Positions 1 to 64,000 of a DNA stretch of 64,000 nucleotides are shown one piece after another (position 1 is the first letter of the stretch; every line of letters begins with the position of its first letter). The stretch is from a virus. Under the pieces are notes generated by a model that saw only the letters and a program-made list of their open reading frames with translations, ran no database searches and was not told the DNA's origin. The stretch covers positions 49,645-113,644 of the IMG/VR virus record IMGVR_UViG_3300005826_000037, one strand, 5' to 3'. Both the position numbers and the translations under genes were made by a program.

Positions 1-840
1 CTTATTTATAAGAGACTGGAAACTATCGAATAATACAGGATCATTTAAGTTAGTAGTTGGAATATATGAAGCAGTCAATGTATCATTAGATACAAGAACA
101 CCACTATCAACTATGATTGTAAAACCATCACCCTCTCTAAATGGAGTTACTGACGAACCGCCGCTCTTTGTTTCATAAATTGCAAAACTCAATACACCAT
201 TAGAAACTGCAGTTCCATTTGCGGTCCAAATTATTGGATTTCCATTTGAATCAACCTTTGCCCCAGAAATCGATCCAAAAGCGATGAATTTTGCAGTATT
301 TTCTATTGGCAATCCTAACGCACTCCTCTGAACAGAAACACATCTAATTGTCCATGTTTCTGGAGGAGCATTAGTATCAACAAGGGATAAAGAAGCTAAA
401 TAACCATCACCAACATTTGTAGAAACTGGAGTATAATAAGCGCCACCTTGATCTCTCAAATGACCCCTTTGCAACTCTATTCTACCAGTAGTAATATCAA
501 CTCTGTAATCATATCTACTACTGAATGCGTTGCTATCTATGGTTGCTTCCAATCCTGTAAGCAAAACTCCATTTTTATACAATGAGGTTCTAGCAGAAAC
601 AACTGGATATGAGGACAATTGGAAATGTCTTCCATCTGCCCCTGTAGTTGAAGTGTATGCAGAGTTAAATCCATCAACCCCTCCTCCAACTGCTTGGGCA
701 ACAATGGTTTCGTCTGCCGAACCCTCACCCATAATTGCTGCTATACGAGTACCACCAGGAATTGATACTCCCCTGGATTGTGTTACTATATCTGTAAAAA
801 CTCCTGGTAGGACATTTGTTGCGCCTGGGATGTTTGCCAT
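1..840 (-). CDS. Tail sheath-like protein, N-terminal part (gene runs off the left edge; missing from the ORF track)
   Basis: ATG at 840 with upstream AAGGA; frame open to base 1: MANIPGATNVLPGVFTDIVTQSRGVSIPGGTRIAAIMGEG... The PGV...AAIxG start is typical of contractile sheath proteins, and it follows a tail-terminator-like gene. Confidence 0.75.
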   Translation of the reverse strand, partial: MANIPGATNVLPGVFTDIVTQSRGVSIPGGTRIAAIMGEGSADETIVAQAVGGGVDGFNSAYTSTTGADGRHFQLSSYPVVSARTSLYKNGVLLTGLEATIDSNAFSSRYDYRVDITTGRIELQRGHLRDQGGAYYTPVSTNVGDGYLASLSLVDTNAPPETWTIRCVSVQRSALGLPIENTAKFIAFGSISGAKVDSNGNPIIWTANGTAVSNGVLSFAIYETKSGGSSVTPFREGDGFTIIVDSGVLVSNDTLTASYIPTTNLNDPVLFDSFQSLINK

Positions 841-989
841 ATTAGAATCCTTATCACTCAGTTACATGTAGCTTCTATCACTAAAATGTATTAATATTCG
901 TATTTGGTACGATATATTAACATATTTTGTTTTTGACTTACTATTATTAAGTTGCCATCCATGAAACTAACCTAAAAACCATTATTAAT

Positions 990-1814
990 TTATGAGTTTA
1001 GTAGTATATCTAAAACACTAAGTTCTGTATTTATAGTTAAGTTTTGAGGGGCTGGAACTTCTGGTCTCGATATATCATCAAAAGAAACAGAAAAGAAAAT
1101 AGCATCTATTAAATTACCTATTGGAACTTCTCTTCTCCATTCTGTCCTTATATCTAATGTGATACTTTGCCTAAACAACTTATCATTTCTATCATCAGTT
1201 TCTGATGGTGCACCTATATTAGGTGGTTTAATTAACAAACCTACATCATATAATGAGTCAACTGTTATTTCAGAAAAACACATTCCAACTAATTGTGCTA
1301 AATCATCTCTTGCTCTTAAACTTCTAGAAAAAATATCTATTACTATAGAGCCTTCCCAAGCTCCAGCTGTAACAAAACTAACTGGTCTTGTTATAATTGA
1401 CTCATTACCATAACCATCTTCATATATTATTGTTTCGTTTCTTACTGTTCCCTTTTGTCTATTTATAGAAATTGGTACATATCTACTACCTCCACTTTTA
1501 ACTAAAATAGCGGGATAAAATATTCCATCATATCTATAATTCTCTCCTATATAAACTCTTGTACTCAGAAGATCTGATTCTTCTGCAGTAGAACCAAAAG
1601 CTCCTACTGGAAGGTCTGCTCCAAGAGGTATATCTGTATGATCAGTCGTATTAGGAAATCCCCACTGATCTTTTGAAAAATGATAATAACTGTCTTTTGA
1701 GAAAATATCTCTTAGAGTTGAAATTATAATCTCTTTTGGATACACAAGCATTGATGCTTGAATAATGTTATGTATCTCATATAAATCTGATTTAAAGACG
1801 TTATTTGTTGACAT
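990..1814 (-). CDS. Putative tail terminator / tail completion protein
   Basis: 274 aa; YPAILV...SIVIDIFSRSLRARDDLAQLV pattern; directly upstream of the sheath gene; 1 DGY. Confidence 0.55.
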   Translation of the reverse strand: MSTNNVFKSDLYEIHNIIQASMLVYPKEIIISTLRDIFSKDSYYHFSKDQWGFPNTTDHTDIPLGADLPVGAFGSTAEESDLLSTRVYIGENYRYDGIFYPAILVKSGGSRYVPISINRQKGTVRNETIIYEDGYGNESIITRPVSFVTAGAWEGSIVIDIFSRSLRARDDLAQLVGMCFSEITVDSLYDVGLLIKPPNIGAPSETDDRNDKLFRQSITLDIRTEWRREVPIGNLIDAIFFSVSFDDISRPEVPAPQNLTINTELSVLDILLNS

Positions 1815-1817
1815 TTA

Positions 1818-2804
1818 TTACCACCTGAAAGTCACATCAACATAATAAAAATCTGCATGTGCAGTAATAGTTGAAATTTCAGCCGTAAACTCAAGTGACA
1901 ATTTTATAGCTGAAGTTGCGGTGTTATGCTGATTATTAACTACCGTAGATGAAGGAGTTAAAACAGTACTATAATCTGTGTTCGAATTAGGATAATCCAC
2001 CACAACAATTTTATAAGAACCATTAGCATACAAAGCCATTTGCATGAAATATGCGGTTTTTGTTCCTGAATAAGTATTACATCCATGCGATGCAGTTGCA
2101 TTAATTAAACGTGTTCCATATGGCATTATACTTGACAAATTATAAAGTATACCAAAAGTAGTGTTATTAACTGTTGTAAAATCTATCAAAACATTTGAAA
2201 AATATCCATCATTATTATAAGCAATCACATTGGTGGTCGCTCCTGCTTGCGATATATGTATATTATCTCTATTATAGATCATACCATCTTCAATAAGTAG
2301 ACGTATTACTTCTGTCTGATTAATATTTCTATCAACAGTCCATTGAGATGAAACTCCCATAGTACCATTAATATTCAAATCAACTGTTTCAGTACTACTA
2401 CCATTAGTATAATAATTATCAAAATAATTGTTTGTTATAATACCGTTGCAACTATTTTCTAATCCGACTCCGGCAGGATAATTGTCCAAGAATTTAAAAC
2501 CAACATAATTGCCAATACTAACAACATCTCTATAAAGAAAATTATTGGTAACATTAAAATCTTCCCCATTACTTAACAATATTAGTACAATATCTTCTAC
2601 ATCAACTGTTGGTGTCGTTGTAGGGGTTGTTGTTTTGAAAATGTTATTTGTAATAACTGCAGAATTCCTAACCCATATTCCACCGTGCTGATACGCATAA
2701 ACCGTACCTTCAGTCGTACCATCATAAAAATTGCTAGATGTTATCATATTACCAGATATGATACATGAAGCACTTCCACCAATATTTACAGTTCCAGCAG
2801 GCAT
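1818..2804 (-). CDS. Beta-helix (pectin lyase-like) virion protein
   Basis: Repeating IxxN/ITNN strands; own AGGAG RBS before the ATG; 1 DGY. Confidence 0.55.
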   Translation of the reverse strand: MPAGTVNIGGSASCIISGNMITSSNFYDGTTEGTVYAYQHGGIWVRNSAVITNNIFKTTTPTTTPTVDVEDIVLILLSNGEDFNVTNNFLYRDVVSIGNYVGFKFLDNYPAGVGLENSCNGIITNNYFDNYYTNGSSTETVDLNINGTMGVSSQWTVDRNINQTEVIRLLIEDGMIYNRDNIHISQAGATTNVIAYNNDGYFSNVLIDFTTVNNTTFGILYNLSSIMPYGTRLINATASHGCNTYSGTKTAYFMQMALYANGSYKIVVVDYPNSNTDYSTVLTPSSTVVNNQHNTATSAIKLSLEFTAEISTITAHADFYYVDVTFRW

Positions 2805-2814
2805 TTATACTCCT

Positions 2815-5800
2815 TTATGTAGTGAACGTATAATCATCATATACCAATCCATCAACATGAACCGCATAGTAAGTTTTTTCATCAAAACTAGTACCAGTAC
2901 TATATGGGCTAATATATGCCAAAGATGTTGCAGATAATGTGTTGTTAATAATATGTATTGTTCCCTTTTTAGGCTCTTTTCTAACAAACTTAGACCCTAT
3001 ATAATCTGCAACTGATACTATTATCCAGGACGCTCTATTACCATCAATTACTACATATGAAGAAGTATATGCACAAGTATTAATTTGTTTAGCCTGAACA
3101 GATGAATACTCAGCAATTGAATATGCTAAACCTTTATAGTCAAGATTTGTAATTACATTACATGTGTTTCTAGAAATTGTTAACCCAAATTCTTTGTTGT
3201 TATCTCTTGTAATATTTGGAGATTCATTAATTATTCTTCTTCCTTCACCAATCCAATAACCAATTGCACCACAAATATTATCTTTGATTACACAATTTTG
3301 TGCAGCAAGATATGTCGGATACATAGCTTTTACATTGTTAGCAGTAGTATATGTTGTTGATGTCAAAACTATCATCTGATTTCTATCACATACATTTCTT
3401 GAAATCTCAAAATTTCTAATAGTAGGTGGTGTTTGCTCAGATATAGATGTGCTATTATTTATAACAGCTATTGCTGCTCTAAAATCATCAACAGTTCCTG
3501 AAGACTCTATATTATTAAACTTACAATTTGTTATTTTAACATTCTCTACTAAATCACCATTATCTAAATTAAAGTTTATAAATGTCAATCTGTTATCTGT
3601 ACTAATAAATGCATTTCCAAACTTAAACTCAGTATTATTTATTTCTATATTATACGCCTCTGTATTTGTAAAATACATAAATCCATTACCATTATTTATC
3701 AAATCATCAACATCATAGCTTATCTCTAAACCAGGAACATAAGTATTTTCAATATAACAATTTTTAACTAACATATCGTGAAAATAACTATTTTCTACTG
3801 AAATTGCTCTTCTAAAATTGCCACTAATTGAGCTTTCACTAAATACAAGATAGCTACTATTACCATAAAACTCATTAGTTATATAGAAAACATCACCAGG
3901 TCTATATGAACCATTATTAAAATTAACAGTAACATCACTGTTAATAAAACTGAAATTACTAATATCATCAAGATTAAATACTCTGCCACCTTCACTCGTT
4001 GGGCTTCCATAGGTTGCAGTTATACTACAGTTTTTAAAAGTTATATTGTTAGAAGATAATAACTGAGCCAATATATTATCAGTTGGCGTTGTTGATGGAT
4101 AAAAATAAATTGTACAATTTTCAAAAACTACATTGTTACTTAAAAATATTCCAAGTAGCTTCTCAAATGTAATTGTCATATTTCTTATCACAATATCATT
4201 GCCTGAGATAACTAAATTTTCACTAAAAGTTAATGATGATGTATTTCGACCATCAATATTTGCGCTATCTAATGTAATTGGTTTAGTTATTGTTTCTGCA
4301 ACTTCATTTATGATAATATTGTTATTGTGAGAACCACCATACTTTAACCAATTGAAAATTGATTCCACACTGTAAAAATTACCTTGTTTTGAATTATTGT
4401 TCAAAATAATTGTATCATTAGATTCATTATCATTTACAAATTTTCTAACATCATTCAATACAAGAGAAATACTAGAGCCGCTAACAGTAGATGAAACTAT
4501 ATAAAGAGGCGTCAAATCTTTTCTATTATTAACAAGATCAGAAAAAGTTATTGCTTCAATATAATATGAGGAAGTCGTTGCTGGATTATAAGCATTGAAG
4601 TTTCTATTTCCACTTGGAGTACTCAATATCGAATCATAATCAAGTGATGGAATTGCTTGAAAATCTCCCGAATTGCTTACACAAAGAATCCAATTTATAT
4701 TGTATAGTGTTGAGAAATAAATCTCTTTAATGATCGGTATAGATACCGTCTCATTATTCATATAGATTATTTTTCCGCCAACTAATGCAGAACCTCCAGA
4801 AAGATAGATCTGACCACTATTTGGATTAGATATAGGAGTCACATCTTGTGCATCAAATCCTTTAAAAACACCATTCTGATGAAGTAGCTTATCCGGAAGA
4901 GAAATATAATCTAAAGCTGATGTACTAAGTTCATCTTCACTAACATTTCCAAATTGTCTCTTATCAGTTACATAATTAATATAATTAGTTTCAGTATTAT
5001 ACTGACAACTAGCCACCATCATAATTTCTTTATCAGCACTAAGACTTGGAAATAATTGTATATCTACAACTTCTTCTGTTATGTTTGAAAAAGAACCATC
5101 CACAGGGAATAATACATCTATATAATCTACATTCGTCTCATCATAAAACCTTAGAACTTGACCAAGTCTTCCAGTTGTTGTAGGACCAATATGTGTTAAA
5201 TTAGTCCCATCATAAGACGCAAGATAACCATCAATCAAACCACTAGAAGAAACCAAACTATCTATATATAAAGATATCTTTGTTATCGAACTAAATTGAT
5301 ACCCTCTTAATTTGGGAGATATACCAATTAATTCCATTTTGCTTAATTCAACTGTCGTTAATCTTAATGGTATAGAATTTACTGTAATGTCACCAGTTCC
5401 ATTTGTAAATCTTCCACGTTCATGAGCAAATGTCTTTGCTTCCTCATCAACGTAAATTTCCAGATATCTCTTGAATGGGGATGCAGTAGTATAATCAGAC
5501 ATATTTTCAGAATTTACAGGCACTGAACCTGAATTGAAATAAATCCTAAAATGACCGCTACTTGCGCTTGTGTATGGTGAGGAACCTGTTCCATGTACAG
5601 CATCATATACAGTAACATCTGTGTAACAATCAACTCCACATTCTGTAAATACAACACTAGATACTACAAAACGTCCATAGTCTATATAATTAATAGTAGG
5701 AGACATCGGTTGAACCACAACAGTTGAACCTGGTCTAATATTAACTGATGATAATATATTATCTAAAATACGATATGTTGTACTTACTTTACCATTTGGT

Positions 5801-7698
5801 GCGGGAGTTTCAGATCTTGCAACGATATAACCATCCCAATAACCAAATCCATATCCATCTTGTGTCTGTCCTGACTCAAGAGTTAATTTATCTCTTTCAG
5901 TTCCATTAACATAGAAATTATTTCTATCAAGAGGAACATAGAGTTTTGTTGGATATAGTGCTTGAGCTGAAGAAGAATAACTTACAGAGTATGCAGGGCT
6001 AGATATTCCACCATTTAATGGTCCAAGACCAAGAGGATCTACTGGCTCTAATGTTCCACTTCCAAACAAACCAATTACATTATTAGGGTATGCATAATTA
6101 GTTTCTGACTCATCATAATCTCCAGCTGCATCAACTGCACCATCAAGCACTGAAAATGCAGCATTACTATATGGATCAGCAAGGGCGATACCAAATTCAC
6201 CTTGATATGAGAATGCTATAAATCTGTAGTTATATCCTGCTTTTCTAAAAGTATCATTAATTGTCTGCACAACAGTATCTAATGTATACTTTCCGGGAGT
6301 AACACCAAGGTTTCCTGTAACGTCTATTTCAGGCAAAACTACATATCCATCATCAGCATTTCCAGTAGGATATAATGCTAAATACAAAAGATAATGTGAA
6401 GAATCAATTAAATCTGCATTAAATCCGACACCAAGAGCCATTGCACCTGTTGGATTTGTAACTATTAAGCTTGCAGGTAATGATATCTCATCATTGTTTG
6501 CTGATGCTACAGCCAAAACCCCATATTTATTGTTATTATACAATGGTCTTTCAACCTTAGCATATCCATCAGTTGTGTAATATAGATTATTACTACTAAT
6601 TCTTACAAAAAATCTACTAGGAGTTCCTGGAATATACTTCTTCTCTTTGATAAGGAAAGGAATCTCAACTGTACCATAATTGATCCTTATTATATCTCCA
6701 ACCTTTGCTAAAGCAAATTGTGAGTCAAATAAGAAGCTTGATGTAGCAGATGAATTTGGAGTGAATTCTATAATGTCATCACCATATTCGATATTATCAA
6801 CAGGAGAGCTACTAGAACCATTATTTCTAAGATGTGTAGTAACTTGAGTTGATGGAACAATAGTTTGCCCACGTGCATCTGCAGTAAGAACTGCGGATCT
6901 AGAAGCTCTAGAAACACCATTAGAATACAGATTCTGAATTCTTGTTCCGTATAAAAAGATGCTAGCATCATCAAGGTGTTGGGCAAATAATTGCAAATCA
7001 TTTACTGTTTGTGGTATTACAGAAAATCTAGTTGTATCAAGGTAAATACCAGAAGATGTGTGAGCATAATCAGCAGGGTAAGTACCGCCATTATTTGTAG
7101 TTATTGAGATTGAAGACGTACCAGACCCATCAGACCATTGGTGATTGAGAACTTCAGAGTTCAATTCATTCAATGCTGTGTATGAGTCTGTATTATCTCT
7201 GTATGTTCTGTATCTACTAAGGAAATAATCTGTTGCACTTTCACTGACACTAATTCCACTAAGTGGATGCTTATAAGTTATACCAAGAATATGTGGTTCT
7301 AACTTTATTCCTGTTAAAGATATCCATGAAATAGAAGTATTTATATCACCAGCAAGATCTCTAGTATAATTAAATAAATCAGCAGTTTTATAATCAAGAG
7401 ATAATTTAGATTCAGGAATTCCTGCATTGTTCGCTATTTGTGGGTTTGTAATTGGTAGAGTAACTAAACCTAAACTTGTTAATGCAGATGGTTTTATATA
7501 TCCATCTGCTCCAATAGAAATCCCAAGCCTATTGGCAAGAGTACCTGCGCTTCCAGATAAACCCAATCCAAACTCAGCTTGCATATTAAATATGGCTTCG
7601 CGACATCCATTTATAGCTTCATCACCAATTTCAGTTATATTATTGTTAACTGGAGGAAGTGTTGTGTCATCATCATAATCGTTAGGGTAGTTACTCAT
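2815..7698 (-). CDS. Large (1627 aa) virion structural protein with C-terminal parallel beta-helix (fibre/spike or baseplate associated)
   Basis: Ser/Thr/Asn-rich; C-terminal repeats NVVFENCTI, NITFKNCSI, VKITNCKF; 6 DGY. Confidence 0.6.
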   Translation of the reverse strand: MSNYPNDYDDDTTLPPVNNNITEIGDEAINGCREAIFNMQAEFGLGLSGSAGTLANRLGISIGADGYIKPSALTSLGLVTLPITNPQIANNAGIPESKLSLDYKTADLFNYTRDLAGDINTSISWISLTGIKLEPHILGITYKHPLSGISVSESATDYFLSRYRTYRDNTDSYTALNELNSEVLNHQWSDGSGTSSISITTNNGGTYPADYAHTSSGIYLDTTRFSVIPQTVNDLQLFAQHLDDASIFLYGTRIQNLYSNGVSRASRSAVLTADARGQTIVPSTQVTTHLRNNGSSSSPVDNIEYGDDIIEFTPNSSATSSFLFDSQFALAKVGDIIRINYGTVEIPFLIKEKKYIPGTPSRFFVRISSNNLYYTTDGYAKVERPLYNNNKYGVLAVASANNDEISLPASLIVTNPTGAMALGVGFNADLIDSSHYLLYLALYPTGNADDGYVVLPEIDVTGNLGVTPGKYTLDTVVQTINDTFRKAGYNYRFIAFSYQGEFGIALADPYSNAAFSVLDGAVDAAGDYDESETNYAYPNNVIGLFGSGTLEPVDPLGLGPLNGGISSPAYSVSYSSSAQALYPTKLYVPLDRNNFYVNGTERDKLTLESGQTQDGYGFGYWDGYIVARSETPAPNGKVSTTYRILDNILSSVNIRPGSTVVVQPMSPTINYIDYGRFVVSSVVFTECGVDCYTDVTVYDAVHGTGSSPYTSASSGHFRIYFNSGSVPVNSENMSDYTTASPFKRYLEIYVDEEAKTFAHERGRFTNGTGDITVNSIPLRLTTVELSKMELIGISPKLRGYQFSSITKISLYIDSLVSSSGLIDGYLASYDGTNLTHIGPTTTGRLGQVLRFYDETNVDYIDVLFPVDGSFSNITEEVVDIQLFPSLSADKEIMMVASCQYNTETNYINYVTDKRQFGNVSEDELSTSALDYISLPDKLLHQNGVFKGFDAQDVTPISNPNSGQIYLSGGSALVGGKIIYMNNETVSIPIIKEIYFSTLYNINWILCVSNSGDFQAIPSLDYDSILSTPSGNRNFNAYNPATTSSYYIEAITFSDLVNNRKDLTPLYIVSSTVSGSSISLVLNDVRKFVNDNESNDTIILNNNSKQGNFYSVESIFNWLKYGGSHNNNIIINEVAETITKPITLDSANIDGRNTSSLTFSENLVISGNDIVIRNMTITFEKLLGIFLSNNVVFENCTIYFYPSTTPTDNILAQLLSSNNITFKNCSITATYGSPTSEGGRVFNLDDISNFSFINSDVTVNFNNGSYRPGDVFYITNEFYGNSSYLVFSESSISGNFRRAISVENSYFHDMLVKNCYIENTYVPGLEISYDVDDLINNGNGFMYFTNTEAYNIEINNTEFKFGNAFISTDNRLTFINFNLDNGDLVENVKITNCKFNNIESSGTVDDFRAAIAVINNSTSISEQTPPTIRNFEISRNVCDRNQMIVLTSTTYTTANNVKAMYPTYLAAQNCVIKDNICGAIGYWIGEGRRIINESPNITRDNNKEFGLTISRNTCNVITNLDYKGLAYSIAEYSSVQAKQINTCAYTSSYVVIDGNRASWIIVSVADYIGSKFVRKEPKKGTIHIINNTLSATSLAYISPYSTGTSFDEKTYYAVHVDGLVYDDYTFTT

Positions 7699-7735
7699 AT
7701 CTCACCATTTCTCTTTTCAATTATATATAACTGAA

Positions 7736-8098
7736 TTATTCTTCGCTTATTTTGCCTTTTGTGAGTGATGCAATTTTATCTCCAATTGCTGCTTTAACCC
7801 ATCTCCATACAAATCCAGCCAAAAGACCTGCACATAAACCAAAAGCCAATCTACCACTAGCAGATGAAATCTCTAATGGATAAGGATATTGTTTAGCAAA
7901 AAACGCTCCTAATAGACCTAATACTACTGGTAAAATAGGTAGAATTAAATTTGCCCATAAGTGATTTTCTTTTGGTGACATATTATACTTTTGTAATACA
8001 TAATCTACAACATTTCTTACTACAAAAGTTACTGCTGACACAGCGATACAAAACAAAACAAACTGCCAACTAAAAAGGGCTTCCAATGCACTGTCCAT
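7736..8098 (-). CDS. Holin-like membrane protein (3 TM segments, basic C-terminus)
   Basis: 120 aa with three hydrophobic helices; AAGGAG RBS. Confidence 0.55.
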   Translation of the reverse strand: MDSALEALFSWQFVLFCIAVSAVTFVVRNVVDYVLQKYNMSPKENHLWANLILPILPVVLGLLGAFFAKQYPYPLEISSASGRLAFGLCAGLLAGFVWRWVKAAIGDKIASLTKGKISEE

Positions 8099-8134
8099 GA
8101 TTTTCTCCTTACGAGTTATGCAAAAGAATTGATA

Positions 8135-9577
8135 TTAAGCTACTTTAACTAAATCCATTTTAACATGAATGTTCCAGTATGAGGTAATACCACCAGTGGT
8201 ATTATATGAGGTCCTAATAACAATATCATTACCTGTAAGATTATATATAGGAGCGGCACTCCAAGTACCACCAGTAGATGAATGAACTGTAGTTATACCA
8301 GTTTGAGTTACAGAGCCTGTTATCCTATTTGTAGCAAGAATTTGTTTTTTCTGATAACAATTTCCATTACTACCAACACCAACTGCAGTAATTTCAATCA
8401 ATGCAGCAGAATATTGAGGCATTGTTATTGTCAAAACATCTACCGTCGCCGTAGTTGCTGTAGCATTTACCTGATATCCATCTCCAGGATTATCAAGATT
8501 GTCTCCTACTTTATAAGAATCGGCAAGTGCCTCTGATACTCCTAATGAATAATCATTATTATCAGTTTGTACTACACGAAGTTTTCCAGCAGTTGAATAT
8601 AATATAGAACCTGTATAATTTGGACCCCTTGTAGGTGTTGGTGATGAATTGCCAATATAAATAATTTTACTACCAGTATTTTCAGGTAATCTACTAGTAA
8701 GTGTCGTTGTGTCTGAACAAAATGCAACTACTTTTCTACTACCAATTTCTCCAATTGACTGAATTTCTTCTACAAATAATAAAATATCACTACTATTATT
8801 TGCCTGTGTACCAATCCAAACTCCTCCATGCAATTCAGAAGAAGAATACCCTCCTCCCAAATATAACCTTCCTCCTTTATCAACCGTAGAACCTTGAGCC
8901 CTAAGTTTTAAACCATTTCCAACTCCTGTTGTTCTAGAACTATAAAATCCAATATTATAACTATCTAAAATACTACCTTCAAATAATATATTTGAACAAT
9001 TTACAGTCAACACTGAATCTCCATCACCAGTTACACTGACAATTTCTATATTATTTGATGTTCCGCTTACATCTCCACCAACTACTAAATTTCCAGGAAC
9101 CCATTGACTTCCACTCCAATATAAAACATTATTTGTCGATGGAGAAGAACTACTAATAGCATTTCCTCTAAGTTTAATTACAGATACAGAATTATAAGAT
9201 CCACTAATATCACCCCCCAAAGAAACAGGTCCCCAACCAGAACCGTTATATCCTAATATCTGACCAGATGTAGGAGATGAAGATAATACCGGTGTTGCCT
9301 GTAATCTTGAGACTAATGGAGAAGAATAAGTTCCTCCCAAATCTCCTGTCAATTTTATTCCACCAGTTACTGATGCTGTTGCATTAGGGAATACTCCAGG
9401 AATATAACCAGAAATAGCTGTAAGTGCCGATTGTATATCTGTATATGGAGTTCCATCAATTGTTACAGAACAAGCAATTGCTCCGCCCAAATGTTGATAT
9501 GCGTATCCATCAACATGATTTTGAAAATCATATCGACTAGTTGCTAATTGCCCAATTCCCGGTCTATAATTTCCCAT
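8135..9577 (-). CDS. Tail fibre / whisker-like protein with GD(L/I/V)xG..W.P repeats
   Basis: Repeats GDLGGT..GQILGYNGSGWGP, GGDISGS..NNVLYWSGSQWVP, GGDVSGT; 2 DGY. Confidence 0.6.
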   Translation of the reverse strand: MGNYRPGIGQLATSRYDFQNHVDGYAYQHLGGAIACSVTIDGTPYTDIQSALTAISGYIPGVFPNATASVTGGIKLTGDLGGTYSSPLVSRLQATPVLSSSPTSGQILGYNGSGWGPVSLGGDISGSYNSVSVIKLRGNAISSSSPSTNNVLYWSGSQWVPGNLVVGGDVSGTSNNIEIVSVTGDGDSVLTVNCSNILFEGSILDSYNIGFYSSRTTGVGNGLKLRAQGSTVDKGGRLYLGGGYSSSELHGGVWIGTQANNSSDILLFVEEIQSIGEIGSRKVVAFCSDTTTLTSRLPENTGSKIIYIGNSSPTPTRGPNYTGSILYSTAGKLRVVQTDNNDYSLGVSEALADSYKVGDNLDNPGDGYQVNATATTATVDVLTITMPQYSAALIEITAVGVGSNGNCYQKKQILATNRITGSVTQTGITTVHSSTGGTWSAAPIYNLTGNDIVIRTSYNTTGGITSYWNIHVKMDLVKVA

Positions 9578-9588
9578 TATTTTATTCC

Positions 9589-11598
9589 TTAAGGTAACAC
9601 AATAGTGTGCGTATGACCCAATACAATCGATACAACACCTGCAATAATTTGATGATTATGTCCTTGTGAAACATTTGTAGTTTGATTTATTTGAGAAATT
9701 GATGTAATACCTTCGTTTACAACAATCTCATGAGTATGTGGCAGGATATTTGAAGCAACACCAATACTTGTATTCAACTTTGAAGGAAACATACTAGTAT
9801 CGCTAAATATTCTTATTTGATAAGCTGGATCAAACTTTCTAATTCTTTGCGCCCTAAATTTTTGACCGCCTTGCTGCCCAATCATAGTATTATTTCTAGT
9901 TACAGATAATACTTCATACCTATACTCTTCATTTCCATTAAGGTCATATAATACTATAATATCCCTATCTTTTATAGTAGGAACTGTAAGTGTCCAAAAT
10001 TCTGTCTGAAACTCAGACTCCAAACCAGCTTCTGTCATTTTTACATCTTCTTCGGTTGGTCCAGGTCTTACCAAAATTCTACCATCAGATCTTCTTGGAT
10101 TAAAATATTGTTCATATCCAATGACAAATTTAGTACCATGACATAATGGGCATCTATCATCTGGATACTCACTAGACTCAAGATAACAAGAGCAAGTTAT
10201 TCCTGTTCTAGTTCTCTTAATAAGAACTGCTTGTTTACCAGTATTATCTAAAAGAACCTCTTGACGTTGATTATTATGATCTTGAACAGAGAATCCTCTA
10301 AGTACATTATAATTTCCATACTTATCAATACATCCCATTTCTCCACCAATATAACTTCCAACACATGTTCCATTTAATAATTGAACTGGATCTGTTCTAT
10401 GATATCCGGCATAATCATACCTTGGAAAATCTATATTTTCTTCATCACTCACACTTAAATCAGATGTTAATAAATCTTTTGTTACTTGATGATATCCGTC
10501 CGTCGCTGTGTATGGATAATTGGGATATTCAAATCTTGACTCACACAAAAATATATTGTCATATTTTGTATCCTCTCCCGATACAAAATAAATAACAGCA
10601 GGATTCCAATATAAATCACCATCATAGCCATCTGTATTATGTAATGTAGCAGTAGTTCCGCTATACCCTCTACCTCCAGCAATTGTTTCAGATCCATCAA
10701 CACCAATGATAAATGAATCCCCTTCAACAAATGGATATCCATCATATTCAACTATTGAAAAACTAAATATTCCATTGGATATGTTATAACCATCAGCTGT
10801 CCAAATATATGGGTCTGAATATCCATCCCTTACAGCGCCAACATAAGGGTTTGTATAACCATCTTTAACATATCCATCAGTAGGATAAACAACTCCAGAA
10901 TATGACCCAACAGATATAAACTTTGCAGTTGATTCTATTGGATTTCCATATCCATCTTTTTGAACAGAAATACATTGTATTTTCCATGTTTCTGTTATTG
11001 CGCTAAGATCTTCCAGAGTTAAATTAGCTAGATATCCATCACCAACATTTCCATATGAAGGAAGATAATTAGATCCTCCTTGATCTATAAAATGAGCGCT
11101 GATAAACGTATCACCAGGAACACCTAATGTATTAGCTATAGAATTTGTAGTTGTATAATGAATTAATTCTGCACCAATTCTTACAACTCCTTCATCAGGA
11201 AAATCAGTAACATCCATTAGTGGGATTATTAAATCAGTACTTGTTATATTGTTCGCTAATAAACTACTAGGAACAATTCTTAAATTATCGTAAGCAACCA
11301 ATAAATTTGTTAAATCGGTCACTGACTCATCATATTCCACAGCTCTAACGGAAAAGAAATACAATTGTCCTGGAGTTAAATCAATGATGTTTGCTTCTGT
11401 AGCACCATCAATAGATACATACTTAACACCCTCAGAAAATACATCTTCCTTAATTGTAGAATAATAAATATAATAGGCGATACTATTTGTAGATATTGTT
11501 GGGTACGCTTGGTGCCACTTCAAATTAATGGTATAGCCATCGCCCAAGCTGGTTAAAGCATCTAAACCGCCAATTATAGGTGATGGATAAAAAACCAT
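9589..11598 (-). CDS. Multidomain neck / head-closure-like protein (FN3-like + sheath-paralogous domain + Zn finger + His-rich tail)
   Basis: N-terminal LKWxxA..YYIYY..LTPGQLYFFSVRA (FN3-like); CSC..CPLC; C-terminal HTH/HNH/HTH tripeptides; 10 DGY. Confidence 0.55.
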   Translation of the reverse strand: MVFYPSPIIGGLDALTSLGDGYTINLKWHQAYPTISTNSIAYYIYYSTIKEDVFSEGVKYVSIDGATEANIIDLTPGQLYFFSVRAVEYDESVTDLTNLLVAYDNLRIVPSSLLANNITSTDLIIPLMDVTDFPDEGVVRIGAELIHYTTTNSIANTLGVPGDTFISAHFIDQGGSNYLPSYGNVGDGYLANLTLEDLSAITETWKIQCISVQKDGYGNPIESTAKFISVGSYSGVVYPTDGYVKDGYTNPYVGAVRDGYSDPYIWTADGYNISNGIFSFSIVEYDGYPFVEGDSFIIGVDGSETIAGGRGYSGTTATLHNTDGYDGDLYWNPAVIYFVSGEDTKYDNIFLCESRFEYPNYPYTATDGYHQVTKDLLTSDLSVSDEENIDFPRYDYAGYHRTDPVQLLNGTCVGSYIGGEMGCIDKYGNYNVLRGFSVQDHNNQRQEVLLDNTGKQAVLIKRTRTGITCSCYLESSEYPDDRCPLCHGTKFVIGYEQYFNPRRSDGRILVRPGPTEEDVKMTEAGLESEFQTEFWTLTVPTIKDRDIIVLYDLNGNEEYRYEVLSVTRNNTMIGQQGGQKFRAQRIRKFDPAYQIRIFSDTSMFPSKLNTSIGVASNILPHTHEIVVNEGITSISQINQTTNVSQGHNHQIIAGVVSIVLGHTHTIVLP

Positions 11599-12110
11599 TA
11601 GATCTTCTCCAACAAAATATTCTCAAGCTTGTCTTTCTCATTATCATCGTCAATATCATGATGATTTAACAAATGATCAACATATTTTTCTGCTTCATCT
11701 TCTCCAAAATGTTCAGATATATAGCTTATTTGATTCTGAAAGCCCTCTTGCTCAAAAGGGTTATCAAGATATTTTCCATAGTCTGAGCTTTGCGTTGGCT
11801 TGTCTCCAGATGTTTGTTGCAAATAATGAGTGATCTCATGTATTAAATATGAAGCATCTTTTAAATCCAAACCATCTTCAAGCAACTTATAATTAATATA
11901 TATAATTCCGTGGTCACATTTTGCACTAACATCCAAATCTTTAAAATACATCGGAATAAAATCAATCTCATTGAGATCTATATTATATTCTGAAAATATC
12001 TTTTGCATAACAGGATCTTTTTTTACAATCCCTTTTAACTTATTAATCAAAATAAGAAGTGCTTCTGGCGGCAAAGATTTAACATCTTCTATAGATATTT
12101 TTTTAGACAT
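11598..12110 (-). CDS. Zincin-like metalloprotein (HExxH)
   Basis: YLIHEITHYLQQ followed by PFEQEGF, a possible third Zn ligand; start may be 12110 or 12122. Confidence 0.6.
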   Translation of the reverse strand: MSKKISIEDVKSLPPEALLILINKLKGIVKKDPVMQKIFSEYNIDLNEIDFIPMYFKDLDVSAKCDHGIIYINYKLLEDGLDLKDASYLIHEITHYLQQTSGDKPTQSSDYGKYLDNPFEQEGFQNQISYISEHFGEDEAEKYVDHLLNHHDIDDDNEKDKLENILLEKI

Positions 12111-12169
12111 GATATTATGCATATCTTGTTATTAGATGTATCGGCTAAAACATTGCATGGAGTTAATAT

Positions 12170-13009
12170 ATGGGAATAAAATTTGAAAAAAAGATATATG
12201 ATGAATCATTCGAAAAAGAAGTGGTAAAAAAATATATAGAGGTACAATCAATCAAAAAAACATCATATGAATTCGAAATATCAACAAGGCAAATAACTAA
12301 TATTTTAGATAAACATAGTATTGCACACAATATAACCAGAAAAATACAAATGAATGAAGAATATTTTGATAAAAATGATGATGAGATTATTGGAAATGAT
12401 GTTATGTACTGGGCAGGATTCATTGCTGCTGATGGAAATGTTATGAATAATTCAAATACACGAAGTTATTTTTTAACAATAAAATTATCTAAAAAAGATA
12501 AAAACCATCTTGAACAGTTCAGAAAATGTATTCAAACAAATGCTACAATAAAAGACAAAACGCATCCTTCTAAATACTATTTAGACAGATATTGGAAAAA
12601 AACTTATTCTAGCACTATTGTTCTTAATTCAAAATACCTAGTTAACTCACTAACAAAATATAACATCATCCCTAATAAAACTAAAATATATGAATTCCCA
12701 CAAATACTAAAAGAACATAAATTTGTAAATTCTTTCATAAGAGGATATTTAGATGGTGATGGCAGTATTTCTTTTAAAAACGAATCATTAAGAATCAATT
12801 TTTATGGAACACAAAATTGCCTAACAAATATATCTGAAGTTATAACAAATGAATGTGGTATATCAATACACTCTCCTTTTAAAAATAGAACCATTTATAG
12901 TTTAGAATATAATAGTCAAGATGCTGTTTTATTAGCAAAATGGTTGTACAAAAAACAAAATATATATTTGGAAAGAAAATTCAAACTTATTGAAAACCTA
13001 ATAAAATAG
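12170..13009 (+). mobile_element. Free-standing LAGLIDADG homing endonuclease with N-terminal HTH
   Basis: YWAGFIAADG and FIRGYLDGDG motifs; antisense to the structural operon; K/N-rich. Confidence 0.9.
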
Positions 13010-13049
13010 TCATATTTGCACATACAATAGCAAGTCAAGGAGAATAACT

Positions 13050-13622
13050 ATGGCTCTTTTAGGTATAAAAGTTCCTCAATCAATAGCTAGAACATTAAGA
13101 CAAATAGATGCCCCTGGTAAAAAAGAGGACTCTTCCGATTTTCATATCACATTATTAATATTCAATGAAGATATTAGTATATCTGAGGTTGCGAAATCAG
13201 TAGAAGCTATTGGTAATGCAATAAAAGATGTAAATCCTTTCAAATTGAAACTAAACAAAGTTTCATGTTTTCCAAAGCGTGGAGATAATCCTGTTCCTAT
13301 AATTATGCCTATTGAGTCCGAAGATCTTCAAGAATTACGATCTAAAGTAAAAAAAGCTCTTAAAAAACATAAAGTTGAGTTTAATGATACATTCAAAGAA
13401 TACAGACCTCACATTACATTATCATATGATGAAAATGAAGTAAAAGACTTTAAAGTCGATAAAGAGGAATTTATGGTGGATGAAATTGTGTTGTGGTCAG
13501 GAAATGAAGGTTTAAATGAAAAGGAATTATTTGTGACTTTCCCTCTTAGTAGCAAAAAGAAAAAGAATTCTGCATTACTAAGACGTATTGAATATTTCTA
13601 TAAAATGGCTGTGCATTTATAA
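13050..13622 (+). CDS. 2H phosphoesterase (LigT/ThpR / 2',3'-cyclic phosphodiesterase family)
   Basis: Two HxT motifs, FHITL and PHITL; AAGGAG RBS. Confidence 0.85.
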   Translation: MALLGIKVPQSIARTLRQIDAPGKKEDSSDFHITLLIFNEDISISEVAKSVEAIGNAIKDVNPFKLKLNKVSCFPKRGDNPVPIIMPIESEDLQELRSKVKKALKKHKVEFNDTFKEYRPHITLSYDENEVKDFKVDKEEFMVDEIVLWSGNEGLNEKELFVTFPLSSKKKKNSALLRRIEYFYKMAVHL

Positions 13623-13671
13623 AAGACCCAACTGCGTCAACTATTAAGAACACTCGTAAGTGCTTGTTTTC

Positions 13672-14571
13672 TCATATCAAACGCCTAGCGCGAAGGTGGC
13701 GAAGGCGTTTGAAGGCTGGATTTATTGCTGAATTCATTGAGAAAACGCCTAGTCCTCTTGGAGTAGGTCTAAGAGAATTCTTGATATACTTTAATTTTTC
13801 CCAATAGTGTGTTAACAATGCAGAATATTGAGTCATCATTAACTCAGAAACAGTTGGAGGATTAAAATTCAATCCATTATCTGTGAACTGAAATTCACGA
13901 CCACGTTCAATAAGTGCTTTTGATGCTAATGCATAAAGAGTTGCGCCTTCAACAAGAATTTCACCAAATTGTTCAACAAAGTTATTATCATCAAATTCAA
14001 AAAATGTGAAGTAAGGAACCTGATTAAAATCCCATAAAGCTGTTGCAATAAAAGTAACAAGTATATCATAAGAGAAAATATCACAATCTACATATACAAC
14101 ATTTCCATAAGCATCTGCTGATTTGGCTTTACCAGAGCTATTAAGTCTCGCTCTCAATGATTTTACAAGCTTATTTATATTAGTTGTTGCTTCTTGAGAG
14201 TATTGAAATCCTGGATCATCACCAAGAGCCGTATATCCGTCCGTATTGGGATGTGGGATTTGCGTATAATTTATAATAAATTCAAATTGTGTTTCAACAC
14301 GGAACCCATTGATATACGCGATCCAAATATCATGCCAAACACCATATGAGGCATTAATTGGGGCAGTAAAAATATAACTATATAATCCAACTCCGGATCT
14401 AGATACTCCAACACTTGTTGGAGACATAAATACAGAACCACTTGGCTGAACTATAGATATTTGTGGATATGAGTCTGCATCTACTAGATTACCAGAATGG
14501 TCTTTAAACTGAACAATTAAATTAACTTGATCAGTGGCTTCAATAAGCTCACCGCGTGCTTTTATAACCAT
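13672..14571 (-). CDS. Putative head-tail adaptor / neck protein with N-terminal Ig-like domain
   Basis: Beta-rich N-terminal half (GLYSYIF..GVWHDIW), helical C-terminal half; AGGAG RBS; 1 DGY. Confidence 0.5.
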   Translation of the reverse strand: MVIKARGELIEATDQVNLIVQFKDHSGNLVDADSYPQISIVQPSGSVFMSPTSVGVSRSGVGLYSYIFTAPINASYGVWHDIWIAYINGFRVETQFEFIINYTQIPHPNTDGYTALGDDPGFQYSQEATTNINKLVKSLRARLNSSGKAKSADAYGNVVYVDCDIFSYDILVTFIATALWDFNQVPYFTFFEFDDNNFVEQFGEILVEGATLYALASKALIERGREFQFTDNGLNFNPPTVSELMMTQYSALLTHYWEKLKYIKNSLRPTPRGLGVFSMNSAINPAFKRLRHLRARRLI

Positions 14572-14611
14572 GGATCATCTCCTAATATACCAATAGTCAG
14601 GCATATTAAAT

Positions 14612-15442
14612 ATGAAAAACAGACTTGAAACAAAACTAACTAAAACAATACTAGAATATGAATATAATAGATTAGGAAGTATGCAGAAGGTTGCTGACTA
14701 TCTTCAAGTATCAATAGACAGTATTTATAAATATATGAAATTATATGAAATACCATATAATAAACATTACCAAGGAATATATGTTTGTAATGAAAATTAT
14801 TTTAAAAATGATACTGAGGGATCTTTTTATTGGGCTGGATTTATAGCTGCAGATGGTTCGGTACAAAAAAGAAAATACTCTAAAATATTAAAAATAGCGT
14901 TATCACAAAATGACCATCAACACATTGAATTGTTTAAAAAATCAATCGAAAGTACACATCCTATAAAAACACATGAAGTAAAACCAAGTAAATTAGTAAA
15001 AACAAAAAACATGTGTTCTGAAATACAAATTGCAAATAATAATATCTATAATGATCTAAATCGATTTAATATAATTCCTAATAAGACAAAAGTATATACA
15101 TTTCCAGAATGGTTAATAGATCATGAATTAGTAAATCATTTTATGAGAGGATATTTTGATGGTGATGGTACTATAACTAACTGCGGTTTAGGAAAAAATA
15201 GATCTGTTATACAAAAATCATTTTCAATATTAGGGACAAAACAATTTATAGAGCAGTATATGAATACACTTATTTCCAAAACATTACTAAATGAAGTAAA
15301 AATATCACCACATTATTCTGTATTTAAATTATCTTATTCTGGAAATAACAACATCAAAACTATATATAATTTTTTATATAAAAACGCAACAATATATTTA
15401 TATAGGAAACATAATAAATTTCAAGATGATATTACTGAGTAA
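14612..15442 (+). mobile_element. Free-standing LAGLIDADG homing endonuclease
   Basis: YWAGFIAADG and FMRGYFDGDG; paralog of 12170-13009. Confidence 0.9.
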
Positions 15443-15783
15443 ATACCATATGGTGCAGTTACTTGTAATATCACCGATTCTATTTTAAGCCTTCCAAAAT
15501 CGTCTCTATATCGAATATCAACATAATAAGATCCAACAGCAGACGCTCCAGTAGGAATACTTACATCTCCATAGAATATTCCAAGATCAAATTTTGTCAT
15601 TGGAGATGGATAACCATCCATCAATGTAAGATTTGGCTTAATCACTCTATGAATAACCGGGACAGAATACCCGTCTATAGGATATCCATCATAATAACCA
15701 TCAGTATAATATCCATCCGTATCTAACACAGAAAGATAGATAGTTGCGACTTGACCTGGAGAATATGTTAGAAGCTGTGACAT
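15421..15783 (-). CDS. Small Ig-like virion protein with a tandem DGY array
   Basis: Likely start MSQLL at 15783; DTDGYYTDGYYDGYPIDGYS plus MDGYP; resembles the Ig-like N-terminus of 13672-14571. Confidence 0.6.
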   Translation of the reverse strand: MSQLLTYSPGQVATIYLSVLDTDGYYTDGYYDGYPIDGYSVPVIHRVIKPNLTLMDGYPSPMTKFDLGIFYGDVSIPTGASAVGSYYVDIRYRDDFGRLKIESVILQVTAPYGIYSVISS

Positions 15784-15848
15784 TGCAAAAAATATATCAT
15801 TATATGCATTCATACTAAATATGAAACATGATAAATAGGGAGAGTAAT

Positions 15849-16268
15849 ATGAAACCTTGCAGAGAAAAACCAAAAGAGCCAGAATTTTGGATAACTAATA
15901 TATCCACTAACAATATCAGTCTTTCAGATTTAAACATTACACTTAATTCTTATACATCAGTTAATTTGTTGGATAAACGGCATCAATATCTAACAATCGA
16001 AGAGATAAGAAATTCTCTTAATCGTGGAGCTTTATCAAAATACATAAAGATGAGAAAGATTGTAATAAGACACAATGCCCCAGTTATCTTTAAAAACGAG
16101 ATAAAGGTAGATAAAAATGCAATAATTCCTAATCGCCATACTTCAATATTTGAAATCGAGTATAGGAATTATGAAGAGTTAGATATAACTGACGAGGAAT
16201 TTGCTGCAGAAAATGCAGAAACGGCTGAGATAGATACTCTGCCATTGTTTAAGAAGGAAGAAGACTAA
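15849..16268 (+). CDS. Hypothetical protein, related to the N-terminal domain of 27953-28576
   Basis: GGGAG RBS; FWITNI..EEIRNSLNRGAL versus FIVRNI..QDIRASLLKGEL. Confidence 0.55.
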   Translation: MKPCREKPKEPEFWITNISTNNISLSDLNITLNSYTSVNLLDKRHQYLTIEEIRNSLNRGALSKYIKMRKIVIRHNAPVIFKNEIKVDKNAIIPNRHTSIFEIEYRNYEELDITDEEFAAENAETAEIDTLPLFKKEED

Positions 16269-16270
16269 TT

Positions 16271-16504
16271 TCAGTTACTTAATACAACAACCTCAACAGC
16301 CTTTGGATCGCCATGTTTATTCACACCAAGGGAGAAGGAAACCTTTTGCCCTTTATATAGCGTTTTAAATCCTTCACATGAGATATCAGAAAAATGAACA
16401 AATAAATCTTTTTGCTTCACACCATCCTTTATCCAATCAATAAAGCCATAACCCCTCTTAGGGTCAAACCAAATAACTTCACCATGCAATGTTTTAGTTG
16501 TCAT
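16271..16504 (-). CDS. csp: Cold-shock domain protein (CspA family)
   Basis: GEVIWFDPKRGYGFI, DLFVHFSDI, GFKTLYKGQKVSF (RNP1/RNP2 motifs). Confidence 0.93.
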   Translation of the reverse strand: MTTKTLHGEVIWFDPKRGYGFIDWIKDGVKQKDLFVHFSDISCEGFKTLYKGQKVSFSLGVNKHGDPKAVEVVVLSN

Positions 16505-16514
16505 ATTTAATTCC

Positions 16515-16790
16515 TTAATCATCTTTCGCTACGAGCTGATTATCAACGTATAATTCTCCCCCGCCACCTAAAAGTCTATACATTTCATAACAGCCTAATT
16601 TGGCGATATCAGCTCGCTCTTTCTCGTTTGTACAATTACGAAGCAATTTATCATATTTTTCTAATAAAAGCCTCATCTCCATCTCACACCCTACCAATCT
16701 GGCGTGTCTCAGAAGTCTTTTACGCGTCTCATTCTCATCCAATACCTTATTGCTTAAATTTGCCGGATTGGTTAAATCTATTTTATCCAT
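16515..16790 (-). CDS. Hypothetical protein
   Basis: 91-aa ORF with GGAG RBS, in operon. Confidence 0.6.
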   Translation of the reverse strand: MDKIDLTNPANLSNKVLDENETRKRLLRHARLVGCEMEMRLLLEKYDKLLRNCTNEKERADIAKLGCYEMYRLLGGGGELYVDNQLVAKDD

Positions 16791-16794
16791 ATTC

Positions 16795-17178
16795 TTACTC
16801 CATTGAAATCTTATATGATTTTGGTTTTGTCTGAACTAACGGCTCATCAATGCCTTCAATATTTCTTACTCCATCCAATTCATATACTAATGTTCTTCCA
16901 TTCGGCAATTTAGTAGAAGGGAAAATACCAATAATTTTAAGCCTTCCACTATGCACTAAAGCATGACAATTTGCACATAGAATTGCTAAATTGTCAGAGT
17001 GATTTGACGTGTTTAATTCCGTTCTCTCTATAATATGATGGAAGTGTAGTAGATTGGGGTCTGTAATCAGACAACTTTCTATCTCACATTTATTTTTGAT
17101 TAACTTCTTCTTCATATTCACATATATATCCGCCTGTTTAAACGACGCATACAGTGCGTAATTATCCATGATCATCAA
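16795..17178 (-). CDS. HNH endonuclease domain protein
   Basis: CEIESC..HFHHI..NHSDNLAILCANCHALVH. Confidence 0.8.
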   Translation of the reverse strand: MMIMDNYALYASFKQADIYVNMKKKLIKNKCEIESCLITDPNLLHFHHIIERTELNTSNHSDNLAILCANCHALVHSGRLKIIGIFPSTKLPNGRTLVYELDGVRNIEGIDEPLVQTKPKSYKISME

Positions 17179-17184
17179 AAATAA

Positions 17185-17472
17185 TTATTTCTTTAAGACA
17201 TAAATGTCACAAAAATTTGTTTGTTTTTTAGAATCAAACCTGCCACTTATATCAAAAACAACCTTAAAAGTAATCATGACATAATTTGTTCCTGTAGAAA
17301 TAGACCATCTTTCAAAGATATCTCTTATATTACTTATAGAGTCTCTATCAAACCTATTGTCTACACATATAGTTTTATATATTTGAGCGTTATACGGACT
17401 ATTAAGATCAAATAATTGATTGCACCCACTCATAATAAATACAATCAAAAAATATACATAAAAACTTCTCAT
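17185..17472 (-). CDS. Small putative lipoprotein (possibly truncated)
   Basis: MRSFYVYFLIVFIMSG-C signal with a lipobox-like Cys. Confidence 0.4.
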   Translation of the reverse strand: MRSFYVYFLIVFIMSGCNQLFDLNSPYNAQIYKTICVDNRFDRDSISNIRDIFERWSISTGTNYVMITFKVVFDISGRFDSKKQTNFCDIYVLKK

Positions 17473-17476
17473 ACGC

Positions 17477-17785
17477 TTAGCGTATTGCCCATGCCTCAAT
17501 TCTTACAACACCAGACCCTCTAAACCATATTTTTGATATAACCCTATTCTCAAATACTAAACTTTGACTAGCTTGACCAGAAGTCATATCTCCATGAAGA
17601 GTAATACCGTTAAATGAATATTCTAATGGTCCTCCACTCTCAAGATCAAATGTAATAGTATATGTCATAAATGGAATTAATACCTGACATTCAGATGGGA
17701 AATAACCATCAGTAACATTTACTGTTAATTTATTGAAGTAATTGAAGTCTCTACCGTAATCTATTGGTCCGTATGGTGTGCCCAT
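17477..17785 (-). CDS. Small jelly-roll-like virion protein, paralog of 18840-19172
   Basis: EYSFNG..HGD..LVFENRVISKIWFR shared with the paralog; 1 DGY; AGGAG RBS. Confidence 0.65.
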   Translation of the reverse strand: MGTPYGPIDYGRDFNYFNKLTVNVTDGYFPSECQVLIPFMTYTITFDLESGGPLEYSFNGITLHGDMTSGQASQSLVFENRVISKIWFRGSGVVRIEAWAIR

Positions 17786-17848
17786 GATTTTTCTCCTATT
17801 TTTATATCATAATATTATCATTGCTATTATATTGCACACCGCATTAAA

Positions 17849-18838
17849 TTAAGGTATTTCTTTTTCACTACCTAATTGAATTTTTTGATAATGAAGATCT
17901 GTAGTCAGTATAGCTACATTTGCGGCAGGTGTTCCATATGTTTTACTTGTATTAAATGTATCCGATGGACTTGTGCCATATCTTCTAAAATATATAATAA
18001 TTGAAGTTGATTCCCTTGCCCAAGAAGGAGGGGTAATACTACCTAATGAAAGTATTTTTTGAGTATTTATATCACCGGGATTAACTGCAAAAGAACCACT
18101 AAAATATGTCCAACCAGACATTGCAGGAAGTGCATTTACATTATTAGGGCGAGTCCACGCATAATACCCTTCAATATAAATATATTCAGTTGAAACAGGA
18201 TCTGCTCCGATCATTACATGTATATGAGGTCTAACTGCAGTATCATATTTCCATTGATGAGATGTTTGATAAACAAAATTAAGCTCATCATTTTGATCAT
18301 GACGCAACCAATACATCTGAAAAGGAGTGTCTCTCCATACTTCTTTTGTTAATGCCGACACCCCAGTTCCTTGTTCTACTGGTCCTTGAATATCATCCCA
18401 ACGACCAGCTTGCTTTGCCACCCAATAACCATCTGTAGCTGCAACAACACATAATCCATCAATAGTATGAGTATTTGCTTTTTCTAAAATATAAAAATCT
18501 TCTAACTCATTAACATAAATAGATGTTCCATCAGGAAGCCCAGTAGTATTAATTCCGCCTAAATCTGATAATAATGTGACCGGAGCTAATGAACTTAAAT
18601 AACCATCAATTCCATCCAATTTCGCTTTATCACTACCAGAAATAAATCCGGCACTAACATTAGAAATTGCTAATGAATGAAGATCTCCTCCAGATAAATT
18701 ACCATGCTCATGGATATGGTCTGCCCTGCTAGCAGCATTATCTGTGCCAGCATGAACAGTTCCTAAAGGTTCCGGTGGATCATTACTTAGAGGTCCATAA
18801 CCATCACCACCAGATATTTGATAAATAAATCCACTCAT
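17849..18838 (-). CDS. Fibre/appendage-like virion protein
   Basis: ASRADHIHEH and GFISGSDKAKLDGI fibre-type motifs; beta-sandwich C-terminus; 3 DGY. Confidence 0.55.
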   Translation of the reverse strand: MSGFIYQISGGDGYGPLSNDPPEPLGTVHAGTDNAASRADHIHEHGNLSGGDLHSLAISNVSAGFISGSDKAKLDGIDGYLSSLAPVTLLSDLGGINTTGLPDGTSIYVNELEDFYILEKANTHTIDGLCVVAATDGYWVAKQAGRWDDIQGPVEQGTGVSALTKEVWRDTPFQMYWLRHDQNDELNFVYQTSHQWKYDTAVRPHIHVMIGADPVSTEYIYIEGYYAWTRPNNVNALPAMSGWTYFSGSFAVNPGDINTQKILSLGSITPPSWARESTSIIIYFRRYGTSPSDTFNTSKTYGTPAANVAILTTDLHYQKIQLGSEKEIP

Positions 18839-18839
18839 T

Positions 18840-19172
18840 TTAACCCCAAGCTTGAATTGAAACTCTTATTGGTCCAGTACTTCCAGTTTTAACTCTAAAC
18901 CAAATCAATGAAACAACTCTATTATCAAAAACAAGACCCTTTGTAACAGTGCTGGAGTCTAACTCGCCGTGAACTCCATATCCAGTAAAAGAATATTCTA
19001 CTACACCAGTTCCTTCATTAATAAACATTATACCACGAGTTGTAAAAGGAATTACTATATCAGGTCCATATCCATCTGATGCTCCTCCACCAAATGTACT
19101 CCAATTAACTTCTACTTTCTCAAAAAAATCATATTCTTTGCCAGTCTTTTTTCTAATACCCGGATAACCCAT
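18840..19172 (-). CDS. Small jelly-roll-like virion protein, paralog of 17477-17785
   Basis: EYSFTG..HGE..LVFDNRVVSLIWFR; 1 DGY. Confidence 0.65.
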   Translation of the reverse strand: MGYPGIRKKTGKEYDFFEKVEVNWSTFGGGASDGYGPDIVIPFTTRGIMFINEGTGVVEYSFTGYGVHGELDSSTVTKGLVFDNRVVSLIWFRVKTGSTGPIRVSIQAWG

Positions 19173-19193
19173 TTTTTTTACCTCTCACACCAA

Positions 19194-20045
19194 TCAGGCA
19201 CCATCATTAAAACCAATATCCATCATCCTTCTAATCTCTTTTGGATCAAAATTCAAAGAATTCTTAATTAGTAATTCTTTTGGTCTAACTATTCTAAATG
19301 AAATCTGTTTTTTGCCCGGCATATCCGCACCAGAATCAAGAGCTTTATTTATCATAAGAGCCATCTTTACATCATTAGCAATAATCTCATCAGACATTAA
19401 ATCAATAACTCTCATTGCTACATGAAGTGCATTTGGCTTTTCACTATTATCAATAACAGATGAATCAGGAGATGTCATAACAATATCAATCTCTGTTGCC
19501 CCAGCATCAATAGCTGCAGCTATAGGCGTTACAGTCTTTACTCCACCATCTGTCCATAATTCTCCATAAATTTCAATTGGAGTTAAAAATACAGGAAATG
19601 CTGACGAAGCAATTACACCTTCTGCAATCTCTGGGTGCTCTTCTGTAAATAAATGATATTTACCAGTATTTAATGATACTGCTCCAACTCTAAGCTTTCT
19701 TCCACTTGCTACTATTTTCTTGCAATCAAGCGTATTACGAACCATGTCCATCAAAGGTTTACTATTATACAAACTTGGTTTCCACAAACCAGCCAATTCT
19801 CTTACAATACACCAATGCTTATAAATCTTTGAATCATCTATTGTCCCCCATAAATTAAGAAGATCTGTATATGCCCTAATCTCTTCTCCAATTTTATATT
19901 GGGACAAAAAAGAAGTATTCAACGCTCCAACAGAAACTCCACAAAGAATATCATATTTAATTTGCTGCGCATATAACCAATTATAAAGCACTCCAACCTG
20001 ATATGCCCCTTTTACGCCGCCTCCGCTAAGTACAAGCGCTCTCAT
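19194..20045 (-). CDS. Patatin-like phospholipase
   Basis: LSGGGVKG oxyanion loop, GVSVG nucleophile, ASSAFP, DGG; ATGA-coupled to the upstream GIY-YIG gene. Confidence 0.92.
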   Translation of the reverse strand: MRALVLSGGGVKGAYQVGVLYNWLYAQQIKYDILCGVSVGALNTSFLSQYKIGEEIRAYTDLLNLWGTIDDSKIYKHWCIVRELAGLWKPSLYNSKPLMDMVRNTLDCKKIVASGRKLRVGAVSLNTGKYHLFTEEHPEIAEGVIASSAFPVFLTPIEIYGELWTDGGVKTVTPIAAAIDAGATEIDIVMTSPDSSVIDNSEKPNALHVAMRVIDLMSDEIIANDVKMALMINKALDSGADMPGKKQISFRIVRPKELLIKNSLNFDPKEIRRMMDIGFNDGA

Positions 20046-20809
20046 ACGTCCCTCCATGTTCTACCCGATAAAATATTATTAATAATAAGCGCTGTAACAT
20101 TAAATTTTTCAGCAAGCTCTTTTCTTGATAAATTATCAGGGTTTTCTTTTATATATTTGACTTCATCCAATTTTAATTTTGATAATTTTTCCTTATGTTC
20201 TAATGATAGTTTTCTGCCTTTTGTATATTGATTTCCTAAATTAGCTTTTTTAATTCCTTCTCTAGTATTAGTATGCATTTTTGTGCCACGAAAACACTCC
20301 GATAATTTCTTTTTAGTTTCTTCTGTATGATTTTTGCCATAAAAAGGATTACCTTCTCCAGAAAATTGTCTACTCAATTCTTCTTTCATTTTATTAATTG
20401 ATTCTTCCGTATGAGTTCTACCATAAAAAGGATTATTTTCTCCTTTGGTTGCATTAGATATTTTTTTTCTAGTTTCTTCGTTCATAACTGGGTGTTCACC
20501 ACCAGTAGTACAATTATAACCATTTGGAGATATACAATTAGCAGTTTTAATCCAATTACATTCTGCTTGATTTAAATCATCAATAGAAAAACATTCTTCA
20601 ACAACAGTAATTTCAAAATTTTCTATTCCATACTTTCTAATTGCTCTATGGAATGGCAATTTAGATCCGTTATTTGCCATATAAATATGGTCATTAATTC
20701 TATATTTTAATTTTTGTGTTGTTTGACCTATATAAATTTTATTAGAAATTTTACACTTAGCACAATAAATAACTCCATTTATCATTAATTCATTTTGAAT
20801 TTTCATCAT
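20042..20809 (-). mobile_element. GIY-YIG homing endonuclease with NUMOD3 repeats and C-terminal HTH
   Basis: GVIY..KIYIGQT; GENNPFYGRTHTEE and GEGNPFYGKNHTEE. Confidence 0.9.
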
Positions 20810-21993
20810 AAACTCTCATCAACACTAGTACAATAAAATGTAATTGTTAACATCTCACCATCAACACAAATATGATCGCCAGTTGTGACCCATAATTCCA
20901 TTCCATAAGTTGAATACAACTCTCTTGCTGTTGCATAATTAAATGGAATAGCCTGAACATTACTCTTCATTCCTCTGCATTTTCTTCTAAATTCTTTTAA
21001 CGGCAAAGATTTATCAGCCTCACTTGCACCAATTGCATTTACAGTTGGCAAAGCTCCACGAGCCTCTGTAATAATCTGAGAAACTCTGTGGTAATAATCT
21101 TCTTGTAACGGAATCTTTGTTAATGAAGGATATGGAGTAACATTCCATGTAGAATTTCTAAAAGTTAAATACATGCCAATATCAATAACAGTAGCCCAAT
21201 CTTCTTCACTTGGAACAGTTAATCCCCATGTATATCCATCCCATTGAACAACAGCACCATCATATCCCGTCCAATCACCAGTTGCAGAAGCTCCTACAAT
21301 ATATGCATCTCCCACATCAGGAGACACAGGAGGATCTGAATATGATGCAGAAAGAACATAACCTAAATCATTTGATCCTCTCATATACTGAGGAGCAAAT
21401 ACATCAACATAACCAACAACTATATATCCGAATCTAGTATTTAAAATACAATCCTGAGAAAAGTCAGACTCTGCATCTTCTATTCTTAAAGTCTTTCCAG
21501 GAGTTGGAACTAAATAAAATGTTGAATCTGTTGCATAATTAAAAGTTGCAGTGATTGTATTTCCTCTCATATCTGAGAAGAAATTAATCTCACCATTATC
21601 ATAGTCTATCCAATAATAACCATCAGTTGATTCAAATTTAAATGGAGGACAAACTGTCTGCTCAACACCATTTACTTTAACAATTACAGAATATCCATGA
21701 TCAGATTCATCAACCCATTTTTCTTGGTTGTGCATTCTTCCTGTAACCATATCAATCCAATCAATATGAGCAGAGTTAGTACTTTTCCATACATAACCAT
21801 CATAACCATCTTTAGCTTCTAATGCTTGGTCTTCTATTCTGGTAGAGCCTCCAAACCAAGTTGTTTTATCACAGAAATTATGACTACCAACAACTACTTC
21901 AGATCCAACACGAGGAAAATGTGCCATTTTAGGCACTCCATCTTCTTGGGTTACCTGTAAATTAATTACTGTTGGGGGAGAAATAAATCCCAT
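20806..21993 (-). CDS. Virion protein containing a DUF2793-like domain
   Basis: PPVSPDVGDAYIVGASATGDWTGYDGAVVQWDGYTW; 4 DGY. Confidence 0.6.
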   Translation of the reverse strand: MGFISPPTVINLQVTQEDGVPKMAHFPRVGSEVVVGSHNFCDKTTWFGGSTRIEDQALEAKDGYDGYVWKSTNSAHIDWIDMVTGRMHNQEKWVDESDHGYSVIVKVNGVEQTVCPPFKFESTDGYYWIDYDNGEINFFSDMRGNTITATFNYATDSTFYLVPTPGKTLRIEDAESDFSQDCILNTRFGYIVVGYVDVFAPQYMRGSNDLGYVLSASYSDPPVSPDVGDAYIVGASATGDWTGYDGAVVQWDGYTWGLTVPSEEDWATVIDIGMYLTFRNSTWNVTPYPSLTKIPLQEDYYHRVSQIITEARGALPTVNAIGASEADKSLPLKEFRRKCRGMKSNVQAIPFNYATARELYSTYGMELWVTTGDHICVDGEMLTITFYCTSVDESL

Positions 21994-22625
21994 TATGCTA
22001 CCTCTTGCCAGCCCCTAACTGCTACTTGAAAAAGATCAATTGATGATAAATCATCATTTACTGTCATTATTAATCTATCATCAACTGATTCCGGTAAAAC
22101 TATTGCTTGTTCGAATGAAAAATCAAAACTTAGAAAATCTTCTTGTGCACCTACAGCATTATATAAGTTAACATAATCATCAGAATAATTGAAAAAATCT
22201 CCAGTTCTAGTAATTGGTTCTGCAAATAAATTAGTAATAACACCACTTTGAATGGCTTGAAGAGTGATACCATTTGTCAATGCAGCACCACCAACTGTTG
22301 CTGTTCCAAACCTACGAAAATCTTGTGTTCCCATTTCAAAATAAGTGCCATTAAGAAGAACACGTATCATAACTATATATAAGACCTTTCCAGGCTCAGA
22401 TGATACAGAAAACTCGACTGGAGTAACAGATCCATTTACATTCATATCATGAGACCCACCACTGTCTTCAAGAAACCCTCTGAACAATTTATATCTGGTC
22501 AAGAATTCATCAGGAGTCTGAAATCCATTTCTATTCTGTTCAGTGACTAATAGAGCATGGTCTTCAGTTACCTGAGCTGAATAACCAGAACCAGTTCCAT
22601 CTTTTATGTGTACTTTGCCAGCCAT
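21993..22625 (-). CDS. Virion appendage protein (trio member 1)
   Basis: N-terminal IKDGTGSGYSAQV shared with the next two genes; beta-sandwich body. Confidence 0.55.
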   Translation of the reverse strand: MAGKVHIKDGTGSGYSAQVTEDHALLVTEQNRNGFQTPDEFLTRYKLFRGFLEDSGGSHDMNVNGSVTPVEFSVSSEPGKVLYIVMIRVLLNGTYFEMGTQDFRRFGTATVGGAALTNGITLQAIQSGVITNLFAEPITRTGDFFNYSDDYVNLYNAVGAQEDFLSFDFSFEQAIVLPESVDDRLIMTVNDDLSSIDLFQVAVRGWQEVA

Positions 22626-22638
22626 ATTATATTACCAA

Positions 22639-23229
22639 TTAATAGTTATCAGGGTTAATTGAATAAAACTTATCGTGCAAATATACTTTCATTGAAGTAT
22701 TCCCTGTCGGCGGAGTAATAGCAACAACATAAGAAGATCCATTTGGTACAACCCAATCAATATTTGATACTACTAATATTGATCCAGAATTAGCACCAAC
22801 ATCAATCATATCTAACCCTCCAGTTACAGTTGAGCCTTCCGCACCCTTTTTCCATGTTCCATTTGCAGTTAATGATGAGGCAAAGTTATTATTTACAGGA
22901 GTGATCGCTGTGCCCGCTGAAATTAATGTTCCACCTGTTGGGTTTCTTACAATTCTTATTCTCACTTGACCAGAACCACCAGTGCTTGGACCAAATGAAA
23001 AAACTTGCCTTGATAAAATCATATACTCTGCAGGATCAGCCCAATAGGCATATAATAATGCTGATTCATTTGCTGATGTAAGTGTAATTGCTGTTGTATT
23101 AATACCAAACTGATTATATAGTAATGCACCATCTAATTCTGCTGAAACAGCAATTGCTCTTGTATGAAGTTTATTATAAGTATCAACTTTAGCCTCATAA
23201 CCATTTCCTTTACCATCTTGAATTCTCAT
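22639..23229 (-). CDS. Virion appendage protein (trio member 2)
   Basis: N-terminal IQDGKGNGYEAKV. Confidence 0.55.
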   Translation of the reverse strand: MRIQDGKGNGYEAKVDTYNKLHTRAIAVSAELDGALLYNQFGINTTAITLTSANESALLYAYWADPAEYMILSRQVFSFGPSTGGSGQVRIRIVRNPTGGTLISAGTAITPVNNNFASSLTANGTWKKGAEGSTVTGGLDMIDVGANSGSILVVSNIDWVVPNGSSYVVAITPPTGNTSMKVYLHDKFYSINPDNY

Positions 23230-23235
23230 GCGCCC

Positions 23236-23832
23236 TCAGCTTTCTGGATGGTCAAACCAACCAGACATTAAAAATGAAAAATCCCCAACTTCTACTGATT
23301 TTACTGTAATCCCAATACTTTGTCCAAATGGAATAATAATCGTGCCATCTAAAATAACATCATTAAGACCCATACAAAAAAATTGAGAAAAGGCAAATAA
23401 CCCATTTGTGGCTACAGTAATCCCATTACCAACCCCATCCCAAATTTGGCATTCAGATGGAGATGTCAAAGATTTACCAAAATTAGTACTACTCGGAGTA
23501 ATATCAGTATAATTTGCCGTTGGAGGATATGTGCCAACATAAAAAGCACCTCTAATAGGCTTATTATAATTTGTAGAACCACCATTAAAAGATAACATTA
23601 ATCTGTGCACATGAAACTCTCTGCTGCTATCTGTATTTTTAAATCTAAATATCAGATATTCATTAGTTCCTGGCAATGTTTTATCATAAACACCGTAAGT
23701 AAAGGAATACCCAGTTGTATTAGCAACGTTTGCCAATGTACTAGAGTTAATACCTTTGGTCCATAACCTTTGATCTTCCACCCTGGCAACAGAACCAGTT
23801 CCTGCGCCGTCTTTTACTCTAAAATCACTCAT
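23236..23832 (-). CDS. Virion appendage protein (trio member 3)
   Basis: N-terminal VKDGAGTGSVARV. Confidence 0.55.
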   Translation of the reverse strand: MSDFRVKDGAGTGSVARVEDQRLWTKGINSSTLANVANTTGYSFTYGVYDKTLPGTNEYLIFRFKNTDSSREFHVHRLMLSFNGGSTNYNKPIRGAFYVGTYPPTANYTDITPSSTNFGKSLTSPSECQIWDGVGNGITVATNGLFAFSQFFCMGLNDVILDGTIIIPFGQSIGITVKSVEVGDFSFLMSGWFDHPES

Positions 23833-24874
23833 CTATATCTCCAGTATCAACATCAAATTCATTCATCTCAGCAAGATGCTTCTCAATTCGTTTTAAAACC
23901 AAAGTAATCTCATTTAATGTATTAACAGCCTCCGCATCACTAGTAAATAATCTAATATTATCAGTGCCTTCACGCTCTACATTAATACTCGCATCATCTG
24001 CTTTAGGTCCTTTGAGAACAATGTTAGTGTTATCCTCAATATTAACATTGATTGGAAGAGAAGTATAATTACCAGCAATCTGAACAACATTATGATTTAA
24101 TAATCTTATACTATCCATATACAAATAAGTGTTTGATGTTTGATTATCAAGATTCCTAATATCTATATATATATTAAGTGTATTATATACTTCTGGCATA
24201 TGTCTTTCATGAAGAGCAACTTTTTTACCATCAACAACGCAAGCAGCATACCCAAAACCCATCTCAATTCTTACTTTCAAATTTGATGATGTTCTCAATT
24301 TATTTGGTATTGAAAAATCAGTTGATTGCACAGTTCCAACAGCCCCAGTACAACTGGTTGAAAATGTTGCCAAATCAGTTGCTGGTGATGTGTACTCTAA
24401 ATAGGCAAAACCACCGTGCATATTGGTAAAGCCAACTCTTGTTGTTTGACTTGATTTTCTTCCAAAAATACGAAGCTCAAACTCCATTATTGTTGGTAAA
24501 GTATGTCCTGGATGAGTAAGTGTTGCATAACCATCTGAGCCGGTTCCAAGTATTATAATCAGATTTGATGCTGAAACTAATACTGAAGAACCATTTGTAT
24601 CAGTTGTCCAATCAGAACTTAACGCGCTATTAAAATCAAAATAATAAGAACCCTCGTCAGTAAATACTTGACTCCTTGTTGCAATACCACCATGTTCATC
24701 TATAAGAAAGGGAGATTTCTCTCCTGCAGAAACAATTGGATAATCTAGAGAAGGATCTGGAAAATGCCCTCCAATACCAATTCCCTTTGGATATACAGAT
24801 ATATGATAACCATCAATTAAAACTGGATTACCATATCCATCATATAATATCACAGCAGGGCTATCATAACTCAT
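23825..24874 (-). CDS. Virion protein with lectin/ConA-like beta domain and C-terminal short coiled coil
   Basis: Beta-rich; C-terminal LNEITLVLKRIEKHLAEM; 3 DGY. Confidence 0.5.
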   Translation of the reverse strand: MSYDSPAVILYDGYGNPVLIDGYHISVYPKGIGIGGHFPDPSLDYPIVSAGEKSPFLIDEHGGIATRSQVFTDEGSYYFDFNSALSSDWTTDTNGSSVLVSASNLIIILGTGSDGYATLTHPGHTLPTIMEFELRIFGRKSSQTTRVGFTNMHGGFAYLEYTSPATDLATFSTSCTGAVGTVQSTDFSIPNKLRTSSNLKVRIEMGFGYAACVVDGKKVALHERHMPEVYNTLNIYIDIRNLDNQTSNTYLYMDSIRLLNHNVVQIAGNYTSLPINVNIEDNTNIVLKGPKADDASINVEREGTDNIRLFTSDAEAVNTLNEITLVLKRIEKHLAEMNEFDVDTGDIDE

Positions 24875-25617
24875 GCAATCGTCCTCGTTCTATTCACTTC
24901 AAAAACTCCATTATATGCAATAGTATCCGTTACAGTAGCCAATAAAACATCAGAGGCATCATATATCTTCCATGTTACTGTAGCAGGTGTTTTATTACTA
25001 TTATATGTATAAGTCTTCTCAACAATTTTATTTGTCTTTGCAATGCTTGTATACCAAATAACTGAAGTGGGAAATGGATCTGCTTCTGGTAAAACTTCTT
25101 TATAAGCTCCAGATGCAAACCCACTTGCAGGACCTTCATTGATAAAATGAATAAGTTGCCTTAAAGCAGTATGCTGATTTTCAGAAATAGAATTTATAGA
25201 TATTTCTACAATTGCATCTTGTACATTATGAGAAGATATTTTTGATAAACCTGTTGGATCAAATCCTATTTTACTAGAACCAACAGGATGCATAAAATAT
25301 ATGTAACCATCTGTTGAGTCATTAATATATCCATCAATAGATAATGTAAGATTAGTTAATATTTCATCTACAATATAATAACCATCAGCACTTCCACCGC
25401 TAGTTCCAGTAAGATAAATTCTATCTCCAGACTCTACTGCATTATCTCTACCATATAAAATGCCCTCATTATCTGGGGGCATATTTATTTCAACAACTGA
25501 AGTAGAACTAGTGGTGGATACCAAAGTAGAAGATAAATATACGTAATACCCGTCAGAAGCAAGTTCTTCGGAGTCAATAATGTCTAAATCACGTATATCC
25601 TCTTTTCTAATTGTCAT
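24871..25617 (-). CDS. Virion structural protein
   Basis: GDRIYLTG..DGYYIV beta module; 4 DGY. Confidence 0.55.
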   Translation of the reverse strand: MTIRKEDIRDLDIIDSEELASDGYYVYLSSTLVSTTSSTSVVEINMPPDNEGILYGRDNAVESGDRIYLTGTSGGSADGYYIVDEILTNLTLSIDGYINDSTDGYIYFMHPVGSSKIGFDPTGLSKISSHNVQDAIVEISINSISENQHTALRQLIHFINEGPASGFASGAYKEVLPEADPFPTSVIWYTSIAKTNKIVEKTYTYNSNKTPATVTWKIYDASDVLLATVTDTIAYNGVFEVNRTRTIA

Positions 25618-26093
25618 GTCGCTTTTTTGCCTCTTCTATTTCTTCTCGTTTTTGGCTCTGGCTCTGGTTCTACCTCAGATTCAGACTCTTCCTCTTCTAG
25701 CTCTTCTGGTTCTTCAACATCACCATTTTCTTTATCAATTTGTTCTTGCTTCTTTCTTAAAGCCTCAGCATATTCTTCCTTATTCTTTTGTTCTTCAGCT
25801 CTAAGCATTTCTTCTCTTTTTGCTCTTTCCTCTTGTAGAATATATGAATTTAGTACATTATATACTATACTACCCATGGCTGAATATGCTGATGCTTGAC
25901 CATCAGCAACTGCAGCCTGCTTTCTAAAAGATTCTGCTTGCGCTGCACAAACTTGTCTTTGTCTCTCAGACTCATTCAAGATTTGTAGCAATGTGGCTTC
26001 GTAGAAAGATTTTAAATTAACATCTACTACTCCTGCAGTAACTGCATCTAATACTCTTTTTCTTAACTTAATAATATCATCAGCGTGACTCAT
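25614..26093 (-). CDS. Coiled-coil protein with acidic then basic tail
   Basis: 159 aa, helical, E-rich then RRNRRGKK. Confidence 0.65.
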   Translation of the reverse strand: MSHADDIIKLRKRVLDAVTAGVVDVNLKSFYEATLLQILNESERQRQVCAAQAESFRKQAAVADGQASAYSAMGSIVYNVLNSYILQEERAKREEMLRAEEQKNKEEYAEALRKKQEQIDKENGDVEEPEELEEEESESEVEPEPEPKTRRNRRGKKAT

Positions 26094-26317
26094 AATTGTT
26101 CCTTTTTCTTATTCTGTCTTGCAACATACCCAGCTATACATAGGCAAATTTCACAATAAATTCCATTTATCCCATTACCGGAAACCAAAAAAAACCTAGT
26201 AGGTTCTTCTGGTCCTTCCTCCTGAATTTTAAATGTTTCAGGAGGAATGTGACCAGATGCGCAGATCCTACTAGGATTTTCTACTTGCTTAACTGTTAAA
26301 TCAGGTTTATCTATCAT
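26090..26317 (-). CDS. Small putative Zn-binding protein
   Basis: CxxxH..CxxC. Confidence 0.5.
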   Translation of the reverse strand: MIDKPDLTVKQVENPSRICASGHIPPETFKIQEEGPEEPTRFFLVSGNGINGIYCEICLCIAGYVARQNKKKEQL

Positions 26318-26334
26318 ACATTATCATATATCAA

Positions 26335-27822
26335 TCATGCATAAATCATGTAATTGATATGATCACCTGCCTTGACTTTATAATAGAAAGTTACCTGAGT
26401 TGTTGAGGTTTCTGCATAATCATTTCCATCAACAATTGGTCCTGGGTCTCTCAAAACACCTCTTGTAAACAAAACAAGATATTGACCGTTATTAGTTCCG
26501 TCAAGTGTGTATGTATTTGCTCCTGGAAGAGTGTGAGCTACGCCTGCATCAATATCAACAGTTACTCTTTCAATAACTCTTGTCATAGAAGCTGTTCCCA
26601 ATGCATCAGCCAACTCTTGCAAAGATTGTGTAATGGTGTATCCATCAGTCAAGATAGAGCCGGTGTAGTTTCTATCACCAATCTGCTCATTCAAGGTATT
26701 AAGAGCTTCAACAACACTTGGGGTTGCATCTGGAAGATTATTAAATGGATAATAAATACCAGTATTAGTCAAAAGACCTGCAAGACTAGTATCTCCATCG
26801 GATGTTCCAATTGTATCCAAGATATCACTAATATCTTGTTTCATTCCAGAATCACCAATGATACCATTGGTTAATGTAGTTCTGAAGTCAGTTTCATTGA
26901 TTTGGTCTACTCTTGTACGATAACCGTAATACAAATCAACTGTTGTTGGTTGGTATCCATCCCATGTATATGCTACGGAAGAGCTTAATGCATCGCCAAA
27001 TGGAACTGCTCTAAACTCAATTTCAACAGAGTTTGGTGATACACCTGTTGTTCCTGCACGAGTAAGACCGAAGATTCTGTAACCATCAGTAGAGCCACCA
27101 ACAGCAACTAATGCAGCCTCAGTTAATGGGTTGATGATTTCAACATAACATGCATCATAATTTCCAGCGTCTGCACCATCAGTGATTGGAACACCAGTTG
27201 TGTCTGTCGCATCAGCATGCTTCAAATTACCTGTATCAGTAATTGTTGTATAGCCATCGCCTTGACTGACTGCATCATCAGTGAACAATCTATTCATAAC
27301 CCATGCGTGGGCATCCATTGTCTTACTTGCAATGTTAGAAAGATTTGCAGGGACGTTTGTTCCAACAGCAGTTGGTCTTTGATAAGTTGGGATTGCTGCA
27401 GAATAAGCAACACCCTTGATTGCAGCACGGTCTGTACGCTCAAAATTAAGGTCGTCTTCCAAACTATATGGATATCTCTCTATCCAAGTTACATATCCAT
27501 CATTTGCAACAGCAGAAGCATTAGAGATATCAACAGATGTTGCTGAATTGTAAGTGATAATTAGGAAGGTTCCGTTATTTCCACCCTGAGAAGCTCCGGA
27601 AATGGAAAGGAAATTTCCAATAGAACTGACAGTCATTCCTGTCAATCCAGTAAGTGTTGCTACACCAGCAACAACAGAACCAATGTAACCATCAGTTCCA
27701 GTTTGACCACTAAGCGCAGAACCTAGACTATTAGGCTCGTCCGCTAAAGTCATTGAAGCATTCTTAGTTAGTGAACCAGCAATATCAAGAGCTTGGTCCA
27801 ACGCATTTTCTCTAGATGTCAT
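26335..27822 (-). CDS. Probable abundant virion structural protein (495 aa)
   Basis: Thr/Gly/Ala-rich; strong AGGAG RBS and structured leader; 6 DGY. Confidence 0.65.
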   Translation of the reverse strand: MTSRENALDQALDIAGSLTKNASMTLADEPNSLGSALSGQTGTDGYIGSVVAGVATLTGLTGMTVSSIGNFLSISGASQGGNNGTFLIITYNSATSVDISNASAVANDGYVTWIERYPYSLEDDLNFERTDRAAIKGVAYSAAIPTYQRPTAVGTNVPANLSNIASKTMDAHAWVMNRLFTDDAVSQGDGYTTITDTGNLKHADATDTTGVPITDGADAGNYDACYVEIINPLTEAALVAVGGSTDGYRIFGLTRAGTTGVSPNSVEIEFRAVPFGDALSSSVAYTWDGYQPTTVDLYYGYRTRVDQINETDFRTTLTNGIIGDSGMKQDISDILDTIGTSDGDTSLAGLLTNTGIYYPFNNLPDATPSVVEALNTLNEQIGDRNYTGSILTDGYTITQSLQELADALGTASMTRVIERVTVDIDAGVAHTLPGANTYTLDGTNNGQYLVLFTRGVLRDPGPIVDGNDYAETSTTQVTFYYKVKAGDHINYMIYA

Positions 27823-27843
27823 TTTTACTCCTATGTAAATAAG

Positions 27844-27892
27844 CCAGTAATAAATTACCAGATTTCTCTTGCGCCCTTATAGTTACTGGTTA
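27844..27892 (-). promoter_or_regulatory. 5' UTR hairpin CUGGUAA..ACUGG upstream of the RBS of 26335-27822, with an alternative upstream pairing partner (AACCAGUAA)
   Basis: Same motif and same 10-nt spacing to AGGAG as in the capsid leader. Confidence 0.5.
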
Positions 27893-27952
27893 TAGTTTGT
27901 TTAAACTTAATTGGCTCTGTTCTGTATATCTAAATATTACATATTTAAGTTC

Positions 27953-28576
27953 TTATATTGACGGATTTTCTACAACATAATTAGAATACATTTTGCTTTT
28001 ATGTCTTGGAGCAAATGAAACAAGAATAATTGTATCATAACCAGTACCTACACCACCAGACTCAGATACTATATAATCATCAGTTTCTATTAATTCTCTT
28101 CCATTATGGAATACTTGTATCTTAAAAGTATTACCATGAAATACTCCATTTATAAACTTATCAGGTGATGGTATTTTAAATATCCTATTAGAACCATTTA
28201 TAGCCCCAATAAGCTTAACATTCTGTTTCAAAAGAAATGGTATCTCTGATACCACCCCAGTCACTTCAAGACCCTTTATAATTCCAGCATCTTGAAGGAA
28301 TTTCTTTTGATCATCATTAAATTGTAAAAGATCAATATCACTACATTCTACAACAATATCTCCTGCTAAAATCTTATGCCTTAATTCTCCCTTTAGGAGA
28401 GAAGCCCTGATATCCTGTTCTGCAACTCCAGGTATCTGCAAAATATCTCTTGTCCGATTAAACGGTATTGGATAATTAAATATCTTTATCGTTTTTCTAC
28501 GATCATTAGTTATATTACGTACAATAAAACACCCATATTTCTTCAGATAAGGGGCAAATTCGTCCATTGTAGACAT
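27953..28576 (-). CDS. Virion-associated protein
   Basis: C-terminal GAINGSNRIF..VFHNG..DDY..FAP module common in tail/baseplate proteins; AGGAG RBS. Confidence 0.55.
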   Translation of the reverse strand: MSTMDEFAPYLKKYGCFIVRNITNDRRKTIKIFNYPIPFNRTRDILQIPGVAEQDIRASLLKGELRHKILAGDIVVECSDIDLLQFNDDQKKFLQDAGIIKGLEVTGVVSEIPFLLKQNVKLIGAINGSNRIFKIPSPDKFINGVFHGNTFKIQVFHNGRELIETDDYIVSESGGVGTGYDTIILVSFAPRHKSKMYSNYVVENPSI

Positions 28577-28579
28577 GGC

Positions 28580-29290
28580 TTACTCCTTTCTGTCTTTAAT
28601 ACTATCTCTAATGGTTATTGTTATCGTCCTTTCAACTTCTGGATTGTCTTGAGTTGCTTTAACACCACCAAATAATTTTTCCATCAATGTATCATATGAT
28701 TGATTTGCAATATCACTCTTAGAGATCTCAATGGCTTTATTTACATCTTTTCTAGTAAGATCTTCGTCCTTACCCAAAATAATATTGGTAAGATTAGATT
28801 CTGCCATTTTTGAAAGTTCACCTAGACTCAATCTATATCTCATATGCAATAGTTCTTCAATATAATCAAGGCTTCCAACTCCTGGTTGGGCATTGGTATA
28901 ATCTCCATCATTAATTCCAGTTCTTAATCCACTGTTTAATGTATTCAACAAAACTCTAGCATAACTATCTTGCCATTCTGGCTCTTTACCATATTTGGCT
29001 TTAAGGTTATCTAAAACATCTTTTAGTTTGGCTAGGTTTTTTAGTTTTTCAGATATAGCCTCGGAAATAAAAGCCTCACTACGGCTATAATTTTGCAAAC
29101 CTCTTCTTGGATTATACTCAGTTTCTTGATCAATCCTACGAGTATCAAATGCAATTTTTGTTAAGCCATTATCAGATAATAATGAATCGAGACCCTGCTT
29201 TCTTAATGACAACGCCTTCCTTCTAGCACTTCTATCTTTGGTGCCTTCGGTTATTAATTTAAACAGTTCTGTAGCAGTTTCTATTTTCAT
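28580..29290 (-). CDS. Hypothetical helical protein (contains LTKIAF, a KxA site)
   Basis: 236-aa ORF. Confidence 0.6.
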   Translation of the reverse strand: MKIETATELFKLITEGTKDRSARRKALSLRKQGLDSLLSDNGLTKIAFDTRRIDQETEYNPRRGLQNYSRSEAFISEAISEKLKNLAKLKDVLDNLKAKYGKEPEWQDSYARVLLNTLNSGLRTGINDGDYTNAQPGVGSLDYIEELLHMRYRLSLGELSKMAESNLTNIILGKDEDLTRKDVNKAIEISKSDIANQSYDTLMEKLFGGVKATQDNPEVERTITITIRDSIKDRKE

Positions 29291-29360
29291 ATGGACGCTT
29301 TCAGGAGATTAACACATTATTATGCCTCATTATTATCTTATCTAAATATTGATACGACAC

Positions 29361-29388
29361 TTGACACCCTTTTTTAAAGATTTACGCT
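29361..29388 (+). promoter_or_regulatory. Sigma70-like promoter for the CCA-adding enzyme gene
   Basis: TTGACA-16 bp-TACGCT upstream of GAGGT RBS and ATG at 29412. Confidence 0.4.
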
Positions 29389-29411
29389 ATGCGCAAAGGC
29401 GAGGTATTTCT

Positions 29412-30608
29412 ATGAACAAAAATGCAGCTGAAGTGTGCAACATAATTCAACAACGGGGATATAAATCATACCTCGTTGGTGGTTGTGTTAGAGATTTACA
29501 ATTAAAACAAGTCCCTAAAGACTGGGATATTGCCACAAATGCATCCCCTGATGTAATTCAAGAAACATTCGATAAAACATATCCAACAGGTCTAAAACAT
29601 GGAACTGTCACTGTTTCCCTTAATGGAGAACACTTTGAGGTAACTACTTTTAGAACCGAAGGCAAATATTCAGACGGAAGAAGACCGGACTCGGTTGAAT
29701 TTGTGAACAATATAGAAGAAGACTTGGCAAGAAGAGACTTCACTATCAATGCCATGGCTTTTGACCCAATCAAAAATGAATTAGTTGATCCATTCGGTGG
29801 AGAAAAAGATCTTAAGAATGAATATCTAAAATGCGTTGGTAACCCAAATGAACGCTTTCAAGAAGACGGTCTTAGAATCATGAGGGCAGCAAGATTTGCT
29901 GCCAGATTTGGTTTTGTAATAGAATCACAAACATTCAAAGCGATGTCTAATCCTGATAATCTAAAAGTTCTCAGTAAAGTCTCAAAAGAAAGAATGAATG
30001 ATGAATTATCAAAGATTCTTATGGGATCAAACATGAGTTATGGTATCAAGATTCTATTTGACACTGGCGCTATGAGTATGGTATCTTCCCTATTAGTGCC
30101 GCACGAAGTGCGATTGTGTAAGGGAGATCTTGAGACTAGACTTGCACATCTATACCGCGATTACGATCCGAAATATGTTCTTGAAGAACTTAAAATGTTA
30201 AAATTCTCAAACAAAGAGATTAAAAGAGTTGAATTCATCCTTAATTCAAAATTTAGATATTTCAATTTATTAAAAAATAAAACAAATCTCGATTATAAAG
30301 AATTTATTGCCCATTTAAAAAACAAATCACCAGATGAATATAATTATACACTTGAACAATTTAATCATTGGGTTTGTGCAGATTATAATCTATTAAAACA
30401 TCATTATGAAGTTTTTGATAAATTTAAAGATATTGTTGTTTTTTCTAGAAAAGATTTAGCAATAAACGGAAATGATCTGATAGCTATAGGAATTACTGAT
30501 GGTAAACAAATTGGTTCAACATTGGATTATTGTTATCAATTAGTTATTAAAAATTCAAAACTAAATAATAAAAATGTTCTTCTAAACATAATAAATAATT
30601 CTGATTAA
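29412..30608 (+). CDS. cca: Class II tRNA nucleotidyltransferase (CCA-adding enzyme)
   Basis: VGGCVRD, DWDIAT, EVTTFRTE, RRDFTINAMA, EDGLRIMRAARF, SKERM; flexible loop present; no HD domain. Confidence 0.9.
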   Translation: MNKNAAEVCNIIQQRGYKSYLVGGCVRDLQLKQVPKDWDIATNASPDVIQETFDKTYPTGLKHGTVTVSLNGEHFEVTTFRTEGKYSDGRRPDSVEFVNNIEEDLARRDFTINAMAFDPIKNELVDPFGGEKDLKNEYLKCVGNPNERFQEDGLRIMRAARFAARFGFVIESQTFKAMSNPDNLKVLSKVSKERMNDELSKILMGSNMSYGIKILFDTGAMSMVSSLLVPHEVRLCKGDLETRLAHLYRDYDPKYVLEELKMLKFSNKEIKRVEFILNSKFRYFNLLKNKTNLDYKEFIAHLKNKSPDEYNYTLEQFNHWVCADYNLLKHHYEVFDKFKDIVVFSRKDLAINGNDLIAIGITDGKQIGSTLDYCYQLVIKNSKLNNKNVLLNIINNSD

Positions 30609-31165
30609 GACATAAAAAATGTATAAACTTTAATTATCCATTCTTTAAATTCTTCAATAGATCTTTCTCTTTTAGCATAATTACAATACTTGCAACAAGC
30701 TACGCAATTTTCTTTAGAATGTGGTTTAGAATTATCCAATCGATCCAATCCATTATATATAAAATATCCATTTTTCTTCATATCATCTGAAGATTTTTTA
30801 TCAGCACCATTTTGAATATTTGACGGAGGATTTCCACAATAATAACAATATTTCTGTGATATAAAATAAAAATCCTCAAATTGCATTTCATTATAATTAG
30901 CACGCCAAACTCGTCTAGCAGAAGCTTCTATAGGCGTATATTTTATACATTTAGAATACATATTTTTTGCCCTCAAAGAACGCTGTTTTTTATTCCAACA
31001 ACCACATGATTTAGTACCTCCACTTCGTAATTCTTCTGTTTTAATATCTTTAATAATACCACAATCACATTGACACTTCCAGGCAGAACGACCATTAATT
31101 GGTTGAGCTTGCTCTATAACTGTTAACATACTATATTTTTGACCAATAAGATTTAATTTTTTCAT
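30605..31165 (-). mobile_element. HNH-type homing endonuclease
   Basis: WKCQCDCG..KSCGC N-terminal domain; CYYCG..NGLDRLDN..NCVACCKYCN. Confidence 0.8.
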
Positions 31166-31215
31166 ATTAATCTATATATCAAGTGAAACATAGTTTGTGC
31201 CAGGTATGTATTATA

Positions 31216-31247
31216 AAAATAAAGCCGAGATTACTCGGCTTTATTTT
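31216..31247. terminator. Rho-independent (potentially bidirectional) terminator downstream of the major capsid gene
   Basis: Perfect inverted repeat AAAATAAAGCCGAG-ATTA-CTCGGCTTTATTTT. Confidence 0.85.
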
Positions 31248-31288
31248 AAATTAAGTTGGTGTCTAAGTATTTGATTTTATTCAAAACC

Positions 31289-32299
31289 TTATTCGACAAC
31301 TACGCTTTTACGCCCGGCTGCGACGCCTCTTGGGTTTACAATGGCGAGACCAATAATCTCACTTACGACCCAACCCAGCTTAAGTTGCTTTGGTTCATCT
31401 GCTGGAAGTACTTCAATATCCTGACGAATTGGCATGACTCCAACGAATTCGGGGTCTGCCGCACCGTAGATCGTTCCGGGAGGGACAATCTTGCTCACCA
31501 TAATGTCTGAGCCCCAAATGTGAGCATAAAGACCAGTTTGAAGAACTTCACGCATGGTGACAGGATCGAAATCGCCGCCAGATACGCCTTGTCCACCACC
31601 AGATCCCCACTTAAGGATATCGGTGAACTCATTGATGTTCATGAAATACTTGGTTGTGACAAGGTCCCAGCGATCGATCTGTTGTTTAATTTCAACTAGG
31701 TCTCTCTTAAGCAATCCAGCATCAGCGATATCGGTAAGGGTGTTTTCAACGGAAGCAGCTGCATCCAATGCTGCGAAGACGTTTGCATCTTCTTGTGCCA
31801 TCATTTCTTGACGTGCCTTTTGGACAGCTCTGTCGATGACGTTGAATCTACGCCTTTTGACTTCTGCAATACGTACAGTTGGATTTGCGTAAAGTTCGAA
31901 CTCAGGAACTACAACACGGTCACCAAAAACTCTGGACTCTGGTCCAGTACCGTTGCTAGAAATAACAACAGCTGCAACATCGATGTCACGGTCATAAGTT
32001 GGCATTGCACCTTGTGGAAGAGGATCAACAACCAATGCTCTACGAGCAATTCCATGGTAGTCAAGGTTTCTACGGATTGGGTTTGCCATTGCTTGTGCAA
32101 GAGCAATCTTTCCATCTTGAGTCATGATAGCACGGGAGATAAGCTCATCACGCTTCTCATCGCTCAATTGTGGTTGTCCAGCGAGACCCATATTGGAAGG
32201 TTGGTTCTCTTCGAGAATTGCGGCATACTTTACAAGAGTTTGTAAAGCATCCTTTAAAGATCCGGCGTTCATTTCGCCATGGTTATTAAACATATTCAT
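31289..32299 (-). CDS. Major capsid protein (HK97-like fold)
   Basis: 336 aa; LAQAMANPIRRNLDY..ARRALVVDPL..PEFELYANP..QEDANVF; higher GC than neighbours, AGGAG RBS, terminator immediately after. Confidence 0.85.
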   Translation of the reverse strand: MNMFNNHGEMNAGSLKDALQTLVKYAAILEENQPSNMGLAGQPQLSDEKRDELISRAIMTQDGKIALAQAMANPIRRNLDYHGIARRALVVDPLPQGAMPTYDRDIDVAAVVISSNGTGPESRVFGDRVVVPEFELYANPTVRIAEVKRRRFNVIDRAVQKARQEMMAQEDANVFAALDAAASVENTLTDIADAGLLKRDLVEIKQQIDRWDLVTTKYFMNINEFTDILKWGSGGGQGVSGGDFDPVTMREVLQTGLYAHIWGSDIMVSKIVPPGTIYGAADPEFVGVMPIRQDIEVLPADEPKQLKLGWVVSEIIGLAIVNPRGVAAGRKSVVVE

Positions 32300-32322
32300 T
32301 ATTTATTCTCCTAGAATTTTTT

Positions 32323-32421
32323 GCCAGTCTTACCAGCTTTATTTATTTAAACTTAAAGGATAGGGGATCCCCGAATTAACAGGGTTTAATTTAGCCCACT
32401 CCCCTGGGCAGACTTAAGTCT
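32323..32421 (-). ncRNA. Candidate structured cis-regulatory leader RNA of the capsid gene
   Basis: GC-rich island with stems GCCCA/UGGGC and CCCUG/CGGGG, loop AGGGGA complementary to downstream UCCCCU, outer stem AGACUUAAG/UUUAAGUUU, then hairpin GCUGGU-AAG-ACUGGC. Confidence 0.5.
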
Positions 32422-32427
32422 TATTTA

Positions 32428-33093
32428 TCAGAATTGTGGGTTAAAGTGGAACACTGCGAAAGCATATGTTCTAGCACTTGACAATGCTGATGCTAGGTAG
32501 TTTGGAGTGGTTACCAAAGAACCGTTTGTTACGAATTCAACAAAGTGTCCAACAACAACTGTATTGGAATTTGCTAACGTTGATCCAACAGGAGTTAATT
32601 GTCCGCCCTTAAGAGTTGCTGGAGCAAATGTTAAGGAAGCACCAACTGCCAAAGTTGTATTGGTTGGTGTCAAACCATCAGCTGCTGCTGTGTCACATGC
32701 GTCCAAAGAGACTGCATAGAGACCTGGTTTATCCCAGCAAGTTACCTTGCCAGAGCCGGTTGCAGTGTGAGGTCCGAGGACAGCGCCACCTGTGGAAACT
32801 AATCCAACAGTTCCGCCAACAACAGATCCAAACAAAGTTCCATATCCAGATGTTCCTTCATCAGCCAACATCAAAGGACGAGAAGAAGTTGCGACTGTAG
32901 CAGTGACAACAGTTCTCTTATTTGGGGTTACATACCCATCAAAAACATCCCAAGATGCTTTATCTGTGGAAACACCTGTTACAACAGATGAAAAGGTTAC
33001 GATTTCTCCACCCTTGAGATATGTTGCTTCTGTATCAAGACCATCGAACTGACCCAATGGTTGAATTCCTGGTTGCAAAAGTTTTAAAGCCAT
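32428..33093 (-). CDS. Capsid decoration/cement-like protein
   Basis: Immediately upstream of the MCP; G/T/A-rich; paralog of 39867-40559; 1 DGY. Confidence 0.6.
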   Translation of the reverse strand: MALKLLQPGIQPLGQFDGLDTEATYLKGGEIVTFSSVVTGVSTDKASWDVFDGYVTPNKRTVVTATVATSSRPLMLADEGTSGYGTLFGSVVGGTVGLVSTGGAVLGPHTATGSGKVTCWDKPGLYAVSLDACDTAAADGLTPTNTTLAVGASLTFAPATLKGGQLTPVGSTLANSNTVVVGHFVEFVTNGSLVTTPNYLASALSSARTYAFAVFHFNPQF

Positions 33094-33201
33094 TTTAGTT
33101 ACCTATTTAATCTTTTAATGCCGTAATTTTTGATTAATCGGCACACTTACTTACACCTTGTACTTACTAAATCTAAAGGAGATATTTAGATATTGATATA
33201 T

Positions 33202-34479
33202 TTATTGCAAAATTGAGAACCTATCTAGTTCTTTTTCTAGATCTCTAATTTCATCATCGATAGATCTAGGTGTTTTTTCGCCACTTTCTGATTTTGGTTC
33301 TCTTGTATATTCTTTGCCTTTAGACTCTTCAGCATTCTCTTTTTCTTCTGGTTTACTCTTGCTCATAGCATTTTCAACCTTTTCTCTTGCCTTATTTTTA
33401 AATGAGCCAGCCTCTCCTAGAACATCTAGAAATCCTTTAACACTATCTTCATAAGGACCTAATGCTCTGACAACATCATCGAAATCATCAGCAAATAATC
33501 CATAACCACCAGAAAGACCTTTGGTCCAATCAACCATTCTAGTTAAGACTCCTTTATCTTGTGTCTGTCTTAATTTGTAAGACTCATCTTTAAAATTATC
33601 TTTTATCTGATCTAAATAAGCAGAGAATTCACGAACTTTTTTATCAAGAGTTTCATATGCTTTAAGCGCACTACTTGAATCAAAACCCTTGCTCATCTCT
33701 ATTAATTCTTGAGCTGATCTTGGTTTATCCATAGTTTCAATAATTGGCATAATCCTATCAATTTCTAATTTAAAATCCAAAACTTTGTTTTTGAAATTGC
33801 GCATTTCTTGCTTGAAGTTTTGAGTATATTCAGTACCAAAACCCCAATCAGAATTACTACTTATTAGATCATCAATTTCAGCAATTAAAGCTTCACTATT
33901 CTTTTGGAAGCCTTTATTAGCAAATGGTAAATGTTGTTGTGCATATAATACACCAAGAGCTGTAACAACACCAATAGCAACCGGAACCCAAGCAGTCTTT
34001 ACAATTTCATCTTTTTTTTTTAGATCAGCCATTTGCTCCAAGCATTTATCAGCCAATACACGAAGCTCTTCAAAATTCTTATTATCTAAATCATTACCTA
34101 CTCTAACCAAATTGAGAATAAATTCTTGTTCAGCATATTTCTTTTGCCTCAACATACCATCTGGTGTTTTATCTAAGATGTTAAGAAGAATTGTTTGCCT
34201 CTCATTAATATTTTCTACCAGCCCATTAATCTTATCATAAGATGGAGATACAACAACAGAATTTGGATGGGCAAGCTCAGCAATATTATGCTCATATTCC
34301 ATGCCCTTAGTAGTCTCTGGTTTCACACCATATAATGCTTCAATAGCAGATATGTCTAATGAATCCATTCTAGGATTTTCTTCGAGCTTTCTTTTAGCTT
34401 CTTCAGAAGTAACTCCAGATAGCATTCCCTTCTCTTCAGCTATTTTTACAAACTCATCAAAAATATCACTTTTTCTCAT
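33202..34479 (-). CDS. Putative head-internal/ejection protein with TM segment
   Basis: Likely start MRKSDIF; AHP domain; VKTA followed by the hydrophobic WVPVAIGVVTALGVLYA. Confidence 0.55.
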   Translation of the reverse strand: MRKSDIFDEFVKIAEEKGMLSGVTSEEAKRKLEENPRMDSLDISAIEALYGVKPETTKGMEYEHNIAELAHPNSVVVSPSYDKINGLVENINERQTILLNILDKTPDGMLRQKKYAEQEFILNLVRVGNDLDNKNFEELRVLADKCLEQMADLKKKDEIVKTAWVPVAIGVVTALGVLYAQQHLPFANKGFQKNSEALIAEIDDLISSNSDWGFGTEYTQNFKQEMRNFKNKVLDFKLEIDRIMPIIETMDKPRSAQELIEMSKGFDSSSALKAYETLDKKVREFSAYLDQIKDNFKDESYKLRQTQDKGVLTRMVDWTKGLSGGYGLFADDFDDVVRALGPYEDSVKGFLDVLGEAGSFKNKAREKVENAMSKSKPEEKENAEESKGKEYTREPKSESGEKTPRSIDDEIRDLEKELDRFSILQ

Positions 34480-34528
34480 TATGGCATCTCTCTGTGGTAA
34501 ATTATATTTAATATGCTGGCATATGCGT

Positions 34529-35608
34529 TTATTTAGGTGCTTTTTGGGCAACATCATCTATAAAGAGATCAACTATTTGTTTCATTGACTTAAAAGCCCT
34601 TGGTATAAATACGTACTTAGCACCTGGTGAAGAATAATTATACCAATAGATTTTATCCATAGCTACCATAAATCCAGGTTGAGCAGCTATAATATTTTCA
34701 AGTCCATCAAGCCCGTCATAAACTTGCTTGGCGAAATCAATTAACATTTGCTTAATTCCTGATTTTGTATTAGGATATGGAACCGACCAAGTAATACTAT
34801 CATCATCATTATACTGAACATTAGTATATGATTTATTAGTAGGAAATCTTGTTTGACTTGAGCTTCTTATACTTACTGTTGGTTCCTTGCTTGATTTATT
34901 TGTTTCAGTAGTTTTAGAACTGTCTCCTATTCCTAAGAATTTACTAACTACATCTCCAGCAACCATAAATCCAGCAGATGCAAGTATAGTTTTGAATACC
35001 CAAGAAAATACTTTCTTTAAAACACCAGCTATCTTGAATTTAAGAGCCCCAAAACCAATACCCCAATAAGCTTCCTTTTTCATACCCTCTGAATAGCTTT
35101 CCATTGCCATTTTTACAATTCTGGCATTAATAAGCTCAACATCAATTGAAGATTGACTTTCTAATTTCTTTTTTGCTTCAGCCTCTTCCTCTGGTGTTGC
35201 TGGAGTATAATTACTATTTACAGCGCTATTAACAATTTCATCAACTTCAGATGATGATATGGGTTTCCCACTGCTTATAAGAGATCTGATGCCAGACTCA
35301 ATTGTTTTAAGGATATCTTCTACCTTAATACCAAAAACTGATACCGCCAAACCAATAAGGGCACCAACCCAACCAAAACCAAGAGCGCCAAACATCCTAA
35401 AAATCAAAGTAGGAGCTAAGAGATTTAATACACTACCAACTTTATCATTTGGATCTATTTTTGAGACAACATAATCTTTAACTGCTTTCATTAAAGAAAC
35501 TATTGCTCCAGTTGTATCTCCTTCTGCATTTTTAATAATGGAAGGGTTTTCAGCAATAGCTTCCACAATCATGCAATCAACATAGAAGCTTATCTCATAA
35601 TTATTCAT
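34529..35608 (-). CDS. Putative head-internal/ejection protein with hydrophobic helices
   Basis: IKNA and KKEA sites; LIFRMFGALGFGWVGALIGLAVSVFG. Confidence 0.55.
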   Translation of the reverse strand: MNNYEISFYVDCMIVEAIAENPSIIKNAEGDTTGAIVSLMKAVKDYVVSKIDPNDKVGSVLNLLAPTLIFRMFGALGFGWVGALIGLAVSVFGIKVEDILKTIESGIRSLISSGKPISSSEVDEIVNSAVNSNYTPATPEEEAEAKKKLESQSSIDVELINARIVKMAMESYSEGMKKEAYWGIGFGALKFKIAGVLKKVFSWVFKTILASAGFMVAGDVVSKFLGIGDSSKTTETNKSSKEPTVSIRSSSQTRFPTNKSYTNVQYNDDDSITWSVPYPNTKSGIKQMLIDFAKQVYDGLDGLENIIAAQPGFMVAMDKIYWYNYSSPGAKYVFIPRAFKSMKQIVDLFIDDVAQKAPK

Positions 35609-37134
35609 TACCTTCTCCTTGTTGGAGTAGCATAATTTTTTATAAAATTCTGCAACATATCCATATTATCTCTTACAATAACATAATGTTGCGATCTTAA
35701 ACGAGTTAAATTATTTTTTGGAATATTTCTTCCAAAATTATGCTCCATATGCATTGTAACTTCGGATGTATATTGAACCAAATTCTTTAAAGCATTCAAG
35801 AATGAAGCTAAAGTTTTTATTCCACCATTCAAATTAGTAGAGAATGCAACTGGTGGAGATTTAAGATTAAAAATAAGATTATTGGCGCCGCCCCCAGACA
35901 TCATATTATTCAGAGATCCAATAACTTGTTGTATTTGTGTTAATTTAGAACTAACTTGAGACTGAACTGAAGTTCCATATTTTGATAAAAACTTATTATA
36001 ATCAGTAATGAAATGCATTATCCTTGGAACATTAACAGAGTCCATAGATAGAGGTAATCTCTCTACAGATGACAAGTCACCCAGCCAACTTTGCAATTCT
36101 TGTTGAGAGCCACCCCCTCCTTCTCCCTCTTCCTTTTTACCTTCGCCTTCTTGACCTGGAGCAGTAACCTGACAATTAGATTGAGACATCAAACTCTTAA
36201 CTTGGCTATTGTAATACTTAGCGAAATGCTTCTTATCTTCTGTTGCTGCGGCTAGATAATAATTAGACCTATCAAGTAAAACATTAAGTATCATACACTT
36301 AAGTTTTTCCATCTCAGCAGGTCTCTTGATTATAGATTTACCAACTCCCTCATCAAAAACTGTGAAAGAATTTAACATTGTATTAAAATCTTTCAAATCT
36401 CTAACTGTAATTGGATATGTTATACCTGATACTTGTTGTGGCAAACCAAGAGCTAAAAGATTTACATCTTTACGAGGATTATCTGGATAAACATAGTAAT
36501 TAGGTATATTATCCAAAATAGTGTTATCACTTATTTCTGTACCAGTTGTAGCATCATATTTCTTTGCCCTATCGATAGCTAAATCTCTGAAGTATCTATT
36601 GAAATTAAGTATTAATGTATTAACATATGGAAGAACAACTTCTGGGGCATCTGTACCTTCAGCCATTTGTTTAAGTGACTCTAAGTATGATCTTAGTGCT
36701 TTTGCATCAACATAAAAGCTATGCGAATCATATTTTCTATTTTCTTTATCTCTTTCACCATAAGGAGATGTAGTTACTATTCCCAAACCCTTTTCTGTAG
36801 CTTGTTCTTTTGTTAATCCACCATTTTCTGCGCCCATAGGATAAACTAGTCTTACACCATCAACCATTACTTCATGGTCAGACAGGTTCTGCATAAATGT
36901 TCCGAAATTCTTAATTGTCTTTACATTTAATTCTAGAGTCCCTTTTCCAGTTGAAATTGTTGGTTGTGGTTTTTCAAACTTTAATTCTGAATATAATTGA
37001 TCGGCAAAAGCTTTTGCAACGACAAAATCAGCATTATTTGCAACATTGGGATCAGCTGCATTCTTGATAATCGTTTCATTTTTTAATGAACTAATCAAGC
37101 TTTTGAATACATTAGGATTATATAAGAATGACAT
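35608..37134 (-). CDS. Hypothetical (probable head-internal) protein
   Basis: 508 aa; IIKNAA near the N-terminus; GAGG RBS. Confidence 0.55.
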   Translation of the reverse strand: MSFLYNPNVFKSLISSLKNETIIKNAADPNVANNADFVVAKAFADQLYSELKFEKPQPTISTGKGTLELNVKTIKNFGTFMQNLSDHEVMVDGVRLVYPMGAENGGLTKEQATEKGLGIVTTSPYGERDKENRKYDSHSFYVDAKALRSYLESLKQMAEGTDAPEVVLPYVNTLILNFNRYFRDLAIDRAKKYDATTGTEISDNTILDNIPNYYVYPDNPRKDVNLLALGLPQQVSGITYPITVRDLKDFNTMLNSFTVFDEGVGKSIIKRPAEMEKLKCMILNVLLDRSNYYLAAATEDKKHFAKYYNSQVKSLMSQSNCQVTAPGQEGEGKKEEGEGGGGSQQELQSWLGDLSSVERLPLSMDSVNVPRIMHFITDYNKFLSKYGTSVQSQVSSKLTQIQQVIGSLNNMMSGGGANNLIFNLKSPPVAFSTNLNGGIKTLASFLNALKNLVQYTSEVTMHMEHNFGRNIPKNNLTRLRSQHYVIVRDNMDMLQNFIKNYATPTRRR

Positions 37135-37145
37135 TATTTACCCTC

Positions 37146-38438
37146 TTATTTTACTGGCGCTGGATTTGCAGGAGCAGCTGGTTGTTCTGTAGTAGGAGCA
37201 GTTTCTGGAGCAGGTTGTTTTTGTTCTACTTGTTGTGATTGAAATTGATTATAACGTTTTTCTATCTCTGGCTTTATAAAACCTGTAAAAACATTAACTG
37301 CTTGTTCTTTTGGAAATCCCATTCTCTCTGCCCAAGATAAATAATTTGCAACACTTGTTAAAGCAGAAAGAGGGACTGCTGCTGGGCTTCCCTTTCCAAT
37401 AGAAACATATATTACCTTTTCCCCCATTGGAGAGTTTGGCTTATATTGATCAGAGTTTCTATTTTTAATTATTTCTTTCTTTTGCTTATCAAATGCAGAC
37501 TCTTCGGTTACTTTTCCAAATGCTCTATCTTCTTCAAGATATGGTCTAAACTTTGGATTACCAACAACTCTTTCTCTTATATCCTTATATAATGACAATA
37601 TTCCATAGATATCTTTTGTGAAAAGATTTGCATAATCTGTCTCTTGTTTAGGAGTCAATTTAACATCTTTTCCGTCTACCTCAATTTTATCAAGATTTGT
37701 TTTGAAAGATAGTAATCTTCTTGGACTAAAAGAATTTGATGGAACTTTCATTTCACCTGCTAATTGTAGTAATGCAAAACCAAAACCCATAATATTCTTT
37801 AGTGCATTATGAGTTCTCCATTCCCACCTACCATCAGGTCTAAATTCTTTTGAACTAGTTCCTATTCTACTTATTGTATCCATAACAACTTTCATTTGAT
37901 AGACACTTGTTTCGCCTTGCTTTTTTTCTTCATAAGATTTGGCATTAGGATCATCTGACCACTCAACACCTCTTCGGTCCTCTGGAAGTTCTCCAACAAA
38001 ATTTTGAGCGAAGAAATCCATAAAACTTCCTCTATTGCGCTGATCTGTACTTTGCTTTCTCTTAATATCAGGAGCGTTTACTATAGGCAAATCAGAATAC
38101 TTAACATCATCCATAATATAATTTGCAAACTGCTGCATCGCTTGTTGCATTTTTATTACTGCTTTATTTCCTGGACGATATGTACCTTTTCCTGTACCAC
38201 CAGCTGGTCTTGCTGGTCCTTTACCACCCGGACCAATAACATCATTATCAGCTCCCCCTCCAGCAGGACTAACAACATCAGCGCCAGTTGAAGGAGTATC
38301 TGCAGAAATAGAAACTTCATCTAGATTAATTGGAGATACTGCTGTAGGAGGATTACCACTCAGAGCATTTGATGTAGCATTCCTAAGATCATCCTCAACT
38401 CCTGCAATCTTTTTTATTAATTTAACTATATCCTTCAT
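37146..38438 (-). CDS. Hypothetical (probable head-internal) protein with a possible split peptidoglycan-binding motif
   Basis: IKKIAG; AVIKMQQAM ... PDGRWEWRTHNAL. Confidence 0.5.
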   Translation of the reverse strand: MKDIVKLIKKIAGVEDDLRNATSNALSGNPPTAVSPINLDEVSISADTPSTGADVVSPAGGGADNDVIGPGGKGPARPAGGTGKGTYRPGNKAVIKMQQAMQQFANYIMDDVKYSDLPIVNAPDIKRKQSTDQRNRGSFMDFFAQNFVGELPEDRRGVEWSDDPNAKSYEEKKQGETSVYQMKVVMDTISRIGTSSKEFRPDGRWEWRTHNALKNIMGFGFALLQLAGEMKVPSNSFSPRRLLSFKTNLDKIEVDGKDVKLTPKQETDYANLFTKDIYGILSLYKDIRERVVGNPKFRPYLEEDRAFGKVTEESAFDKQKKEIIKNRNSDQYKPNSPMGEKVIYVSIGKGSPAAVPLSALTSVANYLSWAERMGFPKEQAVNVFTGFIKPEIEKRYNQFQSQQVEQKQPAPETAPTTEQPAAPANPAPVK

Positions 38439-39721
38439 TATTTCATCCAGGCATTATACAAAGCATTTGTTTTTCTAACATATGGTGATGCAATACCAAT
38501 AAATTTATTGGCGACTTGTTCTGTCATTAAATCAGGACTTATAGCATTGCTTTGATTTTTAATTTCTGTAAGCTTACTTATAATAGAACTTATTTGTGAT
38601 ATAGCTTTTTGAGAATTAACATCACCACTAGAATTTATAACAGGAGTCAATACTCTTAATTTACTAAGAGCGTTACCAATATAAGAATTTACTTTACCTA
38701 ATTGAATCTCTCCCTCACTAGATGTAATAGATACTTCTTCCAAAGTTATAGGAGAACCTGGTTTTCTTTCTTCCTTTTCTGGTGATCCATAATATTTCTT
38801 TATATTATCATCAAATTGCCCCATATATAAACCTAATGCAGTATTCGCTATACTTAAACAACTATTTATCTTTGATAATATTTCATCTCTCTTATCAGAT
38901 AAATAATCACCAGTAAATAAATCAGTAATATCACCTACATGTCTTGCTGCTGAAAATGGTGCGGTCACTGGATTTAATAAACCTAAATCCTTCCAATCAA
39001 AAAATTCTGTGGAATTAACCATGTCTTCCAAATCCCCAATTACTTCTTTGATACCAGATCTAATATCTCCATCTTCAGTAATTTTACCTAATCCCACTCT
39101 TACTTGACTAATATTAGTTGATATTCTTGATTTATATGTTGTACTATTTCCAAAATATCTATTTATAATTGTTTCAATAGAATTAAGTAATGGATTTATT
39201 TTTTGCACCTGATTTATTGCAGCTTTTCTTCTAAGATTTTCCATATCATCTGAAACCTGACCAATAGATAATTTAACTGCATTAATAATATCAAAAGCAT
39301 TAGTTAATTTTCCAGTAGGTTTCTTATCAAGAATTTTTAATGTCTTTAATTGTTGATCTACAATTGTCTCAACAATTCCATATTCGCCATCGCTAACCTG
39401 AACACTTCCCTTTGGATGAGCCTGATCAACTAAATCTTCGCCAGTTTCTTTGCTGGTCGAATATTCGGTTTGTGCTTGTTTATATCTAAGATAATTATTC
39501 TCTAATTCATCTGCATATTTGCTTAAACCAACATCTCTTAATCCAGAGCATAACTTGGTTAAATTAGAAAAGAAATCTTCGGTTGGAGTAAAGTCTGGCT
39601 TATTATTTTCACTAGCCGTTTTCTCAATTATAGATTGCTTTTCTTGTTCTTTTGAAATAGCCATTCTTTCAAGAGATCTCATTACTGGGGAATCGTCAAA
39701 ATTTATGTGCTTAAAAGTCAT
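38438..39721 (-). CDS. Probable head-internal protein with AHP domain
   Basis: EKTAS, YKQAQ; DQAHPKG..IVETIVDQQ..KKPTG; GGAG RBS before 39721. Confidence 0.55.
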   Translation of the reverse strand: MTFKHINFDDSPVMRSLERMAISKEQEKQSIIEKTASENNKPDFTPTEDFFSNLTKLCSGLRDVGLSKYADELENNYLRYKQAQTEYSTSKETGEDLVDQAHPKGSVQVSDGEYGIVETIVDQQLKTLKILDKKPTGKLTNAFDIINAVKLSIGQVSDDMENLRRKAAINQVQKINPLLNSIETIINRYFGNSTTYKSRISTNISQVRVGLGKITEDGDIRSGIKEVIGDLEDMVNSTEFFDWKDLGLLNPVTAPFSAARHVGDITDLFTGDYLSDKRDEILSKINSCLSIANTALGLYMGQFDDNIKKYYGSPEKEERKPGSPITLEEVSITSSEGEIQLGKVNSYIGNALSKLRVLTPVINSSGDVNSQKAISQISSIISKLTEIKNQSNAISPDLMTEQVANKFIGIASPYVRKTNALYNAWMK

Positions 39722-39866
39722 GATAGCTCCAAACAAATCGGTATCTTTATTTAAGTATGCAGTTTTATAACATACTTATACTAAATAAATAGATATGCAC
39801 AAAACCTATTTAACCAATTATTCTCTTGCATCTTAATCTTTTTCTAATTACAATGTGGACGGATTT

Positions 39867-40559
39867 TCAGTACCATAGAAATTCGATCATACTATTCATA
39901 GGTGTTGGTGGAGCAGTAACCATAGCAACAGCTGGATGATAATCACTTGGTTTTCTTGTAGTAAGATATCCTGACTCACTCACATATAGATTAGCTCTTA
40001 CCGGATATTGTTGATTACTTTCAAATTGATCAGTTTGCGCAAACATCCTTTGGAACCAAACAGTCATTCTGCCTGTTCCAGCGGTACTATCATCACCAGG
40101 AATATTCGCAATTTGATAAGTATAATTTACAATTGTCCTGATAGCATCTGGAGTCCCAGATCCTGTCATATCAAAATTAAGTTGAGTTCCCGCAACAAAA
40201 GTAATAACTCCATTAACGGGATTAAGCGCGACATCAATTGTGGAGTTAAAACTATCAGGAATAATATTTGGTTTCCTAAGCTCAGCTTTAATATCAATTG
40301 GGGTAACTAATATTCCTCCAGGACCAGGAATACCTGTTGCTGGAACAATTATAACTTCATTCCAAGAAACACTAGTAAATGCTTTTGTTCTAATCTCATC
40401 AATAATACCAATTGGCGCTGTACCAGTGCTAACTGTCGCCATAACTTGATTTCCTATGACTGTAAGTTCTCCACACATGCCGGGCTGAAATTCCACACTA
40501 GGGTCACAAATAAAAGAAGCTGGTAAACTGTTGCCAACTTGTATCAATCTCAAAGTCAT
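39867..40559 (-). CDS. Capsid decoration-like protein, paralog of 32428-33093
   Basis: MTLRLIQVG versus MALKLLQPG; TAGTGRMTVW versus TATGSGKVTCW. Confidence 0.55.
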   Translation of the reverse strand: MTLRLIQVGNSLPASFICDPSVEFQPGMCGELTVIGNQVMATVSTGTAPIGIIDEIRTKAFTSVSWNEVIIVPATGIPGPGGILVTPIDIKAELRKPNIIPDSFNSTIDVALNPVNGVITFVAGTQLNFDMTGSGTPDAIRTIVNYTYQIANIPGDDSTAGTGRMTVWFQRMFAQTDQFESNQQYPVRANLYVSESGYLTTRKPSDYHPAVAMVTAPPTPMNSMIEFLWY

Positions 40560-40615
40560 ATTATTATCCTATTTTATGCATTAAACTTTAACCAGGTCAT
40601 GATATATAACTTTAT

Positions 40616-41575
40616 ATGAAAAGGACAAAATTAACACCAGAATTAACTCAAAAAATAATTTATGAATATTTATCTGGACTAGATACATATCAAACTGCAA
40701 AAAAATGCACCTGTTCTCAAACATTAGTTATGAATGTACTAAAGAGAAATAATATACCTCGTCGTACAACTCAAGACTATACAAGAAAATATATAACCAA
40801 TAACAAATTTTTTGAAAATATAAATAACGAAAATAATGCGTATTTTCTAGGTCTACTATATGCTGATGGTAATAACTATGTAAGAATACCACATTCATAT
40901 GAAATTTCAATTAAACTACAAGAATGCGATAAATCTATTTTAGAAAAATTACGAGATCTACTGTGTCCAAATATGGAATTAAAACTTAAAATAGATAAAA
41001 ATACTTCAAATAAACATTATTTATTTAAAATAAATAGTAAAAAAATAAGCGAACAATTATCTTCATTAGGATGTGTTCCAAATAAAAGTTTAATTTTAAC
41101 TTTTCCTAAATTTTTAGATGATAATTTACTAAATCACTTTATAAGAGGTTATTTTGATGGAGACGGATCATTATATTGTAAACCTCAAAAAAAATCTGGA
41201 CAAATTGATTATAATTTACAACTAACTTCTTCTGATAAATTTTGTTTATCTGCTAAAAATAAAATTGAAAATATATTAAATATTCATTTTTCAACTAAAT
41301 TAGCTCATACGAAAACAAATCAAATAACAACAACATTATCTGTTGGTGGTAATAATCAAGTAGAAAAAATTCTTGATTGGATATATAAAGATGCAACTAT
41401 ATATTTACCAAGAAAATATGATAAATATATAGAATTCAAAAATTATAGAAATCAAACTTCATCTTCAAATGAAGGAAGAAAATCTTCTTCTGACACTTCT
41501 AAATCAATATCAGCACTTAATAAATCATCAGAGTCATTAATCTCTAAAACTCCATCATCAGACATATTAAATTGA
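40616..41575 (+). mobile_element. Free-standing LAGLIDADG homing endonuclease
   Basis: YFLGLLYADG and FIRGYFDGDG; 3' end overlaps the antisense gene by 124 bp. Confidence 0.9.
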
Positions 41576-41856
41576 GTACCGTGATGTAATAGATTTTTAA
41601 CTTGTTTCTCTGGTGATAGATTTTTCAAATGACGATCTGGTGTTTTTGCGGGATCACTTTCAGCAATCTTCTTAAGAACTGCTATAACTTTATCAGCAGC
41701 TATTATAAGACCCTCTTCTTCAAAAATCTCTGCTGCAGAATGTAATAGATTTACTGCTTCAAAAAGATTATCGGTATTTTGACCAGATTGTACCTCTGCA
41801 AGTTTAACTTGCATACCTGAAATTAATTCATCTTCGAATACTGATTTTTTGATCAT
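41452..41856 (-). CDS. Small helical head protein, paralog of 41853-42299
   Basis: MIKKSVFEDEL..AAEIFEEEGL..AD..LKKIA. Confidence 0.6.
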   Translation of the reverse strand: MIKKSVFEDELISGMQVKLAEVQSGQNTDNLFEAVNLLHSAAEIFEEEGLIIAADKVIAVLKKIAESDPAKTPDRHLKNLSPEKQVKNLLHHGTQFNMSDDGVLEINDSDDLLSADIDLEVSEEDFLPSFEDEV

Positions 41857-42299
41857 TTTTCCAACTTTTTCTCAAGTTTTGCAAGTTCTTTATAATAATC
41901 AGACTCAATTGGACTACCTTCATTTTTTGTAGTTTCAACCATGTGATCCATAGCAATTTCTTTTGCTATTTCAGGATCATTAGTATGTTCCATTTCTACT
42001 TTTCTTCCGCGTTCCAATGTGTCTTCATCAAAATCATCTGGTTCATAATCATCAGCTTTTCCGCCATGAATATGATCTTCCCAAGATTTACTGTTTTTAA
42101 CAACAGAACTTAAAACTTCCATGATACCATCAGAGATATCATTCATACCAGCTTTATCAAAGAGGCACGCGGCAGCACTGAGATTGTCAATTGCTCTCGC
42201 TATTTTATTAAATCCATATTGCGATTCAAGTCTATTACTAACTAGCTCTTTTTCCATAGAGCGCATCAACTCATCTTCAATGCTGCCGCGTTTAAACAT
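41853..42299 (-). CDS. Small head protein with C-terminal DUF5661-like domain
   Basis: GGKADD..DFD..GRKVEMEHTNDPEIAKEIAMDH..YY. Confidence 0.65.
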   Translation of the reverse strand: MFKRGSIEDELMRSMEKELVSNRLESQYGFNKIARAIDNLSAAACLFDKAGMNDISDGIMEVLSSVVKNSKSWEDHIHGGKADDYEPDDFDEDTLERGRKVEMEHTNDPEIAKEIAMDHMVETTKNEGSPIESDYYKELAKLEKKLEK

Positions 42300-42316
42300 T
42301 TGTTTACCTCTAAAAA

Positions 42317-42823
42317 TTACTTGGAAGTTTTCTTGCCCTTCTTGTCGTCTGTTGACTTCTTAGACTCTTTAGACTCCTTGGACTCTTTCTTATCATCCTT
42401 CTTTGCAAAGAAAGGTGGTTTTTTACTTGCCTTTTCTTCCTTCTTGTCTTCGGTGTCCTTTTTCTTTGCGGCAAGAACCAACTCAGCAAGCTTTAGACTT
42501 AGAATTGCATTCTTTTCCATATTAAGTGCGTCAAGTGCTGCAGATGCTGTAAGAAGACTGTCGATTGCAACGGCATATACTGGAGAAACTTCCATATCAT
42601 CAGCTTCTGCTGAATCCTTTTTCTCTTCTTTGCTCTCTTTACTTTCCTTCTCTTCGCTCTTCTTTTCTTTCTCTTCGCTATCCTTATCGCTCTTCTTTTC
42701 TTTTGCATCATTTTCATCAGATGCAGTTTTTACCTGTGTACCAAATAGAGACTTATATTCGTCGCTGTTTAGGGCAGCATTCATACTATTTGCTACAAAA
42801 TCTGAAATGCTTTTGTTATTCAT
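42317..42823 (-). CDS. K/E-rich head-associated protein
   Basis: VKTAS; low-complexity KKE/SKE runs; AGGGG RBS. Confidence 0.65.
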   Translation of the reverse strand: MNNKSISDFVANSMNAALNSDEYKSLFGTQVKTASDENDAKEKKSDKDSEEKEKKSEEKESKESKEEKKDSAEADDMEVSPVYAVAIDSLLTASAALDALNMEKNAILSLKLAELVLAAKKKDTEDKKEEKASKKPPFFAKKDDKKESKESKESKKSTDDKKGKKTSK

Positions 42824-42864
42824 TTTAGTACCCCTATTAAAAGTTTATTGTCTTTTGTTTTCTC

Positions 42865-45800
42865 TCAGAAAACACCTTTTTTGGTTTGTGAAAGAGCAGA
42901 AGACAATTGGGAAACTAAATTGTCATCCTGTGCTGGCTGAGAAACCTCTCCTGAACCAAACATTCCAACTTGTGGCATAACACCAGCTTCTTTACGCATC
43001 TTTGGCTCATGCTTTGAAACAACTCTCTTCAAAGACTCAAAGTTTCCGTCACTAAATGTCATCAATTCATCAACTTGAGATGCAATGGCATCTGTAGAAT
43101 TTTGGCAAAGTCCACGACTAACCATTTCATAAGTAAGCTCATATGCTCTTGCCATCTTAACTTTGAAGTTAGCAAGCTCACTCTCAATTTGAGCCTTTAC
43201 ATGTTCTTTAACAAGTTCTGATGCAAATTCAGATCCACCATCAGTTTGTCCGAAATATTTCTTGTAATAAGATACAGCGGCACTATCAAGACCTTCAGCA
43301 ATCATTGCTGCAAAGTTTTCATCTGTTGGTTCCAATCTACCGGTGCTAACGAGCATATGAATTGCTTCAGCTTCTTTACGAACCTTTGGTGGAGCCTTTG
43401 CAAGATCCATCATAGCCTTTTGTGTCTCTTCAAGAGTTTCAACCTTTGCAAGATCGCCAGTTGGCTTTACATCAAGTTGAGTTGTTACTCCGCCACCTGG
43501 ATGTGCCTCGGAAGGCATCTTGCAGGTTACCAATGTATCAGCAGCAAGTTTTGCACGAAGGGCTGCACGACCTTCTTTTGTATTCATGGATGCCATTACC
43601 TCAACCTCCGCATCTGGTGGTAATTGACCTGCAATTTGACCAACCTTATCTGCAGGGACTTCTACCTTAACTTCATTCTCATCAAGTTCTTCAGCTTCTG
43701 GCATAACAACTGGCATTTCTGCATCATCTTCTGCACTCAAAGCTTCTTCAACCATACACAAATCTTCATCTGTAGCAGTCATCAAGTCTTGTAATTCATC
43801 ATCAACAGCTACACCATCACTAACTGCATCCATATCGTACACATCTCCCTCTTCTTGATCCAAACTGTAAAGTTCCTTTTCAATTTCGGCACGCTTTACG
43901 ATTGCTTCAGTTCCACGAGCATACTTGATAAAGGCTGTTAGTAGTTTCATTCCATCAGCAGTGCAAGCCTTTGCTTCTGTAAGAGCATCTTCAACAATAC
44001 TTCCAACAAGTTCTTTGTTTGCTTTCTTGACGCCCTTGGCATACATTCCAGCAATCATTTCCAATTCTTGTTCATGTTGATCTAGTTCAGCAATAGCTTC
44101 CTTCATTGCATGAGTCAATGCACCATTCAATTCTTTTCTTAAAGTATTAAGTGTTCTGGTTTCAGATGCTGCTGTGCCCATTTCTGGTACAGGAGCCTCT
44201 TCAAGATCACCCATTTCAGATTGCTCACCAGTAAGTGCCTTAACTGCTTCTGCAAGATCAGAACTCAAATCTCTAACCTTATCTGCCAATTCAACAGCTG
44301 TATCAGCTGGGTTACCGGATTTACCAGTATCTTCACCTTCTGGCATTGGCTCTTCTGGTGCAGGTAGAGCTGCTTCTGGTGCAGGGGCTTCTGGTGCAGG
44401 AGCTTCTGGTGCAGGTGCGCCTTGAGCACTCTTAACGAGGTCTCTAACCTTATCAGCACCCAAAACCTTTACCTTCTCAAGAAGTTTTCCACCAAATTCT
44501 CTTGTTGCAATTGTATCATAAAGCATTCCAGCACGTCCACCAGAAAGTTCATTTACACTTGCAGTAAGGAGTAATTTATCTCCCAAGTAAACATTCCAAG
44601 AACTAGCTCCCAAATTTTGGGTTCCATCTTGATTTGATACCTTCTTGAAACGAGCAGCAAGAGATGCTCTAGAAAGCTTATCTTTTACTTCTTTGTCACC
44701 TGGATACATTCCATCGACAGGTCCGACTTCTGGGAATGGCTTTACTCCTACCATATGCTTATCTTCTTTGTCACGAAGATTTGTGTTAGTAGGATCTACT
44801 GGGTATTTTGGTTTGCCTGGAGTTGGTTCCTCTGGGTTCTTTTCACCCTGTTGGAAATATGCATTCTTCTTGTTTTCTAATGCTCTCTTAGCTGCTTCAA
44901 CAACTGCATTCCTTTTGAGGGCACGTTCTTCAGCTTCTGCACGAGCGAGCATCTTTTTGCGCTCTAAATCTCCGGGATATAATCCCTCAACTGGACCAGT
45001 GTCATCTGTATCCATATGTTTATCACCATCAGTTCTCAACTTATCATTTGTTGGGTCAACAGGGTACTTTGGCTTACCTGGAGTAGGTTCGTCGCCTTCT
45101 GCCCCCTGAAAATAACCTTCCTTATTAATTCTTTGTCCAGACATATTTTCCTCTTGTATTTTTGTGGAAGTTTTTTCTATCTTATCCAAGCTATCTTTCA
45201 TTTGGCTCAATTTTGCCTCTACCGATGACATAACCGCCCTAAGCTCAGATGTTAGGTTAGCTTCCACATCATTCGTAGAAGCAAATCTGACATGAGGGGG
45301 TGCCAATCCAGAATCGGTATTTGGTGTATCCGTTTCACCCATTGCAACAGATCCACTTGATTGATTAAATGCTGCGTTATTAGTATCTTTTTTTAATTCT
45401 TCAAGACTTGCTACAGCCTTTTCAAAACTATCTTTCAATTCCTCAATAGTTTTTCCTTCAATTTTGACAGAATGAGATTCTTTCATTTCTCCAGCTTCAG
45501 TAAAACCATCAGTAATAACAAAAATGTCTCCAGTAAAATGTTCGGCAACTTTATTAAGTTCCTTATTTTTCTTTTCTACATAATCATTGAGGTTATTTGC
45601 CGCAGCAATAATATGTTTAATGTGCGCTTTAGGATCGGCGCCATTTACAACAATCGATAATTCGATTGGATTTAAGTCAATATTAATTTCGCCATAACCA
45701 GTCTTATTGCGCATGTGATCACAAAAATCAGACTCAATTCTTGCAACTCTTCCGCAATCAGTACAAATTGCTCTACCAACTGCAGTACCCATAGACACAG

Positions 45801-46341
45801 AAGTCGAATACCCGGTAGCAACTTTTCTTGCTAAATCCGGGTAGTTTTCTTTATCTAAAGCACATAACGCTATAACCCTTTTTAAGCTGCGATCATAATA
45901 AGTATCAACTATAAAGCCTCTAACGTGGTCGACTGAATTTGATTTATGGTCTATACATAGAGGCTTGTGTACCCATTTTTTATATGCCTTAACTAGCTCT
46001 TCTTCCGGAAATATATCTCCATTAGAATTTCTATAAGGTCTAATATTAGGGTCATTTGACTCCCAACGCCAAGTGCCACCATCTTTACGCCACCCTACCT
46101 CTACAGGTTTTCCAGATGACAATAATTTAGGCGCACCATCTGACTCAAGAGCCGATGCCTCAGCAGCATGCATCATTACTGCTGAGAAGTATAGAAAATT
46201 CTCTGCTTTTGGAGCAATCTTCTTTAAGTTTATTGCAAACTTTCTGAAGTTTTCTAAAACCTCTTCGCTCACAGCAGGCACGCAGGATTGAGTGTTCTCA
46301 ATCCTTAAGATCTCCATAGACTCTCCAAGTTTAATAAGCAT
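42865..46341 (-). CDS. Prohead (maturation) protease fused to a long scaffold/core domain
   Basis: RNSNGDIF, KPLCIDH, VSMGT, CTDC..CDH, ELSIVVNGADPKA (HK97/assemblin-like protease); long acidic coiled-coil C-terminus. Confidence 0.75.
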   Translation of the reverse strand: MLIKLGESMEILRIENTQSCVPAVSEEVLENFRKFAINLKKIAPKAENFLYFSAVMMHAAEASALESDGAPKLLSSGKPVEVGWRKDGGTWRWESNDPNIRPYRNSNGDIFPEEELVKAYKKWVHKPLCIDHKSNSVDHVRGFIVDTYYDRSLKRVIALCALDKENYPDLARKVATGYSTSVSMGTAVGRAICTDCGRVARIESDFCDHMRNKTGYGEINIDLNPIELSIVVNGADPKAHIKHIIAAANNLNDYVEKKNKELNKVAEHFTGDIFVITDGFTEAGEMKESHSVKIEGKTIEELKDSFEKAVASLEELKKDTNNAAFNQSSGSVAMGETDTPNTDSGLAPPHVRFASTNDVEANLTSELRAVMSSVEAKLSQMKDSLDKIEKTSTKIQEENMSGQRINKEGYFQGAEGDEPTPGKPKYPVDPTNDKLRTDGDKHMDTDDTGPVEGLYPGDLERKKMLARAEAEERALKRNAVVEAAKRALENKKNAYFQQGEKNPEEPTPGKPKYPVDPTNTNLRDKEDKHMVGVKPFPEVGPVDGMYPGDKEVKDKLSRASLAARFKKVSNQDGTQNLGASSWNVYLGDKLLLTASVNELSGGRAGMLYDTIATREFGGKLLEKVKVLGADKVRDLVKSAQGAPAPEAPAPEAPAPEAALPAPEEPMPEGEDTGKSGNPADTAVELADKVRDLSSDLAEAVKALTGEQSEMGDLEEAPVPEMGTAASETRTLNTLRKELNGALTHAMKEAIAELDQHEQELEMIAGMYAKGVKKANKELVGSIVEDALTEAKACTADGMKLLTAFIKYARGTEAIVKRAEIEKELYSLDQEEGDVYDMDAVSDGVAVDDELQDLMTATDEDLCMVEEALSAEDDAEMPVVMPEAEELDENEVKVEVPADKVGQIAGQLPPDAEVEVMASMNTKEGRAALRAKLAADTLVTCKMPSEAHPGGGVTTQLDVKPTGDLAKVETLEETQKAMMDLAKAPPKVRKEAEAIHMLVSTGRLEPTDENFAAMIAEGLDSAAVSYYKKYFGQTDGGSEFASELVKEHVKAQIESELANFKVKMARAYELTYEMVSRGLCQNSTDAIASQVDELMTFSDGNFESLKRVVSKHEPKMRKEAGVMPQVGMFGSGEVSQPAQDDNLVSQLSSALSQTKKGVF
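44354..44415 (-). repeat. 15-bp tandem repeat encoding a (PAPEA)n linker
   Basis: TTCTGGTGCAGG core occurs four times on the plus strand. Confidence 0.8.
44665..45120 (-). repeat. Internal ~65-aa duplication in the scaffold (YFQ..EPTPGKPKYPVDPTN..DKHM..GPV.G.YPGD)
   Basis: Two copies visible in the translation. Confidence 0.85.
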
Positions 46342-46523
46342 TATTCTTCCTCTCCTTGGTCTTCATCTTCGGGGATAAGTAATTCATCGAGAGTATCCTC
46401 ATCGTTAAAATCGATACCCTTCTTAATTCTATTCTTCTGCTTCTTTGGATCAATATTTACGAATTTATCACCATCAAAAACAGAAACTATTTGTCCATCG
46501 CCACGCTTTATAAACATTATCAC
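46341..46523 (-). CDS. Small acidic protein translationally coupled to the protease gene
   Basis: GGAG RBS; TAATG overlap with the protease start. Confidence 0.55.
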   Translation of the reverse strand: MIMFIKRGDGQIVSVFDGDKFVNIDPKKQKNRIKKGIDFNDEDTLDELLIPEDEDQGEEE

Positions 46524-46656
46524 TCTCCAAACTGAGAGAATTCAGAAATAAGATACTATAACTTATAGATTATTATTGCTACAATTTTACCGAACTTTCG
46601 GAAACTTTAACCTATATATTATTTTATTACCTCTATAGACCATATTTTGTCGTATA

Positions 46657-47298
46657 TTATTTTGTATTCTCTTTAGCTTTGTTGCCAAGAATTTCCTGTC
46701 GTTTATCAAAAAGCTCCATAATTATTGGAGTTTTTTCTTCAACTTCCATTTGAAGTTCATTGCTTACAGAATCTACCCAGCTCCTTGCAAGAATATTAGA
46801 TTGGATATGATCTTTTATTCTTTCTTCTATAATTTCATCGATCTCTTCACATTGTTTCTGTATACTATCTATAGAACTTATTACATTTTTCACAAAATCT
46901 TTAGATTCTAACTCATCAAATAAAGCAACAAAATCATTGACTTTAATTTCTAAGGAATCAACAGAGAAAATAAAAGATCTCATTAACTTAATTGTTTGTG
47001 TATCTGACGCAAAATTTTTCATTACGTTGACACATTTAAAAGACTCAACTTTGAAATCATTAAATCCATCAACAGCCTGATCTCTAAATCTTCTAATCGC
47101 TGCCCTAGCTTTCATAACATCGTCAGTTGATATCTCAGGATTATTCTTAAATGGAATTTTCATAATATTAAGATGATTATCAGCCAATAACAATAACTTT
47201 AAAGCGTGATTAAAGTGTATTAATGCCTTTTCAGCACGCTGCTTCTCAGCATCAGTTACCTCATATGACATTTGTATTGCATAAGCATGTTTAATCAT
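46657..47298 (-). CDS. Helical hypothetical protein (N-terminal MIKHA)
   Basis: 213-aa ORF. Confidence 0.6.
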   Translation of the reverse strand: MIKHAYAIQMSYEVTDAEKQRAEKALIHFNHALKLLLLADNHLNIMKIPFKNNPEISTDDVMKARAAIRRFRDQAVDGFNDFKVESFKCVNVMKNFASDTQTIKLMRSFIFSVDSLEIKVNDFVALFDELESKDFVKNVISSIDSIQKQCEEIDEIIEERIKDHIQSNILARSWVDSVSNELQMEVEEKTPIIMELFDKRQEILGNKAKENTK

Positions 47299-47361
47299 TA
47301 TTGCTCTCTATCTAAAAATTTTCTATATATTTGATATTTTCTATCTAAATGAAATGTTGAG

Positions 47362-48411
47362 TTATTCGTATATAAATCCAGTCATATTGATTGTAGGTCC
47401 CGTAAATTGTCCACCAGCATCATTATTAAATAAACCTACCTGTGGAACAACATTCTCACTATTAATAACTTCTTCATATGGAACATTTAATGGGATAAGT
47501 TTTATTAGTTCCATCTTATCATAACTCTGTAACTCTGCTTTTTGATTAAAAGTAAGTTCATTTAAAAATGGATGCTCACTTAAATCTCCCAATTTTTCAA
47601 TATCAATTATTTTTAGTAATCCAAATGGAGATTTTACAACCTCATCCCTATTCCATAAACCCATTTCAGATGAAACACGAGTTGTAAAAATAGGCTTATT
47701 ATTATCAACCCTTTCCTTTAATAAAAGGTATTCTTCCTTTGGAAAAGACATTGTTTTTAAATCAGGGACTTCCTTATAATTTTGATAATTTTCACGAGTA
47801 GGAGATTGATCATTGATAGGATTGTAAACAGAATCCATAGGCATTTGCCTCGTTTTACTAAGATATGGGGCAAATGATCCTTGTTGAGCCTGATCTAAAT
47901 AACTATCACGATTGTCGCCAATAGGCTCTCTACTTATACTAACTATATCAGCATCATTTATGTCTTTATTAGATTTACAAGAACGAATTATCTTCTCATA
48001 AAATCTAGTTACCTTAGGGTTTAATCCAAGTCCCATTCCTAATTCTTTGGCATTTTCTATAGCTCTTTCAGGGTCTTCATTAAGATATTTGCATTCAAAA
48101 AGAGCACAAACCAAACCTGTCCTATCCTTGCCATGATAACAATGAACAAAGGTTGGACCATCATTTATTAATAAATCTTTAAGATCATAATCAAGTAATT
48201 TAAGAAGACCAGCACTATTAAATGTGAGAGGTATAATTATCTGTTTAATACCTAATTTTTCAGCGGCATCTTTTATCTTATCTCCAGATTGCTGATCAAG
48301 ACTAACAATCTTATTTATTCCATATTTAGTTTTTAATGTAATAACATCAAGATATGTTGGGGCGCTCCCTCTAAATAATCCCTTTGTTACTGGTAAAAAC
48401 CTATTTATCAT
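47362..48411 (-). CDS. Cys-based protein-tyrosine/dual-specificity phosphatase family protein with C-terminal extension
   Basis: LFRGSAP, GINKIVSL, FVHCYHGKDRTG (CX5R P-loop). Confidence 0.88.
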   Translation of the reverse strand: MINRFLPVTKGLFRGSAPTYLDVITLKTKYGINKIVSLDQQSGDKIKDAAEKLGIKQIIIPLTFNSAGLLKLLDYDLKDLLINDGPTFVHCYHGKDRTGLVCALFECKYLNEDPERAIENAKELGMGLGLNPKVTRFYEKIIRSCKSNKDINDADIVSISREPIGDNRDSYLDQAQQGSFAPYLSKTRQMPMDSVYNPINDQSPTRENYQNYKEVPDLKTMSFPKEEYLLLKERVDNNKPIFTTRVSSEMGLWNRDEVVKSPFGLLKIIDIEKLGDLSEHPFLNELTFNQKAELQSYDKMELIKLIPLNVPYEEVINSENVVPQVGLFNNDAGGQFTGPTINMTGFIYE

Positions 48412-49082
48412 TGCAAGTTCCTAACAATATTATTTAAAACTTCTCTAATATATCTTGCATCATGATTAAAAAGAACATGTTTTACGAATGTTAATGACTG
48501 TCCCATAGAAGATGATGCAGGCAAGTCTTTAGCAGAAATTTCATTTTCATTCATATCATAAATCTTCTGCCTAACACTCTCTATAGCTCCCTGCCTTCTC
48601 TCTGGACTAATCCTAGTTAGAGTAAATTTTATGATATCAGATAAATACTTTCCTACCAAAATAGGATTACCAAGCTCTGACACCATTGCTTCCTTAAATA
48701 TTGACCTACTTAATTTGATATCATAAATCTTTGAGAATGCAACCAAAGAATTTTGTAAAGCAACAACATCTGGCTTTTGTAAATCTTTTTGCATAGCCTT
48801 ATCAAATTCTTTCTTATATATCTCTAAGAATTCCCTTACTTGTTCTTCAGAACATTGCAATCTTAGCTTTCTTAAAGTGGCAGAAAATGAGAAGTCATCA
48901 ATATCAGTTAAGTCAATAGAGTCTTTTACATCATTATTATCTCTATGTTTAAAATACTCTACATCACGAAGTCTTTTTTCAGCGCCTTTTCTTGAATTAT
49001 AAGTCCCTAAATTTCTTCCATTTTCAGAAAGAACTCTATACTTACCATTAGGGAGTTTAACAATTCTAGCTATTTTTATCAT
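48408..49082 (-). CDS. Hypothetical head-associated protein
   Basis: MIKIA; N-terminal GKYRVLSENGRNLGTY..AEKRLRDVEYFKH small phage domain. Confidence 0.6.
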   Translation of the reverse strand: MIKIARIVKLPNGKYRVLSENGRNLGTYNSRKGAEKRLRDVEYFKHRDNNDVKDSIDLTDIDDFSFSATLRKLRLQCSEEQVREFLEIYKKEFDKAMQKDLQKPDVVALQNSLVAFSKIYDIKLSRSIFKEAMVSELGNPILVGKYLSDIIKFTLTRISPERRQGAIESVRQKIYDMNENEISAKDLPASSSMGQSLTFVKHVLFNHDARYIREVLNNIVRNLQ

Positions 49083-49528
49083 AGTTTACTCATTGTTCTT
49101 AATGCTGTCATAGTATCTCTACTACGAAGAAGCATATGTTCCATTGAACTAATACCATTAACTTCATTGATAGTAACAATAGAATAATCATTTATGAATA
49201 AATGGTGACCAAATTTGATTTTTGATCCACTCTTTTCCTCATCTATATAAGCACAATTAATAACCAAACAGTTATGATAGGCGCCTTCTACTACACCACA
49301 AAATACTGCTGGGTAATCTGTCGAAATTTGATCTGTTGACACATTCTCGTAAGCGTCAGATAAATAAACTTCTACAAGTTTACCATGCAACATATAATTT
49401 ATAAATTCAGCAAAACTTCTTTCATTTCCAGTTTTAGAGAAATCTTCTATAGCTTCATGTATAGTATTATGTTCTGTTGCTGCTTTTATTTGACTAATTA
49501 ATTTTTTACTAGGCATAAGAATCTCCAT
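49079..49528 (-). CDS. Hypothetical protein
   Basis: 149-aa ORF coupled to both neighbours. Confidence 0.6.
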   Translation of the reverse strand: MEILMPSKKLISQIKAATEHNTIHEAIEDFSKTGNERSFAEFINYMLHGKLVEVYLSDAYENVSTDQISTDYPAVFCGVVEGAYHNCLVINCAYIDEEKSGSKIKFGHHLFINDYSIVTINEVNGISSMEHMLLRSRDTMTALRTMSKL

Positions 49529-50721
49529 TACGCTATCTTAAGCATAAACTTTCTATAATTAGATTCGGCTGCTGTTATTGTAATTCTCTTTAATGATGAT
49601 TTTTTGTTAAAAATCACATTTGTATGAATATCTACACCGCCAATCTTTTTAGTAGCTTTTTTAAAGGCTTTTTCAATTGCTTCAGAAAGCGCTCCAACTG
49701 CTGCAATACATTCTTTTTCTGGTCCAGCAATAGCTCCATCTATCTCTACAAAAGATTCATCTGTATGTGTAAATGATGTGGCAGTTAATACCTCTTCTAA
49801 TGCAGAACACATTACTCTAGAAAACTCTATTGCATCAACTGGATCATCAGCGAAAACTTCTATAACAAAATTATTGCTCTTTAAACCATTCTTACATAAC
49901 TTTCTATGGGTATTATTTTCTGACATAATACTCTTTAGAAGATTATTAAGAACATTCATAACACCTCCACCCGACTCTCCAGTCGTAGTATCTGGCTTTG
50001 AACCGAAAAACTCTGAAAAATCTCTGTCCTTAAATTTCTGAATATATTTAGAAAATAAGCCTTTTGCCTCATAATCATCTTCTTTTGAATCAACCTTTGG
50101 CTTAGGCTCTTCGCTCTCTACGTTTCCAGAATAATTAGTATATTTTCTTAAATCATCAATAGCTGCTCTGTATGTACTATCGCTTGATTTTTTTCTCATC
50201 ATCTCCTGAAGATCGCCATAAGTAATAACTCCATCTTTATCCGCATCTAATCCAGAATTACTATCATAGTATGTTTTCTCTAATGCGATATGTTTAGGAG
50301 TATTATCCCATGGTAAATCAACAGATGTAGGATTTTTTCTAACAATAGGTGTGTTAGGTTCCTCATTTTGGACACCAGGCAATTTTAATGCTAAAGGTAA
50401 GAAATTAGAAACATAATATTGAGCTGCAGATTTAAATGGTCCACCATTATACTTCATATTAGAAAGTATTAACTTCTTTATATATTCTAATTGACCATAT
50501 GCTGGTTGATCTTTGAATTCTTGTGCAGTTCCCTCCCAACCAAGATTTTTAAGAAATCTTGGAAGTATTTGTACTAAACCAACAGCCTGCTCAGTCTTAC
50601 CTGCACGTGGGTTTAATCCTGTCTCCATATTCATAACTGTAAGAATATACTCAGGAGGCATTTGAACCTCTCTGGAAACTTCTAACAGTTTCTTATAAAA
50701 TTGCTCACCGAGACCAGCCAT
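49528..50721 (-). CDS. Lytic transglycosylase (SLT/lysozyme-like), probably virion-associated
   Basis: METGLNP (catalytic Glu), AVGLVQI, QLEY, YY..N.GLDADKDGVIT. Confidence 0.75.
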   Translation of the reverse strand: MAGLGEQFYKKLLEVSREVQMPPEYILTVMNMETGLNPRAGKTEQAVGLVQILPRFLKNLGWEGTAQEFKDQPAYGQLEYIKKLILSNMKYNGGPFKSAAQYYVSNFLPLALKLPGVQNEEPNTPIVRKNPTSVDLPWDNTPKHIALEKTYYDSNSGLDADKDGVITYGDLQEMMRKKSSDSTYRAAIDDLRKYTNYSGNVESEEPKPKVDSKEDDYEAKGLFSKYIQKFKDRDFSEFFGSKPDTTTGESGGGVMNVLNNLLKSIMSENNTHRKLCKNGLKSNNFVIEVFADDPVDAIEFSRVMCSALEEVLTATSFTHTDESFVEIDGAIAGPEKECIAAVGALSEAIEKAFKKATKKIGGVDIHTNVIFNKKSSLKRITITAAESNYRKFMLKIA

Positions 50722-50722
50722 A

Positions 50723-52228
50723 TCATACCTCTATAGAAGAAACAATATCCATTAACTTACGATATGTCTCTGGTTCTTTTTCTCTTATTACTTCTGCGTA
50801 TTTTCTAATATATTTAGCCAATACTGATGGGCTTTCAAAAGACAAAGCCTCTAATGATTGTATAAATTGTTCAGATGCGGGTCTAGCTTTTGCAACACCT
50901 CTTCTATGTTCAATTATAGTTGGTTTTGGTGGCTCAAAAGAAATTGGACCTGGCTTAGTTTGTTGCATCAATTCTCTTAATTGTTGCTCTTCTGGTGACA
51001 ATGCACGTCTTGTTTCTGCTGGAGGAGTTCCAAATTGAATTGAAGGATTTTTAGGTGCTGGAGGCATTCTAGTAAGAGGACTGACTGGTTGTCTACGAAG
51101 TGAGTATTCTTCTTGAGACATAGGTATAGTACCTGTAGGACCAACTGCCGCAGGTGTAGCTTCTGGTGCCATAGGCGTTCTCTGTGTTTCTGGAGCTAAC
51201 TCTTCAACTTCTAGAGATCTACTTCCGATTTGCTCTCCACCAAATGGTAATCCTAGTTGATTAGAACTAAAGCCTTCTGGTTCTGTTGGAGGAATTAATG
51301 TGTCTTGAGTAGTAGATGGTACTAATGTATCTGGAACTTCCCTCTTTTCCTCATCAACTTCTTCATTAGCAAGCTCTTTAGAATCTTCTGTTTCTTTAGT
51401 TGGAGCAAAAAGTTCTTGTTTTTCAAGAAACTTTCTAATATGCTCATTATAATAACTCTTAAACTTACTATCAAAAGAGTCAAAAATATTAACTAGATTA
51501 TTAGCTTGAATAACATAATCATCAACATTACGTGTTGCACGATCAGTAGCCATTGTCTTAAGAATTTTTAGTATATTAGTTTCTAGAGCTTTTGCGGCAG
51601 AAATCATAGATTTAGTAGCAGCTTTTAATGCCTTTACTCTTTTAGGGTATCTTTTCTCCCAAATTTCTAATGCCCTAGATCTTTTACTACTAAAGAAATC
51701 AAAAATTCCAGCTTGAATTACTAAGTTGTATTGTGAACTCGCTTCTTTTTCCTTCTTCATGAATTTCTTTTTTAATTCATCAAGATATTTAGCATACTCT
51801 TCACTTCCTTCTTCATATCTTTCAGGAACTAAATCACTAAACAAAAATCTTTCATGAACTGTATCAAGAACAACCTCAAATTCATTAATTAGTTTAGAGA
51901 CCCTCTCTATTACAGTATGTAATTTACCCAAATCAGCAAATGCTTTCATATATTCTTTTTTATCAAGATGCTTCTCTGCATCCTTGATATACTCTTTAAA
52001 ATTAGGAACATCATCAACATCTGCAGCTGGTTTTCCATCTGGTCCAGTAGGAAATTCATCCCCTATCTGTTTTCCTGTTAACTCCGCTCTAATTTGATCA
52101 TCAACCTTACGAAGTTTTTCCATTATACTCTTAAATTCTGGATCAAAAAACTCCTCAAGCTTGCCAGTTGGGCTGACTTTCTCACGAACTCTATTTAAAA
52201 TTCCTCTTTGCTGTGCTGTTTTTTGCAT
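50723..52228 (-). CDS. Helical protein with Pro-rich linker (N-terminal MQKTA)
   Basis: 501 aa; GAGG RBS. Confidence 0.6.
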   Translation of the reverse strand: MQKTAQQRGILNRVREKVSPTGKLEEFFDPEFKSIMEKLRKVDDQIRAELTGKQIGDEFPTGPDGKPAADVDDVPNFKEYIKDAEKHLDKKEYMKAFADLGKLHTVIERVSKLINEFEVVLDTVHERFLFSDLVPERYEEGSEEYAKYLDELKKKFMKKEKEASSQYNLVIQAGIFDFFSSKRSRALEIWEKRYPKRVKALKAATKSMISAAKALETNILKILKTMATDRATRNVDDYVIQANNLVNIFDSFDSKFKSYYNEHIRKFLEKQELFAPTKETEDSKELANEEVDEEKREVPDTLVPSTTQDTLIPPTEPEGFSSNQLGLPFGGEQIGSRSLEVEELAPETQRTPMAPEATPAAVGPTGTIPMSQEEYSLRRQPVSPLTRMPPAPKNPSIQFGTPPAETRRALSPEEQQLRELMQQTKPGPISFEPPKPTIIEHRRGVAKARPASEQFIQSLEALSFESPSVLAKYIRKYAEVIREKEPETYRKLMDIVSSIEV

Positions 52229-52300
52229 AGTAATTCCTCAACCTTGTGCGATTGTAAACAATACAAGATTATACATAAATAGCACTATATGATAATTATA

Positions 52301-54193
52301 TTATGCTGGAGGCGCTGCTGGAGGAGCTGGAGCTTCTGGTGGCGCACCACCACCTTCTCCACCTGGTGCTGGCATGCCTCCTAATTCACCACCTCCTCCG
52401 CCTGGCATTGGAGGTAATCCACCACCTAATCCGCCACCTAAACCACCCATATCACCCATTGGTGCTTCTCCTGGGAGTGGAGGTGCTCCACCTGGACCAC
52501 CTGCGCCACCGGCAACTTCTGATGGCTCTGGGATTTCGTCATCATCATCAAGTGCTCTAAGTTCATTAAGACTCATTGTTGCAAGAGATGCTGCCTCTTG
52601 TTTTGCAATAGCATCATTAATTGCTTCGACTCTCATCATTCTGGTTTCTTCCTCATACTCTAATCCCATTGAGCGATATAATGTGTGCAATGATGCTCTC
52701 TTCTGTTCTGGTCCACCACCTGTCAAAGTAATCAAATTCTGAATATAATCGCCAGCATCAAAAATTGACATATGGTTCCAATCAATTTCAGGAACAATAA
52801 GTTTCTTTTCTCCACCATCATAATCATAAAATCCTTGGATCTTTGAAATAGGAGCAAAAATTTTTCTCTTTAACCATGCAGATAACATATTACGGAATTG
52901 CATATAGCGCTGTCTCAGAACATCAAGAGCCACACCACCATTTGCATACGTAGTATCAGCACCACCATCCATCAATACAGATGGTACCTGTAGACCAACA
53001 TAGATTTCTTTCATTAACTGAGTGATATCACCAGAGATATCATAAATCCCCTGACCATAACCAATTCTCTCAATTGCTACACCCTCATGTGTAAAAATCT
53101 TAAAATCTTTATCATATTGAGCTTCTTCAAAAACATTTCTCCAAGCTTCAATATCAGCAAATGTTGGTTTGTATTGTTCAGATCCAATCTTAACTAATGT
53201 TAATGGATTAATCATATTATCTGCTTGGGCGTATTTTGACTCACGAAGTTTGTCAAAAAGCATAAGCTGTCTAAAAATACAAACAGGAAGACCAGTTCCC
53301 CTAATTTCGTAAGGGCTTATTCTTCTAGCCAAATGAGATACATTAAAATTATCAAGTGGAATATTCTCCCCACGTTTAACAGAATCGATAATCAATTGAT
53401 TTAATTGTTTTCTTTGTTCAATATCAGTAGGTCTATTAGAGAAGATAATCTTTTTTAGATTTTCATCGGGAATAAGCATGATAAGAGGCTCATCTGCAAC
53501 AACAGTTCTCTTAACAACCATATAATCAGGATTTTGGATAAGCAACCTACTCCATTTACCACTGCTCTCATCCAATTCTGCATATACAAAAGACTCGCCC
53601 AAAAGCCAATATTCTTGAGCTATTTGAACGCAGATATTCATAAGATCTGTTTCTTCAATCATATCATTAAAGAAGCGTTCAATTTCTTTATTCTTGCACT
53701 TGATATTTAATTTACTTATTGGATAAGTACTATGCAAATTGATTGCATTATGAACAAATGGATTTAATGCATAAAAACTGCGGCACCAAGCATTAATCGT
53801 AGCCCTATCACGTGGCAAATTAAGATTACTATTAAGCCATAATGGAGAATATACTTCAGGAGTTTGTTTTACAACATCTCCCTCTCCACCACGATGCCCC
53901 CAATTAGATGTTACAACCTGAGCAAATTTATTTACACCTACAGAACAACTAACAATAGAATTTGTTGTTTGTCTATTCTCATTATAAGTTGGTCCAGATC
54001 CATCTTTAAATAGACCTTGCGCAACTTCTTGTGTTAACGTATCTCTTCTTTGTTCTGAGACGCTTTTTGCCATTAATGCGCTGACTTGCGGAACACCCTG
54101 GGCTTTTTGATAACTATTTCTTGAGATCCCGTTTGCAACTATAGAGCTTGCAATTTCAGGAATACCACCATTTAATTTTCTAAATCCGGACAT
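52301..54193 (-). CDS. Portal protein
   Basis: Directly downstream of the terminase; AQEYWLLGESFVY, HLARRISPYEIRG, Gly/Pro-rich C-terminal tail. Confidence 0.8.
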   Translation of the reverse strand: MSGFRKLNGGIPEIASSIVANGISRNSYQKAQGVPQVSALMAKSVSEQRRDTLTQEVAQGLFKDGSGPTYNENRQTTNSIVSCSVGVNKFAQVVTSNWGHRGGEGDVVKQTPEVYSPLWLNSNLNLPRDRATINAWCRSFYALNPFVHNAINLHSTYPISKLNIKCKNKEIERFFNDMIEETDLMNICVQIAQEYWLLGESFVYAELDESSGKWSRLLIQNPDYMVVKRTVVADEPLIMLIPDENLKKIIFSNRPTDIEQRKQLNQLIIDSVKRGENIPLDNFNVSHLARRISPYEIRGTGLPVCIFRQLMLFDKLRESKYAQADNMINPLTLVKIGSEQYKPTFADIEAWRNVFEEAQYDKDFKIFTHEGVAIERIGYGQGIYDISGDITQLMKEIYVGLQVPSVLMDGGADTTYANGGVALDVLRQRYMQFRNMLSAWLKRKIFAPISKIQGFYDYDGGEKKLIVPEIDWNHMSIFDAGDYIQNLITLTGGGPEQKRASLHTLYRSMGLEYEEETRMMRVEAINDAIAKQEAASLATMSLNELRALDDDDEIPEPSEVAGGAGGPGGAPPLPGEAPMGDMGGLGGGLGGGLPPMPGGGGGELGGMPAPGGEGGGAPPEAPAPPAAPPA

Positions 54194-54258
54194 ACTGCCT
54201 CTTTTCCATCATGCATACTCTACTATACTCATTTAATAATATATCAAGAGCTTACAAA

Positions 54259-57192
54259 TTAAAAACGTCTCTGTATAAATCCTGTCATTACTCTTGGTTT
54301 ATTTACATCATCAAAACTTCCTTCTTGAAGAAGTGGATTATTATTTGTAAATCCTTGTGTAATTAAGAACTTATATGCAAGATAAGCATTTAATAAAGCC
54401 ATAAATCCATCATTAGGTGTACTTCCTTTAACATAATGTGCAACAGGATCTGCTCCAGTTTTAGATATTGATGGTTTTATCTCCATACTTGCACAATGTT
54501 CAACAAGCCATGCTATTTTTTCATAATCACCAAATGGAAATCTTATTTGTCCCTTCTTCATTTGTTCATATAACTCTCTAATATAATAATCTCTTTCAAA
54601 AACTATTTCCTTAGGAAATGCTTCTGCATTATATTTTACAAACTTATTAACTTTTGGATGTGCACGAGATACAATATAGCGGTCACCATATGATTTATGA
54701 AGCGTTTCGGAAAAGTCTTGAGAATATCCAATGTCTCCTACTGCCAAATCAACACTATATTGTCTAAGAATTTGATCTATTATACCTTTCTTGCTTTCAA
54801 AATCATTTCTTTTAAACTTTGTAGCAAATTCAATAGACAATAATCCAGGACCTTTTGCAGCCAATACAACAGCAGTACTATATGATTGCCCTCTAACTAC
54901 TGCTTTTTCTGGATTAGCTAGTTGCTCAAGATCTCCTCTCTTACCATAGTCAATTCCAAGAAGAACCATATGTTCATCTTTTGGTGAAATTCTAGATTTA
55001 AACTTTCTACCAATATCACCACAAGCTTCTGCAATCTCATCAGGAGTAATTGGGCTGCTGTCACCTTGATAAAATTCTCCCAATACTTCTGTATTATATA
55101 TTCTATCAGTATTAATTGGGTGCTTACCAGGCATTTCATTATCGATGTCAAGTCTCGTAAACTTAGGCATATATAATTGATTAATGTGAAAACCAATCAT
55201 CTTGCATTCAGGATCATTATGATCTTTAAGAGCTACCCATTTACCTCTATCAGCAGCTGCTAGTTTATCTTGTTCTTTTCCACAATGAGGGCATCTAACT
55301 ATCTTATCGTAAATCCAAATATCTTTCCAATCGTCAGATCCTGGAGTATATAGTGGGAAAAGTTTATCACAACCTTCACATCCCAAATAATAATATTGTT
55401 GTGAAGATGTCATCCACATCTTATAGAAGTCAGAACCTTTACTACGTGGTGTTCCAAAATAAACTTGCACACCCTTTGTTGGTCTTCCATATTTTGCGTT
55501 GGTAAGAATCTTTAATGCATTTCCCATTGCGAGCCCGGTTGTTCTCTGTACCTCATCAAAAAATATGATGTCCGCAGTATTATGTGTTGGAATATATGAT
55601 TTAGTTACAATAAATAAACCATTGTGACTATCTACAGTTATACAACGCATAGGTACAGAATTAATAGGTTTGATGTCAACAATAAATCTATGTGTACTTT
55701 TAGTTGTAAGTATCTGCTTAAGATTTTTTAATTTTCTTTTAAGTCTAAATACCGGTAAATTAGTAATAAACCTAACTCGATACTTATCTTTATATTTTAT
55801 ACCATATCTCCAACTTTCTCGTTTATATATCTTTGCTTTAATACCTAAACTTCTTACTAAATCAAAAACCTGATAAGCTAAATTTTTATCAACTTGAACA
55901 AACTCTACGTTACCATTTTTATCACAATGACCATCACTATCGAGTAGCCCCTGTAATAATGCAAGTCTTTGTTTGATAGAAGATTGCATATATAAATCAG
56001 GGATATGTTTATTATATAATTCATTAAACTTTTTATGACTATTTTTAAGTAAACCAAGTTTACGCAAATCGGACGTTAACCCTTTTACACGATAAGAATT
56101 TGATTTAGATACCCCAAACTTACCACAATGATTAATAGAAGATGGTATAACTCGACTATCAAAACCTTCCAATATTTCTGGATCAGCAGACTCTATTCTT
56201 CCAGAACCATCTCCATCACCAAGCCATAACCCTAATAAATAAGGATCTATAATTAATTTTTTTTCATCATATTGTAATGGTTTACAATTTGGTATGGAAT
56301 GATTTGTCTCCCCAAGATGATGTAGTGTATTTAGTATCTCTTCTGTTGTTTTTATTGATGGATTTGGTGGATTTTGTATTTTTCCTCTTTCAAATTTACT
56401 TAAAGACACGCGATCATTTCTAGTATATGTTAACCATAAATGATCTTTACAAGCATCAACTGTAGTTCCATCATCAAAAAATACCCTATATGAAACAGGG
56501 TTTAAATCAATTGGATGCACTTTAGTAATTTTGCATACCTCTCCATTTTCATCAAATAATTCACTGCCCACTTTAAGATCAATTAATTTTACAAATCCAT
56601 TTGGTGTTGGAATATCTGTATCTAAAGCTAGCATTCTTCCCATCAACCTATCAGCATCAATTCCCGTGGACTCAATCCATAAATGATTTCCTCCAATGAA
56701 TTGTTTAAAATGTAAAGAGTCATTTGTTGGACTTGTTGTGTCCAACAAAGATTGCATATATGACTTTATCTTACCTCCCTTTTTAGCATTAGCATCTTCT
56801 TCTTTAATCAATGATGTGGACATCATTTGATTTAATTTTGTCTTAGAATATGCAGCAGCTAACTCTAACAAAGGAAAAGCATGAATAATTCTTATTGGAG
56901 GTTTTTCTGAAGTACCAAATAATCCTGAACCCATAAAATACATTTCAAGAGCACAAGCCATAGTTGTACCTCCAACCTGGCGTCCCTTAACCATGATTAC
57001 TGGTTTTGATTCTGGCTCTAATGCCTTAAGTCCAATATAACGGTATATATCTGCAAATGGTTTATAACCATTGCCACTTAAACGAAAAGGCTCCCCCTCA
57101 AGAGTGAGATACTTTTCGCAAAACATAACAGGATCAATCCTCATGAGCTGATCCTTAAGCGTATTAAATACGTCTAATCTTGTATCCTTCAT
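54259..57192 (-). CDS. terL: Terminase large subunit (lambda GpA-like), intein-containing
   Basis: Walker A KGRQVGGTT, Walker B IIFFDE, CEGC/CPHC, GFHINQL, nuclease LGIDYG. Confidence 0.9.
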   Translation of the reverse strand: MKDTRLDVFNTLKDQLMRIDPVMFCEKYLTLEGEPFRLSGNGYKPFADIYRYIGLKALEPESKPVIMVKGRQVGGTTMACALEMYFMGSGLFGTSEKPPIRIIHAFPLLELAAAYSKTKLNQMMSTSLIKEEDANAKKGGKIKSYMQSLLDTTSPTNDSLHFKQFIGGNHLWIESTGIDADRLMGRMLALDTDIPTPNGFVKLIDLKVGSELFDENGEVCKITKVHPIDLNPVSYRVFFDDGTTVDACKDHLWLTYTRNDRVSLSKFERGKIQNPPNPSIKTTEEILNTLHHLGETNHSIPNCKPLQYDEKKLIIDPYLLGLWLGDGDGSGRIESADPEILEGFDSRVIPSSINHCGKFGVSKSNSYRVKGLTSDLRKLGLLKNSHKKFNELYNKHIPDLYMQSSIKQRLALLQGLLDSDGHCDKNGNVEFVQVDKNLAYQVFDLVRSLGIKAKIYKRESWRYGIKYKDKYRVRFITNLPVFRLKRKLKNLKQILTTKSTHRFIVDIKPINSVPMRCITVDSHNGLFIVTKSYIPTHNTADIIFFDEVQRTTGLAMGNALKILTNAKYGRPTKGVQVYFGTPRSKGSDFYKMWMTSSQQYYYLGCEGCDKLFPLYTPGSDDWKDIWIYDKIVRCPHCGKEQDKLAAADRGKWVALKDHNDPECKMIGFHINQLYMPKFTRLDIDNEMPGKHPINTDRIYNTEVLGEFYQGDSSPITPDEIAEACGDIGRKFKSRISPKDEHMVLLGIDYGKRGDLEQLANPEKAVVRGQSYSTAVVLAAKGPGLLSIEFATKFKRNDFESKKGIIDQILRQYSVDLAVGDIGYSQDFSETLHKSYGDRYIVSRAHPKVNKFVKYNAEAFPKEIVFERDYYIRELYEQMKKGQIRFPFGDYEKIAWLVEHCASMEIKPSISKTGADPVAHYVKGSTPNDGFMALLNAYLAYKFLITQGFTNNNPLLQEGSFDDVNKPRVMTGFIQRRF
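55579..56634 (-). mobile_element. Class 3 intein (352 aa) with LAGLIDADG endonuclease
   Basis: Starts MLALDTDIPTP, ends IPTHN/T; WCT signature (DHLW, MRCITV, PTHN); LLGLWLGDG and LLQGLLDSDG. Confidence 0.88.
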
Positions 57193-57241
57193 ATATTAAA
57201 TTACCATATATTACCATATGGATACAAAATTATTATTAAAA

Positions 57242-57886
57242 TCAGTGTTTTGCAGGCATCAAAATATGAAATGCATCCATATTTGAAGGGTCTATCTCAT
57301 CATAAGCTGCATCTTCTCTGCGACCAAGATTAGAAAAGTTATCTACAATTGGATTATTTTTCTTTTCTTCAAGATTAACTTTACTAACAAATATTATCAA
57401 ACCATCATCTTCCCAATCTTTTCCATCAGAAATATCACTATGATGAATAGATTTTAGCCTATCAATAATTGCAGGAATAGATAAATTTCCTTTTGTTTCA
57501 GTTACAATATTCTGTAATGTATCTTTTATTGAAGGGAATTTTTTAATGACTACAGGGAGGGACTCAGCTGGCATTTCCTTTTCAATTACATCATTATCAT
57601 CTGATGCTGTCTTTTTTACAGAAGAGTCATCTACTTCTTCTGATTTTTTGATATTATCTAAATATTCAGTTAAACCACTTCTGTCTTGCATATCCTTTAC
57701 CGCAGCTTCAACAGATGGATATTTTGATTTTCCACTTATTATAGAATTCATATATTCATCAACTGATTTTGGTTGAACAGCACCTTTTTCCAATTTCTTT
57801 TGAAATTGTCTTAACCAATGGTCCTCTTCAATACCATTGTCGGCATTTCTAGAAATAATTGGTTGATGTCTAACATATTTTGACAT
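57242..57886 (-). CDS. Hypothetical head-associated protein
   Basis: Start MSKYV with AGGAG RBS; VKKTASDDNDV. Confidence 0.6.
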   Translation of the reverse strand: MSKYVRHQPIISRNADNGIEEDHWLRQFQKKLEKGAVQPKSVDEYMNSIISGKSKYPSVEAAVKDMQDRSGLTEYLDNIKKSEEVDDSSVKKTASDDNDVIEKEMPAESLPVVIKKFPSIKDTLQNIVTETKGNLSIPAIIDRLKSIHHSDISDGKDWEDDGLIIFVSKVNLEEKKNNPIVDNFSNLGRREDAAYDEIDPSNMDAFHILMPAKH

Positions 57887-57887
57887 A

Positions 57888-58817
57888 TTAGCTCCTATAG
57901 TTTGCTGCCCAATCAAAATTATTGCTACTTGAAGGGTCAATCTCTTCACCTGCTAAGAAACCTCTATCTTGACGTAATTTATAACCCATATTATCAAGAA
58001 GTTCTAGTGTCTCAAATTGTTCTCTCTCATTTAGATTGAATTTTTTAACCAATCTATTATAAGTATCTTCAATATCATGACCGCCAGATACCATTCCATT
58101 TATACAAATCTTTGCAATCCTTAGAATAAAAAGAGGAGCTACTGCAACAACACCTTGAACTCCAGTAATTTTCTGTGCCTCTTTACGTAGTGTTGATTCA
58201 CTCTCTGCACTCTTCCTTCTTTTCTTTCCTTTTCTTGACCTTATCTTTTCAAGACGAGCCTCAAGTCTTTCTAAACCATCTTCAATAGTTGATCTAATAT
58301 CTTCAACATTATTAGCATCTAACTCACCACCAAGATCCATCCTCATAGCTTTTGATATTTCATTATCTAATCTATCAAGATAAGATATTGCTCTTTCTAG
58401 CCCTGCAGAATCATAACCTGAATGCTTTGGAACGCTATCAAAACGTTCTTTAACCCAAATTACAAACCCTTCTGGTCCTCTAGATTCCCAATCCCATTTT
58501 GGATCTTTGCTCTTTTTCTTATCCTTTGCATCTAAGTCGTCACCATCAACAACCTCAAGCTCTGGCTCTGGTTCTTCTTGTTCTGGGCTTTCAGGCGCTC
58601 CAGGCAAATCACCAGGAAAGTCAAGAGTGACTTCTAGTGGTTCTTCGCGGTCTTCCACCTCAATTTCATCGGGAACTTCTAGTTTAAATTCTTGTGGTTC
58701 TTCCACAACTTCAAGTTCCTCTTCAGGAAGGTCTAAACCAAGGAAAAAATCCCCCGCCAAATTTTGATCTGGCATTGGATCAAACAAAAAATTCTGTGCT
58801 TTAGATTCTAGTGACAT
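57888..58817 (-). CDS. Hypothetical head-associated protein with acidic N-terminus
   Basis: Start MSLESKAQ with GAGG RBS; RKSA and RKEAQ sites. Confidence 0.6.
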   Translation of the reverse strand: MSLESKAQNFLFDPMPDQNLAGDFFLGLDLPEEELEVVEEPQEFKLEVPDEIEVEDREEPLEVTLDFPGDLPGAPESPEQEEPEPELEVVDGDDLDAKDKKKSKDPKWDWESRGPEGFVIWVKERFDSVPKHSGYDSAGLERAISYLDRLDNEISKAMRMDLGGELDANNVEDIRSTIEDGLERLEARLEKIRSRKGKKRRKSAESESTLRKEAQKITGVQGVVAVAPLFILRIAKICINGMVSGGHDIEDTYNRLVKKFNLNEREQFETLELLDNMGYKLRQDRGFLAGEEIDPSSSNNFDWAANYRS

Positions 58818-58879
58818 CAAGATACCTCTGATATTAGCTTTATCTACCTTATGCATTTATATGTAATAATTACCCGTTG

Positions 58880-59635
58880 TTAAATCCACATCTTATCATA
58901 AAAAGTATTTCCTGAATCTGTGGTTCCATATCTTGGGTCCTGCTCATACAAATTATCTAAATCTGAAGCAGGCTCTATTCCTTGTGGCAAACCTAAAACA
59001 GGTGGTTCTTTAGGGTTAAGAGTTTGAAGTTTTTTATCCATAATCTCTTGTAACTTAGCAATATAGTCATGGATATTATCACTGTCATAATTTGTTCCAA
59101 AATCTAAATCAGTAGGTGGTTTTCCTTCGAAATCATATTCGGGCATATATTTATCTAATAACCCACCAATTGGAACAGAATTACTAACAGTTCCACTATC
59201 TCCTAAAACTGGAGATGATTTAATTTGTTCATCTACAAGAAAATCTATATCATTTTCATCGCAGCCTAGCGCAATAAGTAGAGCAACTCTTCTAACAGCT
59301 CTCTTATGTTTTTTCTCTTTTGCCTTTGATATACTACCATCGTCATATTTGTATAAATCTTCCGCCTTGTATTTTTCTTTATTCTTCTTTTTCTTTTCTC
59401 TGAAATCAGATACACTTTTGTATTCATCCATATGCTGATACAATCCGGTACCAGGACCATGCTTTGCTGGTCCATCGACACCTTCTGTTTCATATAGATC
59501 ATAATTTTTAAACAAAGGTTCTTTAAATCTTGGCTGCATAACTAAAGCAGGCTCAGACTTATATTTTTTCTTCTTAGGTGTTGGTTCATTTTCTTTTCCA
59601 CCACCTTGAAAATAAGCAGATTTACTTTGAGGCAT
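58880..59635 (-). CDS. Hypothetical protein sharing the scaffold YFQ..EPTP repeat
   Basis: KSAYFQGGGKENEPTPKKKKYKSEP. Confidence 0.6.
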   Translation of the reverse strand: MPQSKSAYFQGGGKENEPTPKKKKYKSEPALVMQPRFKEPLFKNYDLYETEGVDGPAKHGPGTGLYQHMDEYKSVSDFREKKKKNKEKYKAEDLYKYDDGSISKAKEKKHKRAVRRVALLIALGCDENDIDFLVDEQIKSSPVLGDSGTVSNSVPIGGLLDKYMPEYDFEGKPPTDLDFGTNYDSDNIHDYIAKLQEIMDKKLQTLNPKEPPVLGLPQGIEPASDLDNLYEQDPRYGTTDSGNTFYDKMWI

Positions 59636-60395
59636 TTATACCACCTCTGATATGTTTTATATAATAAGGATAAACTTCTTTAGTAATAGGAATGTAATTC
59701 CACAAATTCATCTTTGTTAAATTGTGCTCAGCACGGTCAGCATCCCAAGTGAAAGCCTCATTTAGCTTCTTAGACAAGGAACTCTGAGATGAATCCTGAA
59801 CTGATTGTGGATTTTTCTTAACAAATTCAATTATTGAATTATCTATATCAAAATTTAGCTTTGATGATAGGTATACCGATCTAATTACTCTATTCTTATT
59901 AGAAGTTAATGTTATTTCTGGAGCCAAACATGTTTTAATCTTCTTTTCTTTTATATCTTTGAACCCTCTATTAGTAGGGTCAATAATATTCTTTAGATCT
60001 AAAGATAATAAAAGAGCGTTGCAGGTAAAATCCCTACTAAACATCTCTCTTTGGAAATTAGTGGGCTCCTTAATTCCAAGTTTTTGTAAGTATAAATCTA
60101 TATTTGGTATTACAAAATTTGATGAAAAATCTAATTTTAGATCTCCAATAAAAACAGTACTATGACCATCTGGCATTGTCTTTCTACTTACCTTATATTG
60201 CTTCCCAAGTTTATCAGCAAAAGCTTCAGATAAGTAATCTATTGTCTTATCACCAGTAGTAATATCAATATCTGAAACCTTCTCTAATTGATCCAGATAC
60301 TTATCCCTCGGCGTACCTCCACATATCATAGGATATGAAGCTTTTATATCTATAGCTGTTTTGCCTAATAAATATAATAATTCTTTTAGTTTCAT
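59622..60395 (-). CDS. Divergent class II nucleotidyltransferase (poly(A) polymerase/CCA family)
   Basis: CGGTPRD, DIDIT, SRDFTCNAL, IIDPTNRG; the EDxxR template motif is replaced by SNKNR. Confidence 0.8.
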   Translation of the reverse strand: MKLKELLYLLGKTAIDIKASYPMICGGTPRDKYLDQLEKVSDIDITTGDKTIDYLSEAFADKLGKQYKVSRKTMPDGHSTVFIGDLKLDFSSNFVIPNIDLYLQKLGIKEPTNFQREMFSRDFTCNALLLSLDLKNIIDPTNRGFKDIKEKKIKTCLAPEITLTSNKNRVIRSVYLSSKLNFDIDNSIIEFVKKNPQSVQDSSQSSLSKKLNEAFTWDADRAEHNLTKMNLWNYIPITKEVYPYYIKHIRGGINASK

Positions 60396-61102
60396 ATATG
60401 TGTCCACCTTTTTCTATTTACTATTTGATTAATAGTATTAGGTTTAACATTATATAATTTAGCTAATTCAGTTTGAGAATATTTACCACTATTCCACTTA
60501 TCTCGTATATCTAATACATCTTTTTCAGTTAATTTAGCACTAGATTGATTGCTCCCCCTACATTTGCAACTTATTACTTTTTTTAATTCTTCTGAAATTT
60601 CTCTATTTTTAAGAAAATTAACAACCTCTTCTGAATGTGTTTTGCCATAAAATCCATTATTTTCACCACTAACAGATTTAGATATTTTAGATTTTATATC
60701 ATCAGATATTTTTTTTCCATAATTGTGGTTATTTTCTCCTCGTATTTTATCACGAGACTCTTCAGACCATTTCACCCCAGATGTACCTTCACCACCATCT
60801 GTTAAATTCATACCAAAATTATAATCATTGGAGTTAAACTTTTCAATCCATTTTTTTTCTTTTTCAAAAGCTTCAATTTCTGTTAAGCAATTCTCCAAAA
60901 CTTCAATATTAAAATTATAAACACCATATTTATTTATTGATTTATGTAAATATTGATATGCTTTTCTTTCTTTATTTTTAGCCACACTAATATGACGCTT
61001 CCATCTTTTTTCTATATTAGATGTTTTTCCAATATATACTTTACCATTCATTAAATTGGTAATCTTATATATACAAAAATTATTAAGGTCTCGTAGCTTC
61101 AT
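60392..61102 (-). mobile_element. GIY-YIG homing endonuclease with NUMOD3 repeats and C-terminal HTH
   Basis: CIYKITN..KVYIGKT; GENNGFYGKTHSEE; AKLTEKDV..YSQTELAKLY. Confidence 0.9.
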
Positions 61103-61116
61103 ACATTTATATCACA

Positions 61117-62931
61117 TTATGCTGGTTTTGGTGCTGGAGGTGCTGGAGGAGGTATTGGTGCAGGCTCCTTCAAATCCATTTCTACTTCTGGAACTTCCTT
61201 TTCTGCCTCTTCTTGTCTCTTAGCTTTCCTTGCCTCTTCTTTTCTTTCTTTCTCCTCAAGAAGATCTTTAACTTTTTCTATTTCAGGAGTTCCCTCTTTC
61301 TCTTCCCCTGTCATATCAATATCTCTAGTTTTTAATGTTCCACGAAGTTTAGAAATAATATCTTCAATACGAGTAAGAATATAGTTGTTTGCTTCCAAAG
61401 CTTTATTAGTTGCCTCAGATAATGAAGGGAAGAATGGCGATAGTCCTTTACTATCCAACATCATGTCAGCCAGAGATAATTGACGAGCCATTTCTCTTGT
61501 CTTATAAAACTTTGCAATATCTTCAAATTTAGCAACAATATCATTCATTGTTAAATTAGAAAACAAAGTTTCTACCATTTTATCTAAATCTTTGTCAGAT
61601 TTAGATCCTATTTCCTCTTCTTTTATTTCCAAATTTTCATCTTTCAGATCCTTATTTGGTGGAGGAATTGGTCTTGGAGCAGGAGATTCAACTTGCGCCT
61701 CAACATATAAATCATCATCATTATCATTTACTTCAAGTTCTTCATCAGTCTTTAATGATGTTGATAATCCTTGCATAAATTCTGCAATACCTGGTGATAC
61801 TGGCTTTGGAGGATTATTCTGAGGTGGCACCATTCCTGGTCCTACTGATGGTAACCCTCCCACTTCACCACTTCCTTGATCCACAGACATATTTGTTGGT
61901 TCTGCAGGTGATTTTGCAGCAGGAATAGCATCTTTCTTTTCTTCTTTTGCAGAGGCAGGTGCTGGTACCTTTTCTTTAGCATTATCTTTTGGTGGAGCAG
62001 ATTTTTCTTGTTTAGCTCCTTCACCACTCACCGGTTCCATTGCAGATACCTTATGCAAAGAATATAATAACAGTCCAGCGGCTTTTCCATGACCATTATG
62101 AGTCAACCTATTTGCTTCTCTTACAATCATATCCTCATATAATTTTGAAGAGGTGCTTTTCTTGTTGACCATATAAATCTTTTGCTTTAATTCATGAAGA
62201 GTTTTTAAAAGACTTTCAAATTGATCTTCTGCTAAATCTTGACCTTCAAGAGATCTAATAAGTTTTTCAGCAGAATCTAATCTCCCAATAATCTTTTTTC
62301 TTTGGTTCTCTATCTCTTCTCTTTTCTTTTTTGACATGCCCTTAGTTGGATCAGAACTGCTTTCCTCTTTTGCTGGTTGTTTGTCATTTTTAATTGGCAA
62401 AAGATATCCGATATCAGCGTCACCATACCACTTCTGTGCCTTCTTATATTTTAACTGATTTCCACCTTCATAATATTTAAGCCAATTAAGAAAATCATAA
62501 ACTTCCATAGTCTTCCATCCAGCAGTAGCTTCACGAATAGCTACATTTCTTTCCTCTCCCTTTTTGACGTCATAATAAATACGATTAACCGCAGTGAGCC
62601 ATTTATCAAGATTATGAGAACCAGGAATATTCATAAACTGATTATTTGGATATGCCAACTTAAAACCTTCAGAAGACTTAAAATTTTCCATAATTTCTTT
62701 ATATCTTTTATCAAGTTCTTCTTTATCAGGGAAATTGATTTTAAATCTAGGATCATCTAAATCATAAACTTTTTCAGAATCTTCTCCAAGATCATAATCT
62801 GAACTTAACCCCAGATTAGACAAAATCTCATGTAGATTAGACAATTCTTTTTCTGATGGTTCAGCTGGAACAGGATCAGGAAGTCCTTTAATTAAATCTG
62901 TCCAAGTTATATCTTTAGATTCATTTGCCAT
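61117..62931 (-). CDS. Large hypothetical head-associated protein with Pro-rich linkers
   Basis: 604 aa; FKLAY and YKKAQ sites. Confidence 0.6.
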   Translation of the reverse strand: MANESKDITWTDLIKGLPDPVPAEPSEKELSNLHEILSNLGLSSDYDLGEDSEKVYDLDDPRFKINFPDKEELDKRYKEIMENFKSSEGFKLAYPNNQFMNIPGSHNLDKWLTAVNRIYYDVKKGEERNVAIREATAGWKTMEVYDFLNWLKYYEGGNQLKYKKAQKWYGDADIGYLLPIKNDKQPAKEESSSDPTKGMSKKKREEIENQRKKIIGRLDSAEKLIRSLEGQDLAEDQFESLLKTLHELKQKIYMVNKKSTSSKLYEDMIVREANRLTHNGHGKAAGLLLYSLHKVSAMEPVSGEGAKQEKSAPPKDNAKEKVPAPASAKEEKKDAIPAAKSPAEPTNMSVDQGSGEVGGLPSVGPGMVPPQNNPPKPVSPGIAEFMQGLSTSLKTDEELEVNDNDDDLYVEAQVESPAPRPIPPPNKDLKDENLEIKEEEIGSKSDKDLDKMVETLFSNLTMNDIVAKFEDIAKFYKTREMARQLSLADMMLDSKGLSPFFPSLSEATNKALEANNYILTRIEDIISKLRGTLKTRDIDMTGEEKEGTPEIEKVKDLLEEKERKEEARKAKRQEEAEKEVPEVEMDLKEPAPIPPPAPPAPKPA

Positions 62932-62934
62932 GGT

Positions 62935-63690
62935 TCATCCATTTATCTTCTTGTCAATTGTTTCGCTTAAAACTTTGGCTTCTGTTAGTCTAGTATCTGT
63001 ATTTGATATGACATTTGCTGGAGGGAGTTTCAGTTTAGAAAATCTCTCATTAAATAGTTCCATAAAATACATAGAAGCTTCCAGATCCATATGTGATAAA
63101 ACATCCTTGATTATATCATGAAATACCGAAATATGCTGATCCATAACATTCAAAGTCACATTATGCTGAATAACATTTTGAGCGGGCTCTTCAGTAAACT
63201 TATAATATTTCTCAAGAATTATGCCTAATGTTTCTGCATAATCAATTAATAAGCGATCAATTCTAGTATTAATATTTCTGGGGTCTTCCTGAATTTCATC
63301 AAATACTTGACCAATTCTTATTTCTATAGCTACACATAAGTTTGCAACCATCTTGCGAATATCTAATTCTTTACCTGCTAGCTCTAACATCTTACTTTTA
63401 TAAGTAGGATTATTCTGAACAGATAAAGCTAATTCTTCTTCAGTGTTTGTGGCAAGAGCTGACTTTGACTTTACCACATCTTCCTGAATCATATTATAAA
63501 TATCCAGATAATTATTCTGAAATGAACTTATAGACTTCTCCGCAACCACAAACTTCTTTTCACTAGCGTTTATGTATTTAGCGGATAGCCAGTCATGTAT
63601 GTCTTTTGGTGTAATACCAATAACCAACTTAGATATTATTTCATCTTTGTCGGGATGTTGTAATATTTTCTGTAAGGCATTTTTGTTCAT
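62935..63690 (-). CDS. HTH/coiled-coil protein, possible small terminase
   Basis: N-terminal HTH-like HPDKDEIISKL..PKDIHDWL; coiled coil; a few genes upstream of terL. Confidence 0.35.
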   Translation of the reverse strand: MNKNALQKILQHPDKDEIISKLVIGITPKDIHDWLSAKYINASEKKFVVAEKSISSFQNNYLDIYNMIQEDVVKSKSALATNTEEELALSVQNNPTYKSKMLELAGKELDIRKMVANLCVAIEIRIGQVFDEIQEDPRNINTRIDRLLIDYAETLGIILEKYYKFTEEPAQNVIQHNVTLNVMDQHISVFHDIIKDVLSHMDLEASMYFMELFNERFSKLKLPPANVISNTDTRLTEAKVLSETIDKKING

Positions 63691-63705
63691 TATCTATTAC
63701 CATAA

Positions 63706-64000
63706 TTATCTACCCGAATTAAGCCTTCCTTCGCGGGTATCAAACATGGTATATCCAGGTAAATTCATACCTTGGGTCTGCTCTGAAACATCACCACCAG
63801 GCACTTTTGTACCATCCTCCATGGTGAACCCTGTCTCAAAATTGTAAACTTTCTTATCTAATTCACATTGCCAAACATGCTCTCCAATACGAGCTATTTG
63901 AGCACCAGGATGATCAGGACAATATCTTGTGCTTAAAGGAGCTTCCATAACTCTCTTCTCCTTCATAACACTACTTTGTTCGATAGTCTTCTCAGAATCA
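63706..64000 (-). CDS. 3' part of a Zn-ribbon-like protein (frame open to the right edge)
   Basis: RYCPDHPG..WQCELD; no stop codon between 63966 and 64000. Confidence 0.6.
   Translation of the reverse strand, partial: DSEKTIEQSSVMKEKRVMEAPLSTRYCPDHPGAQIARIGEHVWQCELDKKVYNFETGFTMEDGTKVPGGDVSEQTQGMNLPGYTMFDTREGRLNSGR

Follow-up and report, generated by a model that had tools for sequence, protein, structure and literature searches.

The exact tripeptide Asp-Gly-Tyr (DGY) occurs in the proteins of the outer tail, neck, baseplate and fibres of this phage at about 15-20 times the rate expected by chance. In the window, by which we mean the whole 64,000-nucleotide stretch analysed, 50 in-frame DGY are found in 16 minus-strand ORFs of 6,356 aa in total, and Y follows 50 of the 82 DG dipeptides in these ORFs (61%). 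Shuffling each of the 16 carriers separately gave a mean of 2.1 DGY and a maximum of 8 (2000 shuffles); for all ORFs up to position 33,093 the mean was 2.8 and the maximum 10, far below the observed count, and the Poisson probability of the excess in the window is about 3e-44. An earlier sequence-only reading had reported about 50 DGY in 16 minus-strand proteins of some 6,300 aa, with around 60% of DG followed by Y and about two DGY expected from composition; all per-protein counts were identical in our recount, and the other estimates agree with ours. No other tripeptide up to 33,093 comes near DGY in enrichment. The contig as a whole holds 74 DGY against 5.5-7.4 expected, and the enrichment of exact DGY is 13-24 fold in the virion proteins and 8-13 fold in the blocks of relatives. 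A literature search found no paper describing a DGY tag.

Near variants do not share the enrichment. DGF (5 observed, 4.8 expected), DGW (0 and 1.0) and NGY (9 and 5.8) are at background, and EGY (1 and 4.2), DAY (4 and 4.4) and the reversed YGD (4 and 5.5) are not enriched either; the same holds within the two carrier families with many homologues described below, fam1 and fam2, where again only exact DGY is in excess. As is expected of a sequon, DGY is short and fixed, includes a residue that could be an acceptor and is enriched on surface proteins.

The carriers are all encoded on the minus strand. The window includes the N-terminal 280 aa of a 923-aa tail sheath protein (1-840), here with one DGY; the remainder lies upstream of the window, the C-terminal core (aa 746-918) gives the PHROG tail sheath match, and the three DGY of the whole protein (aa 145, 417 and 504) are all outside this conserved core. 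It is followed by a 274-aa protein of the virion block (990-1814) whose single DGY is kept in two orthologues, a 328-aa protein (1818-2804, one DGY), a fibre-like protein of 1627 aa (2815-7698) with six DGY, some conserved and others gained or lost among orthologues, and a 480-aa protein (8135-9577, two DGY) with a weak DUF5907/minor-tail repeat match. The 669-aa protein at 9589-11598 has ten DGY and a domain paralogous to sheath aa 127-245; one DGY is shared between the two copies of this duplicated domain, and six additional ones were gained in one copy by substitution or insertion. The one DGY of a 299-aa protein (13672-14571) is invariant across three orthologues while its flanks vary, and the densest carrier, 150 aa long from a TTG start (15421-15873), has four DGY within 17 residues plus one more. 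Proteins of 102 aa (17477-17785) and 110 aa (18840-19172) are paralogues with their single DGY aligned, and a 329-aa protein (17849-18838) with three lies between them. Further carriers are a 395-aa protein with a DUF2793 domain (20806-21993, four DGY), a 349-aa protein (23825-24874, three), a 248-aa protein (fam2; 24871-25617, four) and a 495-aa protein (fam1; 26335-27822, six). The last is a 221-aa protein (32428-33093) with one DGY, or two in an orthologue. Its gene directly precedes the major capsid protein (MCP) gene in transcription order, which is the place of the capsid-decoration gene gp26 in phage G, and from this position it is probably a head-decoration protein.

The MCP itself (31289-32299) is the contrast case with no DGY, and the plus-strand enzymes encoded between the carriers lack it too, as had been stated before. 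From 33.2 to 64 kb (33202-64000, minus strand) we find 27 ORFs for head, packaging and other functions with 45 DG and, as first reported, no DGY; they include a protease-domain protein (42865-46341), the portal (52301-54193) and the terminase large subunit (54259-57192). With 1.8-2.0 expected, the absence from this half, which codes for head and replication functions, falls short of a significant depletion (P about 0.17). The earlier label of external proteins could be checked in part, and to that extent it holds: DGY is present in the sheath, in fibre-like proteins and in a baseplate wedge protein, and absent from the MCP, portal, protease-domain, tube-like and tape-measure-like proteins. In DGY-rich genomes the non-virion proteins show no avoidance of the motif, with 44 DGY against 30.5 expected (ratio 1.44, compared to 1.27 in DGY-poor genomes), and therefore a harmful promiscuous cytoplasmic enzyme is not indicated.

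A strong strand bias of the corresponding DNA motif, GAYGGNTAY, with 51 matches on the minus strand and one on the plus strand, might suggest a signal at the nucleic-acid level, such as a restriction, methylation or packaging site or a pause site. However, 50 of the 51 matches share one reading frame, and the motif is written in eight codon combinations whose proportions, wobble bases included, mirror background usage. Codons also differ between orthologues at 15 of 22, 11 of 13 and 7 of 7 conserved DGY sites in the comparisons made. A DNA-level motif is thereby effectively refuted, and a by-product of composition or repeats fares no better given the shuffles above and the finding that only 4 of the 74 contig sites have a paralogue or internal-repeat counterpart; we give explanations of this kind practically no chance. 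In the orthologue comparisons DGY is retained at 55%, 35% and 19%, against 27%, 13% and 13% for other tripeptides. Together with the frame and codon data this points to selection acting on the peptide, as the sequence-only reading had proposed. Its further claim of a convergent motif rather than a repeat domain is borne out by the same 4 of 74 sites, which also dispose of a single repeat domain or known fold as the source. Residues flanking DGY are heterogeneous, and the few Pfam and PHROG matches of the carriers differ from one another.

The positions of the motif turn over while its density is maintained. Among 112 homologues of fam1 the mean is 2.9 DGY against 0.15 expected, spread over 22 separate alignment columns, and the 23 homologues with none form three groups nested among DGY-bearing rows of the tree. 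The 120 homologues of fam2 have on average 1.36 DGY against 0.07 expected, 47 of them with none, and in its two main columns DGT alternates with DGY. Members of these families from other phage lineages lack DGY altogether: orthologues go from six to none in fam1, from four to none in fam2 and from three to none for the protein at 23825-24874 (the last in the DGY-poor genome G007). These comparisons support DGY as a lineage-specific overlay that is dispensable for the folds.

By its distribution the tag marks a clade of huge phages, uncultured and distant relatives of phage G. This Bacillus (Lysinibacillus) phage is the nearest cultured relative, and its MCP shares 53% identity with the one encoded here. 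The very large phage G proteins gp420-431 have 14 DGY against 2.1 expected, but the DGY signal of phage G is much weaker, and it has neither a fam1 homologue nor an orthologue of the GT2 glycosyltransferase described below, with no GT2 above cut-off. Of the genes of genome G015, 99 are common to two other sequenced DGY-rich genomes and missing in three DGY-poor ones; of 97 ORFs, the DGY-poor genomes have only 4-15 in common with this contig. Two of the carrier families have about 500 homologues each, from many metagenomes.

Structure mapping had been proposed earlier, with solvent-exposed turns expected. In the secondary structure of two AlphaFold models (fam1 and fam2) D-G is mostly in turn or coil, and the next beta strand begins with Y at about half of the sites (5 of 10). 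Y opens the strand at three of four sites in fam2 and at two of six in fam1, where a third lies one residue earlier. These models support the placement of DGY at loop-to-strand boundaries. In homologues without DGY the Y position mostly holds polar residues, and several sites inherited the D-G turn from the ancestor, the one change being from T, Q or E to Y.

The best reading, which we hold tentatively and at somewhat less than even chance, is that Tyr in DGY is O-glycosylated by a sugar cassette in the phage's own late operon, because RmlB (dTDP-glucose 4,6-dehydratase), two GT2 and one GT4 glycosyltransferases share the DGY operon. These four genes lie 36 kb upstream of the window, co-oriented and tightly packed, beside genes for fibre-like proteins of 1304 and 2392 aa with five and ten DGY, and the block is at the matching position in G015, G017 and G003. 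Seventeen DGY-rich records, and no DGY-poor record, have an orthologue of the second GT2, and a GT2 domain scores above cut-off in nine of nine long DGY-rich records tested and in none of five complete DGY-poor genomes. Several observations count against a link between enzyme and tag of the kind that the sequence-only reading proposed to look for: phage G has a weak DGY signal and no clear GT2, G035, complete and moderately DGY-rich, has other GT2 domains and no GT2 orthologue, G072 has GT2 genes without DGY enrichment, and non-virion proteins do not avoid DGY. The co-occurrence is moreover inseparable from clade membership, which makes the link circumstantial. Of the original idea of a modification sequon or docking site, the shared operon fits the glycosylation side, with the same confounding. 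The glycosyltransferases gave no match to known protein-glycosyltransferase families in Pfam, NCBIfam and PDB sequence searches, and the cassette, which includes a conserved membrane-anchored protein, could equally serve cell-wall polymer modification.

Under glycosylation, DGY would be a short linear recognition motif in exposed turns of peripheral virion proteins, namely the outer domains of the sheath, neck, baseplate, fibres and the probable head-decoration protein. Some lineage-specific factor would read the exact tripeptide, most likely the cassette next to the largest DGY-rich fibre genes. The Tyr hydroxyl would receive a 6-deoxyhexose-containing glycan in the cytoplasm, either ahead of assembly or while it proceeds, resulting in a tail that bears a sugar coat. 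Protein substrates for the cassette, Tyr as acceptor and the role of the coat are all points that we infer. The more specific proposal, DGY as the sequon of a dedicated phage-encoded cytoplasmic Tyr O-glycosylation that places a deoxyhexose glycan on tails, necks and fibres, is possible and a little less probable again.

Among the alternatives that require no enzyme, direct adhesion is rather unlikely in our view. Exposed Asp and Tyr pairs would bind a host surface polymer such as polysaccharide or teichoic acid, and low-affinity sites multiplied over the tail would let the virion stick and scan. Aromatic and acidic pairs are typical of sugar-binding sites, the motif is on peripheral proteins at turn and strand-start positions, its density persists through positional turnover, and the lack of avoidance in non-virion proteins is what one expects if there is no cytoplasmic reader. 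Yet such binding should tolerate DGW, DGF, NGY or DSY when only exact DGY is enriched, and receptor contacts would hardly be expected on the sheath and neck. The same exactness counts against DGY as an intrinsic structural device, in which a D-G turn plus Tyr stabilises beta hairpins for particle robustness: DGF, DGW and NGY should serve equally. The mostly coiled D-G, the strand-initial Y at half of the modelled sites and the replacement of T, Q or E by Y on an ancestral turn agree with this explanation, but the same folds lack the motif in other lineages and the beta-rich core proteins (MCP and tube-like protein) have none, and we consider it unlikely.

Exact three-residue specificity suits a protein pocket, and a tag confined to virion proteins could be bound by a phage protein that decorates or cements the particle or guides the folding of beta-rich virion proteins. 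A high-copy accessory protein, a fibre chaperone or the DnaJ-like or trigger-factor-like chaperones of the clade would be candidates, and the clade core does encode trigger-factor, DnaJ, peptide deformylase and MetAP homologues. Fast site turnover is awkward for a stoichiometric structural contact, however, acidic residues fit poorly with the known motifs of DnaJ and trigger factor, and no candidate binder was identified, so docking seems quite unlikely. The strict need for D, G and Y would also fit another chemical mechanism, since no sequence forms succinimide more readily than Asp-Gly and Tyr can accept many kinds of group; phosphorylation, nucleotidylation or sulfation of Tyr, dityrosine or DOPA cross-linking and a succinimide/isoAsp timer or cross-link all belong here. 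This is improbable: a scan of 58 of 63 conserved non-virion clade genes, run in two batches, had no kinase, Fic, sulfotransferase, tyrosinase/laccase or PIMT among the best 25 of 37 and best 25 of 53 families, below which weaker matches may lie, and glycosyltransferases are the only modification enzymes found adjoining the carriers.

Glycosylation at DGY can be compared with known systems. Short sequons include N-X-S/T, D/E-X-N-X-S/T of Campylobacter PglB and D-(S/T)-(A/I/L/V/M/T) of Bacteroidota O-glycosylation. Like DGY these are motifs of three to five residues with an acidic residue two before the acceptor (PglB) or adjoining it, spread over many unrelated surface proteins, with sites gained and lost at maintained density. 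Those systems move lipid-linked glycans onto Asn, Ser or Thr outside the cytoplasm, whereas here Tyr is the putative acceptor and the enzymes are small GT-A/GT-B proteins without obvious membrane domains. Tyr O-glycosylation is known from Firmicute S-layers (Paenibacillus alvei SpaA, Thermoanaerobacter), with rhamnose-containing linkers (PMC2943079). There a rhamnose-containing adaptor joins the glycan to the Tyr oxygen of proteins arrayed on the surface, a likeness to the linkage proposed here, and the phage encodes RmlB, which catalyses the first committed step towards dTDP-6-deoxyhexoses. In S-layers the glycan is assembled on a lipid carrier and transferred by an O-oligosaccharyltransferase during secretion, at two to four sites per protein, and we know of no DGY consensus for them. 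Because virion proteins assemble in the cytoplasm, a lipid-linked (Wzy_C-type) route of this kind is disfavoured. Mycobacteriophage virions (Che8, Rita) are glycosylated by phage-encoded glycosyltransferases (Freeman et al. 2023, as cited in PMC11256854). They resemble the present case in the proposal that enzymes encoded by the phage cover virion proteins with cytoplasmically made glycans, possibly as a shield. According to PMC11256854 the glycans there are on the MCP, and no exact tripeptide sequon is known to be involved; here DGY is absent from the MCP and found in tail, neck, baseplate and fibre proteins, with Tyr as the presumed acceptor. Glycosylation, if it occurs here, would target proteins other than the MCP and the tube-like protein.

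Even without a reader enzyme, it is unusual for dozens of turns to converge on one exact tripeptide, and a physical cause must be sought for it; if DGY is read, it constitutes an undescribed recognition code on the virions of a widespread huge-phage group. Should the glycosylation proposal be true, phages would have their first case of virion glycosylation directed by a sequon, no system having had a defined sequon for Tyr glycosylation before, and glyco-engineering would gain a small, transferable set of tag and enzymes. Tail glycan coats would then exist beyond mycobacteriophages and would bear on how hosts are recognised, how stable the particle is and how long it persists in the environment.

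We translated all substantial ORFs of the window and counted the Asp-Gly-Tyr (DGY) tripeptide in each. The 50 occurrences in 16 minus-strand proteins given by the sequence-only reading were reproduced exactly (6,356 aa in total), and its estimate that about 60% of the DG dipeptides in these carriers are followed by Tyr corresponds to the 50 of 82 (61%) found here, with Tyr making up 5.9% of the carrier residues. As it also stated, DGY is missing between 33.2 and 64 kb, where 27 ORFs hold 45 DG dipeptides. The shuffling comparison it had proposed gave a mean of 2.1 and a maximum of 8 DGY in 2000 per-protein shuffles of the carriers versus 50 observed, and the ORFs up to window position 33,093, shuffled likewise per protein, gave a mean of 2.8 and a maximum of 10. 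The excess in the window (Poisson P ~3e-44) is real and strong, and no other tripeptide comes close to DGY in over-representation in the window half up to 33,093. The viral contig is 113.6 kb long, the window forming its final 64 kb; over its whole length it holds 74 DGY versus 5.5-7.4 expected, every one of them in a minus-strand ORF within the contig interval 6,277-82,737. We found no literature description of a DGY motif in phages, and no described system that explains the excess.

The minus strand of the window DNA has 51 matches to GAYGGNTAY, 50 of them in reading frame, and the plus strand has one. The eight codon combinations of DGY are as frequent as background codon usage predicts, conserved sites in orthologue pairs from three related genomes have different codons in 15 of 22, 11 of 13 and 7 of 7 cases, and DGY is kept in 55%, 35% and 19% versus 27%, 13% and 13% for other tripeptides in the same three comparisons. 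Hence the target of selection is the peptide, as the varying codons had already been taken to mean, and a nucleic-acid signal is excluded. Among the tripeptides compared over the contig the enrichment is limited to the exact, ordered DGY (74 observed, 5.5 expected); the counts were 5 versus 4.8 for DGF, 0 versus 1.0 for DGW, 9 versus 5.8 for NGY, 1 versus 4.2 for EGY, 4 versus 4.4 for DAY, 7 versus 6.6 for DSY and 4 versus 5.5 for YGD. The flanks are heterogeneous except that Thr is favoured at position -1 (19 of 74 contig sites), and a paralogue or internal repeat has an aligned DGY for just 4 of the 74. DGY is thus, as had been proposed, a convergent short motif and not a repeat domain. One domain common to the sheath and a 669-aa protein has a single shared DGY; the 669-aa copy has six more, which arose by substitution (RSAL to KDGY, ANGT to ADGY) and insertion.

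The tail sheath (923 aa, ending at window 840, PHROG match) carries three DGY (aa 145, 417 and 504), none of which falls in its conserved C-terminal core (746-918). Two are found in the baseplate wedge protein (1365 aa), and 5, 10 and 6 in fibre-like proteins of 1304, 2392 and 1627 aa. There are none in the MCP (53% identity to phage G gp27), the portal, terminase and protease-domain protein (PHROG matches), a tube-like protein (weak PHROG match) or a tape-measure-like protein assigned by size, position and low Tyr content only. The proposed restriction to external virion proteins is in part borne out by the tagged sheath, wedge and fibre-like proteins and the untagged core; a peripheral versus core distribution holds, the MCP being exposed yet untagged. 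The MCP and interspersed enzymes had been described as free of the motif, and we likewise find it absent from three LAGLIDADG nucleases, a 2H phosphoesterase and a CCA-adding enzyme on the plus strand, and from a GIY-YIG nuclease and a patatin-like lipase on the minus strand.

Several of these interspersed genes deserve mention in their own right. The LAGLIDADG homing endonucleases are three paralogues inside the virion module (window 12170-13009, 14612-15442 and 40616-41575, all plus strand), which also holds the GIY-YIG/NUMOD3 endonuclease (20042-20809, minus) and the patatin-like phospholipase (19194-20057, minus, 0 DGY). The 2H phosphoesterase (13050-13622, plus; LigT / 2'-5' RNA ligase superfamily) shows sub-threshold similarity to the anti-CBASS Acb1 family, and is possibly a counter-defence gene degrading cyclic nucleotides. 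The CCA-adding tRNA nucleotidyltransferase (29349-30608, plus) lies among head and neck genes, and ARAGORN found no tRNA genes in the window. An IS-type transposase (phrog_506, E 1.6e-125; contig 45695-46879, positions 9316-10500 of the upstream stretch L195) separates the tape-measure-like and tube-like genes in the tail module. The head-module proteins (window 33202-64000) are Tyr-poor, with PAP, APP and GGG observed 14, 9 and 14 times for 1.5, 1.5 and 2.3 expected.

Related IMG/VR contigs have 63-73 of the 97 contig ORFs in common, and their virion blocks hold 75, 57 and 76 DGY versus 7.1, 7.5 and 8.7 expected. A search with the 495-aa carrier (fam1; window 26335-27822, minus) returned 507 homologues; the 112 that were aligned have on average 2.9 DGY versus 0.15 expected, at sites that occupy 22 alignment columns; 23 of them have none. 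This is replicated in a second family, the 248-aa carrier (fam2; 24871-25617, minus), whose 120 homologues have a mean of 1.36 versus 0.07 expected, 47 of the 120 having none, and at its two main DGY columns DGT alternates with DGY. The zero-DGY members traceable to a contig (in G007 and G010) reside in genomes with only 4-15 ORFs in common with ours, and the five DGY-poor genomes show no enrichment genome-wide (23/15.9, 15/9.9, 8/7.7, 8/5.5 and 8/9.9 observed/expected). There are three groups of zero-DGY rows on the fam1 tree, nested within those that bear DGY, and at least two state changes are required. Hence DGY content tracks the genome background rather than the gene's own history, and the folds of the carriers can do without the motif. 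The pattern speaks for a trans-acting factor or pressure that is specific to the lineage.

It should be noted that fam1 is 54-60% identical in genomes otherwise sharing only 4-15 of the 97 ORFs, hence either its conservation is unusual or it has been exchanged among lineages of huge phages; it has no match among GenBank phages. To find an independent DGY-rich lineage, viral contigs were scanned for closely spaced triplets of DGY; the strongly enriched matches were low-completeness fragments, which probably derive from huge phages, and small complete phages had only local repeats. The only cultured relative, phage G, shows a weak yet significant DGY excess in gp420-431 (14 versus 2.1 expected, maximum 9 in 2000 shuffles), very large proteins encoded at 316,783-347,675 of its record (stretch L006), which places a weak signature in a cultivable phage. 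It is a weak exception, since it lacks both a GT2 exceeding the cut-off and an orthologue of the GT2 from the sugar cassette described below.

This cassette, 36-43 kb upstream of where the window starts, directly adjoins the genes of the 1304-aa and 2392-aa fibre-like proteins; its genes share their strand and are spaced by a few to about 100 bases. One of them encodes a dTDP-glucose 4,6-dehydratase (contig 6277-8265; TIGR01181, 336 bits for the two halves together), split by an insertion that matches an intein-splicing domain (Pfam 1.6e-5). The others are a GT2 (8269-9099), a 326-aa protein that is strongly conserved (9116-10096), a second GT2 (10165-10872), a zinc-finger protein and a GT4/GT1 (12522-13661). 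The 326-aa protein has no Pfam or NCBIfam match; its consensus reads as an N-terminal hydrophobic segment and then a beta-rich domain, and the best 120 of its 351 homologues are at least 51% identical. Just past the cassette lie a tubulin/TubZ-like GTPase (4842-6218) and a GH25 lysozyme (3817-4575). The cassette position is identical in three DGY-rich relatives (G015, G017 and G003), and the second-GT2 orthologue occurs in 17 DGY-rich records and no DGY-poor one.

The suggested co-occurrence of DGY enrichment with an enzyme was indeed seen, a GT2 domain exceeding the Pfam cut-off in 9 of 9 long DGY-rich records tested versus 0 of 5 complete DGY-poor genomes, but it is confounded with clade. 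Comparing G015, G017 and G003 with DGY-poor G010, G021 and G022 (G007 and G018 being outside the comparison), 99 genes of G015 show the same presence/absence pattern, hence the association is inseparable from clade membership. We dropped this contrast as a pointer to a single DGY-recognising factor, since the DGY-poor genomes are other phage lineages sharing only 4-15 of the 97 ORFs. Further, G035 (rated complete) is moderately DGY-rich and lacks the second-GT2 orthologue but has other GT2 domains, G072 has GT2 genes and no DGY enrichment, and the cassette could equally serve cell-wall polymers. The neighbours of a second fibre cluster in G015 were rejected as candidates, being nucleotide-metabolism and not modification enzymes. 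A Pfam screen of 58 of the 63 conserved non-virion clade genes gave replication, repair, translation and chaperone genes; these conserved genes (G015, stretches L133-L153) include homologues of trigger factor, DnaJ, peptide deformylase, methionine aminopeptidase, IF-1 and ribosomal protein S21.

Several readings of the motif have to be weighed. DGY could be an intrinsic turn stabiliser. In AlphaFold models built from alignments (pLDDT 74.5 for fam1, 81.9 for fam2) D-G is mostly predicted in coil; Y opens the next beta strand at 3 of 4 fam2 and 2 of 6 fam1 sites, and precedes it by one residue at a third fam1 site. To this extent the models agree with the earlier expectation of beta-turns; Foldseek gave no informative fold match for either. 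Where a fam1 homologue lacks DGY at a given column, a polar residue (S, N, D, K/E/H, Q) usually takes the place of the Tyr; aromatic or hydrophobic residues are found there at only a few columns. A docking or chaperone tag is kept alive by the trigger-factor-like and DnaJ-like chaperones of the clade. DGY might also mediate adhesion directly. Outside the virion blocks we saw no sign of the avoidance that a sequon might show, with 44 observed versus 30.5 expected in non-virion proteins of DGY-rich genomes (1.44) and a ratio of 1.27 in DGY-poor ones, which weighs against the link to the cassette. Other chemistry at Asp-Gly or Tyr is a further rival, and no kinase, Fic, sulfotransferase or oxidase was present among the best 25 of 37 and best 25 of 53 Pfam families in two batches of the 58 screened genes.

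With its Asp two residues ahead of the presumed acceptor, DGY resembles the PglB sequon. For glycosylation there are two precedents. Mycobacteriophage virions are reported to be glycosylated by phage-encoded glycosyltransferases (Freeman et al. 2023, as cited in PMC11256854), and Tyr-linked glycans with rhamnose-containing adaptors are known from Firmicute S-layers (PMC2943079). At somewhat less than even confidence, we favour the reading that DGY tags exposed turns for recognition, its most plausible role being that of a sequon for Tyr O-glycosylation by the neighbouring cassette.

What the first reader, a model, noticed from the sequence alone, without database searches (positions are those of the whole stretch)
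10693..11094. A domain duplicated between the tail sheath and the neck protein shows DGY gained at loop positions
Sheath (100-462): HLRDQGGAYYTPVSTNVGDGYLASLSLVDTNAPPETWTIRCVSVQRSALGLPIENTAKFIAFGSISG..IIWTANGTAVSNGVLSFAIYE..PFREGDGFTIIVD. The 669-aa protein: HFIDQGGSNYLPSYGNVGDGYLANLTLEDLSAITETWKIQCISVQKDGYGNPIESTAKFISVGSYSG..YIWTADGYNISNGIFSFSIVEYDGYPFVEGDSFIIGVD. They are clearly paralogous. One DGY is shared and six more appear only in the neck copy, by substitution (RSAL to KDGY, ANGT to ADGY) and by insertion (PTDGYVKDGYTNPYVGAVRDGYSD). This acts as an internal control: the fold does not need DGY, so the motif was probably selected for a separate function. A sheath outer domain reused in a head-closure-like protein is also unusual in itself.
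Basis: seen in the sequence. Interest (0 to 1): 0.8.

Follow-up and report, generated by a model that had tools for sequence, protein, structure and literature searches.

The report
Sheath domain copied into neck protein
An uncultured giant phage has copied a domain of its tail sheath into the neck protein that closes the head, and this optional, fast-evolving copy has filled its loops with the clade's unexplained Asp-Gly-Tyr surface motif, which shows that the motif is not needed for folding.

Summary
Residues 167-303 of the 669-aa protein (window 10690-11100, minus strand) are paralogous to residues 125-247 of the 923-aa tail sheath (46% identity, E 2e-29). The neck copy has 7 DGY and the sheath copy has 1.

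The 669-aa protein is a head-closure ("stopper") protein. Residues 437-598 have the stopper fold (Z about 10) and carry a tetra-cysteine zinc loop like that of phage 812 gp97. The N-terminus holds an FN3 domain.

All neck copies separate from all sheath copies on one branch, which indicates a single old duplication. The sheath copy is present wherever it could be checked. The neck copy is an optional cassette, with at least 7 gain or loss events among relatives, and it evolves faster (48% versus 71% mean identity).

46 of 111 neck copies and 41 of 119 sheath copies have no DGY, so the fold does not need the motif. DGY was gained and lost repeatedly at loops. It is exact (DGF and NGY are not enriched), limited to outer virion proteins (72 observed versus 5.2 expected) and found across the clade (median 13-fold in 80 loci).

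The function of DGY is unproven. A tag that is read or modified is the most likely reading. This scan already noted the DGY tag in at least 30 other genomes, but noted the domain pair only in this genome.

The parts
9589..11598 (-). Gene for the 669-aa stopper (head-closure) neck protein, P0001
   Evidence: ORF. AlphaFold2 model with mean pLDDT 85.8. Stopper fold and FN3 matches. It lies between the major capsid gene (window 31289-32299) and the sheath gene.
11299..11598 (-). N-terminal FN3 domain (about residues 1-100), containing DGY20 (present in 80% of orthologs)
   Evidence: Pfam fn3 E 1.7e-4, 22.1 bits, below the cutoff of 25. VIA-align Z 10.7 to FN3 domains, rmsd 2.2 over 96 residues. 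DGY occupancy.
10690..11100 (-). Sheath-derived beta domain (residues 167-303) inserted in the stopper's N-terminal arm; 7 DGY
   Evidence: BLASTP E 2e-29 to the sheath. HMM E 1e-45. Domain model pLDDT 85.2. Absent from many homologs, which join the conserved ...N-x-L motif directly to G-R-G-Y.
10828..10890 (-). Lineage-specific loop insertion with two extra DGY (about residues 237-257), predicted disordered
   Evidence: pLDDT below 50 at residues 237-254 and at domain residues 77-94. Present in only 4 of 111 orthologs, with one change on the tree.
9805..10290 (-). Stopper / head-closure beta-barrel core (residues 437-598)
   Evidence: 8q01_S (phage 812 neck) Z 10.5, rmsd 3.1, 140 aligned. 9l0e_A (T1 stopper) Z 10.3, 120 of 123. 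9jlf_C Z 10.2. 8hdr_A (Pam3 neck) Z 9.5, 109 of 110. Foldseek probability 1.00.
10141..10194 (-). Tetra-cysteine loop C469-S-C471-(X)11-C483-P-L-C486
   Evidence: Read directly from the sequence. C469, C483 and C486 are at least 90% conserved. The pattern matches the zinc-binding loop of phage 812 stopper gp97 (PMC12886913). In orthologs, inteins sit immediately before C486.
9592..9804 (-). C-terminal tail with three H-x-H motifs (residues 599-669)
   Evidence: Sequence. H621, H623, H647 and H649 are invariant and H662, H664 are at least 90% conserved in A3. Absent from the more distant homologs.
1..840 (-). N-terminal 280 residues of the 923-aa tail sheath gene (it continues to genome position 47713, outside the window)
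   Evidence: PHROG tail sheath E 1.6e-10. Pfam Phage_sheath_1 and Phage_sheath_1C hits below cutoff. tblastn to phage G 'tail sheath' gp178.
100..468 (-). Sheath copy of the shared domain (residues 125-247), 1 DGY
   Evidence: Found at residues about 129-250 of the sheath in every related locus where the sheath N-terminus was within reach.

Best explanation
Shown. The contig is a 113.6-kb piece of an uncultured huge phage distantly related to Bacillus phage G. The 669-aa gene encodes the stopper (head-closure) protein of the neck. It has a beta-barrel core with a tetra-cysteine zinc loop, preceded by a 436-residue arm: FN3, a small beta domain, the sheath-derived domain, and a linker.

The sheath-derived domain is a roughly 120-residue beta domain. 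It sits after about the first 125 residues of the sheath in this whole clade, and its fold is also detectable in the phage G sheath. It was copied once into the stopper gene, between the conserved N-x-L and G-R-G-Y motifs. Since then it has behaved as an optional cassette that is present or absent among close relatives. It evolves much faster than both the sheath copy and the rest of the stopper.

In this phage and its nearest relatives, the loops of the neck copy acquired DGY by single substitutions at pre-existing D/N-G turns and by a disordered loop insertion.

Inferred. Six copies of the arm form an outward-facing collar around the neck. The clade-wide, exact, position-fluid DGY tripeptide on outer virion proteins is a short tag that a partner reads. 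The most likely partner is an enzyme that modifies Tyr, and the phage's own glycosyltransferases encoded beside the baseplate genes are the candidates. Docking of a ligand or decoration protein is the next most likely reading. On this view the unconstrained, exposed neck copy has become a dense display platform for the tag, while in the sheath copy, present in hundreds of copies and packed in a lattice, the other loops of the domain rarely hold DGY (at most 3% of orthologs).

My odds: architecture and evolutionary history 0.9; DGY is a tag that something reads rather than a folding element 0.6; specifically Tyr glycosylation 0.3.
For: Paralogy: (E 2e-29).

Stopper identity: Z 9.5-10.5 covering whole stopper chains; tetra-cysteine loop described for 812 gp97; gene order portal, capsid..., this gene, fibres, sheath.

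Single duplication: in the domain tree of 230 copies, neck and sheath copies are split by one branch with support 99.

Direction sheath to neck: the sheath copy is present in all 33 related loci where the sheath N-terminus could be seen, including genomes whose stopper lacks the domain. The fold matches the phage G gp178 sheath and the Ma-LMM01 sheath in BFVD. Stopper homologs at 26-48% identity lack the domain.

Optional cassette: on the tree of the stopper core, presence needs 10 changes, at least 7 of them forced by well-supported branches. P0001 groups (98) with the domain-less L004 and L024. Junctions are clean.

Rates: mean identity is 48% among neck copies, 71% among sheath copies and 65% for the whole stopper.

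DGY not needed for the fold: 46/111 neck copies and 41/119 sheath copies have none.

Recurrent gain and loss: 12-20 changes per site.

Loop location: in the DSSP of both models, six of the seven domain motifs lie wholly outside strands and the seventh lies at a loop-strand junction.

Exactness and restriction: DGY 72 versus 5.2 expected in the virion module; DGF, NGY and EGY not enriched; non-virion genes 2 versus 2.2; 38% of all DG dipeptides are followed by Y, versus 3% elsewhere.

Protein level, not DNA level: codon use follows general usage, and 74 of the 76 minus-strand matches to the DNA pattern are in the DGY frame.

Clade-wide: median 12.9-fold in 80 loci with GC 27-47%.

Glycosyltransferases: GT4, two GT2 and a sugar dehydratase lie next to the baseplate genes, and the GT4 is conserved at 67-73% identity in two relatives.
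Against: No modification has been observed, and no enzyme has been linked to DGY. I know of no Tyr-directed sequon of this form, and two literature searches found none.

Phage glycosyltransferases often act on DNA or host envelope polymers rather than on virion proteins.

Most sites that gain DGY already had a D/N-G turn or an aromatic residue (DGS, NGP, SGF, DQY). A structural preference, amplified by the relaxed constraint on the neck copy, therefore explains part of the pattern.

Two DGY sites are nearly invariant (neck 367, sheath 417; 99%), which looks structural.

DGY counts inside and outside the domain do not correlate among orthologs (rho 0.03).

The outward orientation of the domain in the sheath and in the neck is inferred, not modelled. 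No sheath model was made, and matches to solved sheaths are weak (Z 2.3-3.4).

The patchy presence of the cassette could reflect recombination rather than loss.
Confidence: 0.6

Rival explanations
1. DGY is only a favoured structural element: a D-G turn followed by a Tyr that starts a strand or packs on the surface. On this view the excess in the neck copy simply reflects its faster, less constrained evolution, and nothing reads the motif.
For: The gaining sites are pre-existing turns (DGS, DGT, NGP, SGF, DQY). The Y of three of the protein's ten motifs (189, 325, 369) is in a strand or beta-bridge. The neck copy evolves faster (48% versus 71%). Two sites are 99% conserved.
Against: The near-equivalents DGF (5/4.5), NGY (9/5.5) and EGY (1/4.1) are not enriched, whereas DGY is 72/5.2. 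Beta-rich non-virion and inner virion proteins (capsid, portal, tape measure) have none. Phage G tail proteins show no excess (3/2.0). Tandem DGY occurs in loops predicted to be disordered. 46/111 neck copies fold-align with no DGY.
Confidence: 0.15
2. DGY is a non-covalent contact motif. Tyr/Asp/Gly loops would act like antibody-paratope residues that stick to host surface glycans, or would dock a decoration protein. The neck cassette would then be an adhesion collar rather than a modification target.
For: The motif lies on fibres, baseplate, sheath and neck, in exposed and disordered loops and in tandem arrays. Its number and position are fluid. Y, G and D dominate antibody binding loops, and the only literature hits for DGY are antibody CDRs.
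Against: Generic stickiness would not require one exact order: YGD 3/5.2 and GDY 3/5.2 are not enriched (GYD 8/5.2). A conserved glycosyltransferase cluster sits beside the virion genes.
Confidence: 0.25
3. The patchy distribution of the neck copy is due to lateral exchange of the cassette by homologous recombination between co-infecting relatives, not to repeated deletion.
For: Presence is scattered over the stopper-core tree (at least 7 events). The flanks are conserved enough for recombination. Core and domain identities correlate only moderately (rho 0.57).
Against: No domain-bearing pair shows a domain much more similar than its core. For example, the L009 core is 85% identical to domain-less relatives while its domain is at most 57% identical to any sampled neck copy. 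Clean in-frame deletions between two conserved motifs are simple events.
Confidence: 0.3
4. The DGY excess is a by-product of a DNA-level signal (GAYGGNTAY), or the similarity of the two domains is due to recent gene conversion or low-complexity composition.
For: 76 matches to the DNA pattern lie on the coding strand versus 1 on the other strand.
Against: 74 of the 76 are in the DGY reading frame. Codon choice follows general usage (GGA 41, GGT 25, GGC 5, GGG 3). Non-virion genes on the same strand show no excess. Neck and sheath copies are split by a single branch across more than 100 genomes, at 48% identity between the classes. BLASTP used composition-adjusted statistics.
Confidence: 0.01

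Closest known systems
Stopper (head-closure) protein gp97 of Staphylococcus phage 812 (PDB 8Q01, 8QKH, 8QGR; PMC12886913)
   Same: Both have a beta-barrel core (Z 10.5, 140 residues aligned), a C-x-C-(X)n-C-x-x-C loop, which binds zinc in gp97, and an extra external domain on the stopper.
   Different: Here the external part is a 436-residue N-terminal arm containing FN3 and a domain copied from the phage's own sheath, and there is a C-terminal triple H-x-H tail. The loop has Ser where gp97 has Pro. The 812 paper states that the loop is restricted to Herelleviridae. There is no detectable sequence similarity.
Small stopper / head-closure proteins of T1 (9L0E), FCWL1 (9JLF), cyanophage Pam3 (8HDR), SaPI1 and Douge connectors
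   Same: The whole 110-123-residue chain superposes on residues 437-590 (Z 9.5-10.3).
   Different: Those proteins consist of the core alone. This one is about six times larger.
[quoted passage not shown]
   Same: The shared domain occupies the same topological slot, an insertion after about the first 100-125 residues. Its fold matches the phage G gp178 model (Foldseek probability 0.99, TMq 0.46) and an uncultured-phage sheath (E 1.9e-14, 40% identity).
   Different: Matches to solved sheath structures are weak (Z 2.3-3.4). I know of no sheath domain reported inside a neck protein; this rests on my own knowledge and the papers listed, of which only the phage 812 paper was read.
D2-type beta domains of flagellar hook-junction proteins FlgL and FlgK (5ZIZ, 7C7Z, 4UT1)
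   Same: These are the best matches among solved folds for the isolated domain: Z 8.4, 8.2 and 8.0, rmsd 2.5-3.1 over 84-93 residues, standing above the next matches, Z 6.8 (another hook-junction complex) and Z 6.7. Both are outer insertion domains of subunits of helical tubes.
   Different: Z about 8 is at the level the tool warns may reflect only a common arrangement. Foldseek E is only 1.7e-3. No sequence relation was found. I do not claim homology.
Virion glycosylation by phage-encoded glycosyltransferases in mycobacteriophages (Freeman et al. 2023, cited from memory and from scan notes), and the gain and loss of glycan sequons on viral surface proteins
   Same: Glycosyltransferase genes lie next to structural genes. 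A short motif on exposed virion proteins keeps its number while its positions change.
   Different: No glycan has been shown here. The motif centres on Tyr, not on the Ser/Thr-rich C-termini of those phages. No DGY sequon has been described.

Membership tests
Phage stopper / head-closure protein | Beta-barrel core fold of the stopper | tested here: met
   Residues 437-598 match 8q01_S (Z 10.5, 140 aligned), 9l0e_A (Z 10.3, 120 of 123) and 8hdr_A (Z 9.5, 109 of 110). Foldseek probability 1.00.
Phage stopper / head-closure protein | Gene placed between head genes and tail genes | tested here: met
   Portal at window 52301-54193 and capsid at 31289-32299 lie upstream; fibres and sheath lie downstream on the same strand.
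Phage stopper / head-closure protein | Forms a hexameric ring between adaptor and tail terminator in the virion | not testable with these tools
   This needs a multimer model or cryo-EM. No multimer prediction tool was available.
812-type (Herelleviridae-like) stopper subgroup | Tetra-cysteine zinc loop C-P-C-(X)n-C-X-X-C | tested here: met
   C469-S-C471-(X)11-C483-P-L-C486 lies inside the stopper region. C469, C483 and C486 are at least 90% conserved. The pattern is described in PMC12886913. Ser replaces Pro, and zinc binding itself was not tested.
Contractile tail sheath (the 923-aa partner protein) | Conserved C-terminal sheath core (Pfam Phage_sheath_1 and Phage_sheath_1C) | tested here: met
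   The Pfam hits are below the curated cutoffs (28.0 versus 31.4 bits; 20.1 versus 26.9 bits). Support comes from PHROG tail sheath E 1.6e-10, from orthologs that carry PF04984 and PF17482, and from tblastn to annotated sheaths of phage G and others.
Sheath outer (protruding) domain | Located on the outer face of the assembled sheath | tested here: inconclusive
   The topological position and the BFVD match to the phage G sheath support it. Solved sheaths align at chain residues about 90-240 but only with Z 2.3-3.4.
Fibronectin type III domain (N-terminus) | FN3 beta-sandwich | tested here: met
   VIA-align Z 10.7, rmsd 2.2, 96 aligned. Pfam fn3 scores 22.1 bits, just under the cutoff of 25. 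One ortholog carries PF00041.
Protein glycosylation sequon (DGY as acceptor) | Motif on exposed loops of proteins accessible to the transferase | tested here: met
   In the DSSP of two models, the motifs of the shared domain lie in loops or at strand starts, two of them in a loop with pLDDT below 50.
Protein glycosylation sequon (DGY as acceptor) | Cognate glycosyltransferase encoded and conserved with the motif | tested here: inconclusive
   GT4, two GT2 and a dehydratase lie beside the baseplate genes. The GT4 is conserved in two DGY-rich relatives. The phage G tail module has no DGY excess. This is too few genomes, and no link from enzyme to motif was established.
Protein glycosylation sequon (DGY as acceptor) | Covalent sugar on the motif residue | not testable with these tools
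   This requires mass spectrometry of virions or a co-expression assay.

The most novel reading that the evidence does not exclude
DGY is the acceptor signal of an undescribed virion-surface modification, such as O-glycosylation of tyrosine by the phage's own GT4/GT2 enzymes, used by a large clade of huge phages. The sheath-derived cassette in the stopper would then be an optional, rapidly evolving collar whose main role is to display many copies of this tag at the head-tail junction.
Probability: 0.3. Interest if true: 0.85.

Novelty: new variant of a known kind. Interest (0 to 1): 0.6.

Why it matters
Shuffling of decoration domains among virion proteins is known. A domain of the contractile sheath re-used inside the head-closure protein, and kept as a present-or-absent cassette across a large uncultured clade of huge phages, has not been described as far as I could find.

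Its larger value is as a natural experiment on the DGY motif. The same fold exists in two copies per genome and in hundreds of genomes, with anywhere from 0 to 7 DGY. This separates the motif from folding requirements. It also identifies a small, well-predicted domain of about 140 residues that could be expressed with and without the phage glycosyltransferases to test directly whether DGY is modified.

The work also extends the tetra-cysteine stopper loop beyond Herelleviridae.

Tried and rejected
1. tblastn of P0001 against 50,697 phage records found no match. The genome-contig scan found no relative. The clade therefore has no cultured or annotated member in these sets.
3. The listing of cluster members gave no names.
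4. Pfam and PHROGs give nothing for the shared domain. A sequence search of the PDB with the sheath found nothing, and a search with the stopper profile found only FN3.
5. Foldseek against the PDB with the isolated domain gave no hit at E below 1e-3.
6. Alignment A1 was too diverse for the search for related loci, so it was replaced by A3.
7. A DNA-level origin of DGY was rejected.
8. Gene conversion or a recent duplication was rejected.
9. A third copy of the domain in the contig was not found; the marginal hits at E 0.1-0.2 in the two genes just upstream of the sheath are not significant.
10. DGY enrichment in phage G was not found.
11. Literature searches for a DGY motif or a phage sequon found nothing relevant.
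12. The correlation of DGY counts inside versus outside the domain was null.
Full report
**What is there.** The window is the right-hand 64 kb of a single 113,644-bp virus contig. Nearly all genes are on the minus strand. The ORF at 9589-11598 encodes a 669-aa protein (P0001). The ORF that begins at window 840 runs off the window. Recovered from the genome, it is a 923-aa protein (P0003) with weak Pfam hits and clear PHROG hits to tail sheath, and a tblastn match to the annotated sheath of Bacillus phage G. The major capsid protein is 53% identical to that of phage G. Orthologs of both proteins lie on metagenomic contigs of up to about 500 kb. The contig is therefore a fragment of an uncultured huge phage distantly related to phage G.

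**The observation.** BLASTP aligns P0001 residues 169-301 with sheath residues 127-245 at 46% identity, E 2e-29. A profile of the domain finds only these two proteins in the contig. The neck copy carries seven DGY and the sheath copy carries one, at the aligned position. The only correction is that DGY258 is a substitution in a conserved loop. Only about 19 residues (238-256), which carry two DGY, are an insertion, and it is shared by just four close orthologs.

**What the 669-aa protein is.**
- An AlphaFold2 model built on 83 homologs has mean pLDDT 85.8.
- Residues 437-598 superpose on phage stopper (head-closure) proteins: phage 812 neck chain 8q01_S (Z 10.5, 140 residues), T1 stopper (Z 10.3, 120 of 123), FCWL1 (Z 10.2) and cyanophage Pam3 (Z 9.5, 109 of 110).
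- Inside this region lies C469-S-C471-(X)11-C483-P-L-C486. This matches the tetra-cysteine zinc loop described for the 812 stopper gp97, which that paper reports only in Herelleviridae (PMC12886913).
- The N-terminus is an FN3 domain (Z 10.7).
- The gene lies between the capsid gene and the fibre and sheath genes.

The architecture is: FN3 (1-100), a small beta domain (101-166), the sheath-derived domain (167-303), a linker with an invariant DGY367 (304-436), the stopper core (437-598), and a C-terminal tail with three H-x-H motifs (599-669).

**What the shared domain is.** Modelled alone with both kinds of homologs, it has pLDDT 85.2, with a disordered loop at the insertion. It is an all-beta domain. 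Among solved structures it is closest to the D2-type domains of the flagellar junction proteins FlgL and FlgK (Z 8.0-8.4 over 84-93 residues). That is a borderline level, and I treat it as fold resemblance only. Among predicted viral structures it matches an uncultured-phage sheath (E 1.9e-14), and more weakly the sheaths of phage G (probability 0.99) and Ma-LMM01. Five solved sheaths appear among the 46 chains with Z of at least 2, all aligned at chain residues about 90-240 (one alignment, to phiKZ gp29, extends to 381), but with Z of only 2.3-3.4. That the domain faces outward in the sheath is thus an inference from topology. It was not shown.

**History of the duplication.**
- A tree of 111 neck copies and 119 sheath copies separates the two classes by a single branch with support 99. 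This means one old duplication, with no gene conversion since.
- The sheath copy is the resident one. In all 33 related IMG/VR loci where the sheath N-terminus fell within the flank, it has the domain at residues about 129-250, including genomes whose stopper lacks the domain.
- More distant stopper homologs (26-48% identity) align over residues 1-165, 305-430 and 437-598 but have nothing at 170-300.
- Unexpectedly, the neck copy is optional even among close relatives. On a tree of the stopper core with the domain columns removed, presence or absence needs 10 changes, at least 7 of them forced by well-supported branches.
- The window's protein groups (support 98) with two domain-less proteins that are 71% identical to it in the core. 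L009 keeps the domain although its core is 85% identical to domain-less relatives, and its domain is at most 57% identical to any other neck copy.
- The domain-less forms join the conserved N-x-L motif directly to G-R-G-Y.
- Together with the single origin, this points to repeated clean loss. Cassette exchange by recombination is not excluded.
- The neck copy is the fastest-evolving part of the stopper: mean pairwise identity is 48%, against 65% for the whole protein and 71% for the sheath copy.

**DGY in the two copies.**
- Among orthologs, the neck copy carries 0 to 7 DGY (46 of 111 have none; the window's phage is the maximum). The sheath copy carries 0 to 2 (41 of 119 have none).
- Occupancy per site is low and variable: 187 23%, 215 19%, 258 50%, 269 14%. 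The sites change state many times on the ortholog tree (215: 15 changes; 269: 12; 258: 12; outside the domain, 323: 17 and 326: 20).
- Alternatives at the same columns are DGS, DGT, NGP, SGF and DQY. The motif therefore arises by one or two substitutions at pre-existing turns.
- In the DSSP of both models, six of the seven domain motifs lie wholly in loops, two of them in the loop with pLDDT below 50. The shared motif sits at a loop-strand junction.
- Whether the one shared DGY is ancestral or convergent cannot be decided (65% of sheath copies, 23% of neck copies).

**Is DGY more than a turn preference?**
- Genome-wide it is by far the most over-represented tripeptide (74 versus 7.3 expected, z = 24.6).
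- In the virion module it is 72 versus 5.2, while DGF (5/4.5), NGY (9/5.5), EGY (1/4.1), YGD and GDY are at or below expectation and GYD (8/5.2) only slightly above it. Non-virion genes show 2 versus 2.2.
- 38% of all DG dipeptides in the virion module are followed by Y, against 3% elsewhere.
- Capsid, portal, tape measure and other inner proteins have none.
- Codons follow general usage, and the DNA pattern is almost only in the DGY frame, so the signal is at the protein level.
- The excess is clade-wide: median 12.9-fold in 80 loci with GC 27-47%. It is absent from the phage G tail module.
- A GT4, two GT2 and a sugar dehydratase lie directly beside the baseplate genes, and the GT4 is conserved in two relatives.

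These facts favour a short tag read by a partner, either a modifying enzyme or a binding protein or ligand, over a purely structural element. No modification has been shown, and no published DGY motif was found. Notes from this scan report the same tag in at least 30 other genomes. They are unchecked leads, not evidence. The sheath/neck domain pair has been noted only in this genome.

**Verdict.** The neck assignment is right. The "internal control" logic is sound and is now backed by hundreds of orthologs. Three new points emerged: the carrier is a stopper with an 812-type tetra-cysteine loop; the sheath is the donor; and the neck copy is an optional, fast-evolving cassette. The function of DGY remains open. 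I put 0.6 on a tag that is read and 0.3 on Tyr glycosylation specifically.

**Limits.** No sheath or multimer model could be made.

Noticed in passing
window 10141-10194 (-); orthologs P0007, P0008, P0013 and others: About 1,060-aa orthologs of the stopper carry an intein (Hint and LAGLIDADG Pfam domains). It is inserted exactly before C486, the last cysteine of the tetra-cysteine loop (CPL | C-H-G). An intein in a head-closure protein is unusual, and it marks this loop as a highly conserved site.
   Followed up: partly
window 10141-10194 (-): The C-x-C-(X)n-C-x-x-C stopper loop, which PMC12886913 reports as conserved only in Herelleviridae, is present and conserved in this clade of phage-G-like huge phages.
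   Followed up: partly
window 9592-9804 (-): The C-terminal 70 residues of the stopper hold three H-x-H motifs (H-T-H, H-N-H, H-T-H), whose histidines are invariant or at least 90% conserved among close homologs. They resemble the metal-binding H-x-H repeats of phage fibre tips (from memory). More distant stopper homologs lack this tail.
   Followed up: no
window 15421-15873 (-): A 150-aa protein has five DGY, four of them within about 17 residues (a tandem array with irregular spacers). This is the densest DGY stretch in the contig and a second simple test substrate.
   Followed up: no
window 10495-10497 region (P0001 DGY367) and sheath residue 417 (outside the window, L001): Unlike the other sites, two DGY sites are almost invariant: neck 367 (110 of 111 orthologs) and sheath 417 (118 of 119). 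Either these are structural, or they are the original functional sites of the tag.
   Followed up: partly
L005:6280-8265 (-), genome 6277-8265, outside the window: The NAD-dependent sugar dehydratase next to the glycosyltransferases is 662 aa. It has a weak Intein_splicing hit across residues 123-427, so it seems to be split by an intein.
   Followed up: no
L005:4845-6218 (-), outside the window: A TubZ/PhuZ-like tubulin (Pfam Tubulin and TubZ-like_C) is encoded just past the glycosyltransferase cluster, with a GH25 lysozyme and a UvsW-like helicase nearby.
   Followed up: no
window 8135-9577 (-): The gene just downstream of the stopper encodes a 480-aa fibre-like protein (DUF5907 repeat, PHROG minor tail protein) with two DGY. 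It may be a neck fibre attached to the stopper collar.
   Followed up: no
whole virion module (genome 13688-82737): Thr is over-represented just before DGY (19 versus 5.6 expected), which hints at a longer T-D-G-Y context.
   Followed up: partly
L006 (Bacillus phage G, NC_023719.1 85001-135000): The nearest cultured relative by capsid (53% identity) shows no DGY excess in its tail module (3 versus 2.0). tblastn with P0001 found no match in any phage record, phage G included, so the tag and this stopper form are traits of the uncultured clade.
   Followed up: partly
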